Source: an uncultured Candidatus Saccharibacteria bacterium (GTDB taxonomy: Bacteria > Patescibacteriota > Minisyncoccia > Phycocordibacterales > UBA2100). From it: a DNA stretch of 64,000 nt. Where the stretch lies: positions 12,280-76,279 of the forward strand of contig CAZUVH010000004.1 of NCBI GenBank assembly GCA_964623775.1. The letters run 5' to 3'. This document shows positions 1-64,000 of this stretch, in pieces (positions within the stretch are counted from its first letter, which is position 1; each line of letters starts with the position of its first letter). The notes beneath the pieces were generated by a model, which was given only the letters and a program-made list of their open reading frames with translations, made no database searches and was not told the origin of the DNA. A program made the translations under genes and the position numbers.

Positions 1-181
1 TGATGAATCTCACGAAATTATTCTGTCCTGACATACTTGTGACTGTTGAGGAAAAGATATGCTCGACGGGGGAGCTCATGGCCGCGTGGATATCTGGATT
101 TTGACGCAAAATAGCAGCAAGAAGCGTCGACCCCGAGCGGGGCAATCCGGCGATAAAATACGTGTTCTTTGCCTGCGCCAT
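1..181 (-). CDS. Sulfotransferase family protein (N-terminal part; gene continues beyond window start)
   Basis: Reverse-strand translation from the ATG complement at 179-181 gives MAQAKNTYFIAGLPRSGSTLLAAILRQNPDIH.... GLPRSGSTLL matches the 5'-phosphosulfate-binding loop of PAPS-dependent sulfotransferases. The gene lies 37 bp downstream of sat/cysC on the same strand. It is open at the window edge and absent from the ORF track. Confidence 0.5.
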   Translation of the reverse strand, partial: MAQAKNTYFIAGLPRSGSTLLAAILRQNPDIHAAMSSPVEHIFSSTVTSMSGQNNFVRFI

Positions 182-217
182 AGATGGGGCCAGTATACCT
201 TCTTGTCGCCCGGTTGT

Positions 218-1855
218 TTACAGTATCTTGAAAGCGCTGAGCTTCTTGAGGATGATGTTTGCAGCCTCAATCGCAGAAGTCTTGGTGGTATCCACTTTGA
301 TGTCGGGCGTATCGGGGATCTCGTATGGGTCGTCAATGCCAGTGAAGTTCTTGATGAGTCCCGCGCGGGCCTTCTTGTAAAGTCCTTTTGTGTCACGTTC
401 TTCGCAGACCTTGAGCGGAGTGTGTACAAATACCTCGATGTATTTTGCGTGCCTACCGATGAGTTTTTTGTTGGCGTCGCGCGCAACTTTATGAGGAGCG
501 ACAGCTGCGCAAATCGCGATACCGCCTGTTCGGGCTATCTTTTCAGCAATACTACCCATCCGCTTTACGTTGGTGATGCGGTCACGTCTACTAAAACCGA
601 GCTTTTTCTTGTAGTGAGCACGCACGACATCGCCATCAAGAAGCTGCACGTCTGGCAGTCTCATGTCGAGTAGTTTCTGATACACAATTCGAGCGATCGT
701 CGTCTTGCCTGCACAGGGAAGTCCCGATAAGAAGATTACAGCTCCACCACCCGGTTTCTTTACATTGCGCAGCTCGTGAATGACCTCGGGGAACGAGAAC
801 CACTCGGGGATCGGCTCTCCGTTCGCGAGCATCTCACGAAATTTTGTACCGGAGATGTGGAGCGGTGTATCATCCTGCTTGAGTTCGGACACGGCGACGT
901 ATTCTCCCCGTTTCTTTGCAAAGACCATTTCCGGCACGATCACGATATTGATTCCAAGTAGGTGCCCGGTTTTTTTTGCGAGTCGCTGAGCGGCATATGG
1001 CTCGTAAAATGGTTCCCCAAGGGAGTTTGCTCCAGGGCCGGCGTGGTCACGTCCGATGATAAAATGCGTGGCGCCATAATTCTTGCGAATCAATGCGTGC
1101 CAGACTGCTTCACGTGGCCCGGCCATTCTCATCGCTATCGGAAGAACCGCAAGGAGTGCGTCCTTACCGAAGTATTTTTTTACGACGTGTTTGTAACCGC
1201 GCACGCGCCGTACGTAATCGATATCACCCTCTTTCGTGAGTCCTGCGACAGGGTGGAGGAGGGCTTTTGCTCCCGTTTCGCGCATCGCCCGGCGGATTAC
1301 TTCGTAGTGGGCGCGATGGATCGGGTTGCGCGTCTGAAATGCCACGACTTTTTTCCATTTGCGTTTTTTAATTTCACTCTTGAGTTCGTCAGGCGAAAAA
1401 CGCAGTTCCTTGAAGTCGTATGAGTGCGTGCGCCCAATACGCTCAACAGGACCTCCGAGGTACACATTGTGTGTCTCCTCGAAAAGGTATCGCACGCCCG
1501 GGTGCTCAAGACTCTCGGTGCCGTATACACTTCTTGCCTCCAACTTCTTATCCGGCGTATACATGCTTTGTATGGTGAAAAAAGCGATCGGATAGCCGTA
1601 TGTATCGCACAGGACGAGGCATTCGCCGAGCGTATAGGAATCGCTCTCCGGCACATCGAGCACTATCGGCATCGGCCAGAGAGCGCCACTTTTGAGGCGC
1701 ATTCGTGCGACAACCGATCTATAGTCGCCCTCCTTCAAGAAACCTTTAAGGGGGGCAAATCCGCCGCAGAGGATTTGCTCCAAATCCAGCTTTTGTCGCT
1801 CGGTAAGTTGCAGTCGGCGGATATTGGTGGGCACGGACATGTCGGCAGTATACAT
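218..1855 (-). CDS. sat/cysC: Bifunctional sulfate adenylyltransferase (ATP sulfurylase) / adenylylsulfate (APS) kinase
   Basis: 545 aa. The N-terminal ~380 aa resemble ATP sulfurylase (QTRNPIHRAHYE..., GRDHAGPG motif). The C-terminus has an APS-kinase P-loop (FLSGLPCAGKTTIARIV) and the DGD motif. Confidence 0.85.
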   Translation of the reverse strand: MYTADMSVPTNIRRLQLTERQKLDLEQILCGGFAPLKGFLKEGDYRSVVARMRLKSGALWPMPIVLDVPESDSYTLGECLVLCDTYGYPIAFFTIQSMYTPDKKLEARSVYGTESLEHPGVRYLFEETHNVYLGGPVERIGRTHSYDFKELRFSPDELKSEIKKRKWKKVVAFQTRNPIHRAHYEVIRRAMRETGAKALLHPVAGLTKEGDIDYVRRVRGYKHVVKKYFGKDALLAVLPIAMRMAGPREAVWHALIRKNYGATHFIIGRDHAGPGANSLGEPFYEPYAAQRLAKKTGHLLGINIVIVPEMVFAKKRGEYVAVSELKQDDTPLHISGTKFREMLANGEPIPEWFSFPEVIHELRNVKKPGGGAVIFLSGLPCAGKTTIARIVYQKLLDMRLPDVQLLDGDVVRAHYKKKLGFSRRDRITNVKRMGSIAEKIARTGGIAICAAVAPHKVARDANKKLIGRHAKYIEVFVHTPLKVCEERDTKGLYKKARAGLIKNFTGIDDPYEIPDTPDIKVDTTKTSAIEAANIILKKLSAFKIL

Positions 1856-2983
1856 TCAACGGATGTATCTCAGGCATTGTAAGCGCATGCTCATGTCCTC
1901 GACTGTGTTGCAAAATGCGCGCGCATCGGAATATTGACCACGACCAAAAGCTTTTTCCGACAAACCTATTATGCAAGAATCACGGTCGCTTCCCGCGGGG
2001 ATTTTTACGCAGGCATTTTTTGTGAGCATCTCATCGCTGTCGGTAAACGTGGGAGGATAATTAAAAAATCCTACACCCTCGAAACAGTACATGCGCGAAT
2101 CTCCAGTGAGGAGTCCGCATGTTTTTATGTTGATAGCATTGAGCTCGGCTTTGTCGGTGTCCGGAAAGCGATTTTGTAAAAGTCCTTGGAGAAAGATGTA
2201 ACATTGACGCTCATACGATGCGCCTATTGAGGAGCACGGATACGCAAGATCCCCGGCGGGGAGAGGGAGTATCGAGCTGCTGAATTGTAGGGAGAGTCCA
2301 GAATTGAAACTCTCCATGAATGCTCCCGATAGGCAATTCACGCGACCCCTTTCGTGCGGCGCAATTGCGTCACATGTATCGAGACTCTTTGGGAGATCCT
2401 TTAATTCGATGTAGATGATATGTCCGATACCGTGACAGATTGCATTTGATTGCAGGCAGTATTTCTCTCCAATCTGCATGAGCGACGAAATGTCGGTGTG
2501 CGCAATGTCCTCCTCGGCGTAGTCTTGTTTGAGTTCCGACAGAACTGCTTGGCCTATTGCGCCGTGCGTGCAGCCGTTGAAACAATCACTGGGGCACTCA
2601 TCAAGTGCCTCTTCGAGGTTTCCGGTTCTCTTTACTGTCTCTTGGCCAACGACGTGCGCGACTTGATGACAGTGCTGTGTGAGCACATATGATTTTGAGT
2701 CGGTATTCACCGCGGTCAATGAGAGAATTTCTCGCGGCGTGTTTTTCTTCATCATGTGTGAAATGACTGCGTGCAAACACGCACCGGTTTGCGCGTCACT
2801 CAACAATGGCGATTTTTTTTGATCGAAACAAGCAAGAAGGTCTTGCGGGTCGAGTGCGGCATCTTTTTGCGATACCTTTTTCACAACAAGTAACACGCAA
2901 GCAATACTTGCCACGCACACGAGTAAAATAATTACAGCCCTCAATACCTTTCCCAATTGCATATTGCCCAAAAAGTGTACCAC
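1856..2983 (-). CDS. Cys/His-rich membrane-anchored protein, paralog A (unknown function)
   Basis: 375 aa with an N-terminal TM helix. It has conserved HCHQVAHVVG, CxxxCFNGCTHG and CHGIGH motifs. Its stop abuts the sat/cysC start, placing it in the same operon. It is a paralog of 3027..4328. Confidence 0.5.
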   Translation of the reverse strand: MVHFLGNMQLGKVLRAVIILLVCVASIACVLLVVKKVSQKDAALDPQDLLACFDQKKSPLLSDAQTGACLHAVISHMMKKNTPREILSLTAVNTDSKSYVLTQHCHQVAHVVGQETVKRTGNLEEALDECPSDCFNGCTHGAIGQAVLSELKQDYAEEDIAHTDISSLMQIGEKYCLQSNAICHGIGHIIYIELKDLPKSLDTCDAIAPHERGRVNCLSGAFMESFNSGLSLQFSSSILPLPAGDLAYPCSSIGASYERQCYIFLQGLLQNRFPDTDKAELNAINIKTCGLLTGDSRMYCFEGVGFFNYPPTFTDSDEMLTKNACVKIPAGSDRDSCIIGLSEKAFGRGQYSDARAFCNTVEDMSMRLQCLRYIR

Positions 2984-3026
2984 GCACGTATTGCAGAGGG
3001 TTGCGTGGCGGGAAAGTCAGCGCCGC

Positions 3027-4328
3027 TTACTTTTTCGTCGGAGCGGGAGTTTTTCCAAACAAACCATAGCTGTAGTCAGGAAACGATGTGCGCATGGTCT
3101 GGTAGTCGTTGAATTGCGCTAGACATTCGCTGACATGCGCCGCCGCATTGCACAGTCTGCCCGCTGCCCCGCTTGTGAAGGGCTTGCCGAAGTTTTGAAA
3201 CGCTATTCTATAACAGAGGCTCTTTTCATCGGCGCTTGAAATACTCGTGCAATAGACAAGTTGTTTTTTTGCCTGAGGGTCGTCAAGATGGAGCCGGTAC
3301 ACAACGCCAAGTATGCACGAATCGCGCGCGATCTTATCAGGAAGCTGGTCGCAAAGTGTCGCGAGATTCAGGGTCGGCCCCGGATTATCGTCCCGTACAG
3401 TCTCATACCTTGCGTAGCGAAAGCCGAAGCCTTCATAGCAGTATGACCGAGACGTGCCCGTGAACGTGTCGCAAACCGCTCTTGTCTCTTGCGTCTCTCT
3501 TGGGATGTCGCGGACACCGGCTTCCAAGTATTTTCCTATCCGATACAAAAAAAGATAGCGGAAACAGGAGCGCTGATAGGGTATCGCGATGTTGTGGCAC
3601 GAATTTGCGTACGTATCGGGTGTTTCCACCGCACGCGGTGAAGTTGTAGAAAGCAACGGGAGGAAAGACTCACCGAGCCCTGAGCCCTCCATGAAGACCC
3701 CGTCATAGCAATGGATTGGAAAGTTTCCGCTTATGGCGTCACACGCGACGAGTGATTTTTGAAAATTTTGGCTGTTGACGAAAAGAACATGTCCGATCCC
3801 GTGGCAGAGCGACGGTCCTGTGGCACAATATTTCGCACCGATTTCTTTGATGGTCTCGATGTCTGCGTGAGCAATATCGTCTGCATTCGCTTCTTGTGCC
3901 CCGAGATCATTGGTTGCCGCCGCAGCGACCACCCCATGAACGCACCCAGATCCACAAGCATAGGTACATTTTGAGAGCGCATCTTCCACGGAGCCTGACC
4001 GCGCGTATGTGCGTGTGCCGATTGTGTGAGCGATATCGTGACAATAGTCCGTGATAACTTTGTCAGATGTGGCGGATTTTATGTACGTCATGAGCGATGC
4101 CGTTGAATATGTCTTAAGAAGGCGATCTGTCGTTTCCTTCAGGCAGAGATAATCCGGAATCCGAATACCGCTCTCGCTCCTCGTGAAACAATTCACATAT
4201 ATTGCAGGAGAATTGTGCGCACGATCGTACCTCGTCCATGCCGTGTCGAGAAGAAAAAAAAGGAGTGCGCATATCGCGAAACACACTGAGACCGGAAAAA
4301 TGTACGCATTCAAACGTGTACGTATCAT
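3027..4328 (-). CDS. Cys/His-rich membrane-anchored protein, paralog B (unknown function)
   Basis: 433 aa with an N-terminal TM helix. It shares the YCHDIAHTIG, CGSGCVHG and CHGIGH motifs with paralog A. Confidence 0.5.
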   Translation of the reverse strand: MIRTRLNAYIFPVSVCFAICALLFFLLDTAWTRYDRAHNSPAIYVNCFTRSESGIRIPDYLCLKETTDRLLKTYSTASLMTYIKSATSDKVITDYCHDIAHTIGTRTYARSGSVEDALSKCTYACGSGCVHGVVAAAATNDLGAQEANADDIAHADIETIKEIGAKYCATGPSLCHGIGHVLFVNSQNFQKSLVACDAISGNFPIHCYDGVFMEGSGLGESFLPLLSTTSPRAVETPDTYANSCHNIAIPYQRSCFRYLFLYRIGKYLEAGVRDIPRETQETRAVCDTFTGTSRSYCYEGFGFRYARYETVRDDNPGPTLNLATLCDQLPDKIARDSCILGVVYRLHLDDPQAKKQLVYCTSISSADEKSLCYRIAFQNFGKPFTSGAAGRLCNAAAHVSECLAQFNDYQTMRTSFPDYSYGLFGKTPAPTKK

Positions 4329-4425
4329 GCCGAAAGAATATCACAATCGTTTTACGGTCACAGCGTGACGCCGATTTTCCGATCTGCTCCAAACAATCTT
4401 TTTTCGGCTGTGCTACCATGGCCGC

Positions 4426-4965
4426 ATGATTATTTTCGTGGGAGGTCTTCCGGGCGATGGTCGGAATTATCTCGCGAGCAGGCTTGCGCGAAGGCTGCAA
4501 TTACACCCGTACTCGAAACTCGTGAGCTTCCGGTACTCCTTGCCACCGCACGTGCGATGGATGCCGTACAGCGACACTTTTTCACAGCGCATGGTGCAAA
4601 AAACATCAATGGATTTTCCGCTCTTACTCAAAATGCATCCACGTACGATCATTACCCATGAAATTCACACGGCACGTGCCCGCGAGCTTCTGTTTGAGTC
4701 AGGGCGACGATTCGGGGACGTAATAATCGTATGGATCGAGACAGCCGACGAGCATGCAAGAGAACTTCTTCATCTTCAGACACTCGACGATATGCAAATA
4801 AAAAGGCGCCTACTGTTGCGTTCTGAGATGCAAAAGCAGCTACAGCCAATCACGGAGCCTCATATCGTATTCAAAAATACTGGAGCGCCGGAAGAATCCG
4901 CCGCGCGTTTTTGTGATGTCGTTCTAAACGAAATACACGTACTGGAATCCGCAACTGCAGAATAG
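4426..4965 (+). CDS. Hypothetical protein with degenerate P-loop (kinase-like fold?)
   Basis: 179-aa ORF. The N-terminal IIFVGGLPGDGRNY is Walker-A-like but lacks the lysine. It is divergent from the upstream operon. Confidence 0.35.
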   Translation: MIIFVGGLPGDGRNYLASRLARRLQLHPYSKLVSFRYSLPPHVRWMPYSDTFSQRMVQKTSMDFPLLLKMHPRTIITHEIHTARARELLFESGRRFGDVIIVWIETADEHARELLHLQTLDDMQIKRRLLLRSEMQKQLQPITEPHIVFKNTGAPEESAARFCDVVLNEIHVLESATAE

Positions 4966-5102
4966 GTGATCGTGGCGGAGTCCAGGCGACGAGACACGCG
5001 GGGCGCGTTACAGGAATTCATTGACACTTAATGAATTCCATGTAATAATACTGCTTAGGGAAAGGTCCATGGCGGTCCTTGATCATGCAAAAAGGTGTAA
5101 CG

Positions 5103-5351
5103 ATGAAGTTTGTCATGCTCGCATCCATTCTGGTCTCTTCCTTCGTCGGTGGTACGGCTTCGGCCTGGGAGGGCAGTAAATGCGCGTTCCCGGGAGCCCC
5201 CGCGAAGGGAGAGCTCAGGTACAAGACGCGCATTGTCATCCCAGTCGATCTGAGCGTCTGCCCCTCAGGGCGGGTGACAATCGTCGGCGGACGAGCTGCT
5301 CCCAACGGGCGCATACTCAATATGCGCACGTGCTCGTGCGTGGGGAAATAA
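5103..5351 (+). CDS. Small secreted protein (signal peptide, 5 Cys)
   Basis: ORF 5079..5351. AAAGGTG sits 6 nt before the internal ATG at 5103 (MKFVMLASILVSSFVGGTASA...). A rho-independent terminator follows. Confidence 0.4.
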   Translation: MKFVMLASILVSSFVGGTASAWEGSKCAFPGAPAKGELRYKTRIVIPVDLSVCPSGRVTIVGGRAAPNGRILNMRTCSCVGK

Positions 5352-5360
5352 AATCGATAA

Positions 5361-5393
5361 GGTCCGACAACGCGCGTTGTCGGGCCTTTTTTT
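5361..5393 (+). terminator. Rho-independent terminator
   Basis: GGTCCGACAACGCGCGTTGTCGGGCC hairpin followed by TTTTTTT. Confidence 0.6.
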
Positions 5394-5474
5394 ACAATGC
5401 AAATACGCTGGCATGCGCAGACGCGGCTATCCCAATCTCTCTAGACGAGTCTTTGTGCGGACTTCCTAAGTAAC

Positions 5475-5681
5475 CTAACGAGCATCGTTACCGTTTTGGT
5501 TTTTGTATTCTCGCCAAAGATTTACCAGCAGCACGAGCGCTGTAATGATCCACGCTGAAATCCAAAGATCGGTCACTATCGTAATGTGAGTATCCAAAAA
5601 TTGCTGCAAAGGATCAAGACGTGTCGGCATATGACCCGCCAGTTCTTTCAATACAATGAGAGGTGGTGTGGAACTCGACAT
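5475..5681 (-). CDS. Small membrane protein (hypothetical)
   Basis: 68-aa ORF with one hydrophobic helix, lying 8 bp downstream of the large membrane protein gene. No clear RBS. Confidence 0.25.
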   Translation of the reverse strand: MSSSTPPLIVLKELAGHMPTRLDPLQQFLDTHITIVTDLWISAWIITALVLLVNLWREYKNQNGNDAR

Positions 5682-5689
5682 ACAAAATA

Positions 5690-7060
5690 CTAATAGTGAT
5701 ACCAGTTCTGCACAGGGTAGCCAACAACTTTTGCCTCAGGCGGCACGAGTATCCAGGAATTGTGTGTGAATGGCGCGTAATCAATGTCGCACATATCCGC
5801 TTGTTCAACGATTCTGTAGAAAGGCCCGCCGTTTATTGAATGATCGAATTGCAGCGCTATTCGATGTATGTTCGGATTTTGCTTGCATTGGTTGCGCAGC
5901 TTCGACCACCATTCATACGGATCGCATCTATTCCAGGCTGTTCCCGATTCATACCGCATCTCCAGGGTGTTTTCCTTTGCGCCGAGCATTGTTGCGCGCT
6001 TCACGAGGCAATAGAAGCCGCCGCAAGGTGTTCCTTCTGAAACCTCGTAATCTCTATCAGGGTCTAATTTTTCGGATGTATACCTCGTCACGGTGGCAAT
6101 GCATTGATGATTTGCCTCAAACATAAACATGCCGTACCGATTTCCTTCGAGTGTGAGGTAGCGATCAGATGAGATACTGAACCCAAGCAGTTGAAAGAGC
6201 GCGACGATCACGACCAGACACCACCCCGCGATGGCGGCGCGCGTAAAAGGTGTCTTTGTGTGGCGGTACATCGGACCAAATAGAATAAGGAGAGGTGGGA
6301 GTGAGATCGAGGGGTAGTTATATATTACGAGGATCCCAGAATACAAATGAAAGAATACCGCAAATGCAAAACTGGCCCTTTGTAAAATCCAATTGCGCGA
6401 AAGCAAAAACCATGCGCCGACCACCTGCTCGAAAATGACGATGTTTGTCGCTATAGGGATGAGCCAATCAGGGAAAAGGGGAATACCGTCTACCAGGGAG
6501 CTAAAATATGTCCCCTCAATCCATGCGGGAGAGAATTTTACCGTAACCGACATGAAGTAGAATAATACGAACAGGAGTTTCAAAAAATATTCTTTGAAGG
6601 GAATGAAAAGAAGTGCCGCTGTGAGAAATATATGGTAGTAGTCGTACGGCCCCACATTGAGGTAATTGAGAGATAGCTCAAAAATTTTCCAAAGAAGAAG
6701 AAATAGCAAAAGCATGTGAGCGTGCACCCATTGTTTTCTCCACATGCAGTAGACGATAAGCAGCATGATTCCGTAGAGAGCCATGTACACTGTGGTGTGC
6801 GAATACCCGTACGGCAGCGCGTGTAATACGTAAAAATCGGCGCAGCTTTGGAAAAAAGGCCAGCACACGGCACCGGCATTGCGTGCGGCCTCTGCCGTGA
6901 TATTTGAGCGTATACTCCATACGAAGAATGTGACGAAAAAATAAAAAAGCATCGCTCCGAACATCCACTGGAGAACGATGCCGCTCTCAATTTCGTCGAT
7001 ACTGAAAATTTTCCGATATTTCGCCGCAAAAATTCGCCAATAGTGTCTGACCTTTCCCAT
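5690..7060 (-). CDS. Polytopic integral membrane protein with C-terminal Cys-containing soluble domain (weak HTTM/VKGC-like resemblance)
   Basis: 456 aa, roughly 9 predicted TM segments in the first 300 aa. It starts 3 bp after the SagB stop, making it the third gene of the copy-1 YcaO-SagB operon. Confidence 0.55.
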   Translation of the reverse strand: MGKVRHYWRIFAAKYRKIFSIDEIESGIVLQWMFGAMLFYFFVTFFVWSIRSNITAEAARNAGAVCWPFFQSCADFYVLHALPYGYSHTTVYMALYGIMLLIVYCMWRKQWVHAHMLLLFLLLWKIFELSLNYLNVGPYDYYHIFLTAALLFIPFKEYFLKLLFVLFYFMSVTVKFSPAWIEGTYFSSLVDGIPLFPDWLIPIATNIVIFEQVVGAWFLLSRNWILQRASFAFAVFFHLYSGILVIYNYPSISLPPLLILFGPMYRHTKTPFTRAAIAGWCLVVIVALFQLLGFSISSDRYLTLEGNRYGMFMFEANHQCIATVTRYTSEKLDPDRDYEVSEGTPCGGFYCLVKRATMLGAKENTLEMRYESGTAWNRCDPYEWWSKLRNQCKQNPNIHRIALQFDHSINGGPFYRIVEQADMCDIDYAPFTHNSWILVPPEAKVVGYPVQNWYHY

Positions 7061-7062
7061 AG

Positions 7063-7815
7063 CTAATTTTCGGTAATTGTCGCTGTACCGGACAATGTAT
7101 CCTGTCGGCTACATACAGTGATGGCATGCAGCGCCTGTTCCTGCTCCTCTTCAAGGTCAAGAAGCTGTGCGACTTTTGCGTCATCAAAACCCGCATACGG
7201 CCGTACATTGAGGTCGAGCGCGGTGCCGACGAGTAATATATTTTCGCTCATATGGCCGGCTTCGAGGAGGGCGTGAAGGTAGGCAAGATTGCCGTACTTT
7301 GCGGATGAGCGTTTCCACACGCTGGTAAAAACGATCAAGCTTGAAACGGGAAGCGTCTCGGGGTGCTTGGCGACATCTTTCATATTAAAGCCAGCCGGAA
7401 GATCCCATAGCCGCTCAAGTGCGTGTTTCGTCGGATTGTAATGAAATACGGCAGGGGTTTGTGATTCCAATGCCGTTGAGATGAGATATGTCTCCACGGG
7501 ATAGAGTCCGCCGCCAGACGGGTAATTCCGGTTCATCACGCCTGCGCGCTTTCGCAGCGCGAGGCCAAGCAATGTCCCGAATGTTTCGAGCGAAACCGGA
7601 ATCGCGGGGTCCCCGGAAAAGGCAGAGCTTCGATGTTCGAGCACACTGTATAGCGTCGTTGTGATCTGCTCGGGGTCGGGAAGCGGGATAAGCGGCATGC
7701 GAGCGTATGTCTTGTGCTGCCCCCTCGGCACGTCTTCTGGGCGGTGGGTGGCGCCACGCCTCGTGAGGCGCGCACCTCGTAATTCTGCATGCAGGTGTGA
7801 TAAAAAGGATGTCAT
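7063..7815 (-). CDS. SagB-type (McbC-like, nitroreductase-fold) dehydrogenase, copy 1
   Basis: Track ORF 7063..8016 is N-extended. The real start, MTSFLSHLH, is at 7815 and forms an ATGA overlap with the YcaO stop. The HRSSAFSG and NRNYPSGGGLYPVETY motifs are typical of SagB/ThcOx dehydrogenases. It is 62% similar to copy 2. Confidence 0.8.
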   Translation of the reverse strand: MTSFLSHLHAELRGARLTRRGATHRPEDVPRGQHKTYARMPLIPLPDPEQITTTLYSVLEHRSSAFSGDPAIPVSLETFGTLLGLALRKRAGVMNRNYPSGGGLYPVETYLISTALESQTPAVFHYNPTKHALERLWDLPAGFNMKDVAKHPETLPVSSLIVFTSVWKRSSAKYGNLAYLHALLEAGHMSENILLVGTALDLNVRPYAGFDDAKVAQLLDLEEEQEQALHAITVCSRQDTLSGTATITEN

Positions 7816-9257
7816 GAAAATGGGTGAGGTCTCTCGGCGAAAGGTTTTTTCAAGGGAGTGTACCCGAGAGCCTTGGGAACCTCGTGCCAGCGCGCTCCGC
7901 CAAACTGCTGAATCCAATCCATAAGATACGTGGGTTGCAGCTGCGGGATGACGACCATTTCTATATGCAGAGAGGTAGGATTTTTCGCAGATGTGCCGAG
8001 CGAAACGGAAATGCACTCGAACTCATTTTTCCTGCACCATTGCGTGATTCGCTGCAATTGCTGCTCCTCATCATCGTTATCCCATTCTGAGTGCCCGATC
8101 TCGATTTCCTTTCCCTGAATCAGAAATTCAAGTTTTTTGGCATTTTCCGGAACGCTCCAATAGTATACGCGTTCGCGATGCCCGATCTTTTCGACGGGCG
8201 TACTGTTATCCCACGTATTTCCCTCCTCGAACCATGAGCGACAGAAGCGGCGTGCGCGTATCGCCTCGGTCGTCGCTTTTTCAATTGCATAGGGGAGTGA
8301 TCGATGCGCTTTAAGGCCGATCGAAAAACGGGGTGCGCCGCCACTCAGATCTTCGGTCACGACGGCCACTGCGTGAGTCGGCGCATCGGTGGGGAGCTGT
8401 ATGACATGTGTCTTGAGTCGGTATCTCTCGCATTTTGCGACGCTCCTTGCGAGCGACGGAGATTGAGCGCACAGGGGAGCGAGCGCAATGCGTGGGAGAG
8501 TCATCTGATTGAGCCACATGATCATGTACGCCTCGCGCTCGATCACTTCGAGCGCGCCAGCAAGTCTCGCTCCGGATTGTGTGCGCCATGTCGCGAGGCC
8601 GTTTGTATTTTGCTGTCGGATCACTGGCTCTTGTGCGCCTCCCGGCAAATTACGACGTCGTATACCGGCCACGACCTGTGCCGGTATATACACGCTGCCT
8701 CCGTGCACTAGCGAAGTGCCCTGGATCCAAAGATATTCCGCGTCGGGGCGCAGCTGTCGTTCTGGGTACTCCGCACGCTGCTCCTCCGAAAATCCAACAA
8801 TATCTTCCGGTGGAACAAAGAGCCCCAACTTTCCGATCTCGTCCTTCGTCGCACGCGTCGGATTCATAAAGTAGTCGTCCTGCGTCATCCAGATATATCG
8901 CTCAAGCGCCTCGGAAAGAGTGGCGTAGAGCGCATCTGCGTCACTTTCCCATGTGGTACCCCCAACCTGATGATTTGATTCGTTATTACAAACGGCAGTC
9001 CAGTTTCTCATGGGCGGCTCATCAGGGAAAAAGAGGCTCGTCTGACCGAATGATTTTATGACCCCGCTTTCTCTCAAGAGTGCGGCGAGTTGTAGCGGCT
9101 CGCGTAAATCTGGGCGGCCAAACGGGATTTTTTGTACGTCGAACATGACCCTCGCGCCGAGCCTGTTCTCGACATAGTTTGCGAATGCTGCGAGCGCCTT
9201 ATTTTTCAAGTCGGATCCAGTGAGTGTTTGGCTGAACGGCACTGCATCAAAAATCAT
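7812..9257 (-). CDS. YcaO-domain protein (azoline-forming cyclodehydratase family), copy 1
   Basis: 481 aa. It carries the YcaO signatures ALYATLSEALERYIW and QQNTNGLATW, and is a paralog of 16149..17588. Confidence 0.85.
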   Translation of the reverse strand: MIFDAVPFSQTLTGSDLKNKALAAFANYVENRLGARVMFDVQKIPFGRPDLREPLQLAALLRESGVIKSFGQTSLFFPDEPPMRNWTAVCNNESNHQVGGTTWESDADALYATLSEALERYIWMTQDDYFMNPTRATKDEIGKLGLFVPPEDIVGFSEEQRAEYPERQLRPDAEYLWIQGTSLVHGGSVYIPAQVVAGIRRRNLPGGAQEPVIRQQNTNGLATWRTQSGARLAGALEVIEREAYMIMWLNQMTLPRIALAPLCAQSPSLARSVAKCERYRLKTHVIQLPTDAPTHAVAVVTEDLSGGAPRFSIGLKAHRSLPYAIEKATTEAIRARRFCRSWFEEGNTWDNSTPVEKIGHRERVYYWSVPENAKKLEFLIQGKEIEIGHSEWDNDDEEQQLQRITQWCRKNEFECISVSLGTSAKNPTSLHIEMVVIPQLQPTYLMDWIQQFGGARWHEVPKALGYTPLKKPFAERPHPFS

Positions 9258-9263
9258 GCCAGC

Positions 9264-9269
9264 ATCATA
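9264..9269 (-). promoter_or_regulatory. -10 box (TATGAT) 6 nt upstream of the YcaO ATG, suggesting a leaderless transcript
   Basis: Reverse complement reads ctgtTATGATgctggcATG. The same arrangement occurs at copy 2. Confidence 0.3.
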
Positions 9270-9322
9270 ACAGTCCGAGGACCTCCATGAAAGTTCTCGG
9301 TCCTTATCCCCATTGGATTTCT

Positions 9323-9351
9323 TTGACAGTCGGATGGATCACCACAATAAT
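9323..9351 (+). promoter_or_regulatory. Putative sigma70 promoter for the precursor-peptide operon (TTGACA-N17-AATAAT)
   Basis: TTGACA at 9323-9328 and AATAAT at 9346-9351. The ATG at 9364 is 12 nt downstream. Confidence 0.35.
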
Positions 9352-9363
9352 GCATATACGTAT

Positions 9364-9675
9364 ATGGTAATCCTTGAAAAAACGAGTAGCGGGGTGACGG
9401 GGATTTTTAAGAAAATTGCAAGCGCAGCCCTCGTGGTATCTGGGTTTGTGCTGATATTTTTCACGACGCATTCAAAATCTTCGGGAGTCACGCAATCGAT
9501 TTACGGTGCGGACGTAGCGCATGCGGATGTACCATCTGGCGACAGCGCAAGCAGCTCAGGCGACGCATCTGGCAGCGGCAGCGGCGCGAGCGATTGCGGC
9601 GGTGGCGGTGACTGCGGAGGTTCTGATGGTTGCGGAGGCTGTGGCGACAGCGGTTCTGATAGTGGGGGGTACTAA
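9364..9675 (+). CDS. Candidate RiPP precursor peptide, copy 1 (hydrophobic N-terminal helix, Gly/Ser/Cys-rich C-terminal core)
   Basis: Track ORF 9313..9675; the start conserved with copy 2 is MVILEKTSSG at 9364. The C-terminus SGDSASSSGDASGSGSGASDCGGGGDCGGSDGCGGCGDSGSDSGGY has 6 Cys in a Gly/Ser matrix and is microcin B17-like. It is divergent from YcaO. Confidence 0.55.
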   Translation: MVILEKTSSGVTGIFKKIASAALVVSGFVLIFFTTHSKSSGVTQSIYGADVAHADVPSGDSASSSGDASGSGSGASDCGGGGDCGGSDGCGGCGDSGSDSGGY

Positions 9676-9693
9676 ATCGTGGTGCCGAAAACA

Positions 9694-10806
9694 ATGTCAC
9701 ACATTTTAAGACTTATCGTTTGGTTGCTCGCACTATTAATTCCGATAATAGTCGTTTATGGCGTCTACAACCTCGTTATACTGAAAAGTGCACAACCCGT
9801 TCCCTCTGATTTGGTCCCTATCTTGCAGGCAATCCGAAATGGAAACGAACAAGCCGCCATTGATCTCTACGAGACCATTCAGAATGATCCGAGCAAGAAC
9901 GCCGGTGATAAGGCGCTCGCGACCCTTTATATTTTAAATACGAGCTACAGTTTATCCGGCGACGGCGACGACAGTCTGGAAGAGGTGAAGGCGTTGAAAA
10001 AAATAATCAATGATCCGCTGATAATCAAGAAGGTGCGAGCGGCAGCCGTCAATGTCCTTGGGAATGAGTACAATGTTTCAGGAAAGAATCTAGACGTTGT
10101 CACCGAGATTTACAAAGACGAACCATTTCGCTCATATGAAGTTCCCGGGGATCCGGAACTATCATCCTTGAACCTTCAGAAGTGGTCATACGACATGTTT
10201 CCTTCGTCTGCTGCGGCAATAAGCGTCGCACAGATCGCCTCTGGACGATATTTTTCCCATCCAGATCAGCCGGCGAGCACCACAGCGGCCTACGTGGCTA
10301 TGGCCGAGGATTACCTGGGCAAGGCTGAAGCAGCCGTCATCGAGGAGCTGGAGGGCAATCCTCAGTGGTATGTGGCCAGCCATCGATACATGATATACCG
10401 CTCAATGCGAGCGATCACAATCGGTCGTCTGGCTATAACAAAGGGGGAACCGTACCGCAGTGCATACCGCAGAGAATTCGATGATTTTTTCGCACATGCG
10501 GAGGGGAAGAAAAGCGCCGCAGCAAGTAAAGCAATTCTCAGTACACGCTTTCAGTATGCCAGAGTTCTTGCCGCCGATAAGGACGAGATCAACGAAAAAA
10601 TACAGCTCGACCAGCTGGCGCAAGCACTCAACTCGCTTCAGGATCCCGATAACTATCCTCTCGTACTCCTTTTTAAGAACGAGTATTTAAACCAACCAAC
10701 TGGCCTGACGTGGACCGCTGTAAAACGGATGGCCACAGTATCGCCGGATTTCAAAGTTGCGGTTGAAAGGCTCACTGTTCTGGCTTCGACCCACGCTTCG
10801 CAGTGA
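9694..10806 (+). CDS. Membrane-anchored protein of unknown function (conserved in both cassette copies)
   Basis: About 370 aa with an N-terminal TM helix. It is a paralog of 18017..19105 (shared motifs EIYKD.PF.SY.VP.DP.LS.LN, AAAKG, SPD.K.AV). Confidence 0.5.
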   Translation: MSHILRLIVWLLALLIPIIVVYGVYNLVILKSAQPVPSDLVPILQAIRNGNEQAAIDLYETIQNDPSKNAGDKALATLYILNTSYSLSGDGDDSLEEVKALKKIINDPLIIKKVRAAAVNVLGNEYNVSGKNLDVVTEIYKDEPFRSYEVPGDPELSSLNLQKWSYDMFPSSAAAISVAQIASGRYFSHPDQPASTTAAYVAMAEDYLGKAEAAVIEELEGNPQWYVASHRYMIYRSMRAITIGRLAITKGEPYRSAYRREFDDFFAHAEGKKSAAASKAILSTRFQYARVLAADKDEINEKIQLDQLAQALNSLQDPDNYPLVLLFKNEYLNQPTGLTWTAVKRMATVSPDFKVAVERLTVLASTHASQ

Positions 10807-11615
10807 AAAGTAGGACGATACATATTGCCCGTAAAAAGATCGTCTCGATAGGGGTGATTGTTCTCGTATCTCTCGGAGTTTTGGTTGTGTTGTACCCCGA
10901 GGTCGCGCGCGGAGTATATGAAGTCGTTTCGACACGGTTGTTTCCAAATGCTGATCGTGAATTTGCATACGGCGAACGACATTTTGATACATACAAGCCG
11001 GAAGCGTATAGCATAGACCTTGCCGAATACTTTTTTCGACAGGCGGAGAAGCATGATCCAAAAATCCCGTATCTCTACCATGAAATAGCCCGTGTCGATT
11101 TTCTGAAAGGCAATCTCCATAAGGCGCTTATCGAGATCAATATTCAGATTCAAAGGCACGGAGATAAGACGCCGAATTCGTACTACATTCGCGGGCTGAT
11201 CGAAGGGTACATAGGGGATTATGTCGCTGCGGCGAAGGATTATGAGCGGTATTTACAATTCGACCCGACGAATTGGGCGGCGATCAACGACTACGCGTGG
11301 GTCCTCCTAAAAGCGGAGCGTTATACAGACGCCGAACGAGCGATAGTAAAAGGTCTCACGTATTTCCCCGACAATCCGTGGCTCCTCAACTCGTATGCCA
11401 CAGCGCTCTTTGAGCTTGGAAAACATGAGCGCGCCCTCGTCAGCGCAAAAAAAGCGCAAGAACGGATGCTGCACCTGACGGAAGGAGAGTGGTCGCGCGC
11501 ATATCCCGGGAATGATCCTGAGATTGCAGGGCAGGGAGTATCCACATTCAGGACAGCGGTAGAGGCGAACGTGCGCACTATTGAGGCAGCTATCGCGTCA
11601 AGCACGAAAAAGTAA
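10803..11615 (+). CDS. TPR-like repeat protein, membrane-anchored (conserved in both cassette copies)
   Basis: 270 aa with an N-terminal TM helix. It is a strong paralog of 19111..19911 (QGYEVVSTRL, PYLYHE.AR..FL, IQRHGD.TPNSYY, AYPGNDP). Confidence 0.5.
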   Translation: MKSRTIHIARKKIVSIGVIVLVSLGVLVVLYPEVARGVYEVVSTRLFPNADREFAYGERHFDTYKPEAYSIDLAEYFFRQAEKHDPKIPYLYHEIARVDFLKGNLHKALIEINIQIQRHGDKTPNSYYIRGLIEGYIGDYVAAAKDYERYLQFDPTNWAAINDYAWVLLKAERYTDAERAIVKGLTYFPDNPWLLNSYATALFELGKHERALVSAKKAQERMLHLTEGEWSRAYPGNDPEIAGQGVSTFRTAVEANVRTIEAAIASSTKK

Positions 11616-11716
11616 AATACCTCCCCGTTCACTCGGTTTATCAACATCGTGCGCACCGTATAAAAAAAGTATTGATATGATTGGGGTAATAGAGCCGCAC
11701 TCGACCGTATTTTTTT

Positions 11717-13231
11717 ATGCAACATCCTCATACAGCAAAGAGTCGGACGTGGCATCTCGTCCGGCGTCAGCTTGCAGTCGTCGCGGGGTTGAGTATTTTT
11801 GCGTTCGCACTTTTTGTTGGCGTGAACTCTTTCGATGCGCGCCAGACCAACCTTTCTCCCGAGGTCAAATTTACCGATGTCTCCGCGAACGGCATGCAGA
11901 TAGTCCCCGCGTCTTGCCCCTCGTCGCCGCACTATGCGGGTGAGTGCAGTGCTTGTACGATAAGCGCCTCGCCATCGACGATATTAGAAGGTCAAAGTAC
12001 AACATTGACATGGGCAACGCCCGTTCTTGATCCTATATACACGGCCAGCGGATCAATCAGCCCGACCGTCGGCGCCGTTGCAGGATCAGGCAGTACCGCC
12101 GTAACCCCATCTGTCACTACGACATACACATATTCAGGCACTTATTACTTTGGCGGTGCCCCGACGGCGAGTACGTACACGTGTGCGACGACGGTCACGG
12201 TTAATGCGTTACCGCCCGCAGCCGTAACGAATCTTACGGTATCGACCCCTGCACCTGGCACATCGGCGACTCTCACCTGGACGGCTTCTCCTGGGGCAAC
12301 CAACTACTACATCAACGTCAACAACAAAATGAACGCATGGGGGCCAACTCTCTGCAATGGCACAATAAACGACGGCAATACAAATGACCTGTGCTATGCC
12401 TCGACTGCGGGTACATCGTATACATTTCCATACTGTATTCCGGGATCAGATTACTGGGCGGTCGTATACGCAAGTAATTCGGGAGGAACTTCCGCCGGTA
12501 CAGTCATAGATTTCTCTTGTCGACCCGGCCCGGTGACCAACCTTACAGCGTCGTGTCCTGCGCCAGGGACTGCGGCAATCTTGAATTGGACCGCCGTTTC
12601 TGGGGCAACCAACTACTACATCAACGTCAACAACAAAATGAACGCATGGGGGCCAACTCTCTGCAATGGCACAATAAACGACGGCAATACAAATGACCTG
12701 TGCTATGCCTCGACTGCGGGTACATCGTATACATTTCCGTACGGCATCGGAGGATCAGATTACTGGGCGGTCGTATACGCAAGTAATTCGGGAGGAGTTT
12801 CGACCAGTACAGCCGTAGATTTCTCCTGCGTTTCGCCGTGTGCCGACAGTTACTTCTGTCAGGGCAATGATCTCATGCATCAAGATACGGCTTGTAATAA
12901 TACGGTCAGCTTGATATGCAGCTATGGATGTTCAGCCGGCGCGTGCATTGTGCCGAACCCCACGATCAATCTCTCTGTCACGCCACTGCTCCTCCAAAAG
13001 GGTGAGATGTCACAGGTGGTGTGGAGCACTACCGACATGAGCTCTTGCACCGTGACGAGTAACAACGGCGCTTCGTGGAGCGGGCTCTCCGGCTCGCAGA
13101 CCTCGCCGGCGATACAAATGCAAACGATCTTCACTGTCCGCTGTACTTCGGTCATGGATACCACGGTCTCGCAGGCTGCGACAGTCAATATCATCCCGGT
13201 ATTCTGCGAACCGGGGACACCGGAGTGCTAA
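11717..13231 (+). CDS. Secreted/membrane-anchored Cys-rich repeat protein (two near-identical ~100-aa repeats; conserved C-terminal domain)
   Basis: 504 aa with an N-terminal TM or signal segment. An internal tandem repeat (nt ~12240-12530 vs ~12540-12830) encodes VTNLT.S.PAPGT.A.L.WTA.SGATNYYINVNNKMNAWGPTLCNGTINDGNTNDLCYASTAGTSYTFPY. The C-terminal domain is shared with 19923..21548. Confidence 0.55.
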   Translation: MQHPHTAKSRTWHLVRRQLAVVAGLSIFAFALFVGVNSFDARQTNLSPEVKFTDVSANGMQIVPASCPSSPHYAGECSACTISASPSTILEGQSTTLTWATPVLDPIYTASGSISPTVGAVAGSGSTAVTPSVTTTYTYSGTYYFGGAPTASTYTCATTVTVNALPPAAVTNLTVSTPAPGTSATLTWTASPGATNYYINVNNKMNAWGPTLCNGTINDGNTNDLCYASTAGTSYTFPYCIPGSDYWAVVYASNSGGTSAGTVIDFSCRPGPVTNLTASCPAPGTAAILNWTAVSGATNYYINVNNKMNAWGPTLCNGTINDGNTNDLCYASTAGTSYTFPYGIGGSDYWAVVYASNSGGVSTSTAVDFSCVSPCADSYFCQGNDLMHQDTACNNTVSLICSYGCSAGACIVPNPTINLSVTPLLLQKGEMSQVVWSTTDMSSCTVTSNNGASWSGLSGSQTSPAIQMQTIFTVRCTSVMDTTVSQAATVNIIPVFCEPGTPEC

Positions 13232-13270
13232 GACTAGAGTCTCGGGGGCAATGATTCGTACAGGAAAGAC

Positions 13271-14905
13271 TCACCGCACCTTTTTCAGGCAATACAATTC
13301 GTTGGCTACCGTGCGCGCAAAAATTGATTTTGTTTTTTCGTTGTACGCAATTTTACTCATGAAGCGCTCACTTGCCTGGAAATAGCCGATCTTTGTGCCG
13401 CACTCAACATCTATTTCATACAGACATCCGTCGTTGGAGCCGAGAAAGAGGGAATCGTCCACAATAGCGGGCGCGCCGAATATCCTCCCACGCGTCTCAA
13501 ATGACCATCGTCTCTTTGATGTCTCGATATCGATCGCATAGAGCGATTTGTCGAGCGAAGCTACGTACACGGTGCCTTCGTGAACGAGGGGTATGGAGTA
13601 GATCGCGGCACCGGTCTCGTATGCATAGAGCGGCTCTCCCGTCTGCGCGGAGAGTGCATACAGCTTTCCGTCCATTGAAGCAAAGAAAATGATTCTTCTT
13701 TTCGGATCGTACGCTGGAGCGACCTTGATATCGCCCCTGGTCGCATAACGCCAGAGCAATTGGCCCGTTTTTGCATCGTACGCATAGCAGATGCCGTCGT
13801 TGCTCCCGATCACGACGATCCCTTCTTCTCGTATATAGAGGGGTGACCCATGGGTGAGTGCGGGGGATTTCTCTTGCCAACGCCTTGCCCCGGTGTGCAT
13901 ATCAAGCGCTACGATCCCACCGCGTTTGCCAAAGAGTCCGAATTCCAAACCGATATAGATGAGGCCGAGATCCGGCGCGAGCGACGGGGAAGAGCCGACC
14001 CAGTCGGCGTCGTCGTAGCGCCATTTTTCCGTGCCTGTCTTCGCGTCGAGTGCGTACACGACGCCGTCATATGCGCCGAAGTACAAGATTCCTTTGTGAA
14101 GCGCGGGAGTCGAAAGAATCCCTTTTCCTTCCGGATATTTTCCTACAGTGAATTCCCAGGCGACCTCGCCACTTCTCTGGTCGAGCGCGCGCATGACGCC
14201 GTCGTCACACCCGAGATACACGAGCGTGTCGTCGATGACCGGTGCGGATTTCTGCACGACGGTATGAAAGCTCGGGTTGGGCCCTGTATATCGCCACACC
14301 GTCTCGAATTCGCTCCCTTTTTCCGGCGGGGTGTTTTTGAGGAGCGGCATCCCGAAATCTTCGAGCGTAAAGAGATTATGTACGGCGACACCCTTCTCTT
14401 CGAATTTTTTGTACGCGTCTTCTGATCTAAACGCGAGAATTGTGAATATATCGGTGACTTTTTTTCCTGTGTCAGCAAGCACGGCCAACTGCTTTTCAAA
14501 TGTAGAGCCTGTATTGATGAGATCGTCGACGAGGACGATCGGATCATCGGTGAGCGTGCCTTCGATCTGACGCATGAGACCCTGGCGTTTGCGCGATTTG
14601 CGGATATAAAAACCATTGACGGGGGTCCCGCGCTCGACTCCTTTCATCACGATCGCAGAGACGAGCGAGATCGCGGCCGTTTCCATTGCGCCGACCTGAA
14701 AGGGGAGCTTCGGGGCGTACAGTTCCCAAAAAATCTCGGCATATCGATTGAGCCACTGCGGCTGGAGCATGAGCGCGCGGAAATCGAACAACCAATCCTC
14801 ACGTCTTCCCGACTGCTCGGATGCGACGATGACCGCCCCCGATTCTCTTTTTACGAGGACTACGGACTCTATTGCCTGTCGTAGATCGTCGTATTTTTTT
14901 TTCAT
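13271..14905 (-). CDS. Fusion protein: type I phosphoribosyltransferase domain + PQQ-repeat beta-propeller
   Basis: 544 aa. The N-terminal PRPP-binding motif IVLVDDLINTGSTF (PRTase) is followed by repeated YALDAKTG..W, YAYDAKTGQLLW and YALSAQTGEPLY PQQ/BamB-type propeller blades. Confidence 0.65.
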   Translation of the reverse strand: MKKKYDDLRQAIESVVLVKRESGAVIVASEQSGRREDWLFDFRALMLQPQWLNRYAEIFWELYAPKLPFQVGAMETAAISLVSAIVMKGVERGTPVNGFYIRKSRKRQGLMRQIEGTLTDDPIVLVDDLINTGSTFEKQLAVLADTGKKVTDIFTILAFRSEDAYKKFEEKGVAVHNLFTLEDFGMPLLKNTPPEKGSEFETVWRYTGPNPSFHTVVQKSAPVIDDTLVYLGCDDGVMRALDQRSGEVAWEFTVGKYPEGKGILSTPALHKGILYFGAYDGVVYALDAKTGTEKWRYDDADWVGSSPSLAPDLGLIYIGLEFGLFGKRGGIVALDMHTGARRWQEKSPALTHGSPLYIREEGIVVIGSNDGICYAYDAKTGQLLWRYATRGDIKVAPAYDPKRRIIFFASMDGKLYALSAQTGEPLYAYETGAAIYSIPLVHEGTVYVASLDKSLYAIDIETSKRRWSFETRGRIFGAPAIVDDSLFLGSNDGCLYEIDVECGTKIGYFQASERFMSKIAYNEKTKSIFARTVANELYCLKKVR

Positions 14906-14910
14906 ACCGC

Positions 14911-14977
14911 GTGCTATTTTTTGCGGCTCGCGAGAGTTCGAAATGAAAGCTCGTTTTCATTTCGTTCGAGCGAAGAC
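14911..14977. repeat. ~65-bp palindromic intergenic repeat, family member 1 (inverted relative to the copy at 30906-30970)
   Basis: GCGGCTCGCGAGAGTTCGAAATGAAAGCTCGTTTTCATTTCGTTCGAGCGAAGACGCAAAAA. Its reverse complement matches 30906-30970 at ~85%, including the CGAAATGAA..TTCATTTCG hairpin core. Confidence 0.5.
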
Positions 14978-15046
14978 GCAAAAAAGGTTTAAATCTTTAT
15001 AGCATGAGGCATACACATGTGTAATGCCCTGTTTCTGTCTCATACA

Positions 15047-15080
15047 CAAAAAAAGACCGCCCTATGCAAATGGGGCGGTC
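15047..15080 (-). terminator. Rho-independent terminator of copy-2 YcaO-SagB operon
   Basis: GACCGCCC-tatgcaaat-GGGCGGTC hairpin followed by a T-run on the minus strand. Confidence 0.55.
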
Positions 15081-15099
15081 TGAAAGTTCTTAGGAAGAT

Positions 15100-15345
15100 T
15101 TATTTGCAGGGTGGTCGGATCCTGCAGCTAAACGGGCCGTTCTCGCCGATACCGTTCCAGTTGCAGGTGCTCTTGCACGTCCTGTAGGCAACCCCACAGT
15201 CCGGTGAGGGCATTTTGGCCGCCCGACGTGCCTCGCACGTCGATTTGCCTGCCTCACACGAGGGAATTGTATTGCAGAACTGCGCTGACGCAGGGGACGC
15301 CACCACCACGGCAGCAACGAACATCGTCGCAAGAAGTACACGCAT
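15100..15345 (-). CDS. Small secreted Cys-rich protein (8 Cys), last gene of copy-2 operon
   Basis: 81 aa. Signal peptide MRVLLATMFVAAVVVASPASA, then CNTIPSCEAGKSTCE...CKSTCNW...FSCRIRPPCK. Confidence 0.45.
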   Translation of the reverse strand: MRVLLATMFVAAVVVASPASAQFCNTIPSCEAGKSTCEARRAAKMPSPDCGVAYRTCKSTCNWNGIGENGPFSCRIRPPCK

Positions 15346-15441
15346 GTCTCGCTCCTTCCTATCGCACGCATTTTGCGCACGATCTCTAATGCAGATTAGA
15401 CCCTTTTAGGGGCACAAGTCAATTTTTTTGCGCCGGCAGCT

Positions 15442-16152
15442 TCATCCTTTGCACACGGTGATCGTATGCACCGTTTGCTCCTCACTTTCGTCGAGATCAA
15501 GAAGCTCCGCAATGCGCTCATCATTAAATCCGGCAAAAGGTCGAAGGTTGAGCCCGAGCGCGTTCCCGACGAGGAGGATATTTTCGCCCATGTGACCTGC
15601 TTCCAGAAGCGCTACCGTGTACGTGAAATCCCCGTATTTTGTGGAGGAGCGTCTCCATACGCTCGTAAAAACGAGAAGCATTGAAGGGGGAAGTGACTCA
15701 GGATATGCGGCAAGCTGTTTTAGATCGTAGTCCTCGGGAAGGCTCCAGAGGCACTCGAGCGCATGATCGCTCGGATTGTAGTGAAATACTGCTGGTGCCT
15801 GTGATTCGAGTGCAGTCGATACGAGGTACGTTTCGATTGGATAGAGCGCGCCTCCCGAAGGGTAGTTGCGATTTACGGAATTTGGTCGCCTCTGTAGCGA
15901 CCCGAGCAACGTGCCGCATTCTTGCAGAGTGAGAGGCGCGCACGTATTTCCTCCAAAAGACGAATGACGGTGTGTGATAGCGTCCTGTAAATCCACACCG
16001 AGTTTCGCCGGCTTCGGAAGCGGGATCTGCTTCATGCGAGCGTAGCGTTTGTGCATCCCCGTGGGCACGTCTTCGGTACGGTGCGTGGCGCCTCGATGCG
16101 TCAGAAGTGTGCGACGCAAATCTGTATGCAGGTGAGATAAAAATGATGTCAT
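15442..16152 (-). CDS. SagB-type dehydrogenase, copy 2
   Basis: 236 aa. It starts with the same MTSFLSHLH as copy 1 and carries the HRHSSFGG and NRNYPSGGALYPIETY motifs. It has an ATGA overlap with the YcaO stop. Confidence 0.8.
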   Translation of the reverse strand: MTSFLSHLHTDLRRTLLTHRGATHRTEDVPTGMHKRYARMKQIPLPKPAKLGVDLQDAITHRHSSFGGNTCAPLTLQECGTLLGSLQRRPNSVNRNYPSGGALYPIETYLVSTALESQAPAVFHYNPSDHALECLWSLPEDYDLKQLAAYPESLPPSMLLVFTSVWRRSSTKYGDFTYTVALLEAGHMGENILLVGNALGLNLRPFAGFNDERIAELLDLDESEEQTVHTITVCKG

Positions 16153-17588
16153 AAGAAAGGGTGCGGTCTCTCTCCAAACGGTTTTTTGCGCGGCGTATAC
16201 CCAAGTGCTTTTGGAACGTCATGCCACCTGTCACCGCCGAATTGTTGCACTGATTCATTGAGATATGTCGGCTGGAGCTCGGGAATCACCATCATCTCTA
16301 TGTGCAAGTGCGTTGGGTTTTTTTCTGAAGAAGTGAGAGGGACTGAAATACACTCGTAATCCTTATCCTTGCACCACTTAATAATCCTCTGCAAGTGCTC
16401 TTTCGTCGAGTCATTATCCCATGGACTCTTTTGGATCTCGATTTCCGGACCCTGCACCATAAATTCCAGGTGCTTGGAATGTTCGGGCACTGCCCAGTAG
16501 TAGACACGATCCATGTGGCCTATTTTCTCGATTGGAGTGCTCACGTCCCACTGGTTGCCCGCACTCATCCATTGTCTGCATAAACGATTCGCTCGGATTG
16601 CCTCAGCCATGGCTTTTTCGATGGCATGGGTGAGAGAGGTGTGAGCATTGAGGCCTATCGTGAAGCGGGGCGCGTTTCCCGATACATCCTCCATAATGAC
16701 CGCTACAGCATGGACTGGTGCATCTGTCGGTAGTTGAATTACGTGTGTCCTGAATTGATATCGCTCGCAGAGCGCGACCGCGCGCCTGAGAGTTTGCGAC
16801 TGTGCGAGTAGTGGAGAAAGTGCGATGCGGGGAAGTGTCAGCTGGTTGAACCACATGATCATGTACGCATCCCGTTCGATAAGCTCAAGCACCCCCCCAA
16901 GCCGGGCCCCGTTTTGTGTCGGCCATGTCGCAAGCCCGTTGGTGTTTCGCTGGCGGATAAGAGGTTCCTCTTTGGAACCCTGCCAATTAAGCGACGAACA
17001 GCTCACTGTCTGCGCTGGGATGTAGACAGAGCCTCCCTGTGTAAGGGATGTGCCCTGTATCCAGAGGTACTCTGCGTCGGGACGGAGGCGACGTCGGGGG
17101 TACTTTTCGCGCTGTTCGTTTGTAAAGCCCACAAAACTTTGCGGAGCTACGTGCCGTCCGTACTCAGCTATTTGTTCAGTAGTTGCCCGGACCTTACCAG
17201 TGAAATAGTCATCTTGAGTAAACCAGATGTAACGCTCAAGAGCCTCCGCAAGTGCCGCATACAAGGCGCCCTGGTCACTATCCCAGGAATAGCCGTTTGC
17301 CATGTGGTCTGTGGTGTCGTTGCATATGGCATACCATCCCCACATGCGCGGATCATCGGGACTATACGAGACTCTCCCGAGAGATTGTATGACACCAGCC
17401 TCTTTTAAAAGGGTGGCGAGTCTGAGCGGCTCTTCTAGGTCTGGGCGGGAAAAGGGGATATTGCGTAGATCCTTCACTATTTTGACGCCAAGATTTTTTT
17501 CCATGTAATCCGTCAGGGTTCTTCGCGCTCTGCTTCGTATATCGGCGCTCTCCAGTGTGTCGCGGTAGGGCACCGCATCGAAAATCAT
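16149..17588 (-). CDS. YcaO-domain protein, copy 2
   Basis: Track ORF 16149..17798 is N-extended. The start conserved with copy 1 (MIFDAVPY) is at 17588. It carries ALYAALAEALERYIW and RQRNTNGLATW. Confidence 0.85.
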   Translation of the reverse strand: MIFDAVPYRDTLESADIRSRARRTLTDYMEKNLGVKIVKDLRNIPFSRPDLEEPLRLATLLKEAGVIQSLGRVSYSPDDPRMWGWYAICNDTTDHMANGYSWDSDQGALYAALAEALERYIWFTQDDYFTGKVRATTEQIAEYGRHVAPQSFVGFTNEQREKYPRRRLRPDAEYLWIQGTSLTQGGSVYIPAQTVSCSSLNWQGSKEEPLIRQRNTNGLATWPTQNGARLGGVLELIERDAYMIMWFNQLTLPRIALSPLLAQSQTLRRAVALCERYQFRTHVIQLPTDAPVHAVAVIMEDVSGNAPRFTIGLNAHTSLTHAIEKAMAEAIRANRLCRQWMSAGNQWDVSTPIEKIGHMDRVYYWAVPEHSKHLEFMVQGPEIEIQKSPWDNDSTKEHLQRIIKWCKDKDYECISVPLTSSEKNPTHLHIEMMVIPELQPTYLNESVQQFGGDRWHDVPKALGYTPRKKPFGERPHPFL

Positions 17589-17595
17589 AGCGAGA

Positions 17596-17601
17596 TTATA
17601 G
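17596..17601 (-). promoter_or_regulatory. Consensus -10 (TATAAT) 7 nt upstream of the YcaO ATG, suggesting a leaderless transcript
   Basis: Reverse complement reads gctgcTATAATctcgctATG. Confidence 0.35.
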
Positions 17602-17649
17602 CAGCATCCACGCTGTCCGATACATTTTGCGACTATCCACCGAATGTCA

Positions 17650-17678
17650 TTGATGCATGGTCGCGTTCTTGTAATAAT
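17650..17678 (+). promoter_or_regulatory. Putative promoter for precursor operon copy 2 (TTGATG-N16-TAATAAT)
   Basis: Positioned like the copy-1 promoter. The ATG at 17691 is 12 nt downstream of the -10. Confidence 0.3.
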
Positions 17679-17690
17679 GTACACATCTGT

Positions 17691-17993
17691 ATGGCCATCA
17701 TTGAAAAGACAAGAAGCGGTGTACGAACCTTTTTTGAAAAAATCGGACAAGTGGGACTTATCACCGTTGGACTCGTGTCGCTCTTTTTTGCCCCTCATCC
17801 TAAATCATCCGATGTCGCACAATCAGGCGAGCATCTATTTGGTGCCGGCGTCGCGCATGCAGACGCGCCCTCAGGAGATTCGGCAAGCAGCGCCAGTGGC
17901 GATGCTGGCTGTGGTACCGGCGGCTGCGGTGCCGGCAGCAGCGATAGCGGTGGCGGCAGCGATAGTGGCTGCGGCTGCGGTGGGTGCTACTGA
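17691..17993 (+). CDS. Candidate RiPP precursor peptide, copy 2
   Basis: 100 aa: MAIIEKTRSGVRTFFEKIGQVGLITVGLVSLFFAPHP...GAGVAHADAPSGDSASSASGDAGCGTGGCGAGSSDSGGGSDSGCGCGGCY. It has the same architecture as 9364..9675, including the conserved VAHAD.PSGDSASS junction. Confidence 0.55.
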   Translation: MAIIEKTRSGVRTFFEKIGQVGLITVGLVSLFFAPHPKSSDVAQSGEHLFGAGVAHADAPSGDSASSASGDAGCGTGGCGAGSSDSGGGSDSGCGCGGCY

Positions 17994-18016
17994 GTTGAAC
18001 AAATTTAATCTTACCC

Positions 18017-19105
18017 ATGTTGCATACTACAAAACTGATCAGTTGGCTCGCTGGACTATTGCTTGTTGGGACGCTTTTTTACACGGTCAGTTATTTTTCT
18101 GGCACTCTGCGATCAAAAAGCGACGCGCCTTTCTATACAGTAGATCTTCTTACCGCAAAAGCAGGGGGCGATAACGTGGTGGCACTGGCACAATACCGTG
18201 CAATTCAAGATGATCCCAGGAAAACAAGCGAGGAAAAAGCGCTTGCCGAACTTCTCATCGTCGGCGCTGAGTTCAGCCAGACAGGTGATGTGAAAGCTCG
18301 ATTGCGTGAAATTCAGAAGATGAAAGAAATTTCAATGGACGCCTCGCTTTCTGCAGGTGTCCGCGCAACAGCGATGGCGATTCTTGGCAGCGAATACAGC
18401 GTGTCTGGCAATGATCCGGTTGTCTTTGCCGAAATCTACAAGGACCCACCTTTTGATTCGTATCTTGTGCCAAATGATCCCCACCTCTCGGCGCTCAATA
18501 TAGAGAAAGCGTCGTACGCTATAGTGCCCACGCCCGTCGCTGCCGTGAAAATTGCTCACATCGCATCTGGCCAGTATTTTGCCAATCCAAATCAGTCGGC
18601 AAGTACTAGGGCAGCCCATATTGCCATGACAGAGGAGTATATCAATAAAGCCGATGTGGCTGTGATGAGAGAGATACGCGGGGCCGGCTATACAGAAGGT
18701 GATCGATATATGTTTTATCGCGCACTGCGGGCGGTCAGTATCGGCCAACTGGCGGCCGCGAAAGGACAGCTCGAGGGGGGCGCTTATCGCAAGGAATTTG
18801 AAGACTTTTTCACGCTTGCGCAGTCGAAGAAAAGTTTTGCTGCAAAAAATTCACTCCTGAACGTTCGTTATGAGTATGCTTCGATTCTTGCGGCAGATGA
18901 GGATACTGCAGCCGAAAAAGCACAGCTTGATCTGCTCGCCCGGGAATTGAACGAGCTTCCCAATCCCAAAATCTACACCCTTGTTTTGCTCTTAAGAAAC
19001 GAGCACACGTATCGCCCCACGGGTCCGGTCTGGGTTGCGACAGAAAAAATGTTTAAAGTATCGCCGGATCTTAAGGCTGCGGTTAACAAGATCATCGCGT
19101 CCTGA
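18017..19105 (+). CDS. Membrane-anchored protein of unknown function (paralog of 9694..10806)
   Basis: 362 aa with an N-terminal TM helix. Motifs are conserved with the copy-1 protein. Confidence 0.5.
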   Translation: MLHTTKLISWLAGLLLVGTLFYTVSYFSGTLRSKSDAPFYTVDLLTAKAGGDNVVALAQYRAIQDDPRKTSEEKALAELLIVGAEFSQTGDVKARLREIQKMKEISMDASLSAGVRATAMAILGSEYSVSGNDPVVFAEIYKDPPFDSYLVPNDPHLSALNIEKASYAIVPTPVAAVKIAHIASGQYFANPNQSASTRAAHIAMTEEYINKADVAVMREIRGAGYTEGDRYMFYRALRAVSIGQLAAAKGQLEGGAYRKEFEDFFTLAQSKKSFAAKNSLLNVRYEYASILAADEDTAAEKAQLDLLARELNELPNPKIYTLVLLLRNEHTYRPTGPVWVATEKMFKVSPDLKAAVNKIIAS

Positions 19106-19110
19106 CCACA

Positions 19111-19911
19111 GTGAAAAGCAGACGGCTACATTTTGACTGGAAGTGGGCGGTGCGCATTTTCCTCGTAGTCGCGATTGTCGCGCTCATCTTCCCAGAACAG
19201 ATTCGTCAGGGATACGAAGTGGTGTCGACTCGACTGCTTCCCGACGCACAGCGCGAATTTCAGTACGGTCAACGACACTTCAATGCTGCGGACCCCGTAG
19301 CATACAACGTCGATTTGGCAGAATATTTTTACCGCCAGGCAGAAAGGCATAATCCCAGCATCCCGTATCTGTATCATGAGTTGGCGCGCATTAGTTTTCT
19401 CAGGGGTAGGTTCGAGCAAGCACTTCTCGAAATCAACCACCAAATCCAGCGTCACGGCGACAGGACGCCAAATTCGTATTACATGAGGGCACTCATCGCG
19501 GGATATAAAGGCGACTACGATATAGCGATACGCGACTATGAATACTTTTTGAAACTCGTGCCCACTAGCTGGGCGACTGCCAACGACTATGCATGGGTCC
19601 TTCTCAAGGCCGACAAGCCCGAGAAGGCTGCGAAAGTCACGGGAGATCTCTTGAAAGTACATCCCGAAAATCCGTGGCTCCTGAGCACCCACGCCATAGC
19701 GCTCTATGAAATGGGCGATTTGCACGGGGCGCTTCGAGTAGCAAAGGAGGCCCTGGCTGCCTCGGCAAAGATAACTGAAGCGCAGTGGCTCAAGGCGTAT
19801 CCTGGAAATGATCCGCGCACCGCACAGCAGGGGATTGAGACGCACCGCACGTCTATCGAAGACAATATACACAAGATAGAAATAGCAATTGCCGAGGATG
19901 CGATACAATAA
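19111..19911 (+). CDS. TPR-like repeat protein (paralog of 10803..11615)
   Basis: 266 aa, about 55% identical to the copy-1 protein. Confidence 0.5.
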   Translation: MKSRRLHFDWKWAVRIFLVVAIVALIFPEQIRQGYEVVSTRLLPDAQREFQYGQRHFNAADPVAYNVDLAEYFYRQAERHNPSIPYLYHELARISFLRGRFEQALLEINHQIQRHGDRTPNSYYMRALIAGYKGDYDIAIRDYEYFLKLVPTSWATANDYAWVLLKADKPEKAAKVTGDLLKVHPENPWLLSTHAIALYEMGDLHGALRVAKEALAASAKITEAQWLKAYPGNDPRTAQQGIETHRTSIEDNIHKIEIAIAEDAIQ

Positions 19912-19922
19912 AGTGAAATAGT

Positions 19923-21548
19923 ATGTCTCATTCGCACCGGAACTCTCTATCGAGATCGGCAAAAAAAGAACTGGCTATGTGGGCAGTACTCCTTTTTGCT
20001 GCGGTCGCATTCTCGTTCTCAGCAAGCACTAATGCGTCGACACCGTTCACATCCTCGGAGGTACATTTTGCGGACTCTTCAAAATCGGGCCTCTCGATCG
20101 TGCCCGCGTCGTGTGAATCGGGCATCGCCCATGAATCCTTCATGTATAACGGTGTGTTTACCACTGAGTGCAGCTGTCCTGCGGGCACAACCTTCACCTC
20201 AACTCCTAATCCAACGTTTCCTCTGGCCCCGTATCTCACATGTACACCAAATGTATGCACTGGCACCGATCCAGCCAACGCGACGATGTGCACGGGGGAT
20301 AGCAGTGGGCTCTCGGCAAACACCGCGAAGACAGTTGCGACTGCCTGCGGAACACCAAAATGCGAATTTACCTGCAATAGCGGCTTCGTGAAATCCGGGA
20401 ATACATGTGTGCCGGCTGTATGCACCGGCTCTGATCCAGCGAACGCGACTATGTGCTCGGGCGACAACACAGGACTATCGGCAGATACGGCTAAGACAGT
20501 TGCGGCTGCCTGCGGAGTACCAAAATGCGAATTCACCTGCAACAGCGGCTACCTAATATCCGGGAATACATGCGTGCAGTCGTGTCCCGCCGGTCAGGTG
20601 TGGAACGGCAGCGCATGCGTGTCGGCATGTCCAGCAGGTCAGACATGGAACGGTAGTGCATGTGTATCGTCGTGTCCTACGGGGCAAGTCTGGAATGGGA
20701 GTGCTTGTGTCCTCACGTGTCCGGAAGGTCAAACGTGGAATGGTAGTGCGTGCGTCGCGATGTGCACGAGCGGCCAGGTGTGGGACGGTACTGCCTGTGT
20801 GACGCCACAGTTTTCATGCACCGGATCCATACCGTCCAACTCTGCACTTTGCGCGAGCGACAATCTGGGACTTACGTCAGATACGCCGAGAACGCTTGCA
20901 GCATCGTGCGGTGCACCAAAATGTGAATATCTTTGCAATGGCGGCTATGTGAAGTCCGGCAACACATGCGTAGCAACATGCCCTTCGGGTGAGATATGGA
21001 ACGGCAGCACGTGCGTCACGAGCTGCCCGACCGGACAGACGTGGAACGGCACTTCTTGTGTGCCGATCTGCACGGGCGGTCAGGTCTGGAATGGTAGCGC
21101 CTGCGTGTGCCCGAGCGGACAGACGTGGAATGGCAGTATGTGCGTCGGATCGTGCGCCGATACCTATTTCTGTCAGGGCAACAGTCTCTACCACCAGAGC
21201 GCGAGCTGCGAAAATACGCTATCGCAGACGTGCAGCTACGGCTGCTCTGCGGGCGCATGCAATGCGCAACCGGCGGGGAATATTGATTTCGTCGTAACGC
21301 CGCTTCTCGTGAGAAAGGGTGAGACGGCCCAAGCCACCTGGAGTACGATCAATATCACTTCGTGCACCGTGACGAGCACCAATGGAGCAGCGTGGAGTGG
21401 TACATCAGGCACAGAGGTATCAGCACCCATAAATGCCCAGACGGTCTTCACGATTCGCTGCAATTCCAACACGGGATCGGTAATTACGAAGACCGCGACT
21501 GTCAACATCATCCCTACATTCTGCGAAGCGGGCTCGCCCGGTTGCTGA
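19923..21548 (+). CDS. Secreted Cys-rich repeat protein (about ten 13-aa CP.GQ.WNGS.CV repeats; conserved C-terminal domain)
   Basis: 541 aa with a signal/TM segment. It has two ~43-aa CTG.DPANATMC.GD..GLSA.TAKTVA.ACG.PKCEF.CNSG repeats, then ten CPAGQVWNGSACV-type repeats. The C-terminal ~130 aa align with 11717..13231 (YFCQGN..H...C.NT.S..CSYGCSAGAC, TV.C, NIIP.FCE.G.P.C). Confidence 0.55.
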   Translation: MSHSHRNSLSRSAKKELAMWAVLLFAAVAFSFSASTNASTPFTSSEVHFADSSKSGLSIVPASCESGIAHESFMYNGVFTTECSCPAGTTFTSTPNPTFPLAPYLTCTPNVCTGTDPANATMCTGDSSGLSANTAKTVATACGTPKCEFTCNSGFVKSGNTCVPAVCTGSDPANATMCSGDNTGLSADTAKTVAAACGVPKCEFTCNSGYLISGNTCVQSCPAGQVWNGSACVSACPAGQTWNGSACVSSCPTGQVWNGSACVLTCPEGQTWNGSACVAMCTSGQVWDGTACVTPQFSCTGSIPSNSALCASDNLGLTSDTPRTLAASCGAPKCEYLCNGGYVKSGNTCVATCPSGEIWNGSTCVTSCPTGQTWNGTSCVPICTGGQVWNGSACVCPSGQTWNGSMCVGSCADTYFCQGNSLYHQSASCENTLSQTCSYGCSAGACNAQPAGNIDFVVTPLLVRKGETAQATWSTINITSCTVTSTNGAAWSGTSGTEVSAPINAQTVFTIRCNSNTGSVITKTATVNIIPTFCEAGSPGC

Positions 21549-21549
21549 T

Positions 21550-22056
21550 ATGAATAAAACATTGAGTGCGGTACATTCGTCGCGCTCGGGCATGGCGAGT
21601 GTGCTAGCAACAGTCGTCCTTGCGCTGGCGCTGGCTTTTTTCCAGACGCCGATTGCCTCGGCACAGACGAATGACGCGACAAACAGCGAACTACGTGCGG
21701 CGGTGGAAACACTGCTCCTCGCTGATCCGCGCGCAGCATCTTTGCCGCAGCAAGAATTTGATGAGATGGTCAGTGCGCTCGTCGCTGCTGCCGAGAAAAA
21801 GGGGCTGACCGCGAGTGAGATTTCGTGGCGCCCGCAACCAGTCTCGAGCTATTCTCAGAGCGCTTCGGTCGGCGAGATACAAGCCTGCGCCGATAATTCC
21901 ATCTTGTGCATGATCAACGAAGCGTTTGGATTTACCGGCCCCGATATCAGCATACCGATGTGGTTTGGTATCTGCTCTGCAATTTTACTCTTGATCCTCG
22001 GAGGTATGATCGAGGTGCATCGTCGTACGCACGCGGCACCGACCATCAAAAAGTAG
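21550..22056 (+). CDS. Hypothetical exported/membrane protein
   Basis: 168 aa with an N-terminal signal-like segment and a C-terminal TM helix. Confidence 0.4.
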   Translation: MNKTLSAVHSSRSGMASVLATVVLALALAFFQTPIASAQTNDATNSELRAAVETLLLADPRAASLPQQEFDEMVSALVAAAEKKGLTASEISWRPQPVSSYSQSASVGEIQACADNSILCMINEAFGFTGPDISIPMWFGICSAILLLILGGMIEVHRRTHAAPTIKK

Positions 22057-22202
22057 GACAGCCCCTAGCGAATTTGCATTTTCAGACACACTAGCGTATA
22101 TTGCCTGCACGTCCTGCTTCGCACGGACAAGCCATGTCCCCATACGGGACCACTGGAGTGAGCCACTGGCCCGCTTCAGCGCGGCCATTTTCATTCAAAA
22201 AT

Positions 22203-22835
22203 ATGAGCAGCAAATTCATGTTGGGCACAAAAGGGAAGATGACGCAGGTCTTCGATGAGAAGGGCGTCGTTTCGGCTGCGACGATCGTCAATGCCGGCCC
22301 CCTCACCGTCACACAGGTAAAGGACAAACCGAAAGACGGCTACCAGGCGGCACAGGTCGGCTTTGGTACGCGTCGCGAGAAAAACGTGAACAAGCCGCAG
22401 CGCGGTCACCTCAAGGATCTCCCGCTTCCTCGCTACATGCGCGAGTTCTCTCCTGAAGTAGAGGTCAAGCGCGGCGATACTATAGATATATCGATCTTCG
22501 CACCAGGGGATATGGTAGAGGTCTCTGCTATTTCCAAGGGTAAGGGCTTCCAGGGAGTCGTAAAACGCCATGGTTTCCGCGGCGGTCCGCGCTCGCACGG
22601 TCAGAAAAATAAGGAGCGCGCTCCAGGATCAATCGGTGGCGGCGGTCGCGCCGGCGCGCGTGTCATCAAGGGTATGCGCATGGCAGGACGCATGGGCGGT
22701 ACTCGCATTACGGTCAAGAATCTCCGCGTCTTGCAGGTAGATCCTGCTTCAAATACACTCGTCATCTCAGGAGCTATCCCGGGTCACCCTGGCACGCTCA
22801 TAGAAATCCGCTCGCAAGCGAATCACGATAAATAA
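22203..22835 (+). CDS. rplC: 50S ribosomal protein L3
   Basis: MSSKFMLGTKGKMTQVFDEKG..., typical uL3. The internal ATG at 22203 is used because the track ORF begins at a TTG upstream. Confidence 0.9.
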   Translation: MSSKFMLGTKGKMTQVFDEKGVVSAATIVNAGPLTVTQVKDKPKDGYQAAQVGFGTRREKNVNKPQRGHLKDLPLPRYMREFSPEVEVKRGDTIDISIFAPGDMVEVSAISKGKGFQGVVKRHGFRGGPRSHGQKNKERAPGSIGGGGRAGARVIKGMRMAGRMGGTRITVKNLRVLQVDPASNTLVISGAIPGHPGTLIEIRSQANHDK

Positions 22836-22850
22836 CCAAGAAAATTTTGT

Positions 22851-23573
22851 ATGGAAACACCTATTTACAACGCGCAGGGAAAGAAGACCGGAACACTCGC
22901 ATTGCCTGAGAACGTCTTTGGCGTGCAGTGGAATGACGCGCTCATGCACCAGGTCGTCACCTCGATGCACTCGAATGCACGTCCGAATGTCGCCCACACC
23001 AAGGGTCGCGGTGATGTACGTGGCGGCGGTCGCAAGCCCTGGCAACAGAAGGGTACTGGCCGCGCTCGTCACGGCTCCACCCGCTCTCCGATTTGGAAAG
23101 GCGGCGGTGTTACTCATGGACCGACCAACCAAAAGAACTACGAAAAGGCGATCCCGAAGAAGATGCGCGCCAAGGCCCTCTATATGGCGCTCTCACGCAA
23201 GCTCAAAGACGGTGAGATCCTCTTTGTCGATTCCTTCGGCATCAGCGAGCCCAAGACGGCGGTCGCGATGAAGTCGCTCGTTGCACTCTCCAAGATTTCC
23301 GGATTCGGGAAGATGGTGACCAAGGGCAAAAACGCAGCGCTCGTTGCGCTTGCCGATCCTACGACAGCCACGACCAAGAGCTTCCGCAATATCAGCAATG
23401 TCTCGTGTGTGCCGGTGCGCCAGCTCAATCCGATCCAGATTCTCGGCAATTCCTATATCGTCATCGAAAACCCTGAAGCATCGGTCGCGATAGTCGCAAG
23501 TCGCCTTAATAAGGGTGTGTCGGAGGCTGCGTCGAAGGCAAAACCGGCTGCGAAAAAGAAAACTGCGAACTAA
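22851..23573 (+). CDS. rplD: 50S ribosomal protein L4
   Basis: Carries RGGGRKPWQQKGTGRARHGS, the uL4 signature. Confidence 0.9.
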   Translation: METPIYNAQGKKTGTLALPENVFGVQWNDALMHQVVTSMHSNARPNVAHTKGRGDVRGGGRKPWQQKGTGRARHGSTRSPIWKGGGVTHGPTNQKNYEKAIPKKMRAKALYMALSRKLKDGEILFVDSFGISEPKTAVAMKSLVALSKISGFGKMVTKGKNAALVALADPTTATTKSFRNISNVSCVPVRQLNPIQILGNSYIVIENPEASVAIVASRLNKGVSEAASKAKPAAKKKTAN

Positions 23574-23598
23574 TCACTGATAACTGACAACTATTCTT

Positions 23599-23958
23599 AT
23601 GGCACTCTTCAGCAAAAAAGACACAAAAAAGAAGGATGAAGCGAAGGCGGTAGCGACAAAGACATCTTCTATGGCGCGCGACCTCTCGCATGTCTTGCAG
23701 CACGCACGCATCACCGAGAAGGCGACGATGCACAGCGAGCAGGGCGTCTATACTTTCAACGTCGCTCCGCAGACTACGAAGAACGAGATCAAGCAGGCGG
23801 TCTTTTCTCTCTACAAGGTCACCCCGCGCCTCGTACGTGTACTCAAGGTCAGGGCAAAGGTGCGCCGCAATGCGCGCACGGGCAAGATTGGTATGACGAC
23901 CGGCGGCAAGAAGGCCTATGTGTACCTCAAGAAAGGCGAAACGATCAATCTCTCGTAA
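23599..23958 (+). CDS. rplW: 50S ribosomal protein L23
   Basis: uL23-like, YTFNV...KV....K (119 aa). Confidence 0.85.
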   Translation: MALFSKKDTKKKDEAKAVATKTSSMARDLSHVLQHARITEKATMHSEQGVYTFNVAPQTTKNEIKQAVFSLYKVTPRLVRVLKVRAKVRRNARTGKIGMTTGGKKAYVYLKKGETINLS

Positions 23959-23981
23959 TTTGAGTTAACTATAAATAATGT

Positions 23982-24830
23982 ATGGCAATCAAAACTTACA
24001 AACCGACAAGCAAATCGCAACGTCAGCACACGTCGATTGACTACTCCAAGCTCCTCTCGGGCCACCGCCCTGAGAAATCGCTCATGAAGGGTAAGAAGAG
24101 TATGGGTGGTCGCAATTCCTTTGGACGCATCACGACGCGTCATCAGGGAGGCGGTCACAAGAAGGTCTATCGCATGGTTGATTTCAAATTCGATAAGAAA
24201 GACATCCCTGCGAAGATCACGACCATCGAATACGATCCGTTCCGCTCCGCATTTATCTCGCTCGCGGTCTACGCCGACGGCGCAAAGCGCTACATCGTGG
24301 TGCCTCGCCACATGAAAGTGGGGGACACATTCATGGTGTCGGAAAAAGCTCCTGTCACCCTCGGCAATCGTTTGCCACTCGGCAAGATCCCGGTAGGTAC
24401 ATTTGTCTACAACATCGAATTGAAGCCGGGCAACGGCGGCAAGATCGCACGATCTGCAGGTAATTTCTGCGAAGTGGTCGCACAGGATGCAGGCTACACG
24501 CACCTCAAGATGCCGTCGACCGAAGTACGTCGCATCATCGAAACCGCATGGGCATCGATCGGTGAGGCTTCCAACGAAGAGCACCGCTTGGTCAATCTCG
24601 GCAAAGCTGGCCGTAGCCGCTGGCTCGGTGTCCGCCCGACCGTCCGTGGTACCGCAATGAATCCAGTCGATCACCCACACGGCGGAGGTGAAGGTAAGCA
24701 GGGTCGTGGTCTTCGCCGCGCGAAGTCCATGTGGGGCAAGCCGACTGGCAAGGGTCAGAAGAGCCGTCACCCGAAGAAATATTCCAACGTCTTTATCGTC
24801 TCGCGCCGCAAGGTCGGAAAGAGAAAGTAA
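23982..24830 (+). CDS. rplB: 50S ribosomal protein L2
   Basis: Carries GRNSFGRITTRHQGGGHKK and HPHGGGEGK. Confidence 0.92.
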   Translation: MAIKTYKPTSKSQRQHTSIDYSKLLSGHRPEKSLMKGKKSMGGRNSFGRITTRHQGGGHKKVYRMVDFKFDKKDIPAKITTIEYDPFRSAFISLAVYADGAKRYIVVPRHMKVGDTFMVSEKAPVTLGNRLPLGKIPVGTFVYNIELKPGNGGKIARSAGNFCEVVAQDAGYTHLKMPSTEVRRIIETAWASIGEASNEEHRLVNLGKAGRSRWLGVRPTVRGTAMNPVDHPHGGGEGKQGRGLRRAKSMWGKPTGKGQKSRHPKKYSNVFIVSRRKVGKRK

Positions 24831-24837
24831 AAACAAA

Positions 24838-24876
24838 AGAAAAGGCCCGGAGAAATCCGGGCCTTTGTAGTTTTTA
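24838..24876. terminator. Bidirectional rho-independent terminator
   Basis: GGCCCGGAGAAATCCGGGCC hairpin flanked by A-run and T-run. It terminates rplB (+) and the small minus-strand gene. Confidence 0.6.
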
Positions 24877-24910
24877 TCAAAGGATGTTTCACCTCTGAGA
24901 GAAGCAGCGT

Positions 24911-25039
24911 TACTTCTTTCGAGCGTTTTTTCCGAGTATGCGTCGCAGGCGATTATTCAAAATCGCAGCGACTTCGCGCTGACTCTTTACGCGCGAGTTT
25001 TCAACGTCCACAGACTTTTTGCGAGTTTTCGCGGCCATA
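24911..25039 (-). CDS. Small basic protein (42 aa), unknown function
   Basis: Not in the ORF track (<60 aa). Reverse complement gives AAAGGAGGTGCT-ATG with a strong SD. Product is MAAKTRKKSVDVENSRVKSQREVAAILNNRLRRILGKNARKK. Confidence 0.35.
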
Positions 25040-25133
25040 GCACCTCTCCTTTGCCAAGCCTATTTATAGGGGAGAGAGTTTGAATTATCAAGTAAAAAAA
25101 GAACGGCGAATCGCAATGCAATTCGCCGCCGCG

Positions 25134-25367
25134 TCATTTTTTGAGCTTCAAAAGGCTCAAGCGGGATTCCTCGACCATGTTCTCGATTCGGACTGCAACT
25201 ACGGCAATGACTTTTTTCTCGGCATACAGTACGGCGTTTTCTCCGCGCTTATCCAGGTGAGCCGAGAGTTCCGAGAAGAACCTGGCGAGCTCTGGTCCTG
25301 AAAAGGCCGCAACTTCTTTAGCGAGCTCCAATGCGTGAGGGTGCTCGTCTTTCCACGGTCCCGCCAT
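25134..25367 (-). CDS. Hypothetical protein (77 aa)
   Basis: Track ORF 25134..25388. The internal ATG at 25367 is preceded by AAAGGAGG (SD). Product is MAGPWKDEHPHALELAKEVAAFSGPELARFF.... Confidence 0.4.
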   Translation of the reverse strand: MAGPWKDEHPHALELAKEVAAFSGPELARFFSELSAHLDKRGENAVLYAEKKVIAVVAVRIENMVEESRLSLLKLKK

Positions 25368-25547
25368 GAAAGCCTCCTTTACCAGCATCCTTTATAGACG
25401 AGAAAGTTTGACCCCGCAAGCATAATTTGGGCTTGCCGAAGGCCCCTACTGCGATCAATAAACGAAGGTAGTTCATCTATACTGCGTGGCCGACCTCAAA
25501 TACAGCTGCGACGGTAAAAAAGCAGGAGCCCAAATTTTGCTTCGGGG

Positions 25548-25582
25548 TTTGACTTATCAAGCTATTTCCTATACATTGTGCG
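25548..25582 (+). promoter_or_regulatory. Putative promoter restarting r-protein transcription before rpsS (TTGACT-N16-TATACA)
   Basis: -35/-10-like hexamers in the 240-bp gap after the two opposite-strand inserted genes. Confidence 0.25.
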
Positions 25583-25625
25583 GACTCCCGCAGCCCGCGG
25601 GTTTTAAATTGAACAGGATACACTC

Positions 25626-25970
25626 ATGTCACGCTCACTCAAAAAAGGTCCGTACGTGGACGAAAAATTGATGAAAAAGGTAGGCGCTCGCAAGCCGAAT
25701 GCGGGTGTTATTAAGACGTGGCGCCGCGCTTCCACCATCGCTCCTGAATTCGTAGGCTACACCTTTGCAGTACACACCGGCAACAAATTTGAAGACGTCT
25801 TCGTCACTGAAGACATGGTAGGGCACCGACTCGGCGAATTCGCTCCGACCACTAAATTCATCCGTCACGGAGGCAAGATGCAGAAGGAGGCTGAAATGGC
25901 TGCGAAGGCTGCTGAAATCGCTACCGCTCAGGCTGCCAAGGCCACTGCCGACAAGGGCGCCAAGAAATAA
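25626..25970 (+). CDS. rpsS: 30S ribosomal protein S19 (with Ala/Lys-rich C-terminal extension)
   Basis: Begins [15 protein letters not shown] and contains [10 protein letters not shown]. Confidence 0.9.
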
Positions 25971-25973
25971 TCT

Positions 25974-26396
25974 ATGAAGGCCACGCTCACAAATTTCCAT
26001 CAACCACCGCGCAAAGTCCGCCTCGTCGCTGATTTGATCCGTGGCAAATCAGTACCCGCTGCACGCGTCGCGCTCTCATTTTTGCCGAAGAAGTCCGGCC
26101 CGGCGATCGCCAAGCTCTTGGATTCTGCTGTCGCCAATGCAGGTCAGATGAATTTCTCTGCCGATCAGCTTTTTGTAAAGAGCATCATGGTCGACAAAGG
26201 TGTCGTCATGCGCCGCGGTCGTCCGTTCTCGCGCGGTCGCTCTGGTACGATTCGCAAGACCTTGAGCGTCGTTCGTCTCGAATTGAGCCCGCTTGCAAAG
26301 ATGGATGCTCCAAAGGCTGCGAAAAAGGCGGCCGCTGAGAAATCTGTTGCAAAGAAAACTGTTGCCAAGAAGACGAATAAAAAAGATACAAAATAA
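25974..26396 (+). CDS. rplV: 50S ribosomal protein L22 (C-terminal Lys/Ala-rich extension)
   Basis: uL22 core, RGKSV..A...L.F....A, plus a C-terminal basic tail. Confidence 0.85.
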   Translation: MKATLTNFHQPPRKVRLVADLIRGKSVPAARVALSFLPKKSGPAIAKLLDSAVANAGQMNFSADQLFVKSIMVDKGVVMRRGRPFSRGRSGTIRKTLSVVRLELSPLAKMDAPKAAKKAAAEKSVAKKTVAKKTNKKDTK

Positions 26397-26399
26397 TTT

Positions 26400-27089
26400 A
26401 TGACACATACAGTACATCCATACGCACATCGTCTCGGAATCATCCGCGATTGGAAGTCGCGCTGGTTTGCCAAGAGTCCTGCTGAATACCGCGAAGGTGT
26501 CATGACTGATGCCACGATCCGCCGCTTCCTCAAGAAGCGCCTGCGTGGCAATTATGTCACTTCTGTCGAGATCGAACGCAACGAAAAAGCGATCCGTATC
26601 CTGATCAAGACTTCCCGTCCGGGACTCGTGATCGGCCGCGGGGGAGAGGGCTCTGCCAAATTGATCAAAGAGATTGAAGCGGTGGTTCGCAAAGTGCCCA
26701 AGTACCACAAGAAGGCGATCAAGCTCGATATCGAAGAGGTTCGCTCACCGGAATCGCAGTCACCGGTCGTCGCATACATGGTCGCAGAAGGCTTGGAGAA
26801 ACGTCAGACGTTCCGCCGTGTGCTCAAGCAGACGGTCGAGAAGGTGATGGCGAATCGCGATGTGCAGGGCGTACGCATCTGCATCTCCGGACGCTTGGGT
26901 GGCGCTGAAATGTCCCGCACGGAAGAGATCAAGCGTGGCCGCGTACCGCTCCAGACGCTTCGCGCTGACATCGACTTTGCTCGCGAGGTCGCTTATCTCC
27001 CGTACGGCGTGATCGGCGTAAAGGTCTGGATCTATCGCGGCGAGATTTTTGCCGAGGATAAAAAGGCAGGCCGCACGCAGTCTAAATAA
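26400..27089 (+). CDS. rpsC: 30S ribosomal protein S3
   Basis: KH domain with GLVIGRGGEG, i.e. uS3. Confidence 0.9.
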   Translation: MTHTVHPYAHRLGIIRDWKSRWFAKSPAEYREGVMTDATIRRFLKKRLRGNYVTSVEIERNEKAIRILIKTSRPGLVIGRGGEGSAKLIKEIEAVVRKVPKYHKKAIKLDIEEVRSPESQSPVVAYMVAEGLEKRQTFRRVLKQTVEKVMANRDVQGVRICISGRLGGAEMSRTEEIKRGRVPLQTLRADIDFAREVAYLPYGVIGVKVWIYRGEIFAEDKKAGRTQSK

Positions 27090-27099
27090 TATTTGATGT

Positions 27100-27522
27100 A
27101 TGTTGGCACCAAAAAAAGCTAAATATCGCAAGTGGCAGTCGGGTCGCAAGAATGCGAACCGCATGAACTTGCCCGATACGCGTGGTCTCACCGTGGCGTT
27201 TGGTTCGCACGGCCTCAAGGCTACGACCGCCGCACGTCTCACCTCGAATCAGATCGAAGCTGCGCGCCGCGCTCTCTCGCGCGCGGGTGGCAAGACGGCA
27301 AAGATCTGGGTGCGTGTTTTCCCTGACCGACCATGGACGCAGAAGGCTGCAGAAGTGGGCATGGGTAGCGGAAAGGGCGATGTGCAAGGCTATGTAGCCG
27401 AAGTAAGGCCGGGTCGCGTGATTTTCGAGATCGATGGAGCACCGGAAGCTGTTGCGAGAGAAGCGCTTCGCAAAGCCGGTACCAAGCTCCCGCTCAAGGT
27501 CCGTGTCGTTGCGCGCGTATAA
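27100..27522 (+). CDS. rplP: 50S ribosomal protein L16
   Basis: Begins MLAPKKAKYRKWQSGR, uL16. Confidence 0.92.
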   Translation: MLAPKKAKYRKWQSGRKNANRMNLPDTRGLTVAFGSHGLKATTAARLTSNQIEAARRALSRAGGKTAKIWVRVFPDRPWTQKAAEVGMGSGKGDVQGYVAEVRPGRVIFEIDGAPEAVAREALRKAGTKLPLKVRVVARV

Positions 27523-27530
27523 ATATATTT

Positions 27531-27734
27531 ATGACAACTTTTGAAAAACACAGCGTCGAAGACTTGCAGAAATTGATCGCCGATAAGCGCGAGGCGCTTC
27601 GCACATTCCGCTTTGGAGGCGCTGGATCACGCACACGCGATGTGCGCTCGGGTCGCAACCTTCGTAAGGAGATCGCACAGGCCCTGACCGAGCTTAAAGC
27701 GCGAGAAATTGCATCTAAGAGCAAAACGAAGTAA
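27531..27734 (+). CDS. rpmC: 50S ribosomal protein L29
   Basis: 67 aa; LQKLIADKREALRTFRF, uL29. Confidence 0.85.
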   Translation: MTTFEKHSVEDLQKLIADKREALRTFRFGGAGSRTRDVRSGRNLRKEIAQALTELKAREIASKSKTK

Positions 27735-27749
27735 GGTACACATTCACGT

Positions 27750-27995
27750 ATGGAATCAAAGACACAGACACAGGGAAAATTCTTCGACGGCGTCGTCACC
27801 AAGACGGCGATGAAAGACACGGCGACCGTGACGGTGCAGCGCTACGTGAAGCACCCGAAGTACAAGAAGTACATGAAGAAAAACGTAAAATTCCTCGTCC
27901 ACGATCCGGGCAACACGCTCGCAGTAGGGGACAAGGTAACGATCAAAGAGACACGTCCGATCTCAAAGCTCAAGCGCTTTGTAATTGCGCAATAA
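27750..27995 (+). CDS. rpsQ: 30S ribosomal protein S17
   Basis: GVVTKTAMKDTATVTVQRYVKHPKYKKY, uS17. Confidence 0.9.
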   Translation: MESKTQTQGKFFDGVVTKTAMKDTATVTVQRYVKHPKYKKYMKKNVKFLVHDPGNTLAVGDKVTIKETRPISKLKRFVIAQ

Positions 27996-28012
27996 ATTAA
28001 TTTTCGAATTCT

Positions 28013-28393
28013 ATGATTCAAGATCGCTCACTCGTAAAGATTGCAGACAATTCCGGCGGAATCATCGGCCGTATTTTCAAGATTCTTGGCGGCTCCAAGA
28101 AGCGCTATGCTGGCATTGGCGAAGAGGTCGTCCTCTCGATCCAGACCGCGCAGCCGCGTAAGTCGGTAAAGAAAAAGGAGGTCCACAAGGCCGTCGTCGT
28201 CCGCACCAAGAATGCACTTCGCCGCAAGGATGGCTCGTACATCCGCTTCGATGAAAATGCAGTGGTACTCATCACCGGATCAGGTAAAGAACCCAAAGAG
28301 CCAAAGGCAAACCGCGTATTCGGCCCGATCCCACGCGAAGTCGTCGAGCTTGGATACCAGAAAATTGGCTCTCTTGCGCCAGAAATCGTGTAA
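28013..28393 (+). CDS. rplN: 50S ribosomal protein L14
   Basis: MIQDRSLVKIADNSGG, uL14. Confidence 0.92.
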   Translation: MIQDRSLVKIADNSGGIIGRIFKILGGSKKRYAGIGEEVVLSIQTAQPRKSVKKKEVHKAVVVRTKNALRRKDGSYIRFDENAVVLITGSGKEPKEPKANRVFGPIPREVVELGYQKIGSLAPEIV

Positions 28394-28486
28394 TTGACAT
28401 TCGCCTGAAATAGGTGTATAATACCGACGGAAAAGTGCCTCAGAAGGGCACTTTCGCATATGGCTTTGTAGACAGGAGGTCCCCCG

Positions 28487-29239
28487 ATGGACTTTGAGAC
28501 GGAAGTAGGAGCAATTCTCCATCTGCGGGTGGCGACGTGGACAGATCCGCGAGAGCGTGTGCAGATCGGTTTTGCAGCGGAAGTAAGAGACTGCGACTCG
28601 CTGCTTCTCCTCGCGCGCACCCCCGAACAAAAGGCGGAGGATGATCGTCAGATGGAGCGATATTTCGACCCGGACCACGCCCCGATCGACAACTGGTCGC
28701 GCAGACGACGTCCTGATCCCAACTACGGATCGCAGCGCATGTTCCACATCAAAGGGGACCTGCCCGCACCGCTCGTCGAGGGCGATGCCTGGGAGGTTGA
28801 AGTGCTTCAGTGCACCTTCAATCCCTCCGAGCCGCTTACCAAAGGCCGCTACCCGCTGAGAAAAATCCGGTACACGGTGCGGCCGATCAAGCGTGTCGAG
28901 GAGTATTCCCGGAGAATCGATCTCCAAGGTAAGGTCATTGTCGTTGAGCGCCGATGCGGTCTCAATATCGTACGGCAAGAAACCCCGTTCGATGTTCGCA
29001 GGGCACGCTATCGGCTCGACGAAGGCTCCTCGTTCATTGAAGTCGATCAGTTCTTCGCCGACGGGGCTTCGCTCGGTCACTATGAATATCCGTACGGTGG
29101 CGTAGGGACGACGAGCGATCTTTTCCGAGAGCACCAACGGAAGTTCAAGATCACTCCGGACGCTAAGCGTCTGAAACGTGAGATTCGTGAACTTCCTCTT
29201 GCCCCGGAAGACCTGCGCAAGAAATTTGGTTTCGCATAG
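28487..29239 (+). CDS. Hypothetical protein (250 aa) inserted within r-protein cluster
   Basis: Complete ORF with its own terminator and no recognisable motif. It sits between rplN and rplX where these genes are normally adjacent. Confidence 0.45.
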   Translation: MDFETEVGAILHLRVATWTDPRERVQIGFAAEVRDCDSLLLLARTPEQKAEDDRQMERYFDPDHAPIDNWSRRRRPDPNYGSQRMFHIKGDLPAPLVEGDAWEVEVLQCTFNPSEPLTKGRYPLRKIRYTVRPIKRVEEYSRRIDLQGKVIVVERRCGLNIVRQETPFDVRRARYRLDEGSSFIEVDQFFADGASLGHYEYPYGGVGTTSDLFREHQRKFKITPDAKRLKREIRELPLAPEDLRKKFGFA

Positions 29240-29248
29240 TCTCTATAA

Positions 29249-29280
29249 GGTCCCGGACTGAAGTCCGGGACCTTTTTCTT
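29249..29280 (+). terminator. Rho-independent terminator
   Basis: GGTCCCGGACTGAAGTCCGGGACC followed by TTTTTCTTT. Confidence 0.6.
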
Positions 29281-29357
29281 TGGAATATGGTATATATACG
29301 GTGCCTGTTCATACACGAACAGGAATACAAACCGGGTCTAGGACCCAGGAGGATGAA

Positions 29358-29801
29358 ATGAAAAGTCCTGTTCTCAGCATTGATCTTTTGGCGTGGTCGC
29401 GGTCGTTTGGTCATCGAGGTGAGGAAATTGAGACTGCACTTATGGATGAAAAGTTGGCCGCTAAACTCGGCCTTCTCGGAGTTCGCCTGGCCAAGAAGTT
29501 CGATAAGATTCAGCATCGACTGGAGGTGATCAAAATCACTCCACGGATGGGCGGCCAGTGTGGAGGGGGGGTTGGGTCGGTTTCCATCAAGATAGTTCTT
29601 TCAGAATTCCACTTCAGTTCGAAGATCGAGTGCTACACAGACGTGGATCTTGAGAAGATCGATCAGGAGAGTTGGATAGAGCAGACCGCTGAGCGGGTGA
29701 GGAAGTCCGCTATCGAAAAGGCCTGGGAGCTCTCGGAGAAATACAGCTGCGCCCAAAAGGATGTGACACATGTCGCCTCCGTATTAACGTCGGCACCATA
29801 A
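29358..29801 (+). CDS. Hypothetical protein (147 aa) inserted within r-protein cluster
   Basis: Track ORF 29280..29801. The internal ATG at 29358 is preceded by AGGAGG. Product begins MKSPVLSIDLLAWSRSFGHRGEEIE.... Confidence 0.4.
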   Translation: MKSPVLSIDLLAWSRSFGHRGEEIETALMDEKLAAKLGLLGVRLAKKFDKIQHRLEVIKITPRMGGQCGGGVGSVSIKIVLSEFHFSSKIECYTDVDLEKIDQESWIEQTAERVRKSAIEKAWELSEKYSCAQKDVTHVASVLTSAP

Positions 29802-29815
29802 AAGGCGCTAAGAAG

Positions 29816-29850
29816 TCCCGGGTCGGCAATGATCCGGGACCTTGTTTTTT
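29816..29850 (+). terminator. Rho-independent terminator
   Basis: GTCCCGGGTCGGCAATGATCCGGGAC followed by CTTGTTTTTT. Its stem is related to the 29249 terminator. Confidence 0.55.
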
Positions 29851-29991
29851 AATGAATTTGAAGGTATAGTGCCGCGAACATTCAGGGTTTCCAAGTTCGC
29901 GATTTAATCCTCGCGTCTCTGGGTGAAATAATTTCCCCGGTAGTACAAATCCTTCGGATTTGACTACGGGGCAGGCAAAAATAAAAAATAT

Positions 29992-30303
29992 ATGAAATTA
30001 AAGAAAGGTGACAAAGTTATAGTGATCGCCGGCAAAAGCAAGGGGCAGACCTCGACCATCGTCTATGCATTTCCCAAGAAGAATATGGTCATTTTGGACG
30101 GACTCAACAAGTCCAAGCGTCACCAGCGCCCAACTTCGGCAAGCCGCAAGGGTCAGATCATCGAAAAGGTGATGCCGATCCATGCGTCCAACGTCATGCT
30201 CGTCGATCCCAAGGGTGGCAAGCAGACACGTATCAAGATCTCGCGCACCAAGGAGGGGAATCGCGTCCGTCATGCAGTTAAGAGCGGAGAGCAACTCAAG
30301 TAA
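29992..30303 (+). CDS. rplX: 50S ribosomal protein L24
   Basis: MKLKKGDKVIVIAGKSKGQ, KOW motif, uL24. Confidence 0.9.
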   Translation: MKLKKGDKVIVIAGKSKGQTSTIVYAFPKKNMVILDGLNKSKRHQRPTSASRKGQIIEKVMPIHASNVMLVDPKGGKQTRIKISRTKEGNRVRHAVKSGEQLK

Positions 30304-30313
30304 AAATTATTAT

Positions 30314-30892
30314 ATGGCAACAGCAACAGCACACGACAAGACATTTGCGGCACTGAAAGAGCAGTTCGGCTACTCCAATGTCATGCAGGCACCGCGCGTC
30401 ACCAAGATTGTCGTCGGGACCGGCGTTGGCTCACTCAAGGATAAAAAGAAGCTTGAGCTCATCGTCGATCGCTTGAAGAAGATCACCGGCCAGGCTCCCG
30501 CAGTACGCGGTGCCAAGAAATCGATCGCGAATTTCAAGATTCGCGCCGGCGATATCTCGGGCTACCAGGTCACGCTTCGCGGCGCACGCATGCAGTCTTT
30601 TCTCGACAAGCTCATCCACATCGTCTTCCCACGCGTAAAGGACTTCCGCGGCATCAAGCCGAGCTCGATCGATGAGATGGGCAACATCTCGATCGGTCTT
30701 AAGGAGCAGATCGTCTTCCCGGAGACTTCCGACGAGGATGCGAAGGACATCTTCGGCGTCGGTATCACAATCGCGACGACTGCCAGGAATAAGAGTGAGG
30801 CAGAGGCATTCTTCCGCCACATCGGTCTTCCACTCAAAGACGCATCGGAAGCAGATGCGAAAGGGAAGCAGACACGCCGTAAAAAGAAATAA
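30314..30892 (+). CDS. rplE: 50S ribosomal protein L5
   Basis: Track ORF 30182..30892 is N-extended; the ATG at 30314 gives MATATAHDKTFAALKEQFGYSNVMQAPRV..., uL5. Confidence 0.9.
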   Translation: MATATAHDKTFAALKEQFGYSNVMQAPRVTKIVVGTGVGSLKDKKKLELIVDRLKKITGQAPAVRGAKKSIANFKIRAGDISGYQVTLRGARMQSFLDKLIHIVFPRVKDFRGIKPSSIDEMGNISIGLKEQIVFPETSDEDAKDIFGVGITIATTARNKSEAEAFFRHIGLPLKDASEADAKGKQTRRKKK

Positions 30893-30905
30893 GCTTCTGC
30901 TGAAG

Positions 30906-30970
30906 CTTTTTGCGTCTTCGCTCGGATGAAATGAATGCGAGTATTCATTTCGGATCCTCGCTAGCCGCAA
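30906..30970. repeat. ~65-bp palindromic intergenic repeat, family member 2
   Basis: TTTTTGCGTCTTCGCTCGGATGAAATGAATGCGAGTATTCATTTCGGATCCTCGCTAGCCGC matches the reverse complement of 14911-14977. Confidence 0.5.
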
Positions 30971-30971
30971 T

Positions 30972-31010
30972 AATAAAAGAAACGACCACCGCGAGGTGGT
31001 CGTTTTCGTT
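30972..31010. terminator. Bidirectional terminator
   Basis: AAACGACCACCGCGAGGTGGTCGTTT hairpin with flanking A-run and T-run. It ends rplE (+) and the 31009..31407 gene (-). Confidence 0.55.
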
Positions 31011-31407
31011 AATGAGCGAGCTGCGAGACCCATTTCAAGATCTTTATTTCGTCCTTCGACAGATGGCTGAAGGTGGTAAGCACCCATGCCGCGTATTTGT
31101 GCTGCTCATCGGTGAGCCACGTCGAAAGGAGGGCACGATGCCACCATTGAATACGGGGCGCATATCGGATCGCGCACAGCGCCCACCACGGATTCTCGGA
31201 TTCTTCGATGGCAATAGTGACCTGATCCACTCCAATCTCTTCGCAGGCGCTGATGATCGCACGGCCGACGCTAGCCTTGTTTGCGCGGATGAGCGCGGCG
31301 GTTTTCTTCGCGCCGTATTTCATTGCCAGCGCGTAGCCAGCACGCTGCTCATCGGTCATCCGATGTCGAATCATCGGAAAATTTGTACGATGCTTTGGGG
31401 CGGGCAT
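31009..31407 (-). CDS. Hypothetical protein (132 aa), opposite-strand insertion between rplE and rpsZ
   Basis: Complete ORF bounded by terminators. No recognised motif. Confidence 0.4.
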   Translation of the reverse strand: MPAPKHRTNFPMIRHRMTDEQRAGYALAMKYGAKKTAALIRANKASVGRAIISACEEIGVDQVTIAIEESENPWWALCAIRYAPRIQWWHRALLSTWLTDEQHKYAAWVLTTFSHLSKDEIKILKWVSQLAH

Positions 31408-31461
31408 AACTCAGTCCCTTCGTTCAATCTCAGGTCACACTATCTGCAATTCATCTGGAGC

Positions 31462-31497
31462 ACAAGAAAAACGACCACTGCGAAGCGGTCGTTTGTT
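31462..31497 (-). terminator. Rho-independent terminator
   Basis: CGACCACTGCGAAGCGGTCG hairpin with a T-run on the minus strand. Confidence 0.45.
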
Positions 31498-31503
31498 TGA
31501 AGA

Positions 31504-31881
31504 TCACTGATCCCAGATGGCGAGCACGATTCGTTCTTCGCAGTGCGGGCACTTGAAGGGGAATGCCGCGTAGTACCCAGGCTCTTCATCAAGCTCTTTT
31601 CGCTTGATTCGTGCAAGCTCCTTCGATTTTTCATCCGTGCCCGCGATCATCTCACAAACATGTTTTGGACAAACAGGAGCGCGGAACCGCTGCGTCTTGT
31701 CCAAGTCGCATTCGCTGCATTTTAACGTGACCTCGGTCGAAGGCGAGTCACAGCGTGACGGAATATGTTGTGAGACGAACGTCATTTTGTGTGCGCAACC
31801 TGCTTGTAATCGCGCGACCTCCGCCTGTCTCGCCGAAATTTCGCTGCGGATGGTATTGATTCTCTGCAAAGTGGTGCTCAT
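31504..31881 (-). CDS. Cys-rich (zinc-ribbon-like) hypothetical protein, opposite-strand insertion
   Basis: 125 aa with paired CxxC motifs (CSECDLDKTQRFRAPVCPKHVC, FKCPHCEERI) and an N-terminal coiled-coil-like region. Confidence 0.4.
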   Translation of the reverse strand: MSTTLQRINTIRSEISARQAEVARLQAGCAHKMTFVSQHIPSRCDSPSTEVTLKCSECDLDKTQRFRAPVCPKHVCEMIAGTDEKSKELARIKRKELDEEPGYYAAFPFKCPHCEERIVLAIWDQ

Positions 31882-32235
31882 GATCGCTACTCCTTATGAC
31901 CGCTGGCCACACTGTAATCAAAGGGAGGGGATTGTCCAGAAAATGGGGCTGTTTGACTTCCGTGGTCGCATCGCGTATATTTCCTAAGCCTCGTAGGGGG
32001 CTTCTGTTTCCGGGCAAGTCCAAAGAATTATCTAGGGATACTGCCAGAAACCAGGGAGCCACTCGGGAGTCTCGATAACCCAGCCTCGTAAGAGAGGGTG
32101 CACGGACCCCAAAACCTCCTAGGCGTCGTAGAAAACTAAGAAGCTAGCGAACTTAGTTTTCACGATCCAGCACCTTTCGAGAAAGGTGCTGGATGAAGAG
32201 CTTCTAAGCTCATAAATTCGCTAAGAATCTCTAAC

Positions 32236-32421
32236 ATGGCAAAGAAATCAATGATTATTAAGGCTAATCGAAAGCCGAAATTCTCAAGTCGCACCGTGCG
32301 TCGCTGCTTCAAGTGCGGACGCCCGCGCGGTTTTATGCGTGATTTTAATCTCTGCCGCATCTGCTTCCGCGAGGAGGCTCTCGAAGGAAATATTCCTGGA
32401 ATTAAGAAATCTTCATGGTAA
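32236..32421 (+). CDS. rpsZ: 30S ribosomal protein S14 type Z (zinc-binding)
   Basis: 61 aa with CFKCGRP...CRIC, the type-Z uS14. Confidence 0.9.
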
Positions 32422-32810
32422 ACGATCCTGTCGGTGACTTCATAGTGCGCCTCACCAATGCGGGGGCGATCAAGAAGGCCAATGTGTCCGTGCCTTTTTC
32501 CGCTTTCAAGATGGCAATCGCCGAGAAGTTGAAAGACGCCGGCTTTGTCGCCAACATCGAGAAGAAGGGTAAGAAGGTGAAGAAAACCCTCGATGTCACA
32601 CTCAAGTACGGTCCTGAGGGCATGCATGTCATAAATGGCGTGAAGCGCATCTCAAAGCCGGGCCGCCGCATGTACAAGTCGGTTCTCGAAATCAATCCTG
32701 TCCGCTACGGTAAGGGCGCTCTCATCCTCTCGACTCCCAAGGGCATCAAGACCGACAGGGAGGCGAAGAAAGAGAACGTCGGTGGCGAAGCTTTGTTTGA
32801 AATTTGGTAA
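32415..32810 (+). CDS. rpsH: 30S ribosomal protein S8
   Basis: [16 protein letters not shown], uS8. Confidence 0.9.
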
Positions 32811-32816
32811 ATATAT

Positions 32817-33362
32817 ATGTCACGCACTGGAAAAAGAGATATACCCGTTCCTGCAGGCACCGACGTCTCGGTGGCTTCTCATGTGCTCACCGTCAAAGGT
32901 AAGGGCGGTACGCTCAAGAAGGATGTGCACCCGGCGATTTCCATCCTCGTTGATAAGGGAATCGTGAAGGTGGAGCCTGCCAACAAGAGCCGCCTCGCAA
33001 AGGCGCTCTGGGGCACGTATGCAGCGCACGTGCGCAACATGATCGCGGGCGTCAATACACCGTTTGTGAAGAAGCTTCAGGTAGAAGGCATCGGCTATCG
33101 CGCGGAGCTCTCGGGCAAGCAGATCAAATTTGCACTCGGTTTTTCGCACCCGATCCTGATGGCTATCCCAGAAGGTCTTACGGTTGCAATCGAAAAGAAC
33201 ATCATCAGCGTCTCTGGCGCCGACAAGGAGGCAGTGGGTCAATTTGCCGCCAACATCCGCTCACTCAAGAAGCCGGAGCCGTACAAGGGCAAGGGAATTA
33301 GGTATGAAGGCGAAGTCGTACGCCAGAAGGCCGGTAAGAAAGCAGCTACAGCAGCCGCATAA
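32817..33362 (+). CDS. rplF: 50S ribosomal protein L6
   Basis: MSRTGKRDIPVPAGTDVSVASHVLTVKGKGGTL, uL6. Confidence 0.9.
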   Translation: MSRTGKRDIPVPAGTDVSVASHVLTVKGKGGTLKKDVHPAISILVDKGIVKVEPANKSRLAKALWGTYAAHVRNMIAGVNTPFVKKLQVEGIGYRAELSGKQIKFALGFSHPILMAIPEGLTVAIEKNIISVSGADKEAVGQFAANIRSLKKPEPYKGKGIRYEGEVVRQKAGKKAATAAA

Positions 33363-33371
33363 GCATAATGT

Positions 33372-33719
33372 ATGGCAACAACTAACCGACAACAGAAGAG
33401 AACAACGAGACACACACGCGTGCGCGCGAAGGTCATTGGCACGCCGGAGCGCCCGCGCCTTTCGGTATACAAGTCCAACACGCGCCTCATCGCGCAGATC
33501 ATTGATGATTCTGCAGGTAAGACGCTCGTCGCTGTATCTTCTGGTACTGAAAAAGGAAAGACTCCACGAGAGAGAGCAGAGCAAGCAGCTGGCTCGATCG
33601 CAAAACTCGCCACCACAAAAGGGATCAAGGCAGTGGTCTTTGATCGCGGCGGATTCCAGTACGTGGGGACCATCAAGGCTTTTGCTGATGCGGCACGCGC
33701 TGCAGGATTAGAATTTTAA
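33372..33719 (+). CDS. rplR: 50S ribosomal protein L18
   Basis: RPRLSVYKSNTRLIAQIIDD...AVVFDRGGFQY, uL18. Confidence 0.9.
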   Translation: MATTNRQQKRTTRHTRVRAKVIGTPERPRLSVYKSNTRLIAQIIDDSAGKTLVAVSSGTEKGKTPRERAEQAAGSIAKLATTKGIKAVVFDRGGFQYVGTIKAFADAARAAGLEF

Positions 33720-33727
33720 TTTGATAT

Positions 33728-34348
33728 ATGGCTGACGAAAAAAACATAAACGAAAACGCAGTAGTGCCACCGCAGGATGTTGTGGTGAGTGAAGAGCCGC
33801 GCGCATCCGAGAAGCGCCCGTTTGCAGGTCGCGGAGGTGGCGATCGACGAGGGTCACGTGGCGGACGCCCGGGCGGTGATCGCCGCGGAGGCAATCGCCC
33901 CGATCGCGAGCGTTCTGAATTTGCACAGAAGCTGATCGGTATTCGCCGTGTGGCACGCGTCATGGCAGGTGGCCGCCGCTTCAATTTCTCTGCGGCGATC
34001 GTCATTGGCGACAAGAAGGGTCGCGTAGGCGTGGGCTTGGGTAAAGCAGCCGACACGCAGCTTGCGATCGAAAAGGCGACCCGCCATGCCAAGAAAAACA
34101 TGATCTCGGTCAATCTCACCAAGAACCGCAGCATCCGTCACAACATTGAGGCAAAATATTGCGCATCGGTGATTCAGATCCGACCTTCAGCAGGCCGCGG
34201 ACTCGTAGCCGGCTCGTCCGTGCGCACCGTCCTTGAGCTCGCTGGCATCTCCGACGTCACTGCAAAGCTCATGTCTCGCAGCAAGAATCCCGTCAACAAC
34301 GCGCGCGCTGCAATCGAGGCACTCCGCGCGGTGGTAATAAAGAAATAA
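33728..34348 (+). CDS. rpsE: 30S ribosomal protein S5 (Arg/Gly-rich N-terminal extension)
   Basis: KLIGIRRVARVMAGGRRFNFSAAIVIGDKKGRVGVGLGKA, uS5. Confidence 0.9.
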   Translation: MADEKNINENAVVPPQDVVVSEEPRASEKRPFAGRGGGDRRGSRGGRPGGDRRGGNRPDRERSEFAQKLIGIRRVARVMAGGRRFNFSAAIVIGDKKGRVGVGLGKAADTQLAIEKATRHAKKNMISVNLTKNRSIRHNIEAKYCASVIQIRPSAGRGLVAGSSVRTVLELAGISDVTAKLMSRSKNPVNNARAAIEALRAVVIKK

Positions 34349-34349
34349 T

Positions 34350-34916
34350 ATGACAACAGGACTTCACACACTCGTACGCACAGGGAAGCGCCCGTATCGC
34401 CGTGTAGGCCGTGGGCAGTCTTCGACGCGCGGCAAGCAATCCGGTCGCGGCGGCAAGGGCCAGACAGCACGTGCCGGTAACAAGCGACGCCCTGAAATGC
34501 GCGACATCATCAAGAAACTTCCAAAGCGCCGTGGCTACGGCAAGAACCGCGGCCGCAGCGTGGACGGCACGATCCCAGATGCGATCGCACTTTCAGTCGA
34601 GCGCCTCTCACATTTGTTTGAAAATGGATCGGAGGTGACCATGAAATCGCTCGCGGCAGCAGGCGTCACACATGCGCGCAAGATGACCCCGGTCAAGATC
34701 GTCGGTGGCGGTGATATGACCAAGAAGCTCACAGTGAGCGGTGTCGCCGTATCGGCCTCGGCTCGCGCAGCGATCGAGAAGGCTGGCGGTGCTGTCGTTG
34801 ATTTCGTATCAGCAGCGCAGGCGCAGGGCGCACGCATCAAGAAGAGTAAGGTGGTAAACAAGGCCGCTTCAGATGAAAATAAGAAAGCCAATCCAAAAGA
34901 AGCTAAGAAGTCATAA
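34350..34916 (+). CDS. rplO: 50S ribosomal protein L15 (C-terminal extension)
   Basis: RGKQSGRGGKGQTARAG, uL15. It follows rpsE directly, so no rpmD/L30 lies between them. Confidence 0.88.
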   Translation: MTTGLHTLVRTGKRPYRRVGRGQSSTRGKQSGRGGKGQTARAGNKRRPEMRDIIKKLPKRRGYGKNRGRSVDGTIPDAIALSVERLSHLFENGSEVTMKSLAAAGVTHARKMTPVKIVGGGDMTKKLTVSGVAVSASARAAIEKAGGAVVDFVSAAQAQGARIKKSKVVNKAASDENKKANPKEAKKS

Positions 34917-34921
34917 GGCAT

Positions 34922-36196
34922 ATGTGGGACGCATTTCTTCGTAAAGTAAAGCTCGTCTTCGAAGACGAGACTTTGCGCACGCGCATACTTTTCACACTCG
35001 GCGCACTCGCGGTCTTCCGCCTCCTCGCAGCTATTCCGATTCCGGGTATCAATGCCGCGCAGCTCGAGCAATTTCTCGGCAACAACCAGTTCTTGGGTCT
35101 TCTCAACATTTTCTCCGGAGGAGGATTCAGTAATCTCTCGATCGTGATGCTCGGCGTCGGCCCGTACATCACCGCATCGATCGTCATGCAGCTCATGACG
35201 ATTCTCGTCCCGAGACTCAAGGAGATCTACCAGGAGGAAGGGGATGCAGGCCGCCAGCGATTCATGCAGTACTCGCGCTACCTCACCGTACCGCTCGCCT
35301 TTATCCAGGCGTTCGGATTCCTTCTCTTGCTCCGTCAAAACGGTATCGTCCCTGAGCTCAATCTCATGGGCACGCTCGTCAATGTGTGCGTGATCGCTGC
35401 CGGCTCGATGCTCCTCATGTGGCTCGGCGAGATCATCACCGAGTTTGGCGTGGGCAACGGCGTCTCGCTCATCATCTTCGCGGGCATCGTCGCGGTTATC
35501 CCGAGCAGCATCTCGCAGTTTGTCTTCTCATTTGATCCGACACAGCTCCCCGCGTACATCGCATTCTTCGCAGTCGGAGTCGTCATCATCTCGGGTGTCG
35601 TCTACATCTCCGAGGCTGAGCGCCCGATTCCGGTGACCTATGCACGCCGCGTACGCGGCATGAAGGTCTTGGGTGGTGTATCTACCTATTTGCCGCTGCG
35701 CATCAATCAGGCGGGCGTCATGCCGATCATCTTTGCGCTCTCGATCCTCCTTTTCCCGCAAATGATCGCGACCTTCCTCAGCAAGAGTGCGATTGCGGCA
35801 GTCGCATCCGCTGCGCAGATAGTCGTCAGTGCACTCGCCAATCAGTGGGTGTACGGCATCATGTACTTCTTCCTCGTATTCATCTTCACGTACTTCTACA
35901 CAGCCATCACCTTCGAGCCGCACCAGGTCGCGAAGAATCTCCAGAAAAATGGCGCCTTCATCCCCGGTGTACGCCCTGGTGAGACGACCGCCACATATCT
36001 CGGTAATATCATCACACGCATCACCCTCGTGGGCGCGCTCTTCCTTGGTATACTCGCCGTCTTGCCGCTTATCTTGCAGGGTCTCACTGGTATCACCGCG
36101 ATCTCAATCGGCGGTACCGCACTTCTCATCGTCGTCTCCGTAGTCCTCGACGTCGTCAAAAAGATCGACGCACAAACTTCTATCAGAGAGTATTAA
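34922..36196 (+). CDS. secY: Preprotein translocase subunit SecY
   Basis: 424 aa, 10 TM. Contains GINAAQLEQF and GVGNGVSLIIFAGIV. Confidence 0.92.
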   Translation: MWDAFLRKVKLVFEDETLRTRILFTLGALAVFRLLAAIPIPGINAAQLEQFLGNNQFLGLLNIFSGGGFSNLSIVMLGVGPYITASIVMQLMTILVPRLKEIYQEEGDAGRQRFMQYSRYLTVPLAFIQAFGFLLLLRQNGIVPELNLMGTLVNVCVIAAGSMLLMWLGEIITEFGVGNGVSLIIFAGIVAVIPSSISQFVFSFDPTQLPAYIAFFAVGVVIISGVVYISEAERPIPVTYARRVRGMKVLGGVSTYLPLRINQAGVMPIIFALSILLFPQMIATFLSKSAIAAVASAAQIVVSALANQWVYGIMYFFLVFIFTYFYTAITFEPHQVAKNLQKNGAFIPGVRPGETTATYLGNIITRITLVGALFLGILAVLPLILQGLTGITAISIGGTALLIVVSVVLDVVKKIDAQTSIREY

Positions 36197-36206
36197 AACC
36201 ACCAAA

Positions 36207-36238
36207 ACAAAAAAGGCCCGCGACGCGGGCCTTTTTTG
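36207..36238. terminator. Bidirectional terminator
   Basis: AAAAAGGCCCGCGACGCGGGCCTTTTTT between secY (+) and cmk (-). Confidence 0.65.
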
Positions 36239-36823
36239 TTATTTGGTCAGCCACTCCTGGTACGCTTTTGTGATGATTTGTACGACTTCGACGAGCGGGT
36301 GCTGTGTCGTGTCGACAACGAGATCGTACTGCGATTCGTCGACATAGCTCACTCCGTAGAGTTGCTTGTAGCGCATATTTTCGCTCTGCATGCGGGCGAG
36401 TGTAGCCTCGTACGCGTGTTCTACCGATTCTGCCGTCTCGTTCACGCGGCCGACTTTTTGCATTTGTTCGAAAATACGCTGAGAGGCTGTGTGCGGATCA
36501 ATGCGGAGAAATACTTTGAATGCATCGGGAATCCAGTGGAAGGCGAGACGGGAGTCGATGACTATTTTTGTCCGCTCCCCAGCTTTGCGCACGGCGTCGT
36601 CGATCATTTTGTCGATTGATGGATCGGTCTCGGCCTTCTTACTGAGCTCGGCCATCGTGAATCCGAGATGCACCGCCGTCTCTCGCCAGAAATCGCCGCT
36701 TGAAAAATGCTGATAGCCGAGCATGTGCGCAACACCTTTGGCGGTCGAGGATTTACCGCTCCCGGGAAGTCCGCCGATCGTGATCAGCTCTTTCTTATCG
36801 TGATTTTTGTCGAACGAATTCAT
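36239..36823 (-). CDS. cmk: Cytidylate kinase-like nucleoside monophosphate kinase
   Basis: Track ORF 36239..36847; ATG at 36823. Contains IGGLPGSGKSSTAKGVAHMLGYQHFSSGDFWRE. It lies on the opposite strand between secY and adk. Confidence 0.6.
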   Translation of the reverse strand: MNSFDKNHDKKELITIGGLPGSGKSSTAKGVAHMLGYQHFSSGDFWRETAVHLGFTMAELSKKAETDPSIDKMIDDAVRKAGERTKIVIDSRLAFHWIPDAFKVFLRIDPHTASQRIFEQMQKVGRVNETAESVEHAYEATLARMQSENMRYKQLYGVSYVDESQYDLVVDTTQHPLVEVVQIITKAYQEWLTK

Positions 36824-36890
36824 GTAAAGGCACATAATAGCACGCAAAATTTTGGTAATAATTAAAGATGCGTGTATACTCTAGGCACTC

Positions 36891-37487
36891 ATGCAACCAG
36901 TCACCGTCGCTTTCTTCGGCATATCCGGCGCTGGCAAAGGTACTCAGGCCGAACTTCTCGAAAAATTTCTCAAGCAGGAAGATCCGACAAGACCCATCAT
37001 CCACCCCGAAATGGGGGATTTACTCCGCGCCTTCATCAAGGGCGGTTCACCCTTTGCGTCCAAGATCGGCGAGATCGTCATGAGTGGTGGTCTCGTGCCG
37101 TCGTTCATGCCGATCCATTTGCTCGTGAAGACACTTGAAGAGAATTTTAACGGCTCGCAGCACCTCATACTCGATGGTACCTGCCGTCGCCCCGACCAGT
37201 CGCGCGCAGCCAACGACATCGTGCGACTCTGGGGCAGGACCAAGCTCGATGCACTCGTATTTACGCTCTCAAAAGAGACGGCGAAGAAGCGCCTCGCAGG
37301 AAGGGGAAGGCCGGATGATGTGACCGAAGCGGCGGTTGAAAGTCGTTTCAAGTGGTTTGAGGAACAGGTGTTGCCATCAGTGGAGGAGCTCAGGAAGCTC
37401 GGGTGGGCTATTCATATTATTGACGGGGAGCCCGACATCGACACTATTCACAAAAACATACTTTCAGTGCTAGGATTGGCGGGATGA
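36891..37487 (+). CDS. adk: Adenylate kinase (short form)
   Basis: P-loop GISGAGKGTQAELL, 198 aa. Confidence 0.8.
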   Translation: MQPVTVAFFGISGAGKGTQAELLEKFLKQEDPTRPIIHPEMGDLLRAFIKGGSPFASKIGEIVMSGGLVPSFMPIHLLVKTLEENFNGSQHLILDGTCRRPDQSRAANDIVRLWGRTKLDALVFTLSKETAKKRLAGRGRPDDVTEAAVESRFKWFEEQVLPSVEELRKLGWAIHIIDGEPDIDTIHKNILSVLGLAG

Positions 37488-38251
37488 TTGTAAAGAATGA
37501 GGCTGAAATAGAGGCACTTCGCGAGGGCGGCCGACGCCTTGCTCGTCATGTGCGCGAACTCGCTAAGATGGTCAAACCGGGCATTACTTCCAAAGAGCTT
37601 GAAGACGCTGCTCGCGCGATGGTGGAAAAAGACGGCGACACGCCCGCTTTTCTCAACTACAAAGACAAGCGCGATAAACACGGCTACCCATCAGCGCTCT
37701 GTCTCTCCGTCAATGACGTGATTGTGCATTCTCCCGCCGCCGTAAATGACGTGACTATTCAAGAGGGTGATGTCGTCTGTCTCGATTTTGGCATCAAGCA
37801 CAAGGGTCTCTACACCGACCACGCGACGACCGTGATTGCAGGCAAGGCTTTGAATCCGCACGACGAGGAATTGCTCAAGGGCACAAAAGAGGCGCTCGCA
37901 GCCGGTATTAAAGAGGCGCGTGTAGGCAATACGACCGGCGATATCGGGTATGCAGTGGAGAAGATTGCCGAGAAGTATGGATTCGGATTCCCACGCAATC
38001 TCTCTGGTCATGGAGTGGGCAAAGAGGTACACGAAGAGCCGCACGTGCCGAATTATGGCGACAAGGGGAGAGGGACAAAGCTCGTCGAGGGGCTCGTGAT
38101 TGCGATTGAGCCGATGATGACGCTTGGATCGGGCGATCTCTATGTCGATCAGGATGGTCACTCATACCGCACCAAGGATGGTTCACGCACAGCGCATTTC
38201 GAGCACACCGTTTTGATCACCAAAAAGGGCCCTGAAATATTGACCGCATAA
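37484..38251 (+). CDS. map: Methionine aminopeptidase type I
   Basis: Metal ligands in the DFGIKHKGLYTDHATT, GHGVGKEVHEEP and IAIEPM contexts. Confidence 0.9.
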   Translation: MIVKNEAEIEALREGGRRLARHVRELAKMVKPGITSKELEDAARAMVEKDGDTPAFLNYKDKRDKHGYPSALCLSVNDVIVHSPAAVNDVTIQEGDVVCLDFGIKHKGLYTDHATTVIAGKALNPHDEELLKGTKEALAAGIKEARVGNTTGDIGYAVEKIAEKYGFGFPRNLSGHGVGKEVHEEPHVPNYGDKGRGTKLVEGLVIAIEPMMTLGSGDLYVDQDGHSYRTKDGSRTAHFEHTVLITKKGPEILTA

Positions 38252-38269
38252 AAACACCGTTTGTACCTA

Positions 38270-38297
38270 AAAGTATCTATAGGTTAGTATAAGTACA
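38270..38297 (+). repeat. 27-bp direct repeat, left copy (AAGTATCTATAGGTTAGTATAAGTACA)
   Basis: Matches 26/27 with 38874-38900. The two copies flank the PaaX-like gene and contain the GTACTTATAA/TTATAAGTAC palindrome arms. Confidence 0.5.
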
Positions 38298-38298
38298 C

Positions 38299-38865
38299 AT
38301 GGGAAAGTTGGAGGAACACAGTAGAAAACGCACCAAACGGAATCAGTTAAAGAAAATTGTCCTCGAGACGGTAAAGGTCGCGGGAATTTTGAGCATTGCA
38401 CTCCTTGCGCCGAATGTCGTTGGTGCCATGGCGAAACTTGGAATAATTCCATCGTCGCGTCAGGCGGATGTCGTAAATCGTACCTCAAGTCGGCTTGTTG
38501 GATCCGGGCTCTTGCGCTGGGAAGACGGGAAACTGCGCCTCACAAACAAGGGTGAACGAGCGCTCCGCTTGCTTACGCTTGAAGAATTTTCAAAGAAACG
38601 ACCGAGACGATGGGATCACAAATGGCGTGTTCTGATCTTCGATATTCCTGAAAAGCGTAAACCTCTGCGTATCAAACTTCGAGAAACATTGCGGACGATT
38701 GGTTTTGAACGACTACAGGACAGTGTGTGGATCTATCCGTTCGACTGCGAAGAATTGATCACGCTGCTCAAGGCCGACTTTCATGTCGGGGACGATGTTA
38801 TCTACATGATTGTTGACTCTATCGAGAGGGACGAGAAATTCAGACGTCATTTCAATCTCCTATGA
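38299..38865 (+). CDS. PaaX-family-like transcriptional regulator (wHTH + PaaX C-terminal domain)
   Basis: C-terminal WDHKWRVLIFDIPEKRKPLRIKLRETLRTIGFERLQDSVWIYP matches the PaaX C-domain signature (W.G.W.L...S.PE..R..R..LR..L...GF..L...VW). GC is lower than in neighbouring genes. Confidence 0.55.
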   Translation: MGKLEEHSRKRTKRNQLKKIVLETVKVAGILSIALLAPNVVGAMAKLGIIPSSRQADVVNRTSSRLVGSGLLRWEDGKLRLTNKGERALRLLTLEEFSKKRPRRWDHKWRVLIFDIPEKRKPLRIKLRETLRTIGFERLQDSVWIYPFDCEELITLLKADFHVGDDVIYMIVDSIERDEKFRRHFNLL

Positions 38866-38873
38866 TGTACTTA

Positions 38874-38903
38874 TAAGTATCTATAGGTTGTTATAAGTAC
38901 AAA
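38874..38903 (+). repeat. 27-bp direct repeat, right copy (AAGTATCTATAGGTTGTTATAAGTACA)
   Basis: See 38270-38297. Confidence 0.5.
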
Positions 38904-38941
38904 TCTAACAGTTACGAATCGTGGCTGGTACAATACTTTGC

Positions 38942-40207
38942 ATGGATATCCTGATCGTCGGAAGCGGTGGGCGAGAGCACGCGCTTGCGTGGAAGATCGC
39001 GCAATCGCCGCGTGCGGGCAAGATCTATATCGCGCCGGGTAATGGCGGCACTCGTGCACTCGGTGAAAACGTGCCTATCGCGGCGACCGACGTATCGAAT
39101 CTCGTGAAATTCGCGGCGGAAAAAAGCATTGGACTTACGGTCGTGGGACCGGAAGAATCGCTCGCGGCAGGCATCGTCGATATTTTCAAGGCGCATGGCC
39201 TGCGCATATTTGGACCAACGAAAGCCGCCGCGCAGATCGAGACCTCAAAAACATTTGCGAAACAGCTCATGCGTGAGGCGCATATCGCTACCCCTGCATT
39301 CAACGTGGCGCGCACGATCGACGAGGCGACTGCCAATATCCGCAGGATGAAAGCACCGTACGTGATAAAAGCGAGCGGTCTTGCGGCTGGGAAGGGTGTC
39401 TACCTATGCAATTCGATTGAAGAGGCGGACGAGATCGCGCAAAAGATCATGGTCGAGCATGTATTAGGAGAGGCGGGTAGTGAGCTGGTGATAGAGGAAT
39501 TTGTCGATGGACCCGAGATCTCGATACATACATTCACCGATGGGCGCAATTATGTGTCATTTCCTCCCGCACAGGATCATAAGCGCATCGGCGAGAAGGA
39601 TACGGGAAAAAATACGGGAGGGATGGGGGTTATCGTACCTGTGCCCTGGTTCCAGCCGGAGGGACTGATCGGTATCGAGCAGCACATCGTAAAGCCTGTG
39701 CTCGACGCGCTCGCGATGAAGGACACGCCGTTTACGGGACTCCTGTACCCCGGTATCAAGCTGCCAGTTTCCGGCCCGACGGTTCTTGAATTCAATGCGC
39801 GCTTTGGCGATCCGGAGGCGCAGGTGTACATGCGATTACTCAAGAGCGATATTCTCGATCTTCTTGAGGGATGCGTCGATGGAGGCCTTACTGCCGCAGG
39901 TGTGAAATGGAATTGGGGATTCGCGGTGACAGTGGTGCTCGCGTCGGGCGGATACCCCGATGAATACAAGACCGATATCCCAATACAGGGGATTGATCAA
40001 GCGGAGCGGATGAATGATGTCGTCATTTTCCACATGGGCACTCCGTCCGACGGCGACCACCGAACTCGTGGTGGACGCGTCCTCGGGGTCTCTGCACTCG
40101 GCTCGACGCTCGAAGATGCTCTGGCAAAGGCGTATGCCGCGGCAGACGTGATTCACTTTGAGGGAAAATACGTACGTAGGGATATCGGCAGCTCTTCGCT
40201 GCACTAG
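38942..40207 (+). CDS. purD: Phosphoribosylamine--glycine ligase
   Basis: MDILIVGSGGREHALAWK and an ATP-grasp domain. The track ORF starts at an upstream GTG. Confidence 0.88.
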   Translation: MDILIVGSGGREHALAWKIAQSPRAGKIYIAPGNGGTRALGENVPIAATDVSNLVKFAAEKSIGLTVVGPEESLAAGIVDIFKAHGLRIFGPTKAAAQIETSKTFAKQLMREAHIATPAFNVARTIDEATANIRRMKAPYVIKASGLAAGKGVYLCNSIEEADEIAQKIMVEHVLGEAGSELVIEEFVDGPEISIHTFTDGRNYVSFPPAQDHKRIGEKDTGKNTGGMGVIVPVPWFQPEGLIGIEQHIVKPVLDALAMKDTPFTGLLYPGIKLPVSGPTVLEFNARFGDPEAQVYMRLLKSDILDLLEGCVDGGLTAAGVKWNWGFAVTVVLASGGYPDEYKTDIPIQGIDQAERMNDVVIFHMGTPSDGDHRTRGGRVLGVSALGSTLEDALAKAYAAADVIHFEGKYVRRDIGSSSLH

Positions 40208-40210
40208 GAG

Positions 40211-40219
40211 TGATATACT
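40211..40219 (+). promoter_or_regulatory. Extended -10 (TGATATACT) 6 nt upstream of ATG, suggesting a leaderless mRNA
   Basis: GAGTGATATACTTTTTTT-ATG. The identical element is repeated at 40688-40696 before the next gene. Confidence 0.35.
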
Positions 40220-40225
40220 TTTTTT

Positions 40226-40690
40226 ATGCCGCCTACGCCCGACGCTCCGCAGGGAAACCTTCAGGCACATGAAACGACCGCGTATCTGAAGAGCCCTATA
40301 ATTTTTTTCGCGGCCGGAGTGGCTATCGGGATCATTTCGACATTGATCTACATTTCTATCAATCCCGCACCGTCAAATATTGTTGCGACCACAGCTGAGC
40401 CTCGTTCAGATGAAGAATGCTCCGCCGCGTACATGTATAAAGTTGACTATGTTACCGTAATGCTCGCTGCAGATGGCTATGAAGTAATTGCACGCGGTCT
40501 TTTTTATAGTCCGAAGTTCAATATGTGCGCGGGCGCTATTCTCATGAAGAAAAACGAACAGACGAGTGACTGGGTATTTAATGTTGCAACAAACGAGACC
40601 TTAAGCGTCGAAGACCGTGACGCTATCATGCGCGAATTTAATTCCCGCGGGATGGAAGCGAGTTCGACAGAAGCAGTGGTGACAGAGTGA
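40226..40690 (+). CDS. Membrane-anchored hypothetical protein
   Basis: 154 aa with one TM helix. Begins MPP like the following gene. Confidence 0.45.
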   Translation: MPPTPDAPQGNLQAHETTAYLKSPIIFFAAGVAIGIISTLIYISINPAPSNIVATTAEPRSDEECSAAYMYKVDYVTVMLAADGYEVIARGLFYSPKFNMCAGAILMKKNEQTSDWVFNVATNETLSVEDRDAIMREFNSRGMEASSTEAVVTE

Positions 40691-40696
40691 TATACT
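40688..40696 (+). promoter_or_regulatory. Extended -10 (TGATATACT) 6 nt upstream of ATG (second copy)
   Basis: GAGTGATATACTTTTTAT-ATG at 40703. Confidence 0.35.
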
Positions 40697-40702
40697 TTTT
40701 AT

Positions 40703-43519
40703 ATGCCACCGCAGATGGAGCGGCCGCGCGCCGCTACTCCAGAGAAGTTCAAATCTCCCGAAGAGGAGCTGCAGTATCTGCGAGAGCGGGTGAGGGAAAA
40801 GGAACAGGAGCTCGAAGCTGCCCCCAGTCGTTTTGAGCGTGACCGCATCACCAAGCGCGAGGTTGCCGAGTACGCCGACGTCCCGGCGGCCACGATTTTG
40901 CACGAGACGGTTCGCATGGCTGAGCATGACATCGTGCATAACGTCCTGAAGCTCGAGCCTGAGACGCATGATGTCCAGATCGATGAATTACTCCGACTCG
41001 TTTCAACTCATGGTATTCGCAACGCGCTCTCGATCGTCGCGCGGCTGAAAAACCCGCATTTGGAGGATGATCTCCATCGCGCGCTTGTGCAGTACGTGCA
41101 CGAAGGCCTGCCTGATCACGGTATTCCTGCGCCCGAGCGCGTGCGTCATGCGCTCGACCTCGTGCTTTTTGAGATTCACCCGCAGGCGCACGGCGAAGGA
41201 GATGCAAAAGAGATGCAGCAACACAAGCTCGAGCAACTCCTCTCATCATCGGAACAGCTCTATGCTGGCCTCGTATCGCTCATTGCGCACGGAGAGGGAT
41301 TTTCCCTCGAGATCGCGGTGGGCCAAGGGACCGAAGAGGCTTCGCTGTATCTCGCGGTACCGCACCAGAAAAAGGTGCTTGCCGAGCGCTTGATTGGCGC
41401 GGTCTTTCCCAATGCACGCATCACTGAGAATCGGGGCGATTACAATATTTTCAACTACGAGGGCGAACATGCGGCTGCGTATGCGACGTTTGCCGATCAC
41501 CCGGCACTGCCGCTTAAGACCCCCGACATGTTCGACCACGATCCGATGAACATGCTTCTCGCATCATTTGCAAAGATCGCGAAGCACGGCGAGGGCGCGG
41601 CGCTTCAGATCACCGTCTCTACAGAAGGAGACCGCTACAATCATCACTACAAAAAAATGATGCGTGAGCTTGAAAAGGGGAAGCCGTTCCTTGAGGCTAT
41701 CAAGATACCGGAGAGTGAGCTTGGCGAGTCGCTCCGCACAGTGGCAAAGCAACTCTTCTCTTCGAAGGAAAAACTGGAGGAAGAGAAAAATATGCAGATG
41801 CGTCGCTCGGCAGATCAGGTGGCAACGGAAGAATTGGGTCGCAAGGTAAAGACTCGTATCGTACCCGTCTCTATCCGCGTCGTCGCATCTGCGCCCACGC
41901 ACGCACGGGCAGAGGCGCTTGTGAGCAACATCGAGTCCGCATTTAGCCAATTCGACAATTCGCGCGGCAATCGCATCGAATTTACCAAAGTTTCGAGCTG
42001 GAGCATTCGTGATTTCATGCGTGATTTTATGTACCGTACCTTCGACTCTTCGATCGCGATGCCGCTCTCGCTTGCGGAGCTTACCTCGATCTTTCACTTC
42101 ACCGCAGAGCGTGTCACGACATCGCGCGAATTGAAGCGCTCATTTGGTAAGCAGGCCCCTGCACCAGTTGAGACGCCTCAAGAAGGCATCACTATGGGCA
42201 TCAATCGATATGGCGCGGACGAGACCAAGGTACATATCGGCCAGAGTGATCGTCTGCGCCACTGCTATGTCATCGGTCAGACGGGCACCGGAAAGACGGG
42301 CTTCCTCAAAAACCTCATCAAGCAGGACATGGAAAACGGCGAAGGCGTCGCTTTTATCGATCCGCACGGCAACGACATCGAGGACATTCTCGCGATGGTG
42401 CCGCCACATCGGGTGAAGGACGTAATCTATTTTGACCCCGCGCACACGGATCGGCCAATGGGTCTCAATATGCTCGAATATGATCGCTCAAAGCCAGAGA
42501 TGAAGACCTTTGTCGTCGATGAGGTCTACGGTATTTTCCGCAAACTTTATGCTGATGTGCCGGAGGCGTTTGGTCCGATGTTTGAGCAGTACTACCGCAA
42601 CGCTGTGCAGCTCGTCGTCGAAGATCCCGACAGCGGCTCTACATTTGTGGAAATCCCGCGCGTCTTTGCCGATCCGCAGTTCCGTAATCTCAAGCTCTCG
42701 CGCTGCAAGAATCCGATCATCGTGCAATTTTGGCGCAAAATCGCTGAGCAGGCACAGGGCGACCCCTCACTCGAGAATGTCGCGCCATACATCACGAGTA
42801 AATTCGACGTATTCCTGACCAACGACATCATGCGCCCGATCGTCTCGCAGGAGAAATCCGCGTTCAATTTCCGCGAGATCATGGACGGCAGGAAGATTTT
42901 TCTCGCCAATCTTTCAAAAGGTCGCCTCGGCGATCGCAACACCTCACTCCTCGGTCTCATTCTCGTATCGAAATTTCTACAAGCTGCATTTTCCCGCGTT
43001 GACACACGGGGAGGGGATTTACCTGTCTTCTATATGTACATCGACGAATTTCAGAACTTCGCGACGCCATCGATCTCGACGATCCTCTCTGAGGCTCGAA
43101 AATACAAGCTCTCGCTCACAATCGCGCACCAATTCATCGCGCAGCTCGAGGAGCCGATCCGCGATGCCGTGATCGGCAACGTCGGCACAAAGGCGGCATT
43201 TCGTATTGGTACGACCGATGCCGAATTCCTGGAAAAGCAGTTTGCGCCGATATTCAGTGCACAGGATCTTGAGAATTTGCCCAATCGTCAGGCCGTCTTG
43301 TCACTCTTGGTCAATGGCGTGCCCGCAAGGCCGTTTACTGTCCAGACCGAAGATTTGCCTCATATGGATTACGCGAAAGTCGATCCGATCAAGCAGCTCT
43401 CGTATCAGACCTACGGCCGCCCACGCGAGGAGGTCGAAAACGAAGTCCGCGTTAAATTCGACGCGAGCTACGGCAAGAAACCTGCCGCAGAAATCCCGCC
43501 GACACCTCTGTATCAGTAG
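40703..43519 (+). CDS. Large P-loop ATPase with type IV coupling protein (VirD4/TraG/TrwB)-like C-terminal domain and ~500-aa N-terminal region of unknown function
   Basis: 938 aa. Walker A CYVIGQTGTGKTGFLKNL is followed by AFIDPHGN (compare the T4CP DPKGE motif). Walker B is VFYMYIDEFQNF. LTIAHQFIAQL resembles the T4CP Q-rich C-motif. Confidence 0.5.
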   Translation: MPPQMERPRAATPEKFKSPEEELQYLRERVREKEQELEAAPSRFERDRITKREVAEYADVPAATILHETVRMAEHDIVHNVLKLEPETHDVQIDELLRLVSTHGIRNALSIVARLKNPHLEDDLHRALVQYVHEGLPDHGIPAPERVRHALDLVLFEIHPQAHGEGDAKEMQQHKLEQLLSSSEQLYAGLVSLIAHGEGFSLEIAVGQGTEEASLYLAVPHQKKVLAERLIGAVFPNARITENRGDYNIFNYEGEHAAAYATFADHPALPLKTPDMFDHDPMNMLLASFAKIAKHGEGAALQITVSTEGDRYNHHYKKMMRELEKGKPFLEAIKIPESELGESLRTVAKQLFSSKEKLEEEKNMQMRRSADQVATEELGRKVKTRIVPVSIRVVASAPTHARAEALVSNIESAFSQFDNSRGNRIEFTKVSSWSIRDFMRDFMYRTFDSSIAMPLSLAELTSIFHFTAERVTTSRELKRSFGKQAPAPVETPQEGITMGINRYGADETKVHIGQSDRLRHCYVIGQTGTGKTGFLKNLIKQDMENGEGVAFIDPHGNDIEDILAMVPPHRVKDVIYFDPAHTDRPMGLNMLEYDRSKPEMKTFVVDEVYGIFRKLYADVPEAFGPMFEQYYRNAVQLVVEDPDSGSTFVEIPRVFADPQFRNLKLSRCKNPIIVQFWRKIAEQAQGDPSLENVAPYITSKFDVFLTNDIMRPIVSQEKSAFNFREIMDGRKIFLANLSKGRLGDRNTSLLGLILVSKFLQAAFSRVDTRGGDLPVFYMYIDEFQNFATPSISTILSEARKYKLSLTIAHQFIAQLEEPIRDAVIGNVGTKAAFRIGTTDAEFLEKQFAPIFSAQDLENLPNRQAVLSLLVNGVPARPFTVQTEDLPHMDYAKVDPIKQLSYQTYGRPREEVENEVRVKFDASYGKKPAAEIPPTPLYQ

Positions 43520-43565
43520 GCGAAAGTCGCGCCTTGAGGTGGTAAATGCAAAAAAATACTGTAAT

Positions 43566-44108
43566 ATGGCGCGCATGGCACACAAAAAAACAGCTCTAAA
43601 AGAAGAGCAAACACTTATCGTTTTTAAACCAGACGCTGTACAGCGCGGCATCGTGGGGGAGATCCTCATGCGCTTTGAGCGCGTCGGTCTCAAGATTGTC
43701 GGCGCGAAGATGGTGCAGCCTTCCGAAGAGCACTTCTTCAAGCACTACGAAGATATCGGCAAGATGATATCGCGCCGCGGCAAGAAAACGTTTGAAATAA
43801 CACTCGAGCTTATGCAGTCTGGTCCGGTAATCGCCTTTGTGCTCGAGGGCATCGAAGCTGTGGGCCTCGTGCGCAAGATGGTCGGCACGACGGAGCCAAA
43901 GTCCGCTGCGCCAGGCACGATCCGTGGCGATTATTCTCACATGAGCTTCGGGCACGCCGATAAGCATGGTGTCGGAGTACCAAATCTGATCCACGCGTCC
44001 GGTGATCCTGCCGAAGCCAAAGAAGAAATCGCGCACTGGTTTACCGAAGAGGAGCTTTTCCCGTACGAGACAGTTCACGAAAAGTACACCCAGACGAAAA
44101 AGAATTAA
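43566..44108 (+). CDS. ndk: Nucleoside diphosphate kinase
   Basis: Track ORF 43206..44108 is N-extended; ATG at 43566. Contains TLIVFKPDAVQRG and the active-site NLIHASGD. Confidence 0.88.
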   Translation: MARMAHKKTALKEEQTLIVFKPDAVQRGIVGEILMRFERVGLKIVGAKMVQPSEEHFFKHYEDIGKMISRRGKKTFEITLELMQSGPVIAFVLEGIEAVGLVRKMVGTTEPKSAAPGTIRGDYSHMSFGHADKHGVGVPNLIHASGDPAEAKEEIAHWFTEEELFPYETVHEKYTQTKKN

Positions 44109-44387
44109 AAGGTCACGATGAATTTTCCGCTTGCGGGAAATTCCCGCAGGAGGATAATTAGAGCAGCGGCAGGTACGAAACCTGCTGGTGTGAATACGGG
44201 AGATCGAATCGCAGTTTCGCAATGAGAACTCGCAAGAGATTTCAGCGCGATTCGTAGCTGAGATCACCCACCTGGCATCAAACCAGGCCACCGTACCTCC
44301 GCTACTCAAGAGTCCCTCCGATACAGAGGGATTTTTGATTTCTACCTGAGAAGTGAGAGAATAGCCAAGGTTTAGGAGACTCGAAGA

Positions 44388-44873
44388 ATGTCCGCAAAGT
44401 ACTTCCGACACAGTGTTAAAATGTTTGAAATGCGAAGCTACTTTCTCCTTGCGTGCCAACTCGCCGCTCTGGGCATCCTAGTCGTGTGGAACAATGTTCT
44501 CGGCCTCGATCTTGAATTCTATGACCGTGTTTGGGGCTGGGATATCGTTTCGCATATTCTCGGCGGATTGTGGGTCGGTTTGTTCGTCGCCTGGGCGGCC
44601 TCGCACCCCTCGAGGCGCATTGCGCGCGCGCTCGGCAAAAGGGGAGGTGCACTGTTTCTCGCGGCGCACTCTTGTTTCCGGGCACGCACGATCTTCTGGT
44701 GTGTCATGAGCGCGATCGCTTTCGGTGTGATCTGGGAAATATACGAATGGTGGGCGGGTCTCCAGTACACGATGTATCCATGGCCGATAGAAGTGGAAGT
44801 AGTCAAAGATCTCGTCGACGACGCCATTGGCGGATATATTGCAGGATACTTTATAAATCGATCTCGCCGGTGA
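44388..44873 (+). CDS. Small polytopic membrane protein (VanZ-like?)
   Basis: 161 aa with 4 hydrophobic helices. Confidence 0.4.
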   Translation: MSAKYFRHSVKMFEMRSYFLLACQLAALGILVVWNNVLGLDLEFYDRVWGWDIVSHILGGLWVGLFVAWAASHPSRRIARALGKRGGALFLAAHSCFRARTIFWCVMSAIAFGVIWEIYEWWAGLQYTMYPWPIEVEVVKDLVDDAIGGYIAGYFINRSRR

Positions 44874-44875
44874 TT

Positions 44876-44903
44876 CACCACCGCACTAGCTTCTAGTGCG
44901 GTG
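44876..44903 (+). terminator. Perfect 12-bp stem hairpin (CCACCGCACTAG-cttc-CTAGTGCGGTGG) between convergent/tandem genes
   Basis: Stem-loop immediately after the stop of 44388..44873. It is followed by a TATAAT at 44905-44910 that likely drives the next gene. Confidence 0.35.
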
Positions 44904-44919
44904 GTATAATTTATATACG

Positions 44920-45597
44920 ATGAAGAAGTTTGCCAATCCGAAACACACGCAGGTGCCCAAGAATTTCTGCCGTCTGCCCAATGGTTACGGCGTCGTACGC
45001 ATCGCCGTATCTGGCTCCGCCGATACGTCACTCAATGGACTCGATGCATATGAGAAAGCCAAAGAGGTGGGGAGGGAGATTGCCTTGCAGGGCGGGATCA
45101 TCGTCACGGGCGCGACGACCGGCTTTCCCATGTACGCAGCCATGGGTGCTAAAGACGAATGCGGCTTCTCAATCGGACTCTCGCCTGCGGGCAATGAAGT
45201 CGAGCATATTGAGCTGTATCAATTGCCGATCGACTACATGGACGTGGTCATCTATTCCGGATTTGGATATGCGGGCCGCGACCTCCTCATGATCCGCGCA
45301 GCTGATGCGGTGATCATCGGGCCCGGCAGGATCGGCACTCTCAATGAATTTGCTGTCGCATTTGAGGATCGTCGTCCAATCGGAATCCTGGAGGGAAGCT
45401 GGGGGACGGATGAGCTCCTGAGAGAAGTGATCCGTCAGGCGAATCGCCCGAATGACAAGATCATTTTCGACTCTGATCCCAAGAAGCTGGTAACGCGACT
45501 CATCGAAATGGTAATGAATGATAAGACGAAGCCCCCGCTCGTGTACAACAACAGCGACAGCCGCACCCCAGGGAAGGAGATGGAGGTGATTTTGTAA
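44920..45597 (+). CDS. LOG-family / TIGR00725 Rossmann-fold nucleotide-binding protein
   Basis: GIIVTGATTGFPMYAAMGA and IIGPGRIGTLNEF motifs. ATG at 44920 is 9 nt after the TATAAT. Confidence 0.6.
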   Translation: MKKFANPKHTQVPKNFCRLPNGYGVVRIAVSGSADTSLNGLDAYEKAKEVGREIALQGGIIVTGATTGFPMYAAMGAKDECGFSIGLSPAGNEVEHIELYQLPIDYMDVVIYSGFGYAGRDLLMIRAADAVIIGPGRIGTLNEFAVAFEDRRPIGILEGSWGTDELLREVIRQANRPNDKIIFDSDPKKLVTRLIEMVMNDKTKPPLVYNNSDSRTPGKEMEVIL

Positions 45598-45661
45598 CAC
45601 TCGTTGATTTCCGAACCCTGCGGTATACACTGCGGGTAGCTAAAGCCACGGGAGTTTTCGG

Positions 45662-46159
45662 ATGAAAAAGAATGAAGTACCTCATTTCATTGAGAAGATT
45701 GCAAAACGAGCGCCGAATTTTGCTGACCTCACTGAGCTTGCGCTCGCAGACGTGCAGCCATTGAACGGCAAAGCCGAAATGGTGTGCGGCCCAATTACGA
45801 CAGGCGGGTATGGTAATTGCGTGGTCAATTTGCTCGTCTTCAATCACGCGATTGAGGTCTTGCAGCTCGCAGGGCGACCGATGTTTAGCCAGATGCCCTA
45901 CGAAGCGGGACTTGCAGATCTCGAGCATGATTGGCGGCTGCGGCATCCTGGACAGGAATACTGCCACCCAATCCTCGACGAATTCTATGCACGGTTCTTA
46001 TTACCTGAATATTTCAAGCGACTGTGGTTTTTGCCGAATTGGCAGACCTCAACCGGCGCGAAGTGGGAACACGAGCACGCGGTCCGTTATGGCATCGAAC
46101 GGAGATACATTTTGGACGATTGGCTTCTCAATTTCCAGTTGCCGACCGATCTCGATTGA
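45662..46159 (+). CDS. Hypothetical protein (DUF4406/nucleoside 2-deoxyribosyltransferase-like?)
   Basis: MVCGPITTGGYGNCVVNLLVFNHAIEVL resembles the DUF4406 N-terminus. Weak. Confidence 0.35.
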   Translation: MKKNEVPHFIEKIAKRAPNFADLTELALADVQPLNGKAEMVCGPITTGGYGNCVVNLLVFNHAIEVLQLAGRPMFSQMPYEAGLADLEHDWRLRHPGQEYCHPILDEFYARFLLPEYFKRLWFLPNWQTSTGAKWEHEHAVRYGIERRYILDDWLLNFQLPTDLD

Positions 46160-46163
46160 ACTT

Positions 46164-46188
46164 AAAAAGGACCCGCGTGGGTCCTTTT
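46164..46188 (+). terminator. Rho-independent terminator
   Basis: AAAAAGGACCCGCGTGGGTCCTTTT. Confidence 0.6.
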
Positions 46189-46296
46189 CTCTGGCGTAAG
46201 AGTATACTGATAGTGGCCCGGTGGCAGAAGTAACATGCGCGGGTGGGTGAAACCCCCGATATGTCGGTGAACAATCCGACCCTGGCCTTCAAAACC

Positions 46297-46322
46297 AAAA
46301 GGACCCCTGCGGGTCCTTTTTT
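46297..46322. terminator. Bidirectional terminator (serves rplT on minus strand)
   Basis: AAAAGGACCCCTGCGGGTCCTTTTTT, nearly identical to the 46164 terminator. Confidence 0.6.
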
Positions 46323-46324
46323 GA

Positions 46325-46672
46325 TTATGCCTTGAGTTGTTTCGTCAGGCGCTCGAAGACCTCGGGGTGGTCTTTTGCGAGACCGGCGAGCGACTTGCGG
46401 TCGAGCGCGATCTGACCTTTCTTGAGGGCCCCAATGAACTTGGAGTAGGAGAGACCGAGCGGGCGTACGCCAGCGTTGATGCGGAGGCTCCAGAGATTGC
46501 GGTAATCGCGCTTCTTGGTGCGGCGGTGGCGGAACGCGTGGACGCCTGCGTGTTTGATGGCCACCTTTGCGATGCGTTCCTTGCTGCCGCGGTCGAAGCG
46601 GTAGCCTTTTACCTGCGCAAGAATGTTCTTGCGGTGCTTATTCTTCATTGTGCCTCGTTTGACGCGTGCCAT
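46325..46672 (-). CDS. rplT: 50S ribosomal protein L20
   Basis: MARVKRGTMKNKHRKNILAQVKGYRF, bL20. Confidence 0.92.
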   Translation of the reverse strand: MARVKRGTMKNKHRKNILAQVKGYRFDRGSKERIAKVAIKHAGVHAFRHRRTKKRDYRNLWSLRINAGVRPLGLSYSKFIGALKKGQIALDRKSLAGLAKDHPEVFERLTKQLKA

Positions 46673-46678
46673 ATCTAT

Positions 46679-46870
46679 TTATTGATTAGGAAAAAAACGG
46701 CTCTTATCGGAATTGCTCATTGTCGCGTGGAAATCAACAGAGCGGCTCTTGCGCTGCTTTTCACCACCGGAGCGCTTGGCGTTGAAGTGGTTGTGGCCGG
46801 GGACCCGAGCAATGATCTTGCCCTTTTTGGTCACGCGAAGGCGCTTTAGGAATGACTTGTTCGATTTCAT
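46679..46870 (-). CDS. rpmI: 50S ribosomal protein L35
   Basis: 63 aa. KSFLKRLRVTKKGKIIARVPGHNHFNAKRS, bL35. Confidence 0.85.
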   Translation of the reverse strand: MKSNKSFLKRLRVTKKGKIIARVPGHNHFNAKRSGGEKQRKSRSVDFHATMSNSDKSRFFPNQ

Positions 46871-46871
46871 A

Positions 46872-47501
46872 TTAAACTTCAGTTTCAGGAGAAGGGGACT
46901 GTTTTACCTCGGTTTTTGGCCCTGTTTTTGGCTGAGCTTTCTTGCCGGAAGAGTCCCTTTCTATCGCGACCGAGAGGCCTTTGGGGCTCTTCTTGATCTC
47001 GTCGGCTATCTTATACGATTCTGGGATAATCGCAAGGAAGCGCTCCAGGCGTTCCTTGAGGAATTCGAACTCCATATATTTGTACCTACCCCACAGAAAG
47101 AGGTCGATTTTGACCCGGTGACCCTCCTGAAGCCATTCGGCGATCTTCTTGGCCTTGATACCCATGTCGTTCTCGGAGGTGCCGATTTTGACCTGGGCCT
47201 CCTTTGTCTCGTGTACAACGACCTTTGCCTTCATTTCCTTATCTTTTTTCTTGAGCTCGTACTTAAATTTGCCGTAGTCGGTGATCCTGCACACAGGTGG
47301 ATTGGCGTTGGGGGAGACCTCGATCAGGTCGAGGCCAGCCTCCTGGGCTCTCTGGAGGGCTTCCTTGATTGGGAGTACCCCGTAATTCTCTGCATTGGGG
47401 CCAATGACGCGGACCTCAGGTACGCGGATGCCCTCGTTCATGCGGACGCGCTCTTTTTCCGCTTGCGATGTGTACTTAGTAAATCCCATTGGTCGCGACA
47501 C
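46872..47501 (-). CDS. infC: Translation initiation factor IF-3
   Basis: IRVPEVRVIGPNAENYGVLPIKEALQRAQEAGLDLIEVSPNANPPVCRITDYGKFKYE. The true start may be a non-ATG codon, so the N-terminus is uncertain. Confidence 0.85.
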   Translation of the reverse strand: MSRPMGFTKYTSQAEKERVRMNEGIRVPEVRVIGPNAENYGVLPIKEALQRAQEAGLDLIEVSPNANPPVCRITDYGKFKYELKKKDKEMKAKVVVHETKEAQVKIGTSENDMGIKAKKIAEWLQEGHRVKIDLFLWGRYKYMEFEFLKERLERFLAIIPESYKIADEIKKSPKGLSVAIERDSSGKKAQPKTGPKTEVKQSPSPETEV

Positions 47502-47525
47502 TATACCACAAGAGCGGCTTCTAAT

Positions 47526-49178
47526 CTACGATCTCATCTGGGCTCGGCCGCCAAACGGCGTGAGCCACGCCGAGAGTGTGAGGAGCGCTCCTTTGAGGCG
47601 GGTGAGGACTTGTTGGAATGGCGACTTGGGATCGGTGGAGTAGGTGAGGTCACCCGTACTATTGGGCGATCCAAATGTCTGTGGGAATTCCGGCGGCAGT
47701 ACGGTCGGCAATATGTATCCGGATTTTCCGGAGTTTGAATACTGCGTGCCACTTTGCGTGACCTGAATGTTTTGTTGCTGTTGGAGATTTGTGTTGAGAT
47801 TTGCCGGTGCAGATGTGCCTGTCGTCGGTTTTGTGCCGCCTGATCCATTGGGCGCGAGAGAACTCGCGAGGCTGTTGATGAAATCTATGTCGGAAGTGCC
47901 GTGCGCACCACTCTGGCCGCTCGAGGTCGCGGAGAAATCACTCGGGTTGACCTGCGGTTGGCCGGAGGAGTTTGTATTCGTATTTGTGTTGGGCAGATTG
48001 GAATTGAGTTGGTACGAATTTGAATTGGTCGAGCCGGTGGTCTGGCTCTGCGTCTGACTCGGAGTGATTGGCTGTCCAGTGATATCTGAGATTGCCTGAC
48101 CGGCAGAGTTGTAGTGGTACGGCTGACCATTGGCGTCGTAGTAGGTTTGTGCACCTGTCTGATTTTGTGTTGTCTGCTGTGTTGGTTGCGGCTGCAGAGG
48201 CTGGGCAGTCGGCTGCATACCGAGCATGCCTCGGAGTCCGTTCAGGAGGCCGGAGAGCGGGCTTTGATTCGAGGCCCCGGGTGCGTAGTACTGCGGATAA
48301 TCAAAGTAGTTCGAGGGAAGCGGCGTGTTCCCGCTGTAGCCTGCAGCCGTACCGCCCGCACTGCAGTTGCCTGTTGTTGGCACAAAGTGGTACGCATCCT
48401 TGCAGCCGAGGTAAAACTTTAGGCCGTATTGTGGCGCAAGATTGAAAAGTCGCTGATATGGAGCGCAGCCCTGTTGACCCACGACGTTGACGTCGATTGC
48501 AATGCCGCGCGGGTGTTCGCAGCGGGCCCCGTACTTACAAGCGACGATTGGTCGACGCGCGTACTCCTCCTGTTTTTCGACGGAGCGTTTCCCTTCTTTG
48601 ACGCACACTTGACCGCCTTGCATCGCGGTTTTCAAGAAAGCGGCGGCACAGACCGCGAGTTTTGCGTCGAGTCCCTGTATTGTTCCGTCGGGGCCCATGC
48701 CGCCATAATTATCGCTGTCGGGTTTGCACAAAATACTACGGAGGTATTGCTTTGCTTCAGCGTCGTCCTTTCCGACATTTTGATCCGTCGGGTTCCAGCA
48801 CATCCCGGCTTGTGCGTTGGATATGCCCGCAGCTTTCATAAGCGGTACGTCAGCGGCCGTAGCCGGATGAGATCCAGGAACCAAACTGCAATCCTGCACT
48901 CCCGACTGAAGAGTTGGTGTAGGAGCCGATGGTGTGGGTGGAGCTTGCAGGGCGGTGCTGCTGCAATACATTTGCGTGCCATTCAGTATGGTTTGTTTGA
49001 ACGAAGAGATATCCGCACCCCCTTTGCGCAATGGTTCGATATCTGCAGCCGACATGCAGAACTCGGCGTGCGCCGTCGGTATATTTGCGAGAAAAAAGAA
49101 TCCGAGCGCAAGAATAAAAGAGGGGAGCACTGACCGACGAAGCATGCCGGTAATTATATCCCGCGCGAGCTGAGACAC
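47526..49178 (-). CDS. Secreted protein with VanY/M15-like D,D-peptidase motif and long Q/T/N/S-rich low-complexity C-terminal region
   Basis: Signal peptide. CEHPRGIAIDVNV fits the H..G.A.D zinc-peptidase motif. The last ~250 aa are low complexity. Confidence 0.45.
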   Translation of the reverse strand: MSQLARDIITGMLRRSVLPSFILALGFFFLANIPTAHAEFCMSAADIEPLRKGGADISSFKQTILNGTQMYCSSTALQAPPTPSAPTPTLQSGVQDCSLVPGSHPATAADVPLMKAAGISNAQAGMCWNPTDQNVGKDDAEAKQYLRSILCKPDSDNYGGMGPDGTIQGLDAKLAVCAAAFLKTAMQGGQVCVKEGKRSVEKQEEYARRPIVACKYGARCEHPRGIAIDVNVVGQQGCAPYQRLFNLAPQYGLKFYLGCKDAYHFVPTTGNCSAGGTAAGYSGNTPLPSNYFDYPQYYAPGASNQSPLSGLLNGLRGMLGMQPTAQPLQPQPTQQTTQNQTGAQTYYDANGQPYHYNSAGQAISDITGQPITPSQTQSQTTGSTNSNSYQLNSNLPNTNTNTNSSGQPQVNPSDFSATSSGQSGAHGTSDIDFINSLASSLAPNGSGGTKPTTGTSAPANLNTNLQQQQNIQVTQSGTQYSNSGKSGYILPTVLPPEFPQTFGSPNSTGDLTYSTDPKSPFQQVLTRLKGALLTLSAWLTPFGGRAQMRS

Positions 49179-49280
49179 TCCACCATTTGTACACAGAGGA
49201 TCAAAAAAGATCGTTCAGGTGATCTTTTTGGTTCTATACTTGTTACATTACCTATTAGTTAGTTATTTTATTGTCATTCT

Positions 49281-49700
49281 ATGAAAAGACAGTGGCTTCA
49301 TGATTTGGCGAAGATCGGTGCGGGACTCGTCGCCGCGGACTTTGTCGCTCTCTGGTGGCTCTCGACGCTACCTTCATTACCAAGAGCATTCCTCGGTCTC
49401 GGACTCTCAAGCGAGATGATTATTCCGGCGATGGTAGTGGATATCTTCGTCTTTATCATGCTGGTGCACTACGGTTGGCACATCGGCACCATCCCTCACA
49501 TGAAGGAGCGCATGTACCTCGTGCTCTCCGGCGCCATCTTCACTGTCGTCACGCTCGCGCACCTCTCTCGTGTGATCTTCTCCGGTGATCTTGGAATCTT
49601 CGGATGGGAAGTGCCAATCTTCCTCTCGTGGATCGGTGTCGCAGTCGCGGCATACCTCGCATACTCGAGCTTCTATTTCGCCGCTCGCGTGCGACGATAA
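49281..49700 (+). CDS. Hypothetical membrane protein (4 TM)
   Basis: 139-aa ORF, hydrophobic, followed by a terminator. Confidence 0.45.
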   Translation: MKRQWLHDLAKIGAGLVAADFVALWWLSTLPSLPRAFLGLGLSSEMIIPAMVVDIFVFIMLVHYGWHIGTIPHMKERMYLVLSGAIFTVVTLAHLSRVIFSGDLGIFGWEVPIFLSWIGVAVAAYLAYSSFYFAARVRR

Positions 49701-49717
49701 AAATTCACTTCTAAGCA

Positions 49718-49746
49718 CAAAAGCCGCCCTCTTCGGGGCGGCTTTT
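49718..49746 (+). terminator. Rho-independent terminator
   Basis: AAAAGCCGCCCTCTTCGGGGCGGCTTTT. Confidence 0.65.
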
Positions 49747-49774
49747 GCATTGAGGGGATATCCACAACCCTTTT

Positions 49775-49805
49775 GTTGACAGGTGAACTATAGTTCACCT
49801 ATACT
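49775..49805 (+). promoter_or_regulatory. lexA promoter with embedded LexA (Cheo-type) operator GTGAAC-TATA-GTTCAC
   Basis: TTGACA (49775-80), then a 16-bp perfect palindrome GTGAACTATAGTTCAC (49783-98, i.e. GAAC-N4-GTTC), then TATACT (49800-05). The lexA ATG is 7 nt downstream, suggesting a leaderless transcript. Confidence 0.6.
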
Positions 49806-49812
49806 GTCTGTA

Positions 49813-50394
49813 ATGTATGAAGACTATAAAAACAGGGTGGTGGCATTTTATGAGAAGCATCGGCGCATGCCGGGCTACGCGGAGATCATGGCCTTCACGG
49901 GTTTTAGATCCAAGAACGCTGTGTTCAAACTTATCAGTAAACTTGTCGAGGAGGGAGTCGTCCGAAAGGACGCGCGAGGAAAATTATCTCCAGGAGGAAC
50001 GTGGGCAGCTTTATTCGATAGGGGAGCTCGGCTTCTCGGTCTGGTCGAGGCGGGATTTCCGTCGGCCGCTGAGGAGGAGCTTCTCGATGTCATAGATTTC
50101 GATGAATTTCTCACGCCCAATAAAGAGTCCTCCTATATATTGAAGGTAAAGGGCGACTCGATGATCGATGCGGGTATCCGCGAGGGCGACATGGTGATCG
50201 TCGAGCGCAAATCATCGTACAAGGTGGGGCAGATTGTGATCGCAAGCGTGGACAACGAATACACGATGAAGTATCTACGCAAGACGGGCGATCGCTATTG
50301 GCTCGAGCCGGCCAACAAAAACTACAAACCCATTTATCCGCGCGAAGAATTCCATGTGGAAGCGGTGGTCACGGCGGTGGTACGTAAATATTAG
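49813..50394 (+). CDS. lexA: LexA repressor (S24 peptidase)
   Basis: Track ORF 49783 is N-extended into the promoter; ATG at 49813. N-terminal wHTH. C-terminal VKGDSMIDAGIREGDMVIV has the Ser/Lys dyad context. Confidence 0.85.
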   Translation: MYEDYKNRVVAFYEKHRRMPGYAEIMAFTGFRSKNAVFKLISKLVEEGVVRKDARGKLSPGGTWAALFDRGARLLGLVEAGFPSAAEEELLDVIDFDEFLTPNKESSYILKVKGDSMIDAGIREGDMVIVERKSSYKVGQIVIASVDNEYTMKYLRKTGDRYWLEPANKNYKPIYPREEFHVEAVVTAVVRKY

Positions 50395-50424
50395 TATGCC
50401 CCGTAGTGAAATTTCAATTAGATT

Positions 50425-50694
50425 ATGTTCTACACATACGTACTAAAGAGTGTAAAAGGTGACAATCTTTACGTTGGTTACACACGTGATCTAAAGAGGC
50501 GTCTATTAGAACATAATCAAGGATTAAATCTTTCGACCAAGCCATACCGACCCTGGAAAGTTATTTACTACGAAGCGTGTTTGAACGAAGTGGATGCAAA
50601 ACGACGTGAGGGATATTTGAAGAAGACTCAGGGCGGCCGTTTACTCAAGTTGCGACTGAAGGAGTATTTTTATCAAGAAGGTCGAAAGATTTAA
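50425..50694 (+). CDS. GIY-YIG domain protein (small stand-alone nuclease-like)
   Basis: MFYTYVLKSVKGDNLYVGYTRDLKRRLLEHN is the canonical GIY-YIG. The local GC is much lower than the surrounding sequence. Confidence 0.7.
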   Translation: MFYTYVLKSVKGDNLYVGYTRDLKRRLLEHNQGLNLSTKPYRPWKVIYYEACLNEVDAKRREGYLKKTQGGRLLKLRLKEYFYQEGRKI

Positions 50695-50841
50695 ATTGAA
50701 ATTCTACTACAGGGTATGATGAAAAAAATCGATACATGGCTGGATATACAAAAATATCTTCGCGAGTCTGAGGAATTTGCGCGTGAAGAAATGAAGGTGG
50801 CTGAAGAAGAATCCGTTTTGATGCGGAGCTGATATGCGGGT

Positions 50842-52284
50842 ATGACCTGGGGTGAGGAGCGAATACTTGGAGCTCCGCAAGGCCGGAGCGCGACGGCGCG
50901 AGGCGGGGTCGCGGGCGATTTCAGTAGAAATCGACCCGTGACAGGCCTGTCATTTCCGCGCGCCATCGTACATATCGATGGCGATTCTTTTTTTGCGGCG
51001 TGCGAAGTCGCCAAAAATCCCTCGCTTCGTGGCAAGCCCGTCATCACCGGCAAGGAGCGGGGGATCGTCTCGGCATGTACGTATGAGGCAAAGGCGCGCG
51101 GCGTGAAGCGAGGAGTGTCGCTCAGCGATGCGATGAAATTGTGCCCCGATGCGATCGTCTTGCCGTCCGACTACGAGACGTACTCGCTTTTTTCCGAGCG
51201 CATGTACGAGATCGTGCGACGCTACACTCCCGATGTGGAAGAATACTCGATCGATGAGTGTTTTGCCGATCTCACAGGAATGCGGAGGGTCAACAAAATG
51301 AATTACCGCGATATGGCACACGCGATCAAAGAAGAGTTGTATACGGAGCTCGGCATCACTTTTTCGATCGGGCTCTCGGCGACGAAAGTCCTGGCAAAAG
51401 TAGGGTCCAAGTGGAAAAAGCCCAACGGTCTCACGGTGATCCCGCTCAAAGACGCGAAGAAATTCCTGTCGGCGCTCCCGGTCGGAAATGTATGGGGTAT
51501 CGGACCCAATACCGCCGCGTATCTCAACAAATTCAAGATCATGACGGCGCAGGATTTTGCATCGCGTAGTGAGGCGTGGGTGCGCACAAATCTCTCGAAG
51601 CCTTTTTACGAAATATGGCAGGAGCTCAATGGGGAAGTGGCGTACGAGCTCACGACCGAGAAGAAGACAAGCTATCAATCGATCAGCAAGACCAAGACCT
51701 TCACGCCGCCCTCGCGCGATGGGCGATTTATTTTCTCGCAGCTCTCCAAGAATATTGAGAATGCGTGCATCAAGGCGAGGAGGTGGAATCTCGCGACTCC
51801 CGAGATATTCTTTTTCCTCAAGACGCAGGATTTTAGATACCATGGGTGTGAAGTAAAGCTGCCACATCCGACGAGCGTGCCCCAGGACATCCTGCGAGAG
51901 GTAAAGAAATTCTTCCCGAGCGTCTTTTCCGCCCAAGGCGGATCCGCCTCGGGCGGACAGAGGGGAATTTTGTACCGTGCCACTGGCGTTACTCTTATGA
52001 AGCTTGGACCCGCCGATTCCGTACAGCTCGATCTTTTCGGTAAGGTGAAGGAATCCGAAGGCCTGAAACTCGTCTTTGAGAGCGTCGACGAGATCTCTCT
52101 GCGCTACGGCAAGCATGCGGTCTTCCTGGGCTCGAGCTTTACCGCCATGACCCCGAAGAACAGCAAGCTGTCTACGGGGCAAGAATTTGGGCGCAACGAG
52201 AAACCGGCTCGGCATCGGGAACTCTTCAAGGGTGAGACCGCCCGCCGCAGACTCGCTATCCCAAGCCTGGGAGAAGTGAGTTGA
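50842..52284 (+). CDS. dinB: DNA polymerase IV (Y-family translesion polymerase)
   Basis: IVHIDGDSFFAACEV, SIDECFADLTG and the little-finger domain. The true start may be an internal GTG near 50937. Confidence 0.85.
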   Translation: MTWGEERILGAPQGRSATARGGVAGDFSRNRPVTGLSFPRAIVHIDGDSFFAACEVAKNPSLRGKPVITGKERGIVSACTYEAKARGVKRGVSLSDAMKLCPDAIVLPSDYETYSLFSERMYEIVRRYTPDVEEYSIDECFADLTGMRRVNKMNYRDMAHAIKEELYTELGITFSIGLSATKVLAKVGSKWKKPNGLTVIPLKDAKKFLSALPVGNVWGIGPNTAAYLNKFKIMTAQDFASRSEAWVRTNLSKPFYEIWQELNGEVAYELTTEKKTSYQSISKTKTFTPPSRDGRFIFSQLSKNIENACIKARRWNLATPEIFFFLKTQDFRYHGCEVKLPHPTSVPQDILREVKKFFPSVFSAQGGSASGGQRGILYRATGVTLMKLGPADSVQLDLFGKVKESEGLKLVFESVDEISLRYGKHAVFLGSSFTAMTPKNSKLSTGQEFGRNEKPARHRELFKGETARRRLAIPSLGEVS

Positions 52285-52305
52285 TTCCAGATGTATAATT
52301 CCACT

Positions 52306-52962
52306 ATGAAACAATACATACTCTGGCTCGTCGCCCTCCTTGTACTGGTCGGCGTGTCGTATGCACTTACGAGCGGCGTTCCTCAAAAAAGAGAAGCGCC
52401 TACAAATCCGCTCTTGCAGACCGCCGAAATTACCGAAGCGGGCTCGAATTACGATATCGTCGCGAAGTACCCGACATTTGGCGTCGCCGCTTTTGACGCG
52501 CGGATCAAGCAGGCTGTCGATGAGGCAGTCATGGAGATAAAGAACGCTCCGGCACCAGACCCCGCCACATACAAGAACGCGCTTGATATCAGATTTATGC
52601 AGCCGTATATCGGCCCGGATATTTTGAGCGTGAAGCTCGCGATCACGCAGTACACCGGTGGCGCGCATCCGATGACGATCATCTCGGGACTCAATTATGA
52701 TCGTAAGACCGGCAAGATCCTCATGCTCAACGATGTCTTGCCGATGATCGGACTCACTGTCGCGCAGGTGTCCGAGCAGGCGATGGCGCAGCTCAAGGCG
52801 AAGCTCGAAGGATCGATCTTTCCCGAAGGAGTAGACACGAATCCTGAGAATTATAGCTCGTTTGTTGTCTCTGCAGACAAGGTGACCTTTATTTTCCAGC
52901 CGTACCAGGTCGCGGCGTATGCTGCCGGCCCGCAGGAGGTCTCGTTCTCGCGCATAAAGTAG
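52306..52962 (+). CDS. DUF3298/DUF4163-like exported protein (RsiV/PdaC C-terminal-domain family)
   Basis: N-terminal anchor. YTGGAHPM and LNYDRKTGKIL are characteristic of DUF3298. Confidence 0.5.
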   Translation: MKQYILWLVALLVLVGVSYALTSGVPQKREAPTNPLLQTAEITEAGSNYDIVAKYPTFGVAAFDARIKQAVDEAVMEIKNAPAPDPATYKNALDIRFMQPYIGPDILSVKLAITQYTGGAHPMTIISGLNYDRKTGKILMLNDVLPMIGLTVAQVSEQAMAQLKAKLEGSIFPEGVDTNPENYSSFVVSADKVTFIFQPYQVAAYAAGPQEVSFSRIK

Positions 52963-53002
52963 CGCTCATCAGATTTTCCGCTGCGTCAGGTACAATCGAA
53001 AG

Positions 53003-54247
53003 ATGATTCGGAGACATTGGGTCGCTGTGCTGCTCATTGTGGCCGCACTCGCAGTGGGCGGATACAACGCGTACCGGTACATCAAATTCAATCCGCCGGA
53101 TTGGCTCATCGCACTCGTGACGCACAGAGCAGGTGCGCCCGCACCACTCCCGACCGGTGATGTGGCACCTCTCGTGGTGCCGGAAGGATTTGCCGCAACG
53201 ATTTTTGCACGTGATATCAAGGGCGCGCGCGTGATGACGCGCGATCCGAAAGGCACGATACTCGTATCGCAAACGAGCGAGGGTGCGGTGGTGGCGCTTC
53301 CGAATTTTGATACTGACGGCAAGGCGGACAGAGTCGTTACCGTCCTCGACAATTTGAAACAGCCGCACGGCATCGTGATCGTGTGCCCTGAAACCGGTTT
53401 TGAAAGCGCGCGCCAGGATGCATGCCTGCTCTACGTGGCCGAGACGCATTCGGTAAAAGAGTATGCCTACGACGCCGACACATTTACCGCAAAAATCCAA
53501 AAAGAAATCGCATCGCTTCCATCTGGCGACGGTCATTACACGCGCACGCTCATGCTGCATCCTGATGGCAAGCGTCTCCTCGTATCGATCGGATCGTCGT
53601 GCAACGTGTGCGAGGAGAATGATCCGCGTCGCGCGAGTATCCAGCAGATCGATCTCACGACGGGTGTGATGACGCCGTTTGCCACAGGCCTTCGCAACAC
53701 CGTTTTTATGACGACGCACTACGTGACGGGTGATATATGGGGCACCGATATGGGGCGCGATCTTCTTGGTGACGACGTCCCGCCCGAGGAGGTCAATATT
53801 ATTCGGGAAGGGAAGGATTATGGGTGGCCGATCTGCTATGGCAACAACATTCACGACACGGATTTTGATTCGCGGCAGTACATCCGCAATCCATGTACTG
53901 ACAAAATGCCGCCGCAGATAGAAATGCAGGCGCATTCTGCGCCGCTCGGCATCGTTTTCGTGCCTGAAGAAGGATGGCCGGAGGAATGGTGGTACGATGC
54001 GCTCATCGCGTATCACGGCTCGTGGAACCGCTCTTTGCCCACGGGCTACAAGGTGGTGCGTTATCCGCTCGATGCAAAGGGCAAGGTAGAAGGCGGGCCG
54101 CATGATTTCATCACCGGATTCGCGCAAGCGGGAGAAGACTATCGTGACGCGATCGGCCGACCCGTCGACATCATGATCGAGCCAGGCGGCACAATCTACA
54201 TATCTGACGACAGGGCAGGGGCGGTATATCGAATCGCTCGCAAATAA
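53003..54247 (+). CDS. PQQ-dependent sugar (glucose/sorbosone) dehydrogenase-like beta-propeller protein
   Basis: Anchored N-terminus. PHGIVI, GDIWGTDMG, GWPICYG and YHGSWNRS are typical of soluble GSDH-family proteins. Confidence 0.65.
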   Translation: MIRRHWVAVLLIVAALAVGGYNAYRYIKFNPPDWLIALVTHRAGAPAPLPTGDVAPLVVPEGFAATIFARDIKGARVMTRDPKGTILVSQTSEGAVVALPNFDTDGKADRVVTVLDNLKQPHGIVIVCPETGFESARQDACLLYVAETHSVKEYAYDADTFTAKIQKEIASLPSGDGHYTRTLMLHPDGKRLLVSIGSSCNVCEENDPRRASIQQIDLTTGVMTPFATGLRNTVFMTTHYVTGDIWGTDMGRDLLGDDVPPEEVNIIREGKDYGWPICYGNNIHDTDFDSRQYIRNPCTDKMPPQIEMQAHSAPLGIVFVPEEGWPEEWWYDALIAYHGSWNRSLPTGYKVVRYPLDAKGKVEGGPHDFITGFAQAGEDYRDAIGRPVDIMIEPGGTIYISDDRAGAVYRIARK

Positions 54248-54249
54248 AA

Positions 54250-54278
54250 GAGCCCGGACATTGTCCGGGCCTTGAGGT
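54250..54278. terminator. Terminator hairpin (mainly for the minus-strand gene)
   Basis: GCCCGGACATTGTCCGGGC with a T-run on the minus strand. Confidence 0.5.
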
Positions 54279-54280
54279 GG

Positions 54281-54568
54281 TCACTTTTTCCGAAGACGGT
54301 CGGTGAATCGTCCGAGAACGCACAGGAGCGCGTAGACGGCGATGACCGCGATGACGAACATCGGTACCGAAAGTAAGGGGCTGCCCCCCACGGATACCGC
54401 GAGTTTGGTAAGAACATATGCGATCCCGAGCGTAGCCGCTCCGAGGCCGATCATGAATGGCACCATGAAGATGCCTAAGAGTATGAGACGTGGATCTGTG
54501 CGCACTCGCCCGCCAACTATTGGAGGCTCTTTGAGATGCGAAACTGCCCCGGTAAAGGACCGTAACAT
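54281..54568 (-). CDS. Small membrane protein (2 TM)
   Basis: 95-aa ORF, hydrophobic, with a terminator downstream. Confidence 0.4.
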   Translation of the reverse strand: MLRSFTGAVSHLKEPPIVGGRVRTDPRLILLGIFMVPFMIGLGAATLGIAYVLTKLAVSVGGSPLLSVPMFVIAVIAVYALLCVLGRFTDRLRKK

Positions 54569-54647
54569 GAGATTCTCCTCTGGTTTACCTGTCTACAGGG
54601 TAGCACAAGAGGGAATTCTACGCAGCTGAACACTGTATACTGCTCCC

Positions 54648-54926
54648 ATGAGCGATAAGAACCTGCCTGATTACAAAAACGAGCCGTCGGAATTTGGTTC
54701 GCGGAAGGTCGTGTTTCCGCGACCGATTCAGCTCCAGATGGACATGATCAAACGCAAAATAATGCAGGCGCACACGCTCGTCGCACTGAAGCAGCTCACC
54801 GATGATATACAGCACTCCATCATTGCATCGAAACCGGCTGCCAAGACCGAAATGCGTCAGATCATCGAGCGACGGGCCCGCGAACTCGGATATAAATCCG
54901 CACACAATCAGCAGTTTTGGGGATAG
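54648..54926 (+). CDS. Hypothetical protein (92 aa)
   Basis: ORF only. Confidence 0.3.
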   Translation: MSDKNLPDYKNEPSEFGSRKVVFPRPIQLQMDMIKRKIMQAHTLVALKQLTDDIQHSIIASKPAAKTEMRQIIERRARELGYKSAHNQQFWG

Positions 54927-54997
54927 CAGCACACTTTGACAGGCAAGACCTGGTAGTGCACTCTTGCATCAGATCATTTTGAATGTGGAGACTAAAA

Positions 54998-55465
54998 ATG
55001 TGCCGAAGAACACTCGCAAGAGTCGTCAGCGCACTCTTCTTCGCCTGCGCCTTTTTCTCTGTCGCGGGATACACCGCTCGTGCAGAGCCGATATGCAACC
55101 CGTCGGAGAGGGAAGGGCCGGACAAGAAGAAGAACTGGTACAAGCGTGCGCAGTCGATCGCCGGGAGTTGTTGTTGCGGCGATTACGACGGCATCCGCGA
55201 GGGTTCGACGAATCCACCCTACGGAACGTTTGTCGAGTGGGATATCAAAGATGGTCATTATCGCGTATTTATGGCGCCGCCGTACCCGAGCAGTGACGAA
55301 AAACCGCAGTGGTATGTCGTCCCCGATGATGCCATCGTCAAGCAGCAAGATCACAGTGTGGCCACGCCCCCTCCTTTTGCGGAGGTGTGGACGGGCAAAT
55401 GGTCTAAGGTGGATGGGAAACGCACACCGTACTTCAGGTGCTTGCACCCGGGAGCCGGGACGTGA
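54998..55465 (+). CDS. Secreted hypothetical protein (signal peptide; CCCGDYDG motif)
   Basis: Track ORF 54983; ATG at 54998. A strong terminator follows. Confidence 0.45.
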   Translation: MCRRTLARVVSALFFACAFFSVAGYTARAEPICNPSEREGPDKKKNWYKRAQSIAGSCCCGDYDGIREGSTNPPYGTFVEWDIKDGHYRVFMAPPYPSSDEKPQWYVVPDDAIVKQQDHSVATPPPFAEVWTGKWSKVDGKRTPYFRCLHPGAGT

Positions 55466-55480
55466 CGCCGTCAAAAACGA

Positions 55481-55519
55481 ATCGCTCAATGGACGAATGT
55501 CCGTTGAGCGATTTTTTTA
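55481..55519 (+). terminator. Rho-independent terminator (14-bp stem + T7)
   Basis: ATCGCTCAATGGAC-gaat-GTCCGTTGAGCGAT followed by TTTTTTT. Confidence 0.7.
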
Positions 55520-55645
55520 CGGGAGCGGGGATCGGGTCAAGCGCTCGAAAAGTTTTCGTCAAAACTTTTCTCCGCCTGACCACGGTTTTGCGACCCACGC
55601 TGCTGCGTGGGACCCCCGCAAAACCCGTTCGATTCCCCGACACTC

Positions 55646-55690
55646 CAAAAACAGCACGCCGCCAGAGACATGCTCTGGCGGCGGCTGATT
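55646..55690 (-). terminator. Rho-independent terminator downstream of ssrA
   Basis: On the minus strand: CAGCCGCCGCCAGAG-catgt-CTCTGGCGGCGTGCTG followed by TTTTTGG. Confidence 0.6.
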
Positions 55691-55694
55691 TTAG

Positions 55695-56089
55695 TGGAGG
55701 TGCGGGGAATCGAACCCCGGTCCAGAAAATGATGTACAAGCGATTCTACGGTGCGTAGAGCATTCAATTTTGTTTAGACACTTTGCCTTAAGAATGCACA
55801 ACATAGCAAAGCGTCGGACTCTCTTTCTTTAGGTTTTTAGTCGGAGTGAACTAAAAACCGTATCCGATTATATGACGTTCAGTTCAAAGAATCGGAGATC
55901 TCTGAGTGAACGGTCGTTTGGCGCGTTTAAGCGAAAACGAGGCCGAGGTTATTCACCTGAATCGGTGAGAGAACCCCCCGTGCAGTTTTGTTTGCACTTA
56001 GATTTGAATGTTTTTATGCAAGATCATTCTCTTGCGCATCGCACACAGGCACATTGAATTTCCTGTCGAAGCCGGTCACCCCCCACCTC
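55695..56089 (-). ncRNA. ssrA: tmRNA (SsrA)
   Basis: Minus-strand 5' end is GGAGGTGGGGGGTGACCGGCTTCGACAGG (tRNA-like acceptor plus the GGnTTCGACnGG element). The 3' end is CTGGACCGGGGTTCGATTCCCCGCACCTCCA. T-stem CGGGG/CCCCG, T-loop TTCGATT. The 7-bp acceptor GGAGGTG/CACCTCC is complementary. Length ~395 nt. smpB lies 1.4 kb away. Confidence 0.75.
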
Positions 56090-56129
56090 CAATCCATTGC
56101 TGGATTAGAGGTGGCGATTGACCGACATA

Positions 56130-56147
56130 TTGAGTATCGAAATGTGG
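56130..56147. repeat. 18-bp inverted-repeat arm TTGAGTATCGAAATGTGG (right end of mini-cassette C)
   Basis: One of four copies, two in each orientation, that pairwise flank the small genes 56193..56381 and 56509..57066. Confidence 0.55.
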
Positions 56148-56192
56148 ACGGAATCCCAAATAGGGATTCCGTCGAAGATCAGTAGCGAGGCT

Positions 56193-56381
56193 TCACCGGC
56201 GAGGGTGAAAATCGTCGTCGTCGAAACCGTCGTCGTCGAAGGCACTTTCGGTGCGAAGTCTGTCCATCTCCGCCCAGCCGCGTTCGATCGCAGCATCTTC
56301 TGCCGCCTGAGTCGGGAATCGGCGACGATGTTCCAGTATTTCCTCCTGAAGGCGCGTATCGGGATCTCGGGGACCGGACAT
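56193..56381 (-). CDS. Small acidic protein (62 aa), cassette C
   Basis: Track ORF 56193..56408 starts at a GTG inside the repeat. The internal ATG at 56381 has an AAGGAGG SD. Product is MSGPRDPDTRLQEEILEHRRRFPTQAAEDAAIERGWAEMDRLRTESAFDDDGFDDDDFHPRR. Confidence 0.4.
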   Translation of the reverse strand: MSGPRDPDTRLQEEILEHRRRFPTQAAEDAAIERGWAEMDRLRTESAFDDDGFDDDDFHPRR

Positions 56382-56404
56382 GTGGCTCTCCTCCTTTTTT
56401 GGTA

Positions 56405-56448
56405 CCACATTTCGATACTCAAGTTTTTTATTGAGTATCGAAATGTGG
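56405..56448. repeat. Back-to-back inverted repeat CCACATTTCGATACTCAA-gtttttta-TTGAGTATCGAAATGTGG (left end of cassette C / right end of cassette B)
   Basis: Perfect 18-bp arms with an 8-bp AT spacer. Confidence 0.55.
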
Positions 56449-56508
56449 GCAGGATCGCATTCGCGATCCTGCCAACGGTAATGTACTGAAAGTTCAGTGC
56501 AGGCGGGC

Positions 56509-57066
56509 TTACGCAGCCAGCCGCGGCTTCTTCTTGGCGCCGAGACACCGCTGCACTGCTGCAGCGAAGTCTGCGTTGCAACGGAGCGTCTTCATTTGTG
56601 CTGCGAGCGTGTAGACGCCGATGCGCAGACGCCGATGCCGGCCCGGGTTCAAGATCCGCTCAGTTTTCGCGGACATGAGGCGGCTCCTCGTCCGTTTCAC
56701 CAGACCCCAGCGGAGATTCTTCGGAGCCGCAAGGCGCCTCCGCTCCATCTCCTCCTTCATCCAGTCGGCGGCCATTTCATCTTCCCAGCGCTCCTCCTCC
56801 TCGCGACGCCAGTCAGAGATGTTGTCGTCGTACTTGTTGCGAGGACGCATACTCTGCAGGTCGATCATGTCGAAGCCGTCATCGTCGTCGTCCACTTCAG
56901 CCTCGTCCTCCGAATCCTGCATCAGGAACGGGGGAGCGTTCTCGGCCCAGTTGACGGTGAAGTCGGGCCGATCAACTTCGAAGTCGAAGAGGTCGTCGAG
57001 CGGGGGAAGGCTCTTCAGCAAGCTGCAGCCATCCGCGAGTTCAAGGTGCGTGCTCCAAATCGTCAT
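56509..57066 (-). CDS. Acidic hypothetical protein (185 aa), cassette B
   Basis: RBS GGAGAAAG before ATG at 57066. Asp/Glu-rich (EVDDDDDGFDMIDL) with a basic C-terminus. Confidence 0.45.
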   Translation of the reverse strand: MTIWSTHLELADGCSLLKSLPPLDDLFDFEVDRPDFTVNWAENAPPFLMQDSEDEAEVDDDDDGFDMIDLQSMRPRNKYDDNISDWRREEEERWEDEMAADWMKEEMERRRLAAPKNLRWGLVKRTRSRLMSAKTERILNPGRHRRLRIGVYTLAAQMKTLRCNADFAAAVQRCLGAKKKPRLAA

Positions 57067-57143
57067 AGTCTTTCTCCTCTAATGACGAATCATATGCCCC
57101 GTGTCCGGGCGGTTTTACTCCACTTGTGTCCTTACACTAAGGT

Positions 57144-57185
57144 CCACATTTCGATACTCAATTGTGTTCCATTGCTTGAATGTGG
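57144..57185. repeat. Junction of cassette B left arm (CCACATTTCGATACTCAA, 57144-57161) and cassette A right arm (CCATTGCTTGAATGTGG, 57169-57185)
   Basis: The second motif is the inverted partner of CCACATTCAAACAATGG at 57480-57496 (16/17). Confidence 0.5.
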
Positions 57186-57224
57186 GGACGAGGGGCGTGA
57201 TACGCGGCTCCTCGTCCCATGTCG

Positions 57225-57420
57225 TCAACGAGTGTAGATCTCGTCGAGCGGGACAACCCGTCCCTTTGCTCTGCGCTCGACCTCTTGATCGAGATCGTTG
57301 CCCTCTTGATCGTCGAGGGTGCGAGAGACGATACGCGTCCTTTCACCCTCGCGGATGAATGAGCGATGTCTCGCAGAGGTCTTCATCGGTTTCCGATTCG
57401 TGTTCTTCATCAAAGTACTT
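57225..57420 (-). CDS. Small protein (65 aa; basic N-terminus, acidic C-terminus), cassette A
   Basis: Track ORF 57225..57479. The internal ATG at 57420 has an AAGGAAG SD. Product begins MKNTNRKPMKTSARHRSFIREGERTRIV.... Confidence 0.35.
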
Positions 57421-57479
57421 CCTTGGGTATTGTTTCGCGTGCGCGAAACTGTGGTCACCTCCATGGCTTCCACATTCAA

Positions 57480-57496
57480 ACAATGGAACTCTTATT
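57480..57496. repeat. Inverted-repeat arm CCACATTCAAACAATGG (left end of cassette A), overlapping smpB stop
   Basis: See 57169-57185. Confidence 0.45.
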
Positions 57497-57938
57497 ATTC
57501 AGTTTTCAAAGTTCTTTCAATCTTCCGCTTTTCTTCGCGTGCGCGTATGGTACTACGTTTATCGCCTTTTTTCTTACCCCGGGCGATTGCGATACTGAGT
57601 TTCAAATTCCTTCCTTTATTATACACCGAAATAGGCACTATTGTCAACCCTTTTTCACCCTCCGCCGAGGCTACGCGGGCTATTTCCTTGGTATTGAGGA
57701 GGAGCCTTCGGCTGCGCTCGGGATCATAAGAATCTGGTGCGTTTTTGACCTGCCATGCGGGGATGGTCGCGCCTACGAGATACACTTCGCCGCCACGTGC
57801 GACCACGCGCGCGCCCTTGAGTGACCCCAGCCCGGCGCGCAAAGAGCGCACTTCGAGGCCGAGCAATTCCAAGCCCGCCTCGATGGTCTCGAGGATCTCG
57901 TAATCAAACCCTACCCGGTTGTTCTCAATAAGATTCAT
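57495..57938 (-). CDS. smpB: SsrA-binding protein SmpB
   Basis: Track ORF 57495..57974; ATG at 57938. Contains LIENNRVGFDYEILETIEAGLELLGLEVRSLR and a C-terminal ARGKKKGDKR tail. Confidence 0.88.
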   Translation of the reverse strand: MNLIENNRVGFDYEILETIEAGLELLGLEVRSLRAGLGSLKGARVVARGGEVYLVGATIPAWQVKNAPDSYDPERSRRLLLNTKEIARVASAEGEKGLTIVPISVYNKGRNLKLSIAIARGKKKGDKRSTIRAREEKRKIERTLKTE

Positions 57939-58097
57939 GTGTCCCAGAGTCGTGGTCGCCTGCCCCGTAGCCAAGGCGGAGCCTTGTGGTACTGGGGTTA
58001 CTTATCAGACTCATGTCCACAACTATACCGTATTGCAACGCCTCAGTGCGCGCTACTCTGAAGAGAGGATCATTTACTCAAAGAAAAGTGAGAGGAG

Positions 58098-59072
58098 GTG
58101 AGTAGCGTGAAGGTGATCGAGGACACCCTCATCATCGGCGACGAGCAGGTCATTCGAAATCGTTTTTACGAAAAACCGCTCGGAAAGAACGGCGTGGAGA
58201 TCGTCACTGCAGGGGTATATCCCGGTGGCGCAAAGTCTGGCCGCACGATGGCCGAGTGGTTGTATGCGTGCTCGTCGGTCGGGATTCTCCCGGAAGATGA
58301 GGCGATTGCCACGTCGTCGGGTTCGTACAATAAGGTCGCGGACATGGCGGGGCAGATGCATATTGTGCCCGACGTCTATGAAAAGATGTCGTGGTTCAAT
58401 CCCGAGATGCTCTGGAATATGTGGATGAATCGCGATTACAGTGGCCTTGAGTATCTGCGCGCAAATCTCATCAAGCGGCTCGATGTCGAGGCGTTCTTGA
58501 AATCCAAGACGAATCTCACGATCGCCGTCGCTGACATGGACGCGAATGCGCGGCTCTTTAATGCCAAGGACCCGCACATCAATATTTTCGATCTCATGTT
58601 TGCATCTTCGGCCTTGTATCCGCTTGCGCAGCCGATCGAGATCAAGGGCGAGAAATTTGTGGACGGCGGATATACGCGCGACAGCGCTGTCGCCAAGTGG
58701 CGACGAAGGCTGCGACGCCGGTTTCCGCGCAAGCGGGAGATCGAGACGCTCTACGTGGCGAATCGACCCCATCCGCAGCACGCACATCCGTGGGAGGATT
58801 GGGTTTTCAACTGGCTTGTGATGACGTACCTCATGCCGCGCAATCTTGCGCTCGCCGAGGGCGCTATGTCGATCCCGAAAAAGATCGAGAAAGCTGCGGA
58901 AATTTTCGAGCGGAATCCGCCGCATGGCAGGCGCTGCGCGATCTTTCCGTTGCCGGATGAAAATATTTTTCCCAATGAGTGGCGCACGAGCGTGCTTCGA
59001 AAGAGGGGAGATCTCACCCGCAGGCGAAGAGAGCGTTTCCTCAAGGCGATGAAACCCGTCATATGGGTATGA
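58098..59072 (+). CDS. Patatin-like phospholipase family protein (divergent motifs)
   Basis: GTG start with GAGGAGG SD. GVYPGGAKSG is oxyanion-hole-like, SSVG sits at the GxSxG position, and FVDGGYTRD is the DGG catalytic-Asp motif. The overlapping minus-strand ORF 58074..59237 is antisense junk. Confidence 0.5.
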   Translation: MSSVKVIEDTLIIGDEQVIRNRFYEKPLGKNGVEIVTAGVYPGGAKSGRTMAEWLYACSSVGILPEDEAIATSSGSYNKVADMAGQMHIVPDVYEKMSWFNPEMLWNMWMNRDYSGLEYLRANLIKRLDVEAFLKSKTNLTIAVADMDANARLFNAKDPHINIFDLMFASSALYPLAQPIEIKGEKFVDGGYTRDSAVAKWRRRLRRRFPRKREIETLYVANRPHPQHAHPWEDWVFNWLVMTYLMPRNLALAEGAMSIPKKIEKAAEIFERNPPHGRRCAIFPLPDENIFPNEWRTSVLRKRGDLTRRRRERFLKAMKPVIWV

Positions 59073-59140
59073 AGATTGCATGATCCCGTCCTTTCTTAGA
59101 AAGGGCGGGATTTCTTTTAAATAAAGCCAAAATATGTATA

Positions 59141-61069
<1,929 letters not shown>

Positions 61070-61086
61070 CCCCTTACAAAATAAAA

Positions 61087-61111
61087 AAACGTCCCGCATT
61101 GCGGGACGTTT
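61087..61111. terminator. Bidirectional terminator
   Basis: AAACGTCCCGCATTGCGGGACGTTT. Confidence 0.6.
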
Positions 61112-61112
61112 T

Positions 61113-61220
61113 TCAGCGATGGAGTGCCGCCGAAACGACGGGGTTCTGTATGAAAACTGCGCAGGCCGCGATAATAACGAGTATCGACGCGCCGAGCGCC
61201 ACTTTGCTGGTCTTATCCAT
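61113..61220 (-). CDS. Putative small hydrophobic peptide (35 aa)
   Basis: Not in the track. Reverse complement gives GGGAGGTAGCCC-ATG with a strong SD. Product is MDKTSKVALGASILVIIAACAVFIQNPVVSAALHR. Confidence 0.3.
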   Translation of the reverse strand: MDKTSKVALGASILVIIAACAVFIQNPVVSAALHR

Positions 61221-61323
61221 GGGCTACCTCCCTGGTGCACTAGCACAATAGTAGCTGTTCGAACCCCAAGTGCAACATTATCCCCACTGTCACTTAAGTC
61301 TTGTTTGTTATACTTCGCCGAAC

Positions 61324-62460
61324 ATGAATCCTAACGACAAAAAGGCCCTCGCGCTCCACAAGAAGCTGCGCGGGAAGATTCGCATCGTGCCAGCGGCAAA
61401 GGTAAAAGATAGAAAAGATCTCGCGCTCGTCTATACGCCGGGTGTCGCAGCGGTGTCTTCACTTGTCGCTACAAATCCCGAGCTCGCCCGCACATACACG
61501 ATGAAGGGCCGTATGGTCGCCGTGGTCTCCGACGGCTCTGCGGTCTTGGGGCTCGGCAATATCGGCGCACTTGGTGCACTGCCGGTAATGGAAGGGAAGA
61601 GTGCGATCTTCAAGACGTTTGCCGATGTGGATGCATTTCCAATCGTGCTCGACACACAAAACATCGATGAAATCATCGAGACGGTCGTGCGCATCGCCCC
61701 CGCTTTTGGTGGGATCAACCTCGAGGACATCGCTGCACCGAAGTGTTTTGAGATTGAACGCAAACTCATCGAGCGGCTCGATATCCCCGTCATGCACGAT
61801 GATCAGCACGGTACCGCAATCGTCGTGCTCGCAGGTCTTGTAAACGCGCTCAAGGTCGTCGGCAAGAAACTTTCAGGTGCGCGGATCGTGATTGCGGGCG
61901 CGGGCGCTGCCGGCACGGCGATTGCGAGCCTGCTTCGCATCGCGGGCGCTGAGCGCATCATCGTGCTCGACAGTAAGGGCATCATCGGATTTCATCGCAC
62001 CGACCTTTCGCTCCACAAGAGCGAGCTTGCCGCATTTACCAATCTCGAAAATCGCCAGGGCGGATTGCGCGAGGCACTGAAGGGCGCTGACGTGCTGCTT
62101 GGTGTATCGGGTCCGGGACTTGCGAATGCAGAAGATATCCGGGTGATGGCGCCAAAGGCGATCGTATTTGCGATGGCGAATCCGACGCCCGAGATCATGC
62201 CGGACGAAGCAAAGAAGGGTGGGGCGGTCGTGATCGGCACCGGACGATCGGATTTCCCAAATCAGATCAATAACTCACTCGCATTTCCCGGCATCTTCCG
62301 CGGCGCGCTCGACAACAACGTCCACAAAATCACCAATGATATGAAAATCGCCGCAGCGTACGCAATCGCGAAGCTCGTGCCAAAACCGACTGCGAACAAA
62401 ATCGTCCCCGATATGTTCGACAAACGCGTCGCGAAAGCAGTCGCCAAAGTAATACGGTAG
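61324..62460 (+). CDS. NAD(P)-dependent malic enzyme (short bacterial form)
   Basis: Track ORF 61270 is N-extended; ATG at 61324. Contains LALVYTPGVAAVS, GAGAAGTAIASLL and NPTPEIMPDEA. Confidence 0.85.
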   Translation: MNPNDKKALALHKKLRGKIRIVPAAKVKDRKDLALVYTPGVAAVSSLVATNPELARTYTMKGRMVAVVSDGSAVLGLGNIGALGALPVMEGKSAIFKTFADVDAFPIVLDTQNIDEIIETVVRIAPAFGGINLEDIAAPKCFEIERKLIERLDIPVMHDDQHGTAIVVLAGLVNALKVVGKKLSGARIVIAGAGAAGTAIASLLRIAGAERIIVLDSKGIIGFHRTDLSLHKSELAAFTNLENRQGGLREALKGADVLLGVSGPGLANAEDIRVMAPKAIVFAMANPTPEIMPDEAKKGGAVVIGTGRSDFPNQINNSLAFPGIFRGALDNNVHKITNDMKIAAAYAIAKLVPKPTANKIVPDMFDKRVAKAVAKVIR

Positions 62461-62549
62461 CCGTATAATCGGGGCACACCGCCCGTATTTTCAATGCGGA
62501 CGGGTCGCTCGGAGAATATGAAAGCAAGCTTTCATATTGCTCCTCACTA

Positions 62550-62622
62550 CCGCCCGTAGCTCAATGGTTAGAGCACAGAGCTTATACCTCTGGGGTTCCT
62601 GGTTCGAGTCCAGGCGGGCGGA
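62550..62622 (+). tRNA. tRNA-Ile (anticodon UAU)
   Basis: Acceptor CCGCCCG/CGGGCGG, D-arm GCTC-AATGGTTA-GAGC, anticodon stem CAGAG/CTCTG with loop CTTATAC (anticodon TAT), variable GGGTT, T-arm CCTGG-TTCGAGT-CCAGG, discriminator A. No encoded CCA. A TATAAT lies ~80 nt upstream. Confidence 0.75.
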
Positions 62623-62693
62623 CAAACGTTACTTCAAGTTGGATGTGCATTTCTGGATTGCAGCTTCGCTCATGCGTGCAACAATAAGGCAAT

Positions 62694-64000
62694 GCACTAC
62701 ACACTCCGTTTTCCGCTCGCGGCCTTGCTCACCGCTCTTTGCGCGGCATTTTTCATGCCATCGATATCGCACGCGACGACCTATCAGATCGGTATGGGCC
62801 CGAATTACTTTACCTATCCGAGCATCACTATATACGTGGGGGATACGGTCACCTGGACCAACACCGACTCCACGGCGCATACCGTCACGTCGGGCAATAG
62901 CCAATTCGACGGCGGCACGATGCAGCCCGGCGCGATCTACTCGAAGACATTTACCGTGCCCGGCACATACAACTACGAGTGCACTTTGCACAATGGCATG
63001 AAGGGTGTGGTCATTGTAAAAGAAGCACCTATTGCGCCTGTGGCCACGCAAGTGAGCGCGACACAATCTTCGGCCGCTGCGAGTGACCTGCAGACAAAGC
63101 TCAACGGGCTTTTGCAGCAGCTCGCGACGCTCCAGAAACAGATCGCAACGACTCCGGCCGCTTCTTCAGGCGGATCGTGCATACAGCTCCCGCGATCACT
63201 CGCGCTCGGGATGGAAGGTGCCGACGTGACCGCGCTCCAGCAATTTCTCGCGCGAGATCCTGCCATATATCCGGAAGGCAAAGTCACCGGATACTTCGGC
63301 GCGCTCACGGAGGCGGCAGTGAAGCGCTTCCAAGCAAAAAACGGCATCGTCTCGTCGGGTACGCCGAGCACGACCGGATACGGAAGGGTGGGCCCCAAGA
63401 CGATCGGAGCTATTACGCTCGGGTGTTCTGGCACTTCGGGTGGCTCCTATAGTCCGGCGGATTCTGCCAATGATGTCGGCGGCATCGTCAAAGCAACACC
63501 GCTCACGGGCAGCGCACCGCTTCGCGTGACGTTCCAAGTGACGGTCAACATCACGAATTCGTGCGTCGGCAGAATCTACAACCTCGATTTCGGCGACGGC
63601 ACCAGTCAGCCCATTCCCTCGGTCGCTGGCGTCTGTCAGCCGCAGAGCGTCGCGATATCACACGTGTATCAATATGGCGGCGCATTCAAAGTGACACTCT
63701 CGACCGGTGAACACTCGACATTTACCACGGTGACTGTGTCGGGTGTCACGCAGCCAAACACGCAGCAATTGCCACAAGTCGCGGTCAAGATCACCGACAG
63801 CGTATTTACTCCGGCCAGTCTCTCCGTCGATCCCGGCACGATGGTCGTGTGGACCAACTCCGGCACCGTGCCGTACTCGGTCACGTTTAACAGCGGCCTC
63901 ATCGATAGCGGCTCGATCAATCCGGGACAGATGTTCTCAACACTCTTTACGCAATCCGGTACCTTCCCGTACTACTCCAAATTCCACGGCACACCCAATT
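62694..64000 (+). CDS. Secreted multidomain protein: cupredoxin (plastocyanin-like) - peptidoglycan-binding - PKD - second cupredoxin domain (3' partial, runs off window)
   Basis: Not in the ORF track because it is open-ended. ATG at 62694 with a signal peptide. GDTVTWTNTDSTAHTVTS and YECTLHNGMKG give copper ligands H, C, H, M. LQQFLARDPAIYPEGKVTGYFGALTEAAVKRFQ is PG_binding_1-like, LRVTFQV...YNLDFGDGT is a PKD domain, and a second cupredoxin-like VWTNSG...FHGTP follows. Confidence 0.6.

Follow-up and report, generated by a model that had tools for sequence, protein, structure and literature searches.

A putative PAPS-dependent sulfation module and two Cys/His-rich membrane-anchored paralogs at the edge of a linear azole-peptide island in a Candidatus Saccharibacteria genome

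What would a sulfate-activating enzyme serve when it is encoded between a sulfotransferase and two Cys/His-rich membrane proteins in the genome of a CPR bacterium? The question is raised by the first 4,328 nucleotides of a 64,000-nucleotide stretch from an uncultured Candidatus Saccharibacteria bacterium (hereafter, the window), where four tightly packed minus-strand genes run in the order paralog B, paralog A, sat/cysC and sulfotransferase (Table 1). This order and the coordinates of all four reading frames had been given in a first-pass annotation and were recovered unchanged. The spacer between sat/cysC and the sulfotransferase, reported there as 37 bp, measures 36 nt. The stop of paralog A (1856) does abut the start of sat (1855) when open reading frames are considered, but the gene-caller starts at Met6 of sat/cysC (540 aa) and Met8 of paralog A (368 aa) place a 15-nt spacer between these genes and one of 64 nt between the paralogs. 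A terminator scan of the unit found no terminator-like sites above chance between the four genes.

Table 1 Features of the island and its boundaries, in window positions
Feature	Position	Strand	Basis
Sulfotransferase, first 60 of 260 codons, predicted cytoplasmic	1..181	-	Sulfotransfer_3; remainder left of window, then convergent rpsJ
sat/cysC, bifunctional sulfate adenylyltransferase/APS kinase (PAPS synthase)	218..1855	-	Pfam domains, NF004040
Paralog A, membrane-anchored Cys/His-rich all-alpha repeat protein	1856..2983, start probably 2962 (368 aa)	-	Family profile
Paralog B, membrane-anchored Cys/His-rich all-alpha repeat protein, 433 aa	3027..4328	-	Model, conservation
Unassigned 179-aa protein, degenerate P-loop-like N-terminus, divergent from paralog B	4426..4965	+	Translation
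68-aa single-helix membrane protein	5475..5681	-	tblastn
mem456, 456-aa polytopic membrane protein, CPR-specific	5690..7060	-	Homologues
SagB-type azoline dehydrogenase, cassette 1, called as 250 aa	7063..7815	-	Nitroreductase 1e-12; TIGR03605
YcaO cyclodehydratase, cassette 1	7812..9257	-	PF02624 1e-41
Precursor peptide 1: hydrophobic helix, AHAD motif, Gly/Ser/Asp/Cys-rich core ending ...DSGSDSGGY	9334..9675	+	Translation
Phosphoribosyltransferase-like N-terminus + PQQ/BamB-type beta-propeller protein	13271..14905	-	Pfam, PDB sequence matches
SagB, cassette 2	15442-16152	-	Pfam Nitroreductase 6e-12
YcaO, cassette 2	16149-17588	-	Pfam YcaO 1e-46; start taken at Met71 by alignment with YcaO of cassette 1
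Precursor peptide 2: core ending ...GCGCGGCY	17691..17993	+	Translation
rplC, right-hand island boundary	22101..22835	+	Ribosomal_L3; then L4, L2, L22, S3, L16

Sat/cysC matches the Pfam domains PUA_2 (E 1e-37), ATP-sulfurylase (E 1e-78) and APS_kinase (E 1e-54), and with all three domains in place it passes the NCBIfam bifunctional equivalog NF004040 (685 bits, cut-off 669), in agreement with the identity first proposed for it. QTRNPIHRAH, GRDHAG and a P-loop are readable in its translation, and judged from these features it is equipped to turn sulfate and 2 ATP into PAPS. The 60-codon fragment at 1-181 matches Sulfotransfer_3 at E 1e-7; its sole NCBIfam match, the nodulation sulfotransferase NoeE, is far under cut-off. 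Profile search and extension confirmed it as a sulfotransferase: L001, a metagenome contig from the same organism whose shared genes are identical to the window, carries the complete gene (12140-12922, 260 aa; Sulfotransfer_3 3e-21, Sulfotransfer_1 1e-14), and rpsJ, just left of window position 1, lies there at 12951-13319. Against PF13469 the full-length protein scores 77 bits (cut-off 27), with residues 9-206 of 260 covered.

The sulfotransferase contains a 5'-PSB motif, GLPRSGST (G12-L-P-R15-S-G-S-T19), and a 3'-PB motif, R113-D-x6-S121 (R-x7-S). Neither R113 nor any 5'-PSB residue varies among 12 CPR orthologues, and the conservation of S121 is at least 90%; the 5'-PSB Arg and the 3'-PB Ser are the PAPS-motif residues defined as essential in PMC6637879. 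Between the two motifs H32 and E40 are invariant in the CPR orthologues and are candidates for the catalytic base, the catalytic Glu of TPST aligning with neither. The best solved relatives are TPST1/2, at a weak E of ~1e-3 and over the N-terminal, PAPS-binding half only. TPSTs are filed in PF13469 by UniProt; the protein belongs by its sequence to this TPST-type family, with PAPS-binding motifs that appear intact and a predicted cytoplasmic location. Sat/cysC and the complete sulfotransferase together support a dedicated PAPS-dependent sulfation module. A role in sulfation instead of assimilation had been proposed at the outset, and it is supported by this pair and by the absence of cysH, cysD, cysN and sir among the ORFs scanned in the window.

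The other two genes are true paralogs, as had been claimed (29% identity over 374 columns, E 3e-46). The family profile, which matches paralog A at 1.8e-103, retrieved 7,182 representatives of 50%-identity clusters, with up to 13 matched stretches within one protein. The suspicion that these proteins lie outside known families was upheld: neither has a Pfam, NCBIfam or PDB sequence match or a significant PDB fold match, no PDB sequence matches the family profile at E up to 10, and Pfam matches, SEL1 included, are absent from 110 members. Their description as membrane proteins holds in that they are membrane-anchored, but they are single-pass and not polytopic, a single N-terminal anchor helix being followed by a large soluble all-alpha repeat domain. 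In the aligned N-terminal flanks positive charges lie mostly ahead of the anchor helix, which favours an N-in, C-out topology. The AlphaFold2 model of paralog B is helical throughout (pLDDT 89.7, pTM 0.88). The best Foldseek matches of both models are ARM/HEAT/TPR solenoids such as importin-alpha and LGN, at E 0.026 or worse, TM ~0.2 and rmsd ~20 Å, a likeness confined to alpha-helical repeat architecture and not one of homology or membership.

The Cys/His motifs quoted for the paralogs in the first-pass annotation are present and fall in invariant columns. In paralog B numbering, H97, H101, H131, H176, H180 and M213 are invariant, a Glu reaches 92% conservation, and together these residues are spread over four successive long helices. 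According to sequence and predicted model, most helix-turn-helix junctions have a Cys pair (C-x8-15-C) across them. A comparable arrangement is found in the Sel1-like proteins HcpB/HcpC of Helicobacter, secreted alpha-helical hairpin repeats with one disulfide per hairpin and a Cys spacing of ~7. In most paralog hairpins, likewise, one Cys of a pair closes a predicted helix and the other opens the following one; unlike Hcp, the spacing is 8-15 residues and a His/Met/Glu patch is invariant. Membership of the Sel1-like repeat proteins was rejected, the SEL1 profile being unmatched in the 110 members, and 6ok3, the only Sel1-repeat structure among the Foldseek matches listed for the first model, has E 0.19 and TM 0.15. 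A zincin metallopeptidase was likewise discarded: in the family motifs C-H-x-[IV]-[AG]-H and C-H-G-I-G-H the first His has no conserved Glu after it, neither HExxH nor a variant with the catalytic Glu occurs, and no peptidase profile matches. The CHG and HG-type motifs presumably resemble those of LanC, an alpha/alpha toroid with a Cys-Cys-His zinc site. No PDB sequence (E up to 10) and no LanC among the top 50 Foldseek matches was found, and LanC-like cyclases were set aside. The metal sites once suggested stay plausible, the support consisting of the conservation pattern and of fusions, in some relatives, to a cupredoxin-like domain that bears a signal peptide; others carry a PMT_2 domain. 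Together, sequence and model would fit a surface protein that binds a metal or a ligand.

This four-gene unit marks the rpsJ-proximal border of an island of ~22 kb, which is located between rpsJ and rplC and interrupts the S10 ribosomal-protein operon of this Paceibacteria-like CPR bacterium. Its core consists of two YcaO/SagB linear azole-peptide (LAP) cassettes. SagB of cassette 1 scores 106.8 bits against TIGR03605 (cut-off 78.4), and YcaO of the same cassette scores 164 bits against the TOMM-type TIGR03604, under its cut-off of 219; no E1-like partner was recognised as a separate gene beside YcaO/SagB. The assignment to LAP/TOMM follows from YcaO and a SagB-type dehydrogenase beside a Cys/Ser/Gly-rich precursor, of which there are two. 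The parts of PMC7298704 used here describe 110 LAP/TOMM clusters in 93 CPR genomes, with YcaO beside a nitroreductase-type dehydrogenase and a Cys/Ser-rich precursor; the same parts make no mention of a sulfotransferase, sat/cysC, a Cys/His-rich family, mem456 or a placement between rpsJ and rplC.

Further island genes recur in related loci. Mem456 has homologues with 43-59% identity in L004/5, L006, L008, L011, L012, L013 and L015, and among the loci examined it never occurs without a nearby paralog. All of its 567 homologues are annotated as hypothetical and none has a Pfam domain; no PDB match was obtained. By tblastn, the 68-aa protein directly follows the mem456 homologue in L006, L008, L012, L013 and L015. 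The propeller protein, with PDB matches to OPRTase (residues 18-186) and to propellers, is a conserved island component (43-72% identity in L006, L008, L010-L015 and L097). Homologues of the 179-aa protein (28-30% identity) adjoin a paralog in L013 and L015; its kinase-like matches are sub-threshold, and it has no PDB match. A Pfam scan of the island revealed no recognisable protease or transporter. Cys-rich fn3-type proteins are further putative secreted products of the island.

How tightly, then, are paralogs and sulfation genes linked? The coupling first proposed is real in the window, where they are adjacent, but loose elsewhere: in a set of nine paralog-bearing loci the sulfotransferase is found in two (the window and L007, arranged par-ST) and sat/cysC in the window alone. 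The paralogs are more commonly accompanied by LAP genes (YcaO/SagB), mem456 and the propeller protein than by sulfation genes. The link to the RiPP-like cassette, by contrast, had been offered as speculative and proved to be the best-supported context. Orthologues of the sulfotransferase (56-66% identity) occupy the same rpsJ-proximal LAP-island edge in five other genomes, of which two have sat/cysC and three do not, and the island is bounded by rpsJ and rplC in the window, L014, L097 and L013/L099. L013 and L015 read 306-aa gene, sat/cysC, ST, par; hence the order par-par-sat-ST of the window becomes sat-ST-par with the linkage kept. L097 reads par ... ST, and L014 reads YcaO ... ST, combining sulfotransferase and LAP genes with no paralog. 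Shared island ancestry could be part of the cause of this conserved neighbourhood.

A possible acceptor is indicated by the precursors. Homologues of precursor 1 occur in L014, L097, L099, L010 and L011, and an A-[HYN]-A-D motif is conserved among precursors. All five precursors from sulfotransferase-bearing islands have exactly one core Tyr, C-terminal in four of them; in L099 it is internal and the last residue is Lys. Two precursors of loci without a sulfotransferase have no core Tyr, a correlation of five genomes against two loci in which all precursors are homologous.

We give an even chance to the joint reading that the module is dedicated to the island product, most likely the precursor Tyr, with the paralogs as accessory binding partners. 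The module would then serve this product and not sulfur assimilation, and its likeliest acceptor would be the lone Tyr that the LAP precursors carry in their acidic core rich in Gly, Ser and Cys. Sulfation would take place in the cytoplasm, ahead of export, and would have parallels in the RaxX-RaxST pair and in the sulfation of lanthipeptides by SslST. The paralog domain would be extracellular and disulfide-stapled, its His/Met/Glu patch may bind metal or ligand, and the paralogs might help to bind or handle the island product after export, in an accessory role. The least secure step is a direct functional link of the paralogs to sulfation.

RiPP clusters with a sulfotransferase and PAPS-supply genes are already known (PMC11143521, PMC6637879). 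In Xanthomonas oryzae, the TPST-like, PAPS-dependent RaxST sulfates a Tyr of the ribosomal peptide RaxX in the cytoplasm while the leader is still attached, with PAPS supplied by the ATP sulfurylase and APS kinase of RaxP/RaxQ (PMC6637879; PMC4646787). RaxX bears no other modification and leaves the cell through a peptidase-containing ABC transporter, and raxPQ are housekeeping genes elsewhere; the island differs in its YcaO/SagB azole context, a precursor with its own hydrophobic helix, a fused in-cluster sat/cysC and the lack of a Rax-type transporter. The ssl/ssc lanthipeptide clusters of Streptomyces (LanM + SslST + CysCDN) combine a sulfotransferase with their own PAPS genes; SslST targets Tyr in a cyclised leaderless peptide and has TPST1 as closest structural relative (PMC11143521). 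Against this lanthipeptide system with CysC/D/N in Actinobacteria stands a predicted linear azole peptide with fused sat/cysC in CPR. In rhizobia, NodP/NodQ and NodH provide dedicated PAPS supply and a sulfotransferase that decorate secreted Nod factor, again not for assimilation. The Nod acceptor is a lipochitooligosaccharide, and chitin-oligomer genes are absent here; Nod serves as a model for a non-peptide acceptor.

Such an acceptor is quite possible, as the family to which the sulfotransferase belongs occurs widely in other phyla, outside any RiPP context: among 80 loci with homologues at 39-48% identity, none has a paralog, YcaO or RiPP genes, and six include an APS kinase as a neighbour. 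The module might then sulfate a cell-envelope glycan, lipid or small molecule, with the peptide left unsulfated and the island location due only to co-regulation or common ancestry. Cell-envelope chemistry is hinted at by genes next to the module, CapK-like ones in L013/L015 and MurL in L097, and the weak similarity to TPST, limited to the PAPS-binding half, is compatible with it. Still, we consider this rather unlikely, given that the sulfotransferase holds its island position despite rearrangements in six genomes, that precursor cores show the one-Tyr pattern, and that Pfam and NCBIfam reveal no glycosyltransferase or lipid-synthesis gene within the four-gene unit of the window. That sat/cysC performs ordinary assimilatory activation, with its neighbours of no functional meaning, is highly improbable. 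It is a standard sulfate-activation enzyme, yet the scanned ORFs of the window include none of the assimilatory genes cysH, sir, cysD and cysN, just 36 nt separate it from the sulfotransferase, and the pair recurs in L013 and L015; moreover, APS-reductase-type assimilation needs no APS kinase.

The acceptor could also be Tyr of secreted island proteins, i.e. the paralogs or the Cys-rich fn3-type proteins, sulfated before export. This would account for the shared operon, and it is favoured by the tight packing in the window, L013/L015 and L007 and by the TPST-type family of the sulfotransferase. We regard it as very doubtful because the sulfotransferase occurs without paralog in L014 and is missing from most paralog loci, no Tyr is found among family columns conserved at 80% or more, and no bacterium is known to us in which Sec substrates are sulfated in the cytoplasm. 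Conversely, the paralogs may be extracytoplasmic enzymes instead of binders, for example a leader peptidase cutting at the conserved AHA|D motif or a metal-dependent oxidase. Five invariant His and one Met with the conserved Glu, the A-[HYN]-A-D motif common to precursors, and an island in which no protease or transporter was recognised would suit such a function. It appears improbable in view of the lack of HExxH or any other known peptidase signature and of any Pfam, NCBIfam or PDB match, and in view of tandem copies (up to 13) more typical of binding or structural modules, and of a family far larger than the island-specific mem456 family (7,182 against 567).

Returning to the joint reading, its widest extension is a long shot: the island would make a new kind of RiPP, an acidic, Gly/Ser/Cys-rich sulfated azole peptide exported or membrane-tethered by its own hydrophobic leader helix. 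If so, the His-rich, Cys-stapled solenoid paralogs would be dedicated extracellular receptors or metal-transfer partners, and the whole would amount to chalkophore-like peptide metal acquisition, or a host-contact system, specific to CPR episymbionts. What the locus itself offers is an ultra-small CPR bacterium with activated-sulfate and sulfotransferase genes inside a peptide-antibiotic-type island, which may thus make a sulfated modified peptide.

The four minus-strand genes at the left end of the window, described in the first-pass annotation as paralog B, paralog A, sat/cysC (a fused ATP-sulfurylase/APS-kinase) and a sulfotransferase, were recovered as tightly packed frames in the ORF listing. 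Domain matches and the relatedness of the two membrane-anchored Cys/His-rich paralogs (29% identity end to end, E = 3e-46) bear this description out. Gene calling has both paralog A and sat/cysC begin a few codons later, giving spacers of 64, 15 and 36 nt, and a terminator scan revealed no site above chance between the four genes. The sat/cysC product comprises PUA_2, ATP-sulfurylase and APS_kinase domains and passes the NCBIfam equivalog for bifunctional sulfate adenylyltransferase/adenylylsulfate kinase (685 bits, cut-off 669). The sulfotransferase fragment contains the PAPS loop GLPRSGSTLL and matches Sulfotransfer_3. Exact look-up of paralog B retrieved three contigs of this organism from metagenomes, and on contig L001 the fragment extends into a full sulfotransferase domain: the complete protein has 260 aa (Sulfotransfer_3, 3e-21), shows no signal sequence and is followed by a convergent rpsJ.

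Features of the window (positions in nt; sulfation genes, azole-peptide island and other loci)
Feature	Position	Strand	Remarks
sulfotransferase	1-181	-	60 codons; open frame leaves the window at the left edge
sat/cysC	218-1855	-	545-aa ORF
paralog A	1856-2983	-	375 aa counted from first GTG (ORF listing)
paralog B	3027-4328	-	433 aa (ORF listing)
orf179	4426-4965		179 aa, P-loop-like
promoter/terminator pair	5021-5388	+	near-consensus promoter (11/12 positions, extended -10 TG); terminator with 13-bp stem
small secreted protein	5079-5351	+	90 aa, Cys-containing
68-aa membrane protein	5475-5681	-	trails mem456
mem456	5690-7060	-	456 aa, polytopic
YcaO/SagB cassette 1	7063-13231		with divergent precursor
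precursor 1	9334-9675	+
propeller protein	13271-14905	-	"PQQ" propeller; orotate-phosphoribosyltransferase-like N-terminus (residues 18-186)
YcaO/SagB cassette 2	15442-21548		duplicate of cassette 1, with divergent precursor
precursor 2	17691-17993	+
rplC	22101-22835		right island boundary, followed by the remaining S10 operon
coupling-type protein	40703-43519	+	938 aa; TraG/VirD4-type coupling-protein and HerA-like signatures
tmRNA	55694-56083	-	tag ANKTARGVLSPIQVNNLGLVFA
tRNA-Ile	62550-62623	+	anticodon TAT, an uncommon means of reading AUA

Across 12 CPR orthologues of the sulfotransferase the 5'-PSB residues and R113 do not vary, and conservation of S121 is at least 90%; H32 and E40, likewise invariant, are candidates for the catalytic base. 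The closest solved relatives are animal protein-tyrosine sulfotransferases, matched weakly (E about 1e-3) and over the PAPS-binding half only. The wider family is large (4,707 matches at E ≤ 1e-10) and includes members from Proteobacteria and Acidobacteria with approximately 48% identity. A metagenome scan seeded with the CPR sulfotransferases returned, among the matches listed, only homologues from other bacteria at 39–48% identity. As a negative control, 80 loci around such non-CPR homologues, among the matches listed, were examined; neither a paralog nor YcaO was found in any of them, and an APS kinase adjoins the homologue in 6. The gene surroundings of a Dyella homologue were uninformative. 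The sulfotransferase is thus of an ordinary type; its context here is not ordinary.

This context is a linear azole peptide (LAP) island that fills the left 22 kb of the window (1-22056), bounded by rplC and by rpsJ, which lies just left of position 1 (L001 12951-13319). The island thereby splits the normally contiguous S10 ribosomal-protein operon, and the same rpsJ-rplC placement was observed at the related loci L014, L097 and L013/L099. It is unusual for the S10 operon to harbour a biosynthetic island of 22 kb, and this placement is kept in several genomes. Beyond the four-gene unit it holds orf179, for which neither a PDB match nor a family assignment was obtained, mem456 with its trailing membrane protein, two YcaO/SagB cassettes and a phosphoribosyltransferase-propeller fusion. 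It also holds two divergent precursor genes, each followed by genes for a protein of approximately 370 aa, a TPR protein and a secreted protein rich in Cys. The ~370-aa proteins carry a hydrophobic N-terminal stretch, and the large Cys-rich proteins either contain fn3 (504 aa) or repeat C..GQ.WNGS.C units (541 aa). The phosphoribosyltransferase-propeller fusion is itself unusual; it has no signal peptide and is kept in all related islands. For mem456, 567 homologues were found, all from CPR bacteria and all "hypothetical", with Parcubacteria, Paceibacterota or Kaiserbacteria given where a source is named. A membrane protein of approximately 65 aa follows mem456 wherever this could be checked (L006, L008, L012, L013 and L015). 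A suspected likeness of mem456 to HTTM proteins found no support in Pfam (E-values as high as 5), in NCBIfam or among PDB sequences. Promoter and terminator scans stayed at chance level except for the pair bracketing the small plus-strand gene.

The linkage of these genes was followed in two sets of loci. In the first, comprising nine loci sampled via the paralogs, partners were sought by tblastn with the window proteins.

Partners of the paralogs at the nine paralog-sampled loci (window, L004/5, L006, L007, L008, L009, L010, L011, L012)
Partner	Loci	Where found
sat/cysC	1/9	window only
sulfotransferase	2/9	window, L007
mem456	6/9	window, L004/5, L006, L008, L011, L012
propeller protein	6/9	window, L006, L008, L010, L011, L012
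YcaO and/or SagB	5/9	window, L006, L010, L011, L012

At L012 the paralog directly follows SagB, and a paralog lies nearby in all eight mem456 genomes sampled. The second set was sampled via the closest sulfotransferases (56–66% identity). In L013/L099 and L015, mem456, a 65-aa gene and the propeller gene come first; a minus-strand group of two CapK-like genes, one paralog and one orf179-like gene follows, and after it come a 306-aa gene, sat/cysC, sulfotransferase and paralog, with rpsJ at the end. L014 reads TPR, a 378-aa gene, precursor, propeller, SagB, YcaO, sulfotransferase and rpsJ, and neither a paralog nor mem456 was found there. L097 reads precursor, YcaO, SagB, propeller, paralog, sulfotransferase, MurL, two tandem paralogs and rpsJ. 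The sulfotransferase is thus a recurrent edge component of the LAP island, accompanied by sat/cysC in three of six such genomes, and the paralogs form an accessory module of their own without an obligatory tie to sulfation. The first-pass interpretation is supported in part: the dedicated sulfation step stands as the most likely reading, and the proposed coupling of the paralogs to sulfation is its weakest part. From genome to genome, sulfation genes and paralogs change their order but stay linked, which provides some evidence of a functional connection; shared ancestry of the island is a real alternative explanation for the same linkage.

We consider it likely that sulfation here is a dedicated step of the island, i.e. 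a PAPS-dependent reaction that would serve a CPR azole-peptide pathway. The sulfate acceptor was approached through the precursors. Both window precursors have an N-terminal hydrophobic helix, a conserved AHAD motif approximately 20 residues further on, a core of Gly, Ser, Asp and Cys, and a final Tyr; the leader resembles a signal-anchor more than a classical RiPP leader. Seven cores, taken as the sequence after the A-[HYN]-A-D motif, were compared.

Tyrosines in the precursor cores of islands or loci with and without a sulfotransferase
Precursor	Sulfotransferase	Core end	Tyr
window 1	yes	...DSGGY	1, C-terminal
window 2	yes	...CGGCY	1, C-terminal
L014	yes	...EGGGY	1, C-terminal
L097	yes	...GGGAY	1, C-terminal
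L099	yes	...SAASYASGG...GGGGK	1, internal
L010	no	...GSTGS	0
L011	no	...DDDDGG	0

The two precursors from loci lacking the sulfotransferase are also devoid of Cys. A strict rule of a C-terminal Tyr is weakened by the L099 precursor, with its internal Tyr and Lys end. Even so, a single Tyr persists although the rest of the core diverges, as expected if this residue were the one sulfated by a TPST-type enzyme. With so few precursors, all of them homologous, the pattern is a lead and not proof, and the precursor Tyr is tentatively put forward as a possible acceptor. Two CapK-like adenylating enzymes in tandem (L013 2909-5565, L015 2920-5570) and a MurL-like epimerase (L097 10682-12073) lie beside paralog and sulfation genes; these neighbours hint at cell-envelope chemistry. 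Sulfation of an envelope glycan or lipid is judged only slightly less probable than that of the precursor Tyr.

The paralogs themselves belong to a family of considerable size. Neither paralog nor 110 diverse family members matched Pfam, neither paralog matched NCBIfam, the family profile found nothing among PDB sequences with an E-value limit of 10, and no literature on the family was found. A word-indexed search retrieved 13 relatives only, while a full HMMER profile search yielded 7,182 representatives of 50%-identity clusters (E ≤ 0.001), 1,568 of these at ≤ 1e-30, with up to 13 matched stretches in one protein (e.g. P0014, 3,580 aa). A genome-collection scan with a narrower alignment gave three loci, from Paceibacterota, Paceibacteria and Saccharibacteria. 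Together with the sources named for the mem456 homologues, these loci place the organism of the window among the CPR bacteria. At the distant locus L009 (716-9060) at least five to six family genes stand in tandem with nothing else recognisable; tandem amplification is therefore common in the family. Among 109 single-domain representatives H97, H101, H131, H176, H180 and M213 are invariant and E214 reaches 92%; conserved Cys pairs are 47/62, 121/129, 196/207, 244/255, 286/297, 326/338, 360/372 and 393/402. A separate 110-row alignment matched this pattern. An AlphaFold2 model from a 110-sequence alignment is confidently all-helical (pLDDT 89.7, pTM 0.88). In it, each Cys pair is placed at the end of one helix and the start of the next, and the conserved His, Met and Glu sit close to where four successive long helices begin, an arrangement that suggests disulfides and a clustered His/Met/Glu site.

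Foldseek searches of the PDB with two models (pLDDT 77.7 and 89.7) returned only generic ARM/HEAT/TPR solenoids (E ≥ 0.026, TM about 0.2). A LanC-like cyclase, considered because of the CHG and HG motifs, was dismissed given these hits and the failure of the family profile to match PDB sequences; heme-c attachment does not fit the Cys spacing (C-x3-C-x-H, not CxxCH), and a zincin peptidase would need HExxH, which is missing. In aligned N-termini positive charges lie mostly upstream of the anchor helix, in some relatives a signal peptide and a cupredoxin-like domain precede the family domain, and one relative is fused to a PMT_2 glycosyltransferase; together, these features argue for an extracytoplasmic location. 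The cupredoxin-like domains fused in P0087, P0106, P0114, P0131 and P0138 contain HWPASNxHPTH and HDH motifs but lack Cys. For P0106, P0114 and P0138 a predicted A-x-A cleavage would leave His as residue 1, resembling a histidine-brace copper site, and the fusions may faintly point to copper. The paralogs belong to a very large, unannotated family which, judged from alignment and model, is probably extracytoplasmic, disulfide-stapled and metal- or ligand-binding. With no model among the Pfam and NCBIfam entries tested and no solved relative, the family is a clear target for structural and metal-binding work and deserves attention on its own, independent of sulfation.

Precedents for the sulfation step exist in other bacteria: RaxX is sulfated by RaxST with PAPS from RaxP/RaxQ (PMC6637879), and Streptomyces lanthipeptide clusters combine LanM with a sulfotransferase and CysCDN, the product being sulfonated at Tyr (PMC11143521). 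LAP clusters in CPR genomes have already been reported, and the consulted part of that account mentions neither sulfation genes nor the accessory proteins of the island (PMC7298704). The island resembles the known systems in being a RiPP cluster that carries a sulfotransferase together with its own PAPS supply.

The cell-surface and host-interaction biology of CPR bacteria is almost unknown, and we know of no earlier case of a sulfated linear azole peptide. If the peptide is the acceptor, it would be the first of its kind and, as far as we are aware, the first dedicated PAPS-dependent chemistry in the reduced CPR genomes.

Follow-up and report, generated by a model that had tools for sequence, protein, structure and literature searches.

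LAP systems such as microcin B17 (McbA/McbBCD), streptolysin S (SagABCD), plantazolicin and the heterocycloanthracins combine a YcaO protein and a SagB/McbC-type FMN dehydrogenase with a small precursor encoded beside them, and the Lys-Tyr motif of such dehydrogenases is tied to azoline oxidation. Canonical azoline-forming systems require an E1-like or RRE partner (McbB/SagC or Ocin-ThiF), are accompanied by export, immunity and protease genes, and are sporadic or plasmid-borne. Stand-alone YcaOs without an E1-like or RRE partner occur in bottromycin pathways (BotC/BotCD) and in the YcaO-TfuA systems of McrA and the thioamitides; these have no coupled SagB, and their products contain one azoline or amidine or, where TfuA takes part, thioamides.

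The window, the whole 64,000-nt stretch of DNA analyzed here, carries two paralogous cassettes, each with SagB and YcaO genes on one strand and, diverging from them, genes for a precursor peptide, a membrane protein (p375), a TPR protein and a large Cys-rich exoprotein (Table 1). The locus resembles microcin B17 and the other LAP systems in its YcaO/SagB pair beside a small precursor, and in a conserved head joined to a variable, Gly/Ser/Cys-rich C-terminal part where Cys and Ser mostly follow Gly. It differs in having none of their E1-like, export, immunity or protease genes, in a leader with a TM helix and an AHADAP motif, in tails of strongly acidic character (13% Asp), some of which lack Cys, and in being chromosomal, syntenic and class-wide. 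Most likely it is a variant of antibiotic-type peptide modification that would install azoles in the tail, rich in Gly, Ser, Asp and Cys, of a small membrane-anchored peptide. No description of this system was found in the searchable literature; one paper does no more than count YcaO clusters in the CPR with antiSMASH, and interprets them as McrA thioamidation (PMC12153355).

Two copies of a syntenic chromosomal locus

Re-examination reproduced all ORF positions of the original prediction, and the 4-nt ATGA overlap it described between SagB and YcaO follows from the coordinates for both pairs. Its proposal that 5690-13231 and 15100-22056 share gene order applies to the core from SagB to the exoprotein but not to the outer boundaries: memA has no paralog in cassette B, the ORF at 15100-15345 is unrelated, p168 has none in cassette A, and the fusion gene lying between the cassettes counts as part of the conserved system. 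With this PRTase/beta-propeller fusion, the 168-aa protein and the polytopic membrane protein, the conserved gene set is larger than first described.

Table 1. Features of the island (positions within the window).
Feature	Position	Strand	Description
memA	5690..7060	-	about 9 predicted TM helices and C-terminal Cys-containing beta-rich domain; GGCX-like predicted fold
SagB_A	7063..7815	-	FMN-dependent SagB-type dehydrogenase; TIGR03605 107.6 bits; PF00881
YcaO_A	7812..9257	-	ATP-dependent, nearest azoline-forming cyclodehydratases; without fused E1/RRE domain
Promoter-like site, precursor A	9323..9351	+	TTGACA-17-AATAAT; ends 12 nt upstream of ATG
Precursor A	9364..9675	+	103 aa; positive N-terminus, TM helix, DVAHADVP, 48-aa G/S/D/C tail, terminal Tyr
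p375_A	9679..10806	+	N-terminal TM helix and all-helical domain; family without assigned function
TPR_A	10803..11615	+	TM-anchored TPR protein; TPR Pfam families
big_A	11717..13231	+	TM-/signal-anchored Cys-rich exoprotein; fn3-like repeats, conserved C-terminal 135-aa domain
PRTase (PyrE-like)/PQQ-type beta-propeller fusion	13271..14905	-	Pfam and NCBIfam matches; without signal peptide
81-aa secreted Cys-rich ORF	15100..15345	-	signal-peptide-like N-terminus; in gap between SagB_B and propeller fusion
SagB_B	15442..16152	-	dehydrogenase; TIGR03605 114.1 bits
YcaO_B	16149..17588	-	PF02624 160.6 bits; TIGR03604 202.4 bits
Promoter-like site, precursor B	17650..17678	+	TTGATG-17-AATAAT with TG; ends 12 nt upstream of ATG
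Precursor B	17691..17993	+	100 aa; same head, GVAHADAP, 42-aa G/S/D/C tail, terminal Tyr
p375_B	18017..19105	+	single-TM protein, 46% identical to p375_A
TPR_B	19111..19911	+	TPR protein
big_B	19923..21548	+	Cys-rich repeat exoprotein; 165-nt and 45-nt tandem repeats
p168	21550..22056	+	signal peptide and C-terminal TM helix; final gene ahead of rplC
rplC (L3)	22203..22835	+	conserved right-hand border of island

Paralogous proteins had been put at 50-60% identity, which is near the values for YcaO and SagB (63% each), precursor (57%) and TPR protein (54%), but the full span is 31-63%, with p375 at 46% and the large exoproteins at 31% over their full length (58% across the C-terminal 135 aa). 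At the DNA level, the copies align in blocks of 2043, 405 and 310 nt with only about 65% identity. Between the two precursor heads synonymous sites are saturated (pS = 0.78), while pN, far lower, is 0.28, and 0.13 within the motif. These values show purifying selection on the head, genuine coding sequences for the precursors and a duplication of great age. YcaO_A and YcaO_B occupy non-sister positions in the tree which, together with the saturated synonymous sites, bears out the earlier view of an old duplication that has been maintained and is not an assembly artefact. The chance that the cassettes represent a misassembled single locus, or that the small ORFs are non-coding low-complexity DNA, is practically nil: although the sequence comes from a MAG, and the repeat-rich large gene interrupts the contigs of other runs, about 35% of nucleotide positions and 37-69% of amino acids are different between the copies, which is too divergent for one locus, and two copies are also carried by three other genomes (L003, L020 and L034). 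The copy-A side is matched at 100% along 12.3 kb by two independent SRA assemblies.

A search of other genomes for the same gene order, as had been proposed, identified about 30 Parcubacteria/Paceibacteria MAGs that carry it at a single chromosomal location flanked by rpsJ (S10) and rplC (L3); for either flank, about a dozen genomes show this setting. The locus is lineage-wide, syntenic and chromosomal, and not a sporadic biosynthetic cluster; its fixed position and gene order support vertical inheritance. Precursor, YcaO and SagB genes are contiguous in every related locus with sequence available, and the gene after the precursor is p375 in even the remotest members. Full-size proteins such as McrA are established YcaO substrates, and a RimO/S12 role has been proposed for E. 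coli YcaO; with the locus embedded among ribosomal-protein genes, the enzymes might be imagined to modify another protein, such as a ribosomal protein or one of the Cys-rich exoproteins, the small membrane protein being no substrate and its adjacency mere synteny. This is highly improbable, as precursor, YcaO and SagB remain adjacent and divergent in the distant loci L027-L029, which are without the ribosomal flank and most accessory genes, the conserved head and hypervariable tail form a typical RiPP precursor pattern, and models of the TIGR00702 and McrA types score far lower (see below).

YcaO and SagB

The HMM searches that had been proposed for the two enzymes place both copies in the expected families. 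Against PF02624 (cutoff 25.7 bits) YcaO_A scores 143.8 bits and YcaO_B higher still (Table 1), and both SagB copies exceed the TIGR03605 cutoff of 78.4 bits. TIGR03604 (SagD/TOMM) is the top model for the YcaO copies by more than 100 bits, with 164 bits for YcaO_A, but both lie below the NCBI cutoff of 219.25, which counts against the azole reading. The case named at the outset as refuting, a RimO-associated YcaO, fails, since TIGR00702 (E. coli/RimO-type) gives only 47.6-47.8 bits against a cutoff of 75.65, and for the same reason the automatic JGI label 'S12 methylthiotransferase accessory factor' on YcaO relatives is unsupported. A McrA-type YcaO was likewise rejected (TIGR03266, 53-56 bits versus a cutoff of 365), and HMM scans of the island ORFs gave no match to TfuA.

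The closest solved folds to the AF2 model of YcaO_A (pLDDT 92.9) are the azoline-forming heterocyclases LynD, MusD and TruD (E about 1e-21 to 1e-18, TMq 0.65-0.69), and McbD also matches. LynD, TruD and MusD share only about 20% identity with YcaO_A and carry a fused N-terminal E1-like/RRE leader-binding domain of about 300 aa, whereas the protein here is a YcaO alone (481 aa). In the alignment with LynD (E 1.5e-21, TMq 0.68), about 465 of the 481 residues are matched to its YcaO domain, leaving no space for an additional one; a further RRE or E1 domain within the first 100 residues was considered and rejected, because this part differs from an RRE in the order of its secondary structures and aligns within the LynD YcaO domain. 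Nor was a ThiF, E1, RRE or PqqD-like match found in any ORF of the S10-L3 island, in agreement with the original prediction that no separate E1-like/ocin-ThiF 'C' protein is visible. This absence counts against azole formation, and means that YcaO must recognize its substrate directly. Invariant residues of the YcaO family include the acidic ATP/Mg motifs (E116/E119/R120 and E237/E240/R241), both of which align with those of MusD and TruD and are common also to LynD, and P477-H478-P479. The extreme C-terminus is invariantly P-H-P-[FY]-x, with the first two Pro kept and the last position variable; a PxPxP motif has been called canonical for azoline-forming YcaOs (PMC12338566).

In SagB, the Lys-Tyr motif (K173-Y174 in SagB_A) is retained in 34-35 of 36 family members, and distant YcaO-SagB relatives (23-26% identity) adjoin classical soluble LAP precursors. 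It is quite improbable that YcaO carries out some other chemistry on the tail (a thioamide, an amidine, or ATP-dependent backbone cleavage as reported for MusD) with SagB in a non-azole redox role. The stand-alone state of YcaO, as in the bottromycin and thioamide enzymes, the occurrence of Cys-free tails, and the presence of MusD (7u58, 'YcaO-mediated ATP-dependent peptidase activity') among the top structural matches would all fit, but the island has no TfuA or sulfur-transfer gene, an ATGA-coupled SagB with intact Lys-Tyr is a signature of azoline oxidation, and the PHP[FY]x ending may correspond to that of azoline-forming YcaOs.

Precursor peptides and accessory proteins

The small ORFs of about 100 aa, initially described as precursor-like, belong to a real leader/core-type family with conserved heads and hypervariable tails. 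Precursor A starts at the ATG at 9364, not the TTG at 9313, and gene calling on a Logan contig independently yields the same product of 103 aa. The head has a net positively charged N-terminus, one TM helix (hydropathy of 1.55-2.73 for the best 19-residue window) and a G[VI]AHADAP motif, the AHA of which lies 11-26 residues past the TM segment. Tails are acidic, rich in G, S, D and C, and almost without K or R. In 28 precursors they consist of 29% G, 21% S, 13% D and 11% C, with 140 Cys in 1242 tail residues compared to 5 in 1590 head residues; the neighbors of tail Cys are mostly Gly, and Cys and Ser occur mainly as G-C and G-S. Some tails are free of Cys (L014, P0415 and P0427) or have only one (L007 and P0417), so that thiazoles cannot be what every member yields. 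A further 45 database members are all 66-116 aa long and annotated 'hypothetical'. Promoter and terminator scans of the region were at chance level overall, with only the two homologous precursor promoters standing out.

A classical secreted antimicrobial LAP of the microcin B17 or streptolysin type, with the hydrophobic head serving only as an unusual leader or export signal cut at AHA/D and the freed peptide attacking hosts or competitors, is unlikely. In its favor, the cores are G/S/C-rich and hypervariable like that of microcin B17, and have been diversified and duplicated; AHA/D looks like an AxA signal-peptidase site, and one family member weakly matches the putative-bacteriocin family PF25184 YxzE (26 bits, below the 40-bit cutoff). 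Against this, the distance of AHA from the TM segment is far for signal peptidase I, no ABC or other transporter, immunity gene or leader protease was recognized among the island ORFs, and position and gene order are fixed throughout a class of reduced genomes.

The memA gene begins 2 nt past the SagB_A stop codon, in the same operon. The sole match to its predicted fold is the vitamin K-dependent gamma-carboxylase (HTTM/GGCX), with a similar overall plan of a TM bundle and an extracytoplasmic beta-rich domain in the model; this likeness is at fold level only, as there is no detectable sequence similarity. HTTM or SdpB sequence models (Pfam, NCBIfam) match neither memA, nor 15 orthologs, nor 10 divergent relatives drawn from a profile search of 1.84 billion proteins, and a PDB-sequence profile search with memA did not recover GGCX. 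The catalytic Lys of GGCX is K218 of the human enzyme, and SdpB of Bacillus subtilis, involved in SDP-toxin maturation, is also of the HTTM type. Invariant residues K156, K175, H115, H143 and H238 of memA are candidates, by sequence conservation, for catalytic or quinone-pocket positions. One report describes Patescibacteria as being without electron-transport chains (PMC7507113), which makes quinone-dependent chemistry doubtful for memA, and the hosts probably lack quinones. Some genomes have no memA in the S10-L3 interval (e.g., L004 and L018), and among the matches listed, 28 of the 119 other memA relatives have a longest contig equal in length to that of a listed YcaO relative, and so are probably on the same contigs.

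No Pfam, NCBIfam or PDB-sequence match was found for p375 (p375_A has an alternative start at 9694, giving 370 aa), but its slot right after the precursor is conserved, and homology of the occupant extends as far as the distant locus L027 (hhalign 97.4%, E 1e-11). The TPR protein is present in 27 of 33 related loci, and the propeller fusion, a conserved partner of SagB and memA, lies downstream of SagB in 24 of 33, often 6-100 nt away. Homologs of p168 occupy the same slot in L001, L004, L006, L007, L012, L014, L017, L023 and L032. The 81-aa ORF has no family match and is doubtful as a member of the system; that it might be a decayed memA was ruled out. The accessory genes match no known RiPP gene, as had been noted for the trio of membrane, TPR and exoprotein.

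In this genome only, a PAPS-synthesis gene and a sulfotransferase gene share the island with the Tyr-ending peptides. The combination may recall RaxX/RaxST, the sulfated RiPP of Xanthomonas, in having such genes near peptides that end in Tyr, but differs in being confined to a single genome. Both genes are absent from all other fetched loci and were rejected as general members; they are probably an add-on or unrelated.

A proposed membrane-tethered pathway

The original prediction of a candidate azol(in)e RiPP system is supported. The sequences establish the gene families, their conserved catalytic motifs, the way the precursors are built, the shared gene order and the duplication, and from these we infer azole formation, the membrane topology, and what memA, the propeller fusion and the envelope proteins would do. 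We put about an even chance on a vertically inherited, membrane-tethered, LAP-like peptide-modification system of Parcubacteria/Paceibacteria that serves the cell envelope and is represented here by two old copies. A strong promoter would drive expression of the precursor, leaving almost no 5' UTR. Either ahead of tail export or during it, the stand-alone YcaO would use ATP in the cytoplasm to cyclodehydrate tail Cys and Ser, as in microcin B17, and the SagB flavoprotein would oxidize the azolines to thiazoles and oxazoles. The TM head would then keep the modified tail on the outside of the membrane (N-in/C-out); as the enzymes are cytoplasmic and the positive-inside rule places the tail outside, an ordered step of modification followed by export would be required, which counts against this reading. 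There memA, with its vitamin K-carboxylase fold, may bind or process the tail beside the AHADAP motif. In this memA would resemble GGCX, which encounters its substrate after export, with an acidic region behind a conserved recognition segment, although the tails here are Asp-rich and not Glu-rich. Docking or assembly of the modified tail would fall to p375, the TPR and Cys-rich proteins and p168, and the product would have a cell-surface role (attachment, metal binding or similar) rather than being an accessory antibiotic.

More tentatively, and on the unlikely side, the locus may encode a membrane-spanning, RiPP-like housekeeping pathway of a whole CPR class, in which the partner-less YcaO/SagB pair would add azoles to a TM-tethered peptide inside the cell, and a vitamin K-carboxylase-fold enzyme and dedicated envelope proteins would further modify or dock it outside, to equip the surface for host attachment or metal capture. 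If true, this would provide the first functional context for bacterial GGCX-fold proteins, and its hypervariable, acidic, surface-borne product would be the first 'structural' azole peptide.

For RiPP enzymology, the locus offers an azoline-type YcaO that has to recognize its substrate with no help from E1 or RRE proteins, together with a leader that doubles as a membrane anchor, and for the GGCX/HTTM fold a testable candidate for a bacterial substrate. CPR/Patescibacteria have tiny genomes with few recognizable biosynthetic pathways, yet a 9-10 kb system is kept beside their ribosomal-protein genes. Its retention at one position in many Parcubacteria, and its duplication here, suggest a biologically important function, possibly at the cell surface or in an episymbiotic lifestyle.

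Gene map and duplication of the cassettes

The ORF map bore out the expectation of two cassettes sharing gene order, the order being identical in both, and in each the YcaO and SagB genes are joined by an ATGA overlap. Protein identity between the paralogs is 63% for YcaO, 63% for SagB, 57% for the precursor, 46% for p375 (a single-TM protein), 54% for the TPR protein and 31% for the large Cys-rich exoprotein (big). Between the precursor heads (the N-terminal part up to and including a conserved motif) pS is saturated (0.78) while pN is low (0.28, and 0.13 in the motif), indicating that the precursor ORFs are coding and that the duplication is old. The original prediction of an old duplication, rather than an assembly artefact, is likewise upheld by the cassette DNA, which can be aligned in patches only (~65%), and by two independent Logan assemblies that reproduce the cassette A side exactly.

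Features of the window (coordinates in nt; strand as mapped)
Feature	Coordinates	Strand	Remarks
Cys/His-rich protein	1856-2983	-	TM-anchored
Cys/His-rich protein	3027-4328	-	TM-anchored
memA	5690-7060	-	cassette A
SagB_A	7063-7815	-	cassette A
YcaO_A	7812-9257	-	cassette A
Promoter-like site	9323-9351	+	TTGACA-17-AATAAT, before precursor A
Precursor A	9364-9675	+	cassette A, divergent from memA/SagB_A/YcaO_A
p375_A	9679-10806	+	cassette A
TPR_A	10803-11615	+	cassette A
big_A	11717-13231	+	cassette A
PRTase/beta-propeller gene	13271-14905	-	between cassettes A and B
81-aa ORF	15100-15345	-	between cassettes A and B
SagB_B	15442-16152	-	cassette B
YcaO_B	16149-17588	-	cassette B
Promoter-like site	17650-17678	+	TTGATG-17-AATAAT, before precursor B
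Precursor B	17691-17993	+	cassette B, divergent from SagB_B/YcaO_B
p375_B	18017-19105	+	cassette B
TPR_B	19111-19911	+	cassette B
big_B	19923-21548	+	cassette B
Repeats in big_B	20252-20677	+	165-nt and 45-nt units
p168	21550-22056	+	end of cassette B
rplC	22203-22835		after p168; rplD, rplB next
SecY	34922-36196		core gene
purD	38921-40207		core gene
PF12696 protein	40703-43519	+	938 aa
FtsH	59141-61069		core gene

In a neighbour-joining tree YcaO_A and YcaO_B fall within one subclade and are not sisters; YcaO_A groups with L003 and P0002-P0005, and YcaO_B with P0008 and L004. Two copies also occur in three other genomes (L003, L020 and L034). Since the propeller gene and p168 (encoding 168 aa) are part of the recurring locus order (see below), cassette B together with both is the canonical copy, and cassette A is the sole carrier of memA, a layout that could be explained if the entire block had been duplicated in tandem and each copy had then lost a different gene, one its propeller gene and the other its memA.

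The 81-aa ORF has a signal-peptide-like start and 8 Cys, and occupies the gap that holds memA in other genomes; its interpretation as a memA remnant was rejected. The repeats in big_B (165 nt, 2 copies, 83% matches; 45 nt, 2.4 copies) encode Cys-spaced modules, and independent assemblies break within its paralog big_A.

Precursor peptides: conserved heads, variable tails

The ~100-aa ORFs divergent from YcaO, originally described as precursor-like, belong to a co-inherited family (n = 28 sequences, the window's two included). From the N-terminus, precursors A and B consist of a short positive stretch, a hydrophobic helix in which a G-F pair is conserved, a spacer, the motif [GD]VAHAD[AV]P, and a tail of 42-48 residues made up of Gly, Ser, Asp and Cys with a terminal Tyr. 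Across the 28 sequences the N-terminus carries a net positive charge, hydropathy over the best 19 residues is 1.55-2.73, and the spacer has 11-26 residues and the tail 22-70. Tails are composed of 29% G, 21% S, 13% D, 11% C and 10% A, with K/R nearly absent. Of 1242 tail residues 140 are cysteine, versus 5 of 1590 in the heads, and most tail Cys are flanked by Gly; the few Cys-free members (L014, P0415 and P0427) are each Ser-rich. The same architecture is found upstream of YcaO, and divergent from it, in 25 of 33 related loci (strict filter); that YcaO and SagB act on another substrate appears improbable.

A head-profile search recovered 45 further database proteins of 66-116 aa, all unnamed and all from Paceibacterota/Parcubacteria. 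Precursors A and B had no match among the curated families searched (Pfam and NCBIfam). The two best sigma-70-like promoter matches of the region, both close to consensus, lie at homologous positions, each ending 12 nt 5' of a precursor ATG, a distance which suggests that the precursor mRNAs are nearly leaderless.

Both precursors end in Tyr (GGY and GCY), and sulfation of Tyr or Ser in the peptide is conceivable. Genes for PAPS synthesis (a bifunctional ATP sulfurylase/APS kinase) and for a PF00685 sulfotransferase are present in the S10-L3 island, the interval from rpsJ to rplC (window 1-181 and 218-1855, minus strand; L054 10466-12922), the sulfotransferase lying just outside the left edge of the window and followed by rpsJ; neither gene occurs in any other fetched locus. 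The two Cys/His-rich proteins are paralogs (29% identical) with no family match, and at least eight other genomes have relatives of them close to the YcaO locus. A semi-conserved D[IL]AH.D in these proteins resembles the precursor [VI]AHAD, a likeness that may be coincidence.

YcaO, SagB and the membrane protein memA

Both enzyme assignments held up in HMM searches, with PF02624 scores of 143.8 (YcaO_A) and 160.6 bits (YcaO_B), and TIGR03605 scores for SagB of 107.6 and 114.1 bits against a cutoff of 78.4. The top NCBIfam model for YcaO was TIGR03604 (SagD/TOMM; 164 and 202 bits, under the cutoff of 219), and the McrA type (TIGR03266, just 53-56 bits) and E. coli type (TIGR00702, ~48 bits) were rejected, both far under cutoff. 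An AF2 model of YcaO, built from an alignment of 26 family members (pLDDT 92.9), matched LynD best in the PDB (Foldseek; E 1.5e-21, TMq 0.68), followed by MusD and TruD. These azoline-forming cyanobactin heterocyclases rank ahead of archaeal thioamide YcaOs, E. coli YcaO and McbD. With ~465 of 481 residues aligned, the first 100 residues fall inside the YcaO domain, and a fused RRE/E1 module was rejected. The acidic ATP/Mg motifs (E116/E119/R120 and E237/E240/R241) are invariant in the family and align to MusD and TruD, while the invariant C-terminus, P-H-P-[FY]-x, matches in part the PxPxP motif called canonical for azoline-forming YcaOs (PMC12338566). The SagB Lys-Tyr motif is kept in 34-35 of 36 members. 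Motifs and predicted fold thus point to an ATP-competent, azoline-type YcaO, translationally coupled to the SagB dehydrogenase.

Other chemistry by the YcaO is improbable. In the literature searched, CPR YcaOs are mentioned once, in a count of antiSMASH clusters that interprets them as McrA thioamidation (PMC12153355). YcaO-SagB pairs of other phyla (23-26% identity) adjoin ordinary soluble LAP precursors (L039 and L043), which ties the family to azole chemistry.

As originally noted, a separate E1-like/ocin-ThiF C protein is absent among the island ORFs, none of which matched family models for ThiF/E1, PqqD/RRE, TfuA, ABC transporters or peptidases. Speculatively, the cytoplasmic PRTase (PyrE-like)/propeller fusion, conserved in the YcaO-SagB operon, may stand in for the missing leader-binding partner. 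L009 (3453-4859), L026 (4579-6126) and L034 (18463-19824) each carry, within a few kb of the main locus, a second and far more divergent YcaO (21-33% identity), two of the three having a full PHPFP or HPFP end.

The memA gene begins after a 2-nt gap from SagB_A and encodes 456 aa with no match in Pfam, NCBIfam or PDB sequences, profiles included. In its AF2 model (pLDDT 84.4) some nine TM helices precede a beta-rich C-terminal domain that contains invariant cysteines, and all 13 significant Foldseek matches in the PDB were to human vitamin K-dependent gamma-carboxylase (GGCX; E 2e-6 to 1e-4, TMq 0.50-0.56, ~500 aligned columns). The family comprises 649 clusters at 50% identity (E <= 1e-3), and none of ten divergent members matched the HTTM model. 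In eight loci memA is directly 3' of SagB, and among the 119 other memA relatives listed, 28 match a listed YcaO relative in the length of the longest contig and so are probably on the same contig as it. From modelled fold and co-location, memA is a predicted GGCX-fold protein genetically coupled to the YcaO/SagB system.

Locus conservation and possible function

YcaO relatives of ~480 aa (46-68% identity) form more than 180 clusters, and those with names are all from Parcubacteria-type CPR. Gene contexts were examined for two distant members and, in GTDB species genomes, for 33 family loci, and the recurring order from rpsJ is PRTase/propeller, (memA), SagB and YcaO, then divergently precursor, p375, TPR, big and p168, followed by rplC-rplD-rplW-rplB. 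SagB adjoins YcaO in all 33 loci, TPR is present in 27, the downstream propeller fusion in 24 and the big exoprotein in 21; rplC flanks 12 loci, half of those with sufficient upstream sequence, and rpsJ lies at the opposite side in the window's genome and at least ten others. Homology in the p375 slot extends as far as L027 (hhalign 97.4%, E 1e-11), where the YcaO is just 39% identical. Comparative sequence evidence therefore describes a conserved locus and not a sporadic cluster, in which YcaO, SagB and precursor are accompanied by several membrane or secreted proteins.

Several MAGs that bear the Parcubacteria-type locus are labelled 'Saccharibacteria' or even 'Methanosarcinales archaeon' in public records (L003, L007, L008, L012, L014, L019-L021 and L023), probably through mislabelling or mis-binning. 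Elsewhere in the window, the PF12696 protein has a C-terminal TraG/TraD-type coupling-protein domain and is surrounded by core genes.

The system would work like a LAP/microcin B17 pathway but has no C/F partner, scores below the TIGR03604 threshold, and adds a TM leader, the AHADAP motif, a GGCX-fold protein, the PRTase/propeller fusion and four envelope proteins. No description of it was found in a literature search. As originally suggested, the accessory proteins lie outside known RiPP clusters. GGCX binds a propeptide adjoining an acidic substrate region. In the scheme we propose, YcaO and SagB would convert tail Cys/Ser to thiazoles/oxazoles in the cytoplasm, and the TM head would then leave the modified acidic tail outside (positive-inside rule), where memA, by analogy with GGCX, and p375, TPR, big and p168 may act on or dock it. 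A secreted toxin is an unlikely product; one precursor relative weakly matched PF25184 ('YxzE-like putative bacteriocin'; 26 bits, cutoff 40), but a physiological role at the cell surface, rather than an accessory antibiotic, is what the fixed position, the class-wide distribution and the absence of genes for immunity or export favour, and we give the proposed scheme with that role about an even chance of being correct.

Follow-up and report, generated by a model that had tools for sequence, protein, structure and literature searches.

Two related gene clusters in the window

The stretch of DNA analysed here, which we call the window, is 64,000 nucleotides long and holds two related gene clusters, A and B, each with one exoprotein gene. 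Exoprotein A is encoded at 11717..13231 (+ strand; ORF call; 504 aa, 22 Cys) and exoprotein B at 19923..21548 (+; ORF call and AF2 model; 541 aa, 50 Cys). Both open reading frames lie where an earlier note on this DNA had placed them, but with 504 and 541 aa neither product is the "giant" protein announced there. Directly upstream of each gene we found a gene for a TPR protein, of 270 aa with an N-terminal membrane helix in cluster A (10803..11615, +; Pfam TPR families) and of 266 aa in cluster B (19111..19911, +), the two being 54% identical; their TPR family matches are generic. These genes are preceded by TM375 A, a membrane-anchored helical protein without a family match (9679..10806, +; start at 9694 in the Logan gene call), and TM375 B (18017..19105, +; 362 aa, ORF call). 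Ten TM375 orthologs gave scattered weak TPR-like traces only in Pfam and NCBIfam. The gene for p168, a protein with a signal peptide and a C-terminal membrane helix, is found in the window after cluster B only (21550..22056, +). No consistent Pfam or NCBIfam family was found for A, B, TM375, p168 or a 456-aa membrane protein.

At the upstream end of each block lies the gene of a small precursor, recognised as an ORF and by its orthologs: precursor A (9364..9675, +; 103 aa) has a hydrophobic helix, an AHAD motif and a Gly/Cys/Ser/Asp-rich core, and precursor B (17691..17993, +) has 100 aa. In at least 10 loci precursor orthologs carry an AHADAP motif and a Gly/Cys/Ser/Asp-rich core. Next to the precursors, on the opposite strand, are two YcaO genes (YcaO A, SagD-like, 7812..9257, −; YcaO B, 16149..17588, −; PF02624 with E=1e-41 and 1e-46) and two SagB-like nitroreductase genes (A, 7063..7815, −; B, 15442..16152, −; PF00881 with E of about 1e-12 for both). 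YcaO A scores 164 bits with TIGR03604 (SagD family), under the cutoff of 219. The clusters thus combine what LAP/TOMM clusters have in common, a YcaO, a SagB-type dehydrogenase or nitroreductase and, beside the enzymes, a precursor with a Cys/Ser/Thr- and Gly-rich core, and from these genes we predict an azole-peptide cluster and, with it, azole formation. They differ from LAP/TOMM clusters in the hydrophobic N-terminal helix of the precursors. No E1-like/RRE partner or fused CD enzyme domain was found in Pfam and NCBIfam scans of the cluster proteins, and we noticed no ABC exporter, immunity gene or protease in the cluster. A TPR/Ig-stalk envelope module of the kind described below is not known from characterised LAP clusters. 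Our literature searches returned CPR LAP clusters with YcaO and nitroreductase, which are already published (Sharrar et al. 2020, PMC7298704), but nothing on this exoprotein family.

The genes from precursor to exoprotein run in one direction, and the whole block is probably co-transcribed from the precursor promoter. A sigma-70-like site of 11/12 precedes precursor A (9323-9351) and one of 9/12 precedes precursor B (17650-17678); the counts of the promoter and terminator scan were not above shuffled expectation, and just the positions of these two sites are suggestive. Intergenic gaps in the block measure 1-23 nt, with one exception of 101 nt, and in two of the loci collected (L001 and L003) the TPR and exoprotein ORFs overlap.

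Is this arrangement conserved beyond the window? The exoprotein family turned up in CPR bacteria of the Paceibacteria/Kaiserbacteria type, in 40 species-representative genomes from whose loci we drew the synteny counts. There the block TPR–exoprotein–p168 is conserved and closely followed by rplC; in most cases YcaO/SagB/precursor genes precede the block. In at least 31 of 37 loci the exoprotein gene is immediately preceded by the TPR gene; p168 follows downstream in 25 of 35 and rplC in 27 of 33. Where at least 7 kb of upstream sequence was available, YcaO lies inside the upstream flank in 21 of 27 loci and is absent from the other 6, so that the link to the azole peptide is either not obligatory or not always local.

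Conserved ends and variable middle of the exoproteins

A and B are paralogs in an uncharacterised, CPR-restricted family that is absent from the libraries searched; no family-wide match was obtained in Pfam or NCBIfam, and exoprotein A itself matched nothing in NCBIfam. Both proteins have the N-terminal helix, the linear N-motif, the C-terminal knot and Ig domain and the P-x-[FWY]-x-E-x end of the family, whose members range from 228 to 1461 aa with conserved ends. The shortest (228-250 aa) consist of helix, N-motif, a Tyr/Gln-rich linker, knot and Ig domain; elsewhere the middle region holds nothing, or PA14-like or Gly-rich domains, and the largest member (1461 aa) has extra domains, among them a PA14-like segment recognised by eye from the sequence. 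On the sequences compared, the conserved ends define the family, and the repeats stressed by the earlier note are its dispensable part.

In the AF2 model, exoprotein A (mean pLDDT 75) is a string of beta-sandwich domains, and a Foldseek search with it placed FN3/Ig ectodomain arrays on top, with E down to 1e-11. Near the N-terminus, a membrane helix preceded by basic residues spans aa 12-36 (11750..11824, +). We take it to be either a signal peptide that stays uncleaved or a signal anchor, as there is no consistent A-x-A cleavage site family-wide; membrane topology and signal-peptide cleavage of both A and B are inferred from the sequence. The N-motif follows at aa 47-77 of A (11855..11947, +; S-x-E-x-x-F-x-D-x-S-x-x-G-x-x-IVPASCPS...C) and aa 42-83 of B (20046..20171, +; from the alignment). 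Across the family this motif of ~30 aa has the form S-x-E-x-x-F-x-D-x-S-x-x-G-L-x-IVPASCPS...C. In 13 sequences the columns S47, E49, F52, S56, G59, I62, P64, A65, S66, C67, S69 and C77 are invariant. Since the loci had been retrieved by the pattern G[LM]xIVPASC[PE], there is some circularity in the conservation of the residues it contains; those beyond the pattern are 93-98% conserved in the 46 N-motif sequences of a wider non-redundant locus set. With a pLDDT below 50 in both AF2 models, the N-motif is predicted not to fold on its own, and the invariance of both C67 and C77 suggests a disulfide loop. The I-V-P-A-S-C stretch was also compared with the lipobox [LVI][ASTVI][GAS]C that closes the hydrophobic region of lipoprotein signal peptides; this reading was rejected, since the −3 residue is Pro and the Cys lies about 25-30 residues past the helix.

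Behind the N-motif, exoprotein A continues with a first Ig-like domain (aa 78-166; 11948..12214, +; pLDDT >90), two FN3-like Cys units and the C-terminal head. The first Ig-like domain is probably of the same type as the C-terminal one: a search with the C-terminal profile picks out two stretches of A (P0001), of which the located one is aa 377-498, and we infer that the other is this domain.

The earlier note had proposed a shared Cys-rich C-terminal domain of about 130 aa. The shared region is indeed there (the last ~135 aa, 58% identical between A and B, BLASTP E=6e-48), yet it consists of two parts rather than a single domain, a 6-Cys knot of ~37 aa and an Ig-like domain of ~85 aa. This head folds confidently in both AF2 models (pLDDT 91-98) and its alignment shows invariant Cys, W and Q-T columns. 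In A (12827..13231, +) the knot takes up aa ~371-410 and a PKD-like Ig domain aa ~411-495, followed by the tail IIPVFCEPGTPEC; in B (21141..21548, +) the tail behind knot and PKD-like Ig domain is IIPTFCEAGSPGC. The tail occurs in 33 sequences of the wider set, and in 32 of these the protein ends one residue past the invariant E of P-x-[FWY]-x-E; A and B carry the variant F-C-E-x-G-x-P-x-C. Full-length matches to knot plus Ig are mostly proteins of 127-530 aa, with a few larger ones (P0125, P0162), and the Ig part by itself is frequently repeated in large proteins (10,316 matches, up to 45 copies per protein). The tail was considered as a C-terminal sorting signal (LPXTG, PEP-CTERM, GlyGly-CTERM); it lacks a hydrophobic segment and gave no NCBIfam sorting-domain match, and this candidate was rejected.

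By fold, the Ig part of the head resembles the PKD domains of the Clostridium collagenase ColG and of archaeal S-layer proteins; with the head of B, the ColG PKD matches have TM 0.62-0.68 (normalised to the target, at ~20% identity), an rmsd of 2.9-3.5 Å and E of 4e-3 to 1e-2. Unlike PKD domains proper, the head has no Pfam or NCBIfam match, a PKD profile included, over A 371-504 or B 407-541; it is preceded by the Cys knot, and its terminal copy ends in P-x-F-x-E-x-COOH. Fold matches to SoxY/SoxZ (E of 3e-3 or worse) were taken as generic Ig-fold similarity and not as a sign of a sulfur carrier.

Between the ends, the middle regions of A and B cannot be aligned, at an identity of 62-63% between the enzymes of the two clusters. 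Exoprotein B had been described with two 43-aa and ten 13-aa repeats. Instead, we found three six-Cys modules of 55 aa and nine free hairpins of 15 aa (45 nt) arranged 5+4. Two modules form a tandem of period 165 nt (20238..20567, +; TRF, 83% matches) and a third, diverged one lies at 20799-20963 (+; repeat search); a pattern search put them at aa 112, 167 and 299, with 81% DNA identity for the adjacent pair and 60% for the third. The hairpins are C-x2-G-x7-C repeats of the CPAGQVWNGSACV type, five of them at 20583..20807 (+; beta-hairpins with pLDDT 75-82) and four at 20979..21143 (+; pLDDT 72-87). A third Logan contig (L044) contains the protein and DNA of gene B with all repeats at 100% identity. 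A PDB sequence search with B gave chance-level matches only, and by fold there is a weak match to the Cys-rich ectodomain of EphA4. The 15-aa units reach 25.4 bits on DUF5874 (PF19202), short of the cutoff of 27.1, and homologs of the repeat region are annotated as PF19202, in many cases, and as PF01683 (EB), PF01826 (TIL) and PF04942. In contrast to EB, DUF5874 and EGF-like hairpins, those of B form the stalk of a bacterial membrane-anchored protein.

The middle region changes readily between relatives. A 78%-identical ortholog of B (P0007) has 10 hairpins instead of 9, another member (P0002) joins a B-like N-terminus to an A-like C-terminus, and the FN3-Cys and hairpin modules also occur fused to prepilin N-termini. 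Among these type IV pilin-like proteins, P0009 carries PF07963 and the same FN3-Cys module at 58% identity, while P0178 and P0201 have hairpin repeats behind a prepilin N-terminus. A and B differ from pilins in that their conserved motif comes after the membrane helix, not before it, and they lack the N-methylation motif; a reading of A and B as type IV pilins was rejected, neither matching N_methyl (PF07963). Surface exposure with modular plasticity, as suggested in the earlier note, agrees well with the membrane helix, the even Cys counts (22 and 50), the size span of 228-1461 aa and the swapped modules.

History and assembly of the tandem repeat in gene A

A repeat search confirmed a direct tandem repeat within gene A. 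It had been introduced as a near-perfect duplication of ~290 bp; the period is 309 nt and the identity 84% overall, so that the tandem stands and both its length and its near-perfection do not. Likewise, the ~97-aa FN3/Ig-like module with 4 Cys keeps its fold and its cysteines, at a unit size of 103 aa. The two units lie at 12215..12523 and 12524..12832 (both +; 103 aa and 4 Cys each, from the repeat and Pfam analysis) and share 86 of 103 residues. Residues 170-370 are beta-rich in the AF2 model (pLDDT about 65-78), in keeping with the seven-strand beta-sandwich fold of FN3 domains, and Pfam fn3 (PF00041) exceeds its cutoff of 25 bits over residues 169-259, scoring 30.9 bits (E=3.2e-7). The PF00041 search reported just one of the two units as a stretch.

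Identity is distributed unevenly along the units. A core of 197 nt (12291..12487, +) matches 12600-12796 at 96.4% identity and includes two perfect runs, one of 139 nt (12291-12429) and one of 45 nt (12443-12487), whereas the flanks are 60-67% identical; third codon positions agree in 62 of 66 cases in the core compared with 15 of 37 in the flanks. This alters the recent duplication that the near-identity had suggested: old flanks around a homogenised core indicate gene conversion within, or partial re-duplication of, an older pair of units. As such, the tandem repeat is an ordinary case of domain duplication with gene conversion.

Is the pair of units real, or a collapsed or chimeric repeat of the assembly that hides one unit or some other unit number? 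The two-unit copy number comes from the assembly, and the perfect runs of 139 and 45 nt are longer than short-read k-mer sizes. Moreover, protein A was seen on one contig only in a collection of 15 billion proteins, and metagenome scans with an exact 35-mer of the core and with protein A gave no independent copy or close relative. We nevertheless consider an artefact quite improbable. Logan contigs from two read sets (SRR12822863 and SRR12816583) are 100% identical to the window and both end at 12320, within the first core and 30 nt into its perfect run. If Logan's k is 31, these 30 nt equal k−1, and no 31-mer outside this core is repeated in the 64 kb of the window. From breaks at this point it follows that, in independent read sets, the core has two or more different flanks, as expected for two different left flanks in the reads. 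In addition, the diverged flanks are in frame, each unit is a complete 103-aa domain with 4 Cys, and another protein (P0013) likewise has two such FN3 units. A revised unit count would leave the paralogy and the family assignment untouched.

A proposed membrane-tethered stalk and its possible partners

Based on the conserved ends and the conserved neighbourhood, we propose, with a probability of about one half, that A and B are membrane-tethered, disulfide-rich extracytoplasmic stalk proteins whose ends dock to co-encoded partners. The ends would bind the membrane-tethered TPR protein, encoded just upstream and translationally coupled, together with TM375 and p168, while the stalk, built of the Ig-like domain and two FN3-Cys units in A and of three 55-aa modules and nine Cys hairpins in B, would hold the head away from the membrane. 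Length and composition of the stalk could change by tandem duplication, intragenic gene conversion and exchange of modules with other surface proteins, including pilins. Since the block is co-directional behind the precursor promoter, the complex may plausibly handle the azole peptide at the cell surface, in export, tethering or presentation, as far as synteny goes. The earlier note had considered the exoproteins as targets or partners of the modified peptide; conserved synteny speaks for a partner, and we found nothing in favour of a target. Some observations run counter to this model: a variable stalk length speaks against a head that touches a membrane-bound partner, and the tail is also found on a few larger proteins without the N-motif.

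Other readings of the same genes have to be weighed against this model. Diversifying selection could be acting on an exoprotein that works by itself, as an adhesin or in host attachment; its conserved neighbours would then reflect no more than shared expression in a highly transcribed region beside the ribosomal protein operon, with neither a physical complex nor a tie to the peptide. Modules common to pilin-like and giant surface proteins, the hypervariable middle region, the PA14-like segment seen by eye and the 6 of 27 loci without a nearby YcaO would fit such a role. We hold it to be doubtful, as most of the 40 species retain the order TPR–exoprotein–p168, with ORFs that overlap or abut, the shortest members carry no adhesive cargo at all, and highly conserved linear motifs without a fold of their own are usually binding sites.

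A role as surface receptor, carrier or self-immunity protein, which would bind or sequester the mature azole peptide with the head as binding site, appears unlikely to us. It would draw on exoprotein genes that in both clusters follow the precursor on the same strand, on the YcaO upstream in 21 of 27 loci, on a cluster where we noticed neither an ABC exporter nor an immunity gene, and on the head being the best-conserved folded part. This support is purely syntenic, however, thousands of proteins contain the Ig part of the head as a generic repeat, and some genomes have the triad with no YcaO next to it. YcaO enzymes act on Cys/Ser-type residues, and the N-motif is invariant, Cys/Ser-rich and unstructured; the exoprotein itself might then be the YcaO/SagB substrate, with the P-A-S-C-P-S-S stretch heterocyclised before export. 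We regard this as highly improbable, because dedicated Gly/Cys/Ser-rich precursors adjoin YcaO in most loci, the invariant pair C67 and C77 rather suggests a disulfide loop, and the exoprotein has no evident leader-like recognition sequence.

How do the proposed stalk proteins compare with known systems? Fibronectin FN3 arrays, receptor ectodomains and the grappling-hook protein GhpA of Aureispira are, like the model of A, chains of beta-sandwiches. To this the exoproteins add an invariant motif near the membrane, a 6-Cys knot with terminal Ig domain, a fixed C-terminal end and a fixed gene neighbourhood, and their FN3 units hold 4 Cys each. TPR receptors of free C-termini offer a further comparison: Hop and CHIP bind the EEVD-COOH end of Hsp70/90, and PEX5 binds PTS1. 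By analogy, the conserved, acidic E-x-COOH end of the exoprotein could be a ligand of the TPR protein encoded directly upstream, with the difference that both would here be extracytoplasmic.

The surface machinery of the ultra-small CPR bacteria, which live attached to other cells, is little known beyond type IV pili. The family defined here, unannotated in the searched libraries, comes with diagnostic motifs, a minimal core and a dispensable part, and is accompanied by fixed envelope partners and mostly by a predicted azole-peptide cluster upstream of rplC. It offers candidates for two questions, namely what happens at the envelope to a peptide natural product of CPR cells, and in which way variable surface stalks are built. 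Going further, and as a long shot, we speculate that TM375, TPR protein, exoprotein and p168 form with YcaO, SagB and precursor one conserved surface apparatus of the Paceibacteria type. If so, the P-x-F-x-E-x-COOH end would represent a novel type of C-terminal recognition signal with an extracytoplasmic TPR reader, and the stalk would display an azole-modified Gly/Cys peptide, or pass it on, where the cell meets its host. Such an apparatus would be encoded in the rpsJ-rplC junction of the S10 ribosomal operon, which is otherwise near-invariant.

Conserved ends of the exoprotein family

Exoproteins A (11717-13231) and B (19923-21548) are encoded by intact ORFs and comprise 504 aa with 22 Cys and 541 aa with 50 Cys, respectively, and are not the giant proteins for which the earlier note had taken them. 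Its common C-terminal domain is borne out by the last ~135 residues, which are 58% identical (BLASTP E=6e-48), although no alignment of the two middles is possible. Both N-termini consist of a basic stretch followed by a hydrophobic helix (predicted by AF2 at residues 12-36 for A and 13-32 for B). The surrounding clusters A and B are ~65% identical in DNA, with identities of 63% for YcaO, 62% for SagB, 54% for the TPR protein and 47% for the membrane-anchored helical protein TM375; they are old paralogs within this genome. The cluster is likewise present twice, in whole or in part, in each of L008, L015 and L022, so that its duplication recurs in the clade.

How widespread are such proteins? 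The relatives returned by searches number just a few dozen, each either without a name or called "hypothetical protein", and we found no paper on the family in the literature. A pattern scan with one genome per GTDB species gathered 40 loci, nearly all labelled CPR (Kaiserbacteria, Paceibacterota/Parcubacteria, Nomurabacteria and auto-labelled "Saccharibacteria"), with one short contig auto-labelled Gammaproteobacteria. In the family alignment the ends are conserved and the middle is non-alignable. Directly after the helix lies the N-motif, S-x-E-x-x-F-x-D-x-S-x-x-G-L-x-I-V-P-A-S-C-P-S-x-P...C, whose residues outside the retrieval pattern are 93-98% conserved (46 sequences). Its pLDDT is below 50 in the AF2 models of both A and B; such values are typical for linear motifs whose folding depends on a partner, and this motif may be one.

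The C-terminal head, modelled with pLDDT > 90, is composed of a knot of ~37 aa, which contains six conserved Cys and is present two to three times in some relatives, and an Ig domain of ~85 aa. No Pfam or NCBIfam model matched this Ig domain; structure comparison of the predicted model shows a PKD-like fold (TM 0.62-0.68 to the ColG PKD). An exhaustive profile search (E <= 1e-3) found the Ig domain in 10,316 proteins, a single one of which can hold as many as 45 copies, and the knot plus Ig domain over the full profile mainly in small proteins of 127-530 aa and a few larger ones. The head closes with a P-x-[FWY]-x-E tail, and 32 of 33 tail-bearing sequences end exactly one residue past the invariant E; in A, B and a few others the tail is extended to F-C-E-x-G-x-x-x-C. 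A classical C-terminal sorting signal was ruled out, because no hydrophobic segment follows the tail. The last Ig copy of some large proteins without the N-motif (among P0038, P0072, P0085 and P0125) also bears an I-P-x-F-x-E-x tail. The exoproteins are a real, well-delimited family, unannotated in the libraries searched and built of known kinds of domains.

Repeats and the variable middle

Members of the family vary in length between 228 and 1461 aa, the shortest consisting of helix, N-motif, Tyr/Gln-rich linker, knot and Ig domain, and the longest carrying Gly-rich and PA14-like segments. The FN3-Cys unit of A shares 58% identity with the module at the C-terminus of the prepilin-type protein P0009, and the hairpins of B recur in the prepilin-type proteins P0178 and P0201 and in EB/DUF5874-annotated proteins. 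An ortholog of B at 78% identity has ten free hairpins versus nine in B, and P0002 joins a B-like N-terminus to an A-like head. Since the middle is optional, its modules are shared and its lengths and arrangements are plastic, the repeats flagged earlier are a dispensable, fast-evolving stalk.

Gene B encodes three 55-aa six-Cys modules, of which the adjacent two share 81% DNA identity and the third 60%, and nine 15-aa C-x2-G-x7-C hairpins that stand outside these modules, five in one block and four in another; the final hairpin in every 55-aa module shows their pattern as well. As assembled, gene A has a single direct repeat with a period of 309 nt (12215-12523 and 12524-12832), encoding two 103-aa units with 4 Cys apiece and 86/103 identical residues; one unit lies above the Pfam fn3 threshold (E=3.2e-7). 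The description of this repeat as near-perfect applies to a 197-nt core (96.4% identical, with uninterrupted matches over 139 and 45 nt) and fails for the whole, a mosaic of 84% identity with flanks at 60-67%. At third codon positions the two units agree in 62/66 cases within the core but in only 15/37 within the flanks. As protein-level selection cannot explain identical silent sites, the core was homogenised recently, by gene conversion or partial re-duplication inside an older unit pair. The tandem duplication in gene A is an ordinary domain duplication plus gene conversion.

Could this repeat alternatively be an assembly artefact? Protein A is recorded from one contig only, and two metagenome scans yielded no relatives. 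Logan contigs from two other sequencing runs, made with a different assembler, are 100% identical to the window and both stop at 12320, 30 nt inside the perfect core. Such a break is expected of a k=31 graph, which we take to be the Logan k-mer size, when the following k-mer has two predecessors, and no 31-mers other than those of the two core segments are repeated anywhere in the 64-kb window. In independent read sets the core thus has two or more different flanks, a result on its flanks and not on its copy number. A third Logan contig (L044) matches 13199-21749 exactly, including the whole of gene B; both of its ends fall at sites without an internal repeat in the window, and variation between strains in that sample, or local falls in its coverage, may account for them.

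Gene neighbourhood

The neighbourhood of the exoprotein genes is unusually fixed. In both clusters the precursor (the predicted YcaO/SagB substrate), TM375, TPR and exoprotein genes are co-directional in this order, A being last and B second-last in its run, with intergenic gaps of 1-23 nt except for a 4-nt overlap and a gap of 101 nt; the genes for YcaO and a SagB-type nitroreductase lie divergently upstream of each run. Sigma-70-like sites precede precursor A (9323-9351, + strand, TTGACA-17-AATAAT, 11/12 matches) and precursor B (17650-17678, + strand, TTGATG-17-AATAAT, 9/12 matches). Both end just 12 nt ahead of the start codon, so the 5' leader would be very short or absent.

Among related loci, the TPR gene is directly upstream of the exoprotein gene in at least 31 of 37, and p168 (150-170 aa, signal peptide and C-terminal membrane helix) directly downstream in 25 of 35, with rplC and rplD next downstream in 27 of 33. 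TPR, TM375, exoprotein and p168 have one terminal membrane helix each, and the positive-inside rule predicts their bulk to lie outside the membrane. The genes rpsJ (S10) and rplC (L3) are normally adjacent; in three loci with rpsJ upstream of the cluster (L003 910-1347, L023 1-747 and L031 485-949) the block sits between them, and in L003 and L031 YcaO is also inside this interval. In the window, rplC (22101-22835) directly follows cluster B, and no rpsJ was found in the 22 kb upstream of it. One related cluster (L002 7927-9159) has, between its TM375-like and TPR genes, genes for a DsbA-like thioredoxin and a rhodanese, consistent with an envelope module in which disulfides form or sulfur chemistry takes place.

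Relation to the azole-peptide genes

The predicted precursors (9364-9675 and 17691-17993) and their orthologs, compared in L002, L005, L008, L009, L015, L017, L030, L034, L036 and L039, all have a hydrophobic N-terminal helix, followed by a conserved A-H-A-D-A-P resembling an A-x-A cleavage site and a core rich in Gly, Cys, Ser and Asp. Among the cluster genes we noticed no E1-like partner, ABC exporter or protease; by comparison with characterised LAP clusters this is atypical. LAP clusters with YcaO and a nitroreductase have already been published for CPR bacteria (PMC7298704).

In the most economical reading, the exoprotein is a membrane-tethered stalk protein. In it, the invariant ends are the working parts and would be docking sites for envelope proteins encoded alongside, the TPR protein being the prime candidate for binding a linear motif or a free C-terminus, and the middle is a freely varying spacer or cargo. 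YcaO is found in the upstream flank of 21/27 loci, and synteny makes a functional tie to the azole peptide plausible, be it in export, tethering, presentation or immunity. Such a tie is not an obligatory one: the TPR-exoprotein-p168 triad persists in some genomes that have no YcaO next to it. As alternatives to the stalk reading, the exoprotein could be an independent adhesin, a peptide receptor or immunity protein, or itself a YcaO substrate. Significance would be high only if the genes of the envelope module and of the azole peptide turn out to form a single apparatus.

Between the clusters, 13271-14905 (-) encodes a phosphoribosyltransferase-like domain fused to a PQQ-type beta-propeller, a fusion kept near YcaO in 16 of the 27 loci with enough upstream sequence. 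Encoded at 5690-7060 (-) is a multi-pass membrane protein of 456 aa whose C-terminal domain contains Cys; it has no Pfam or NCBIfam match and adjoins SagB/YcaO in at least nine related loci. Two paralogous Cys/His-rich membrane-anchored proteins of 375 and 433 aa (1856-2983 and 3027-4328, both -), without a Pfam match, adjoin a fused ATP sulfurylase/APS kinase gene (218-1855). The window further contains a tRNA-Ile with anticodon TAT (62550-62623, +), which is uncommon in bacteria, and a tmRNA gene (55694-56083, -) with the tag peptide ANKTARGVLSPIQVNNLGLVFA.
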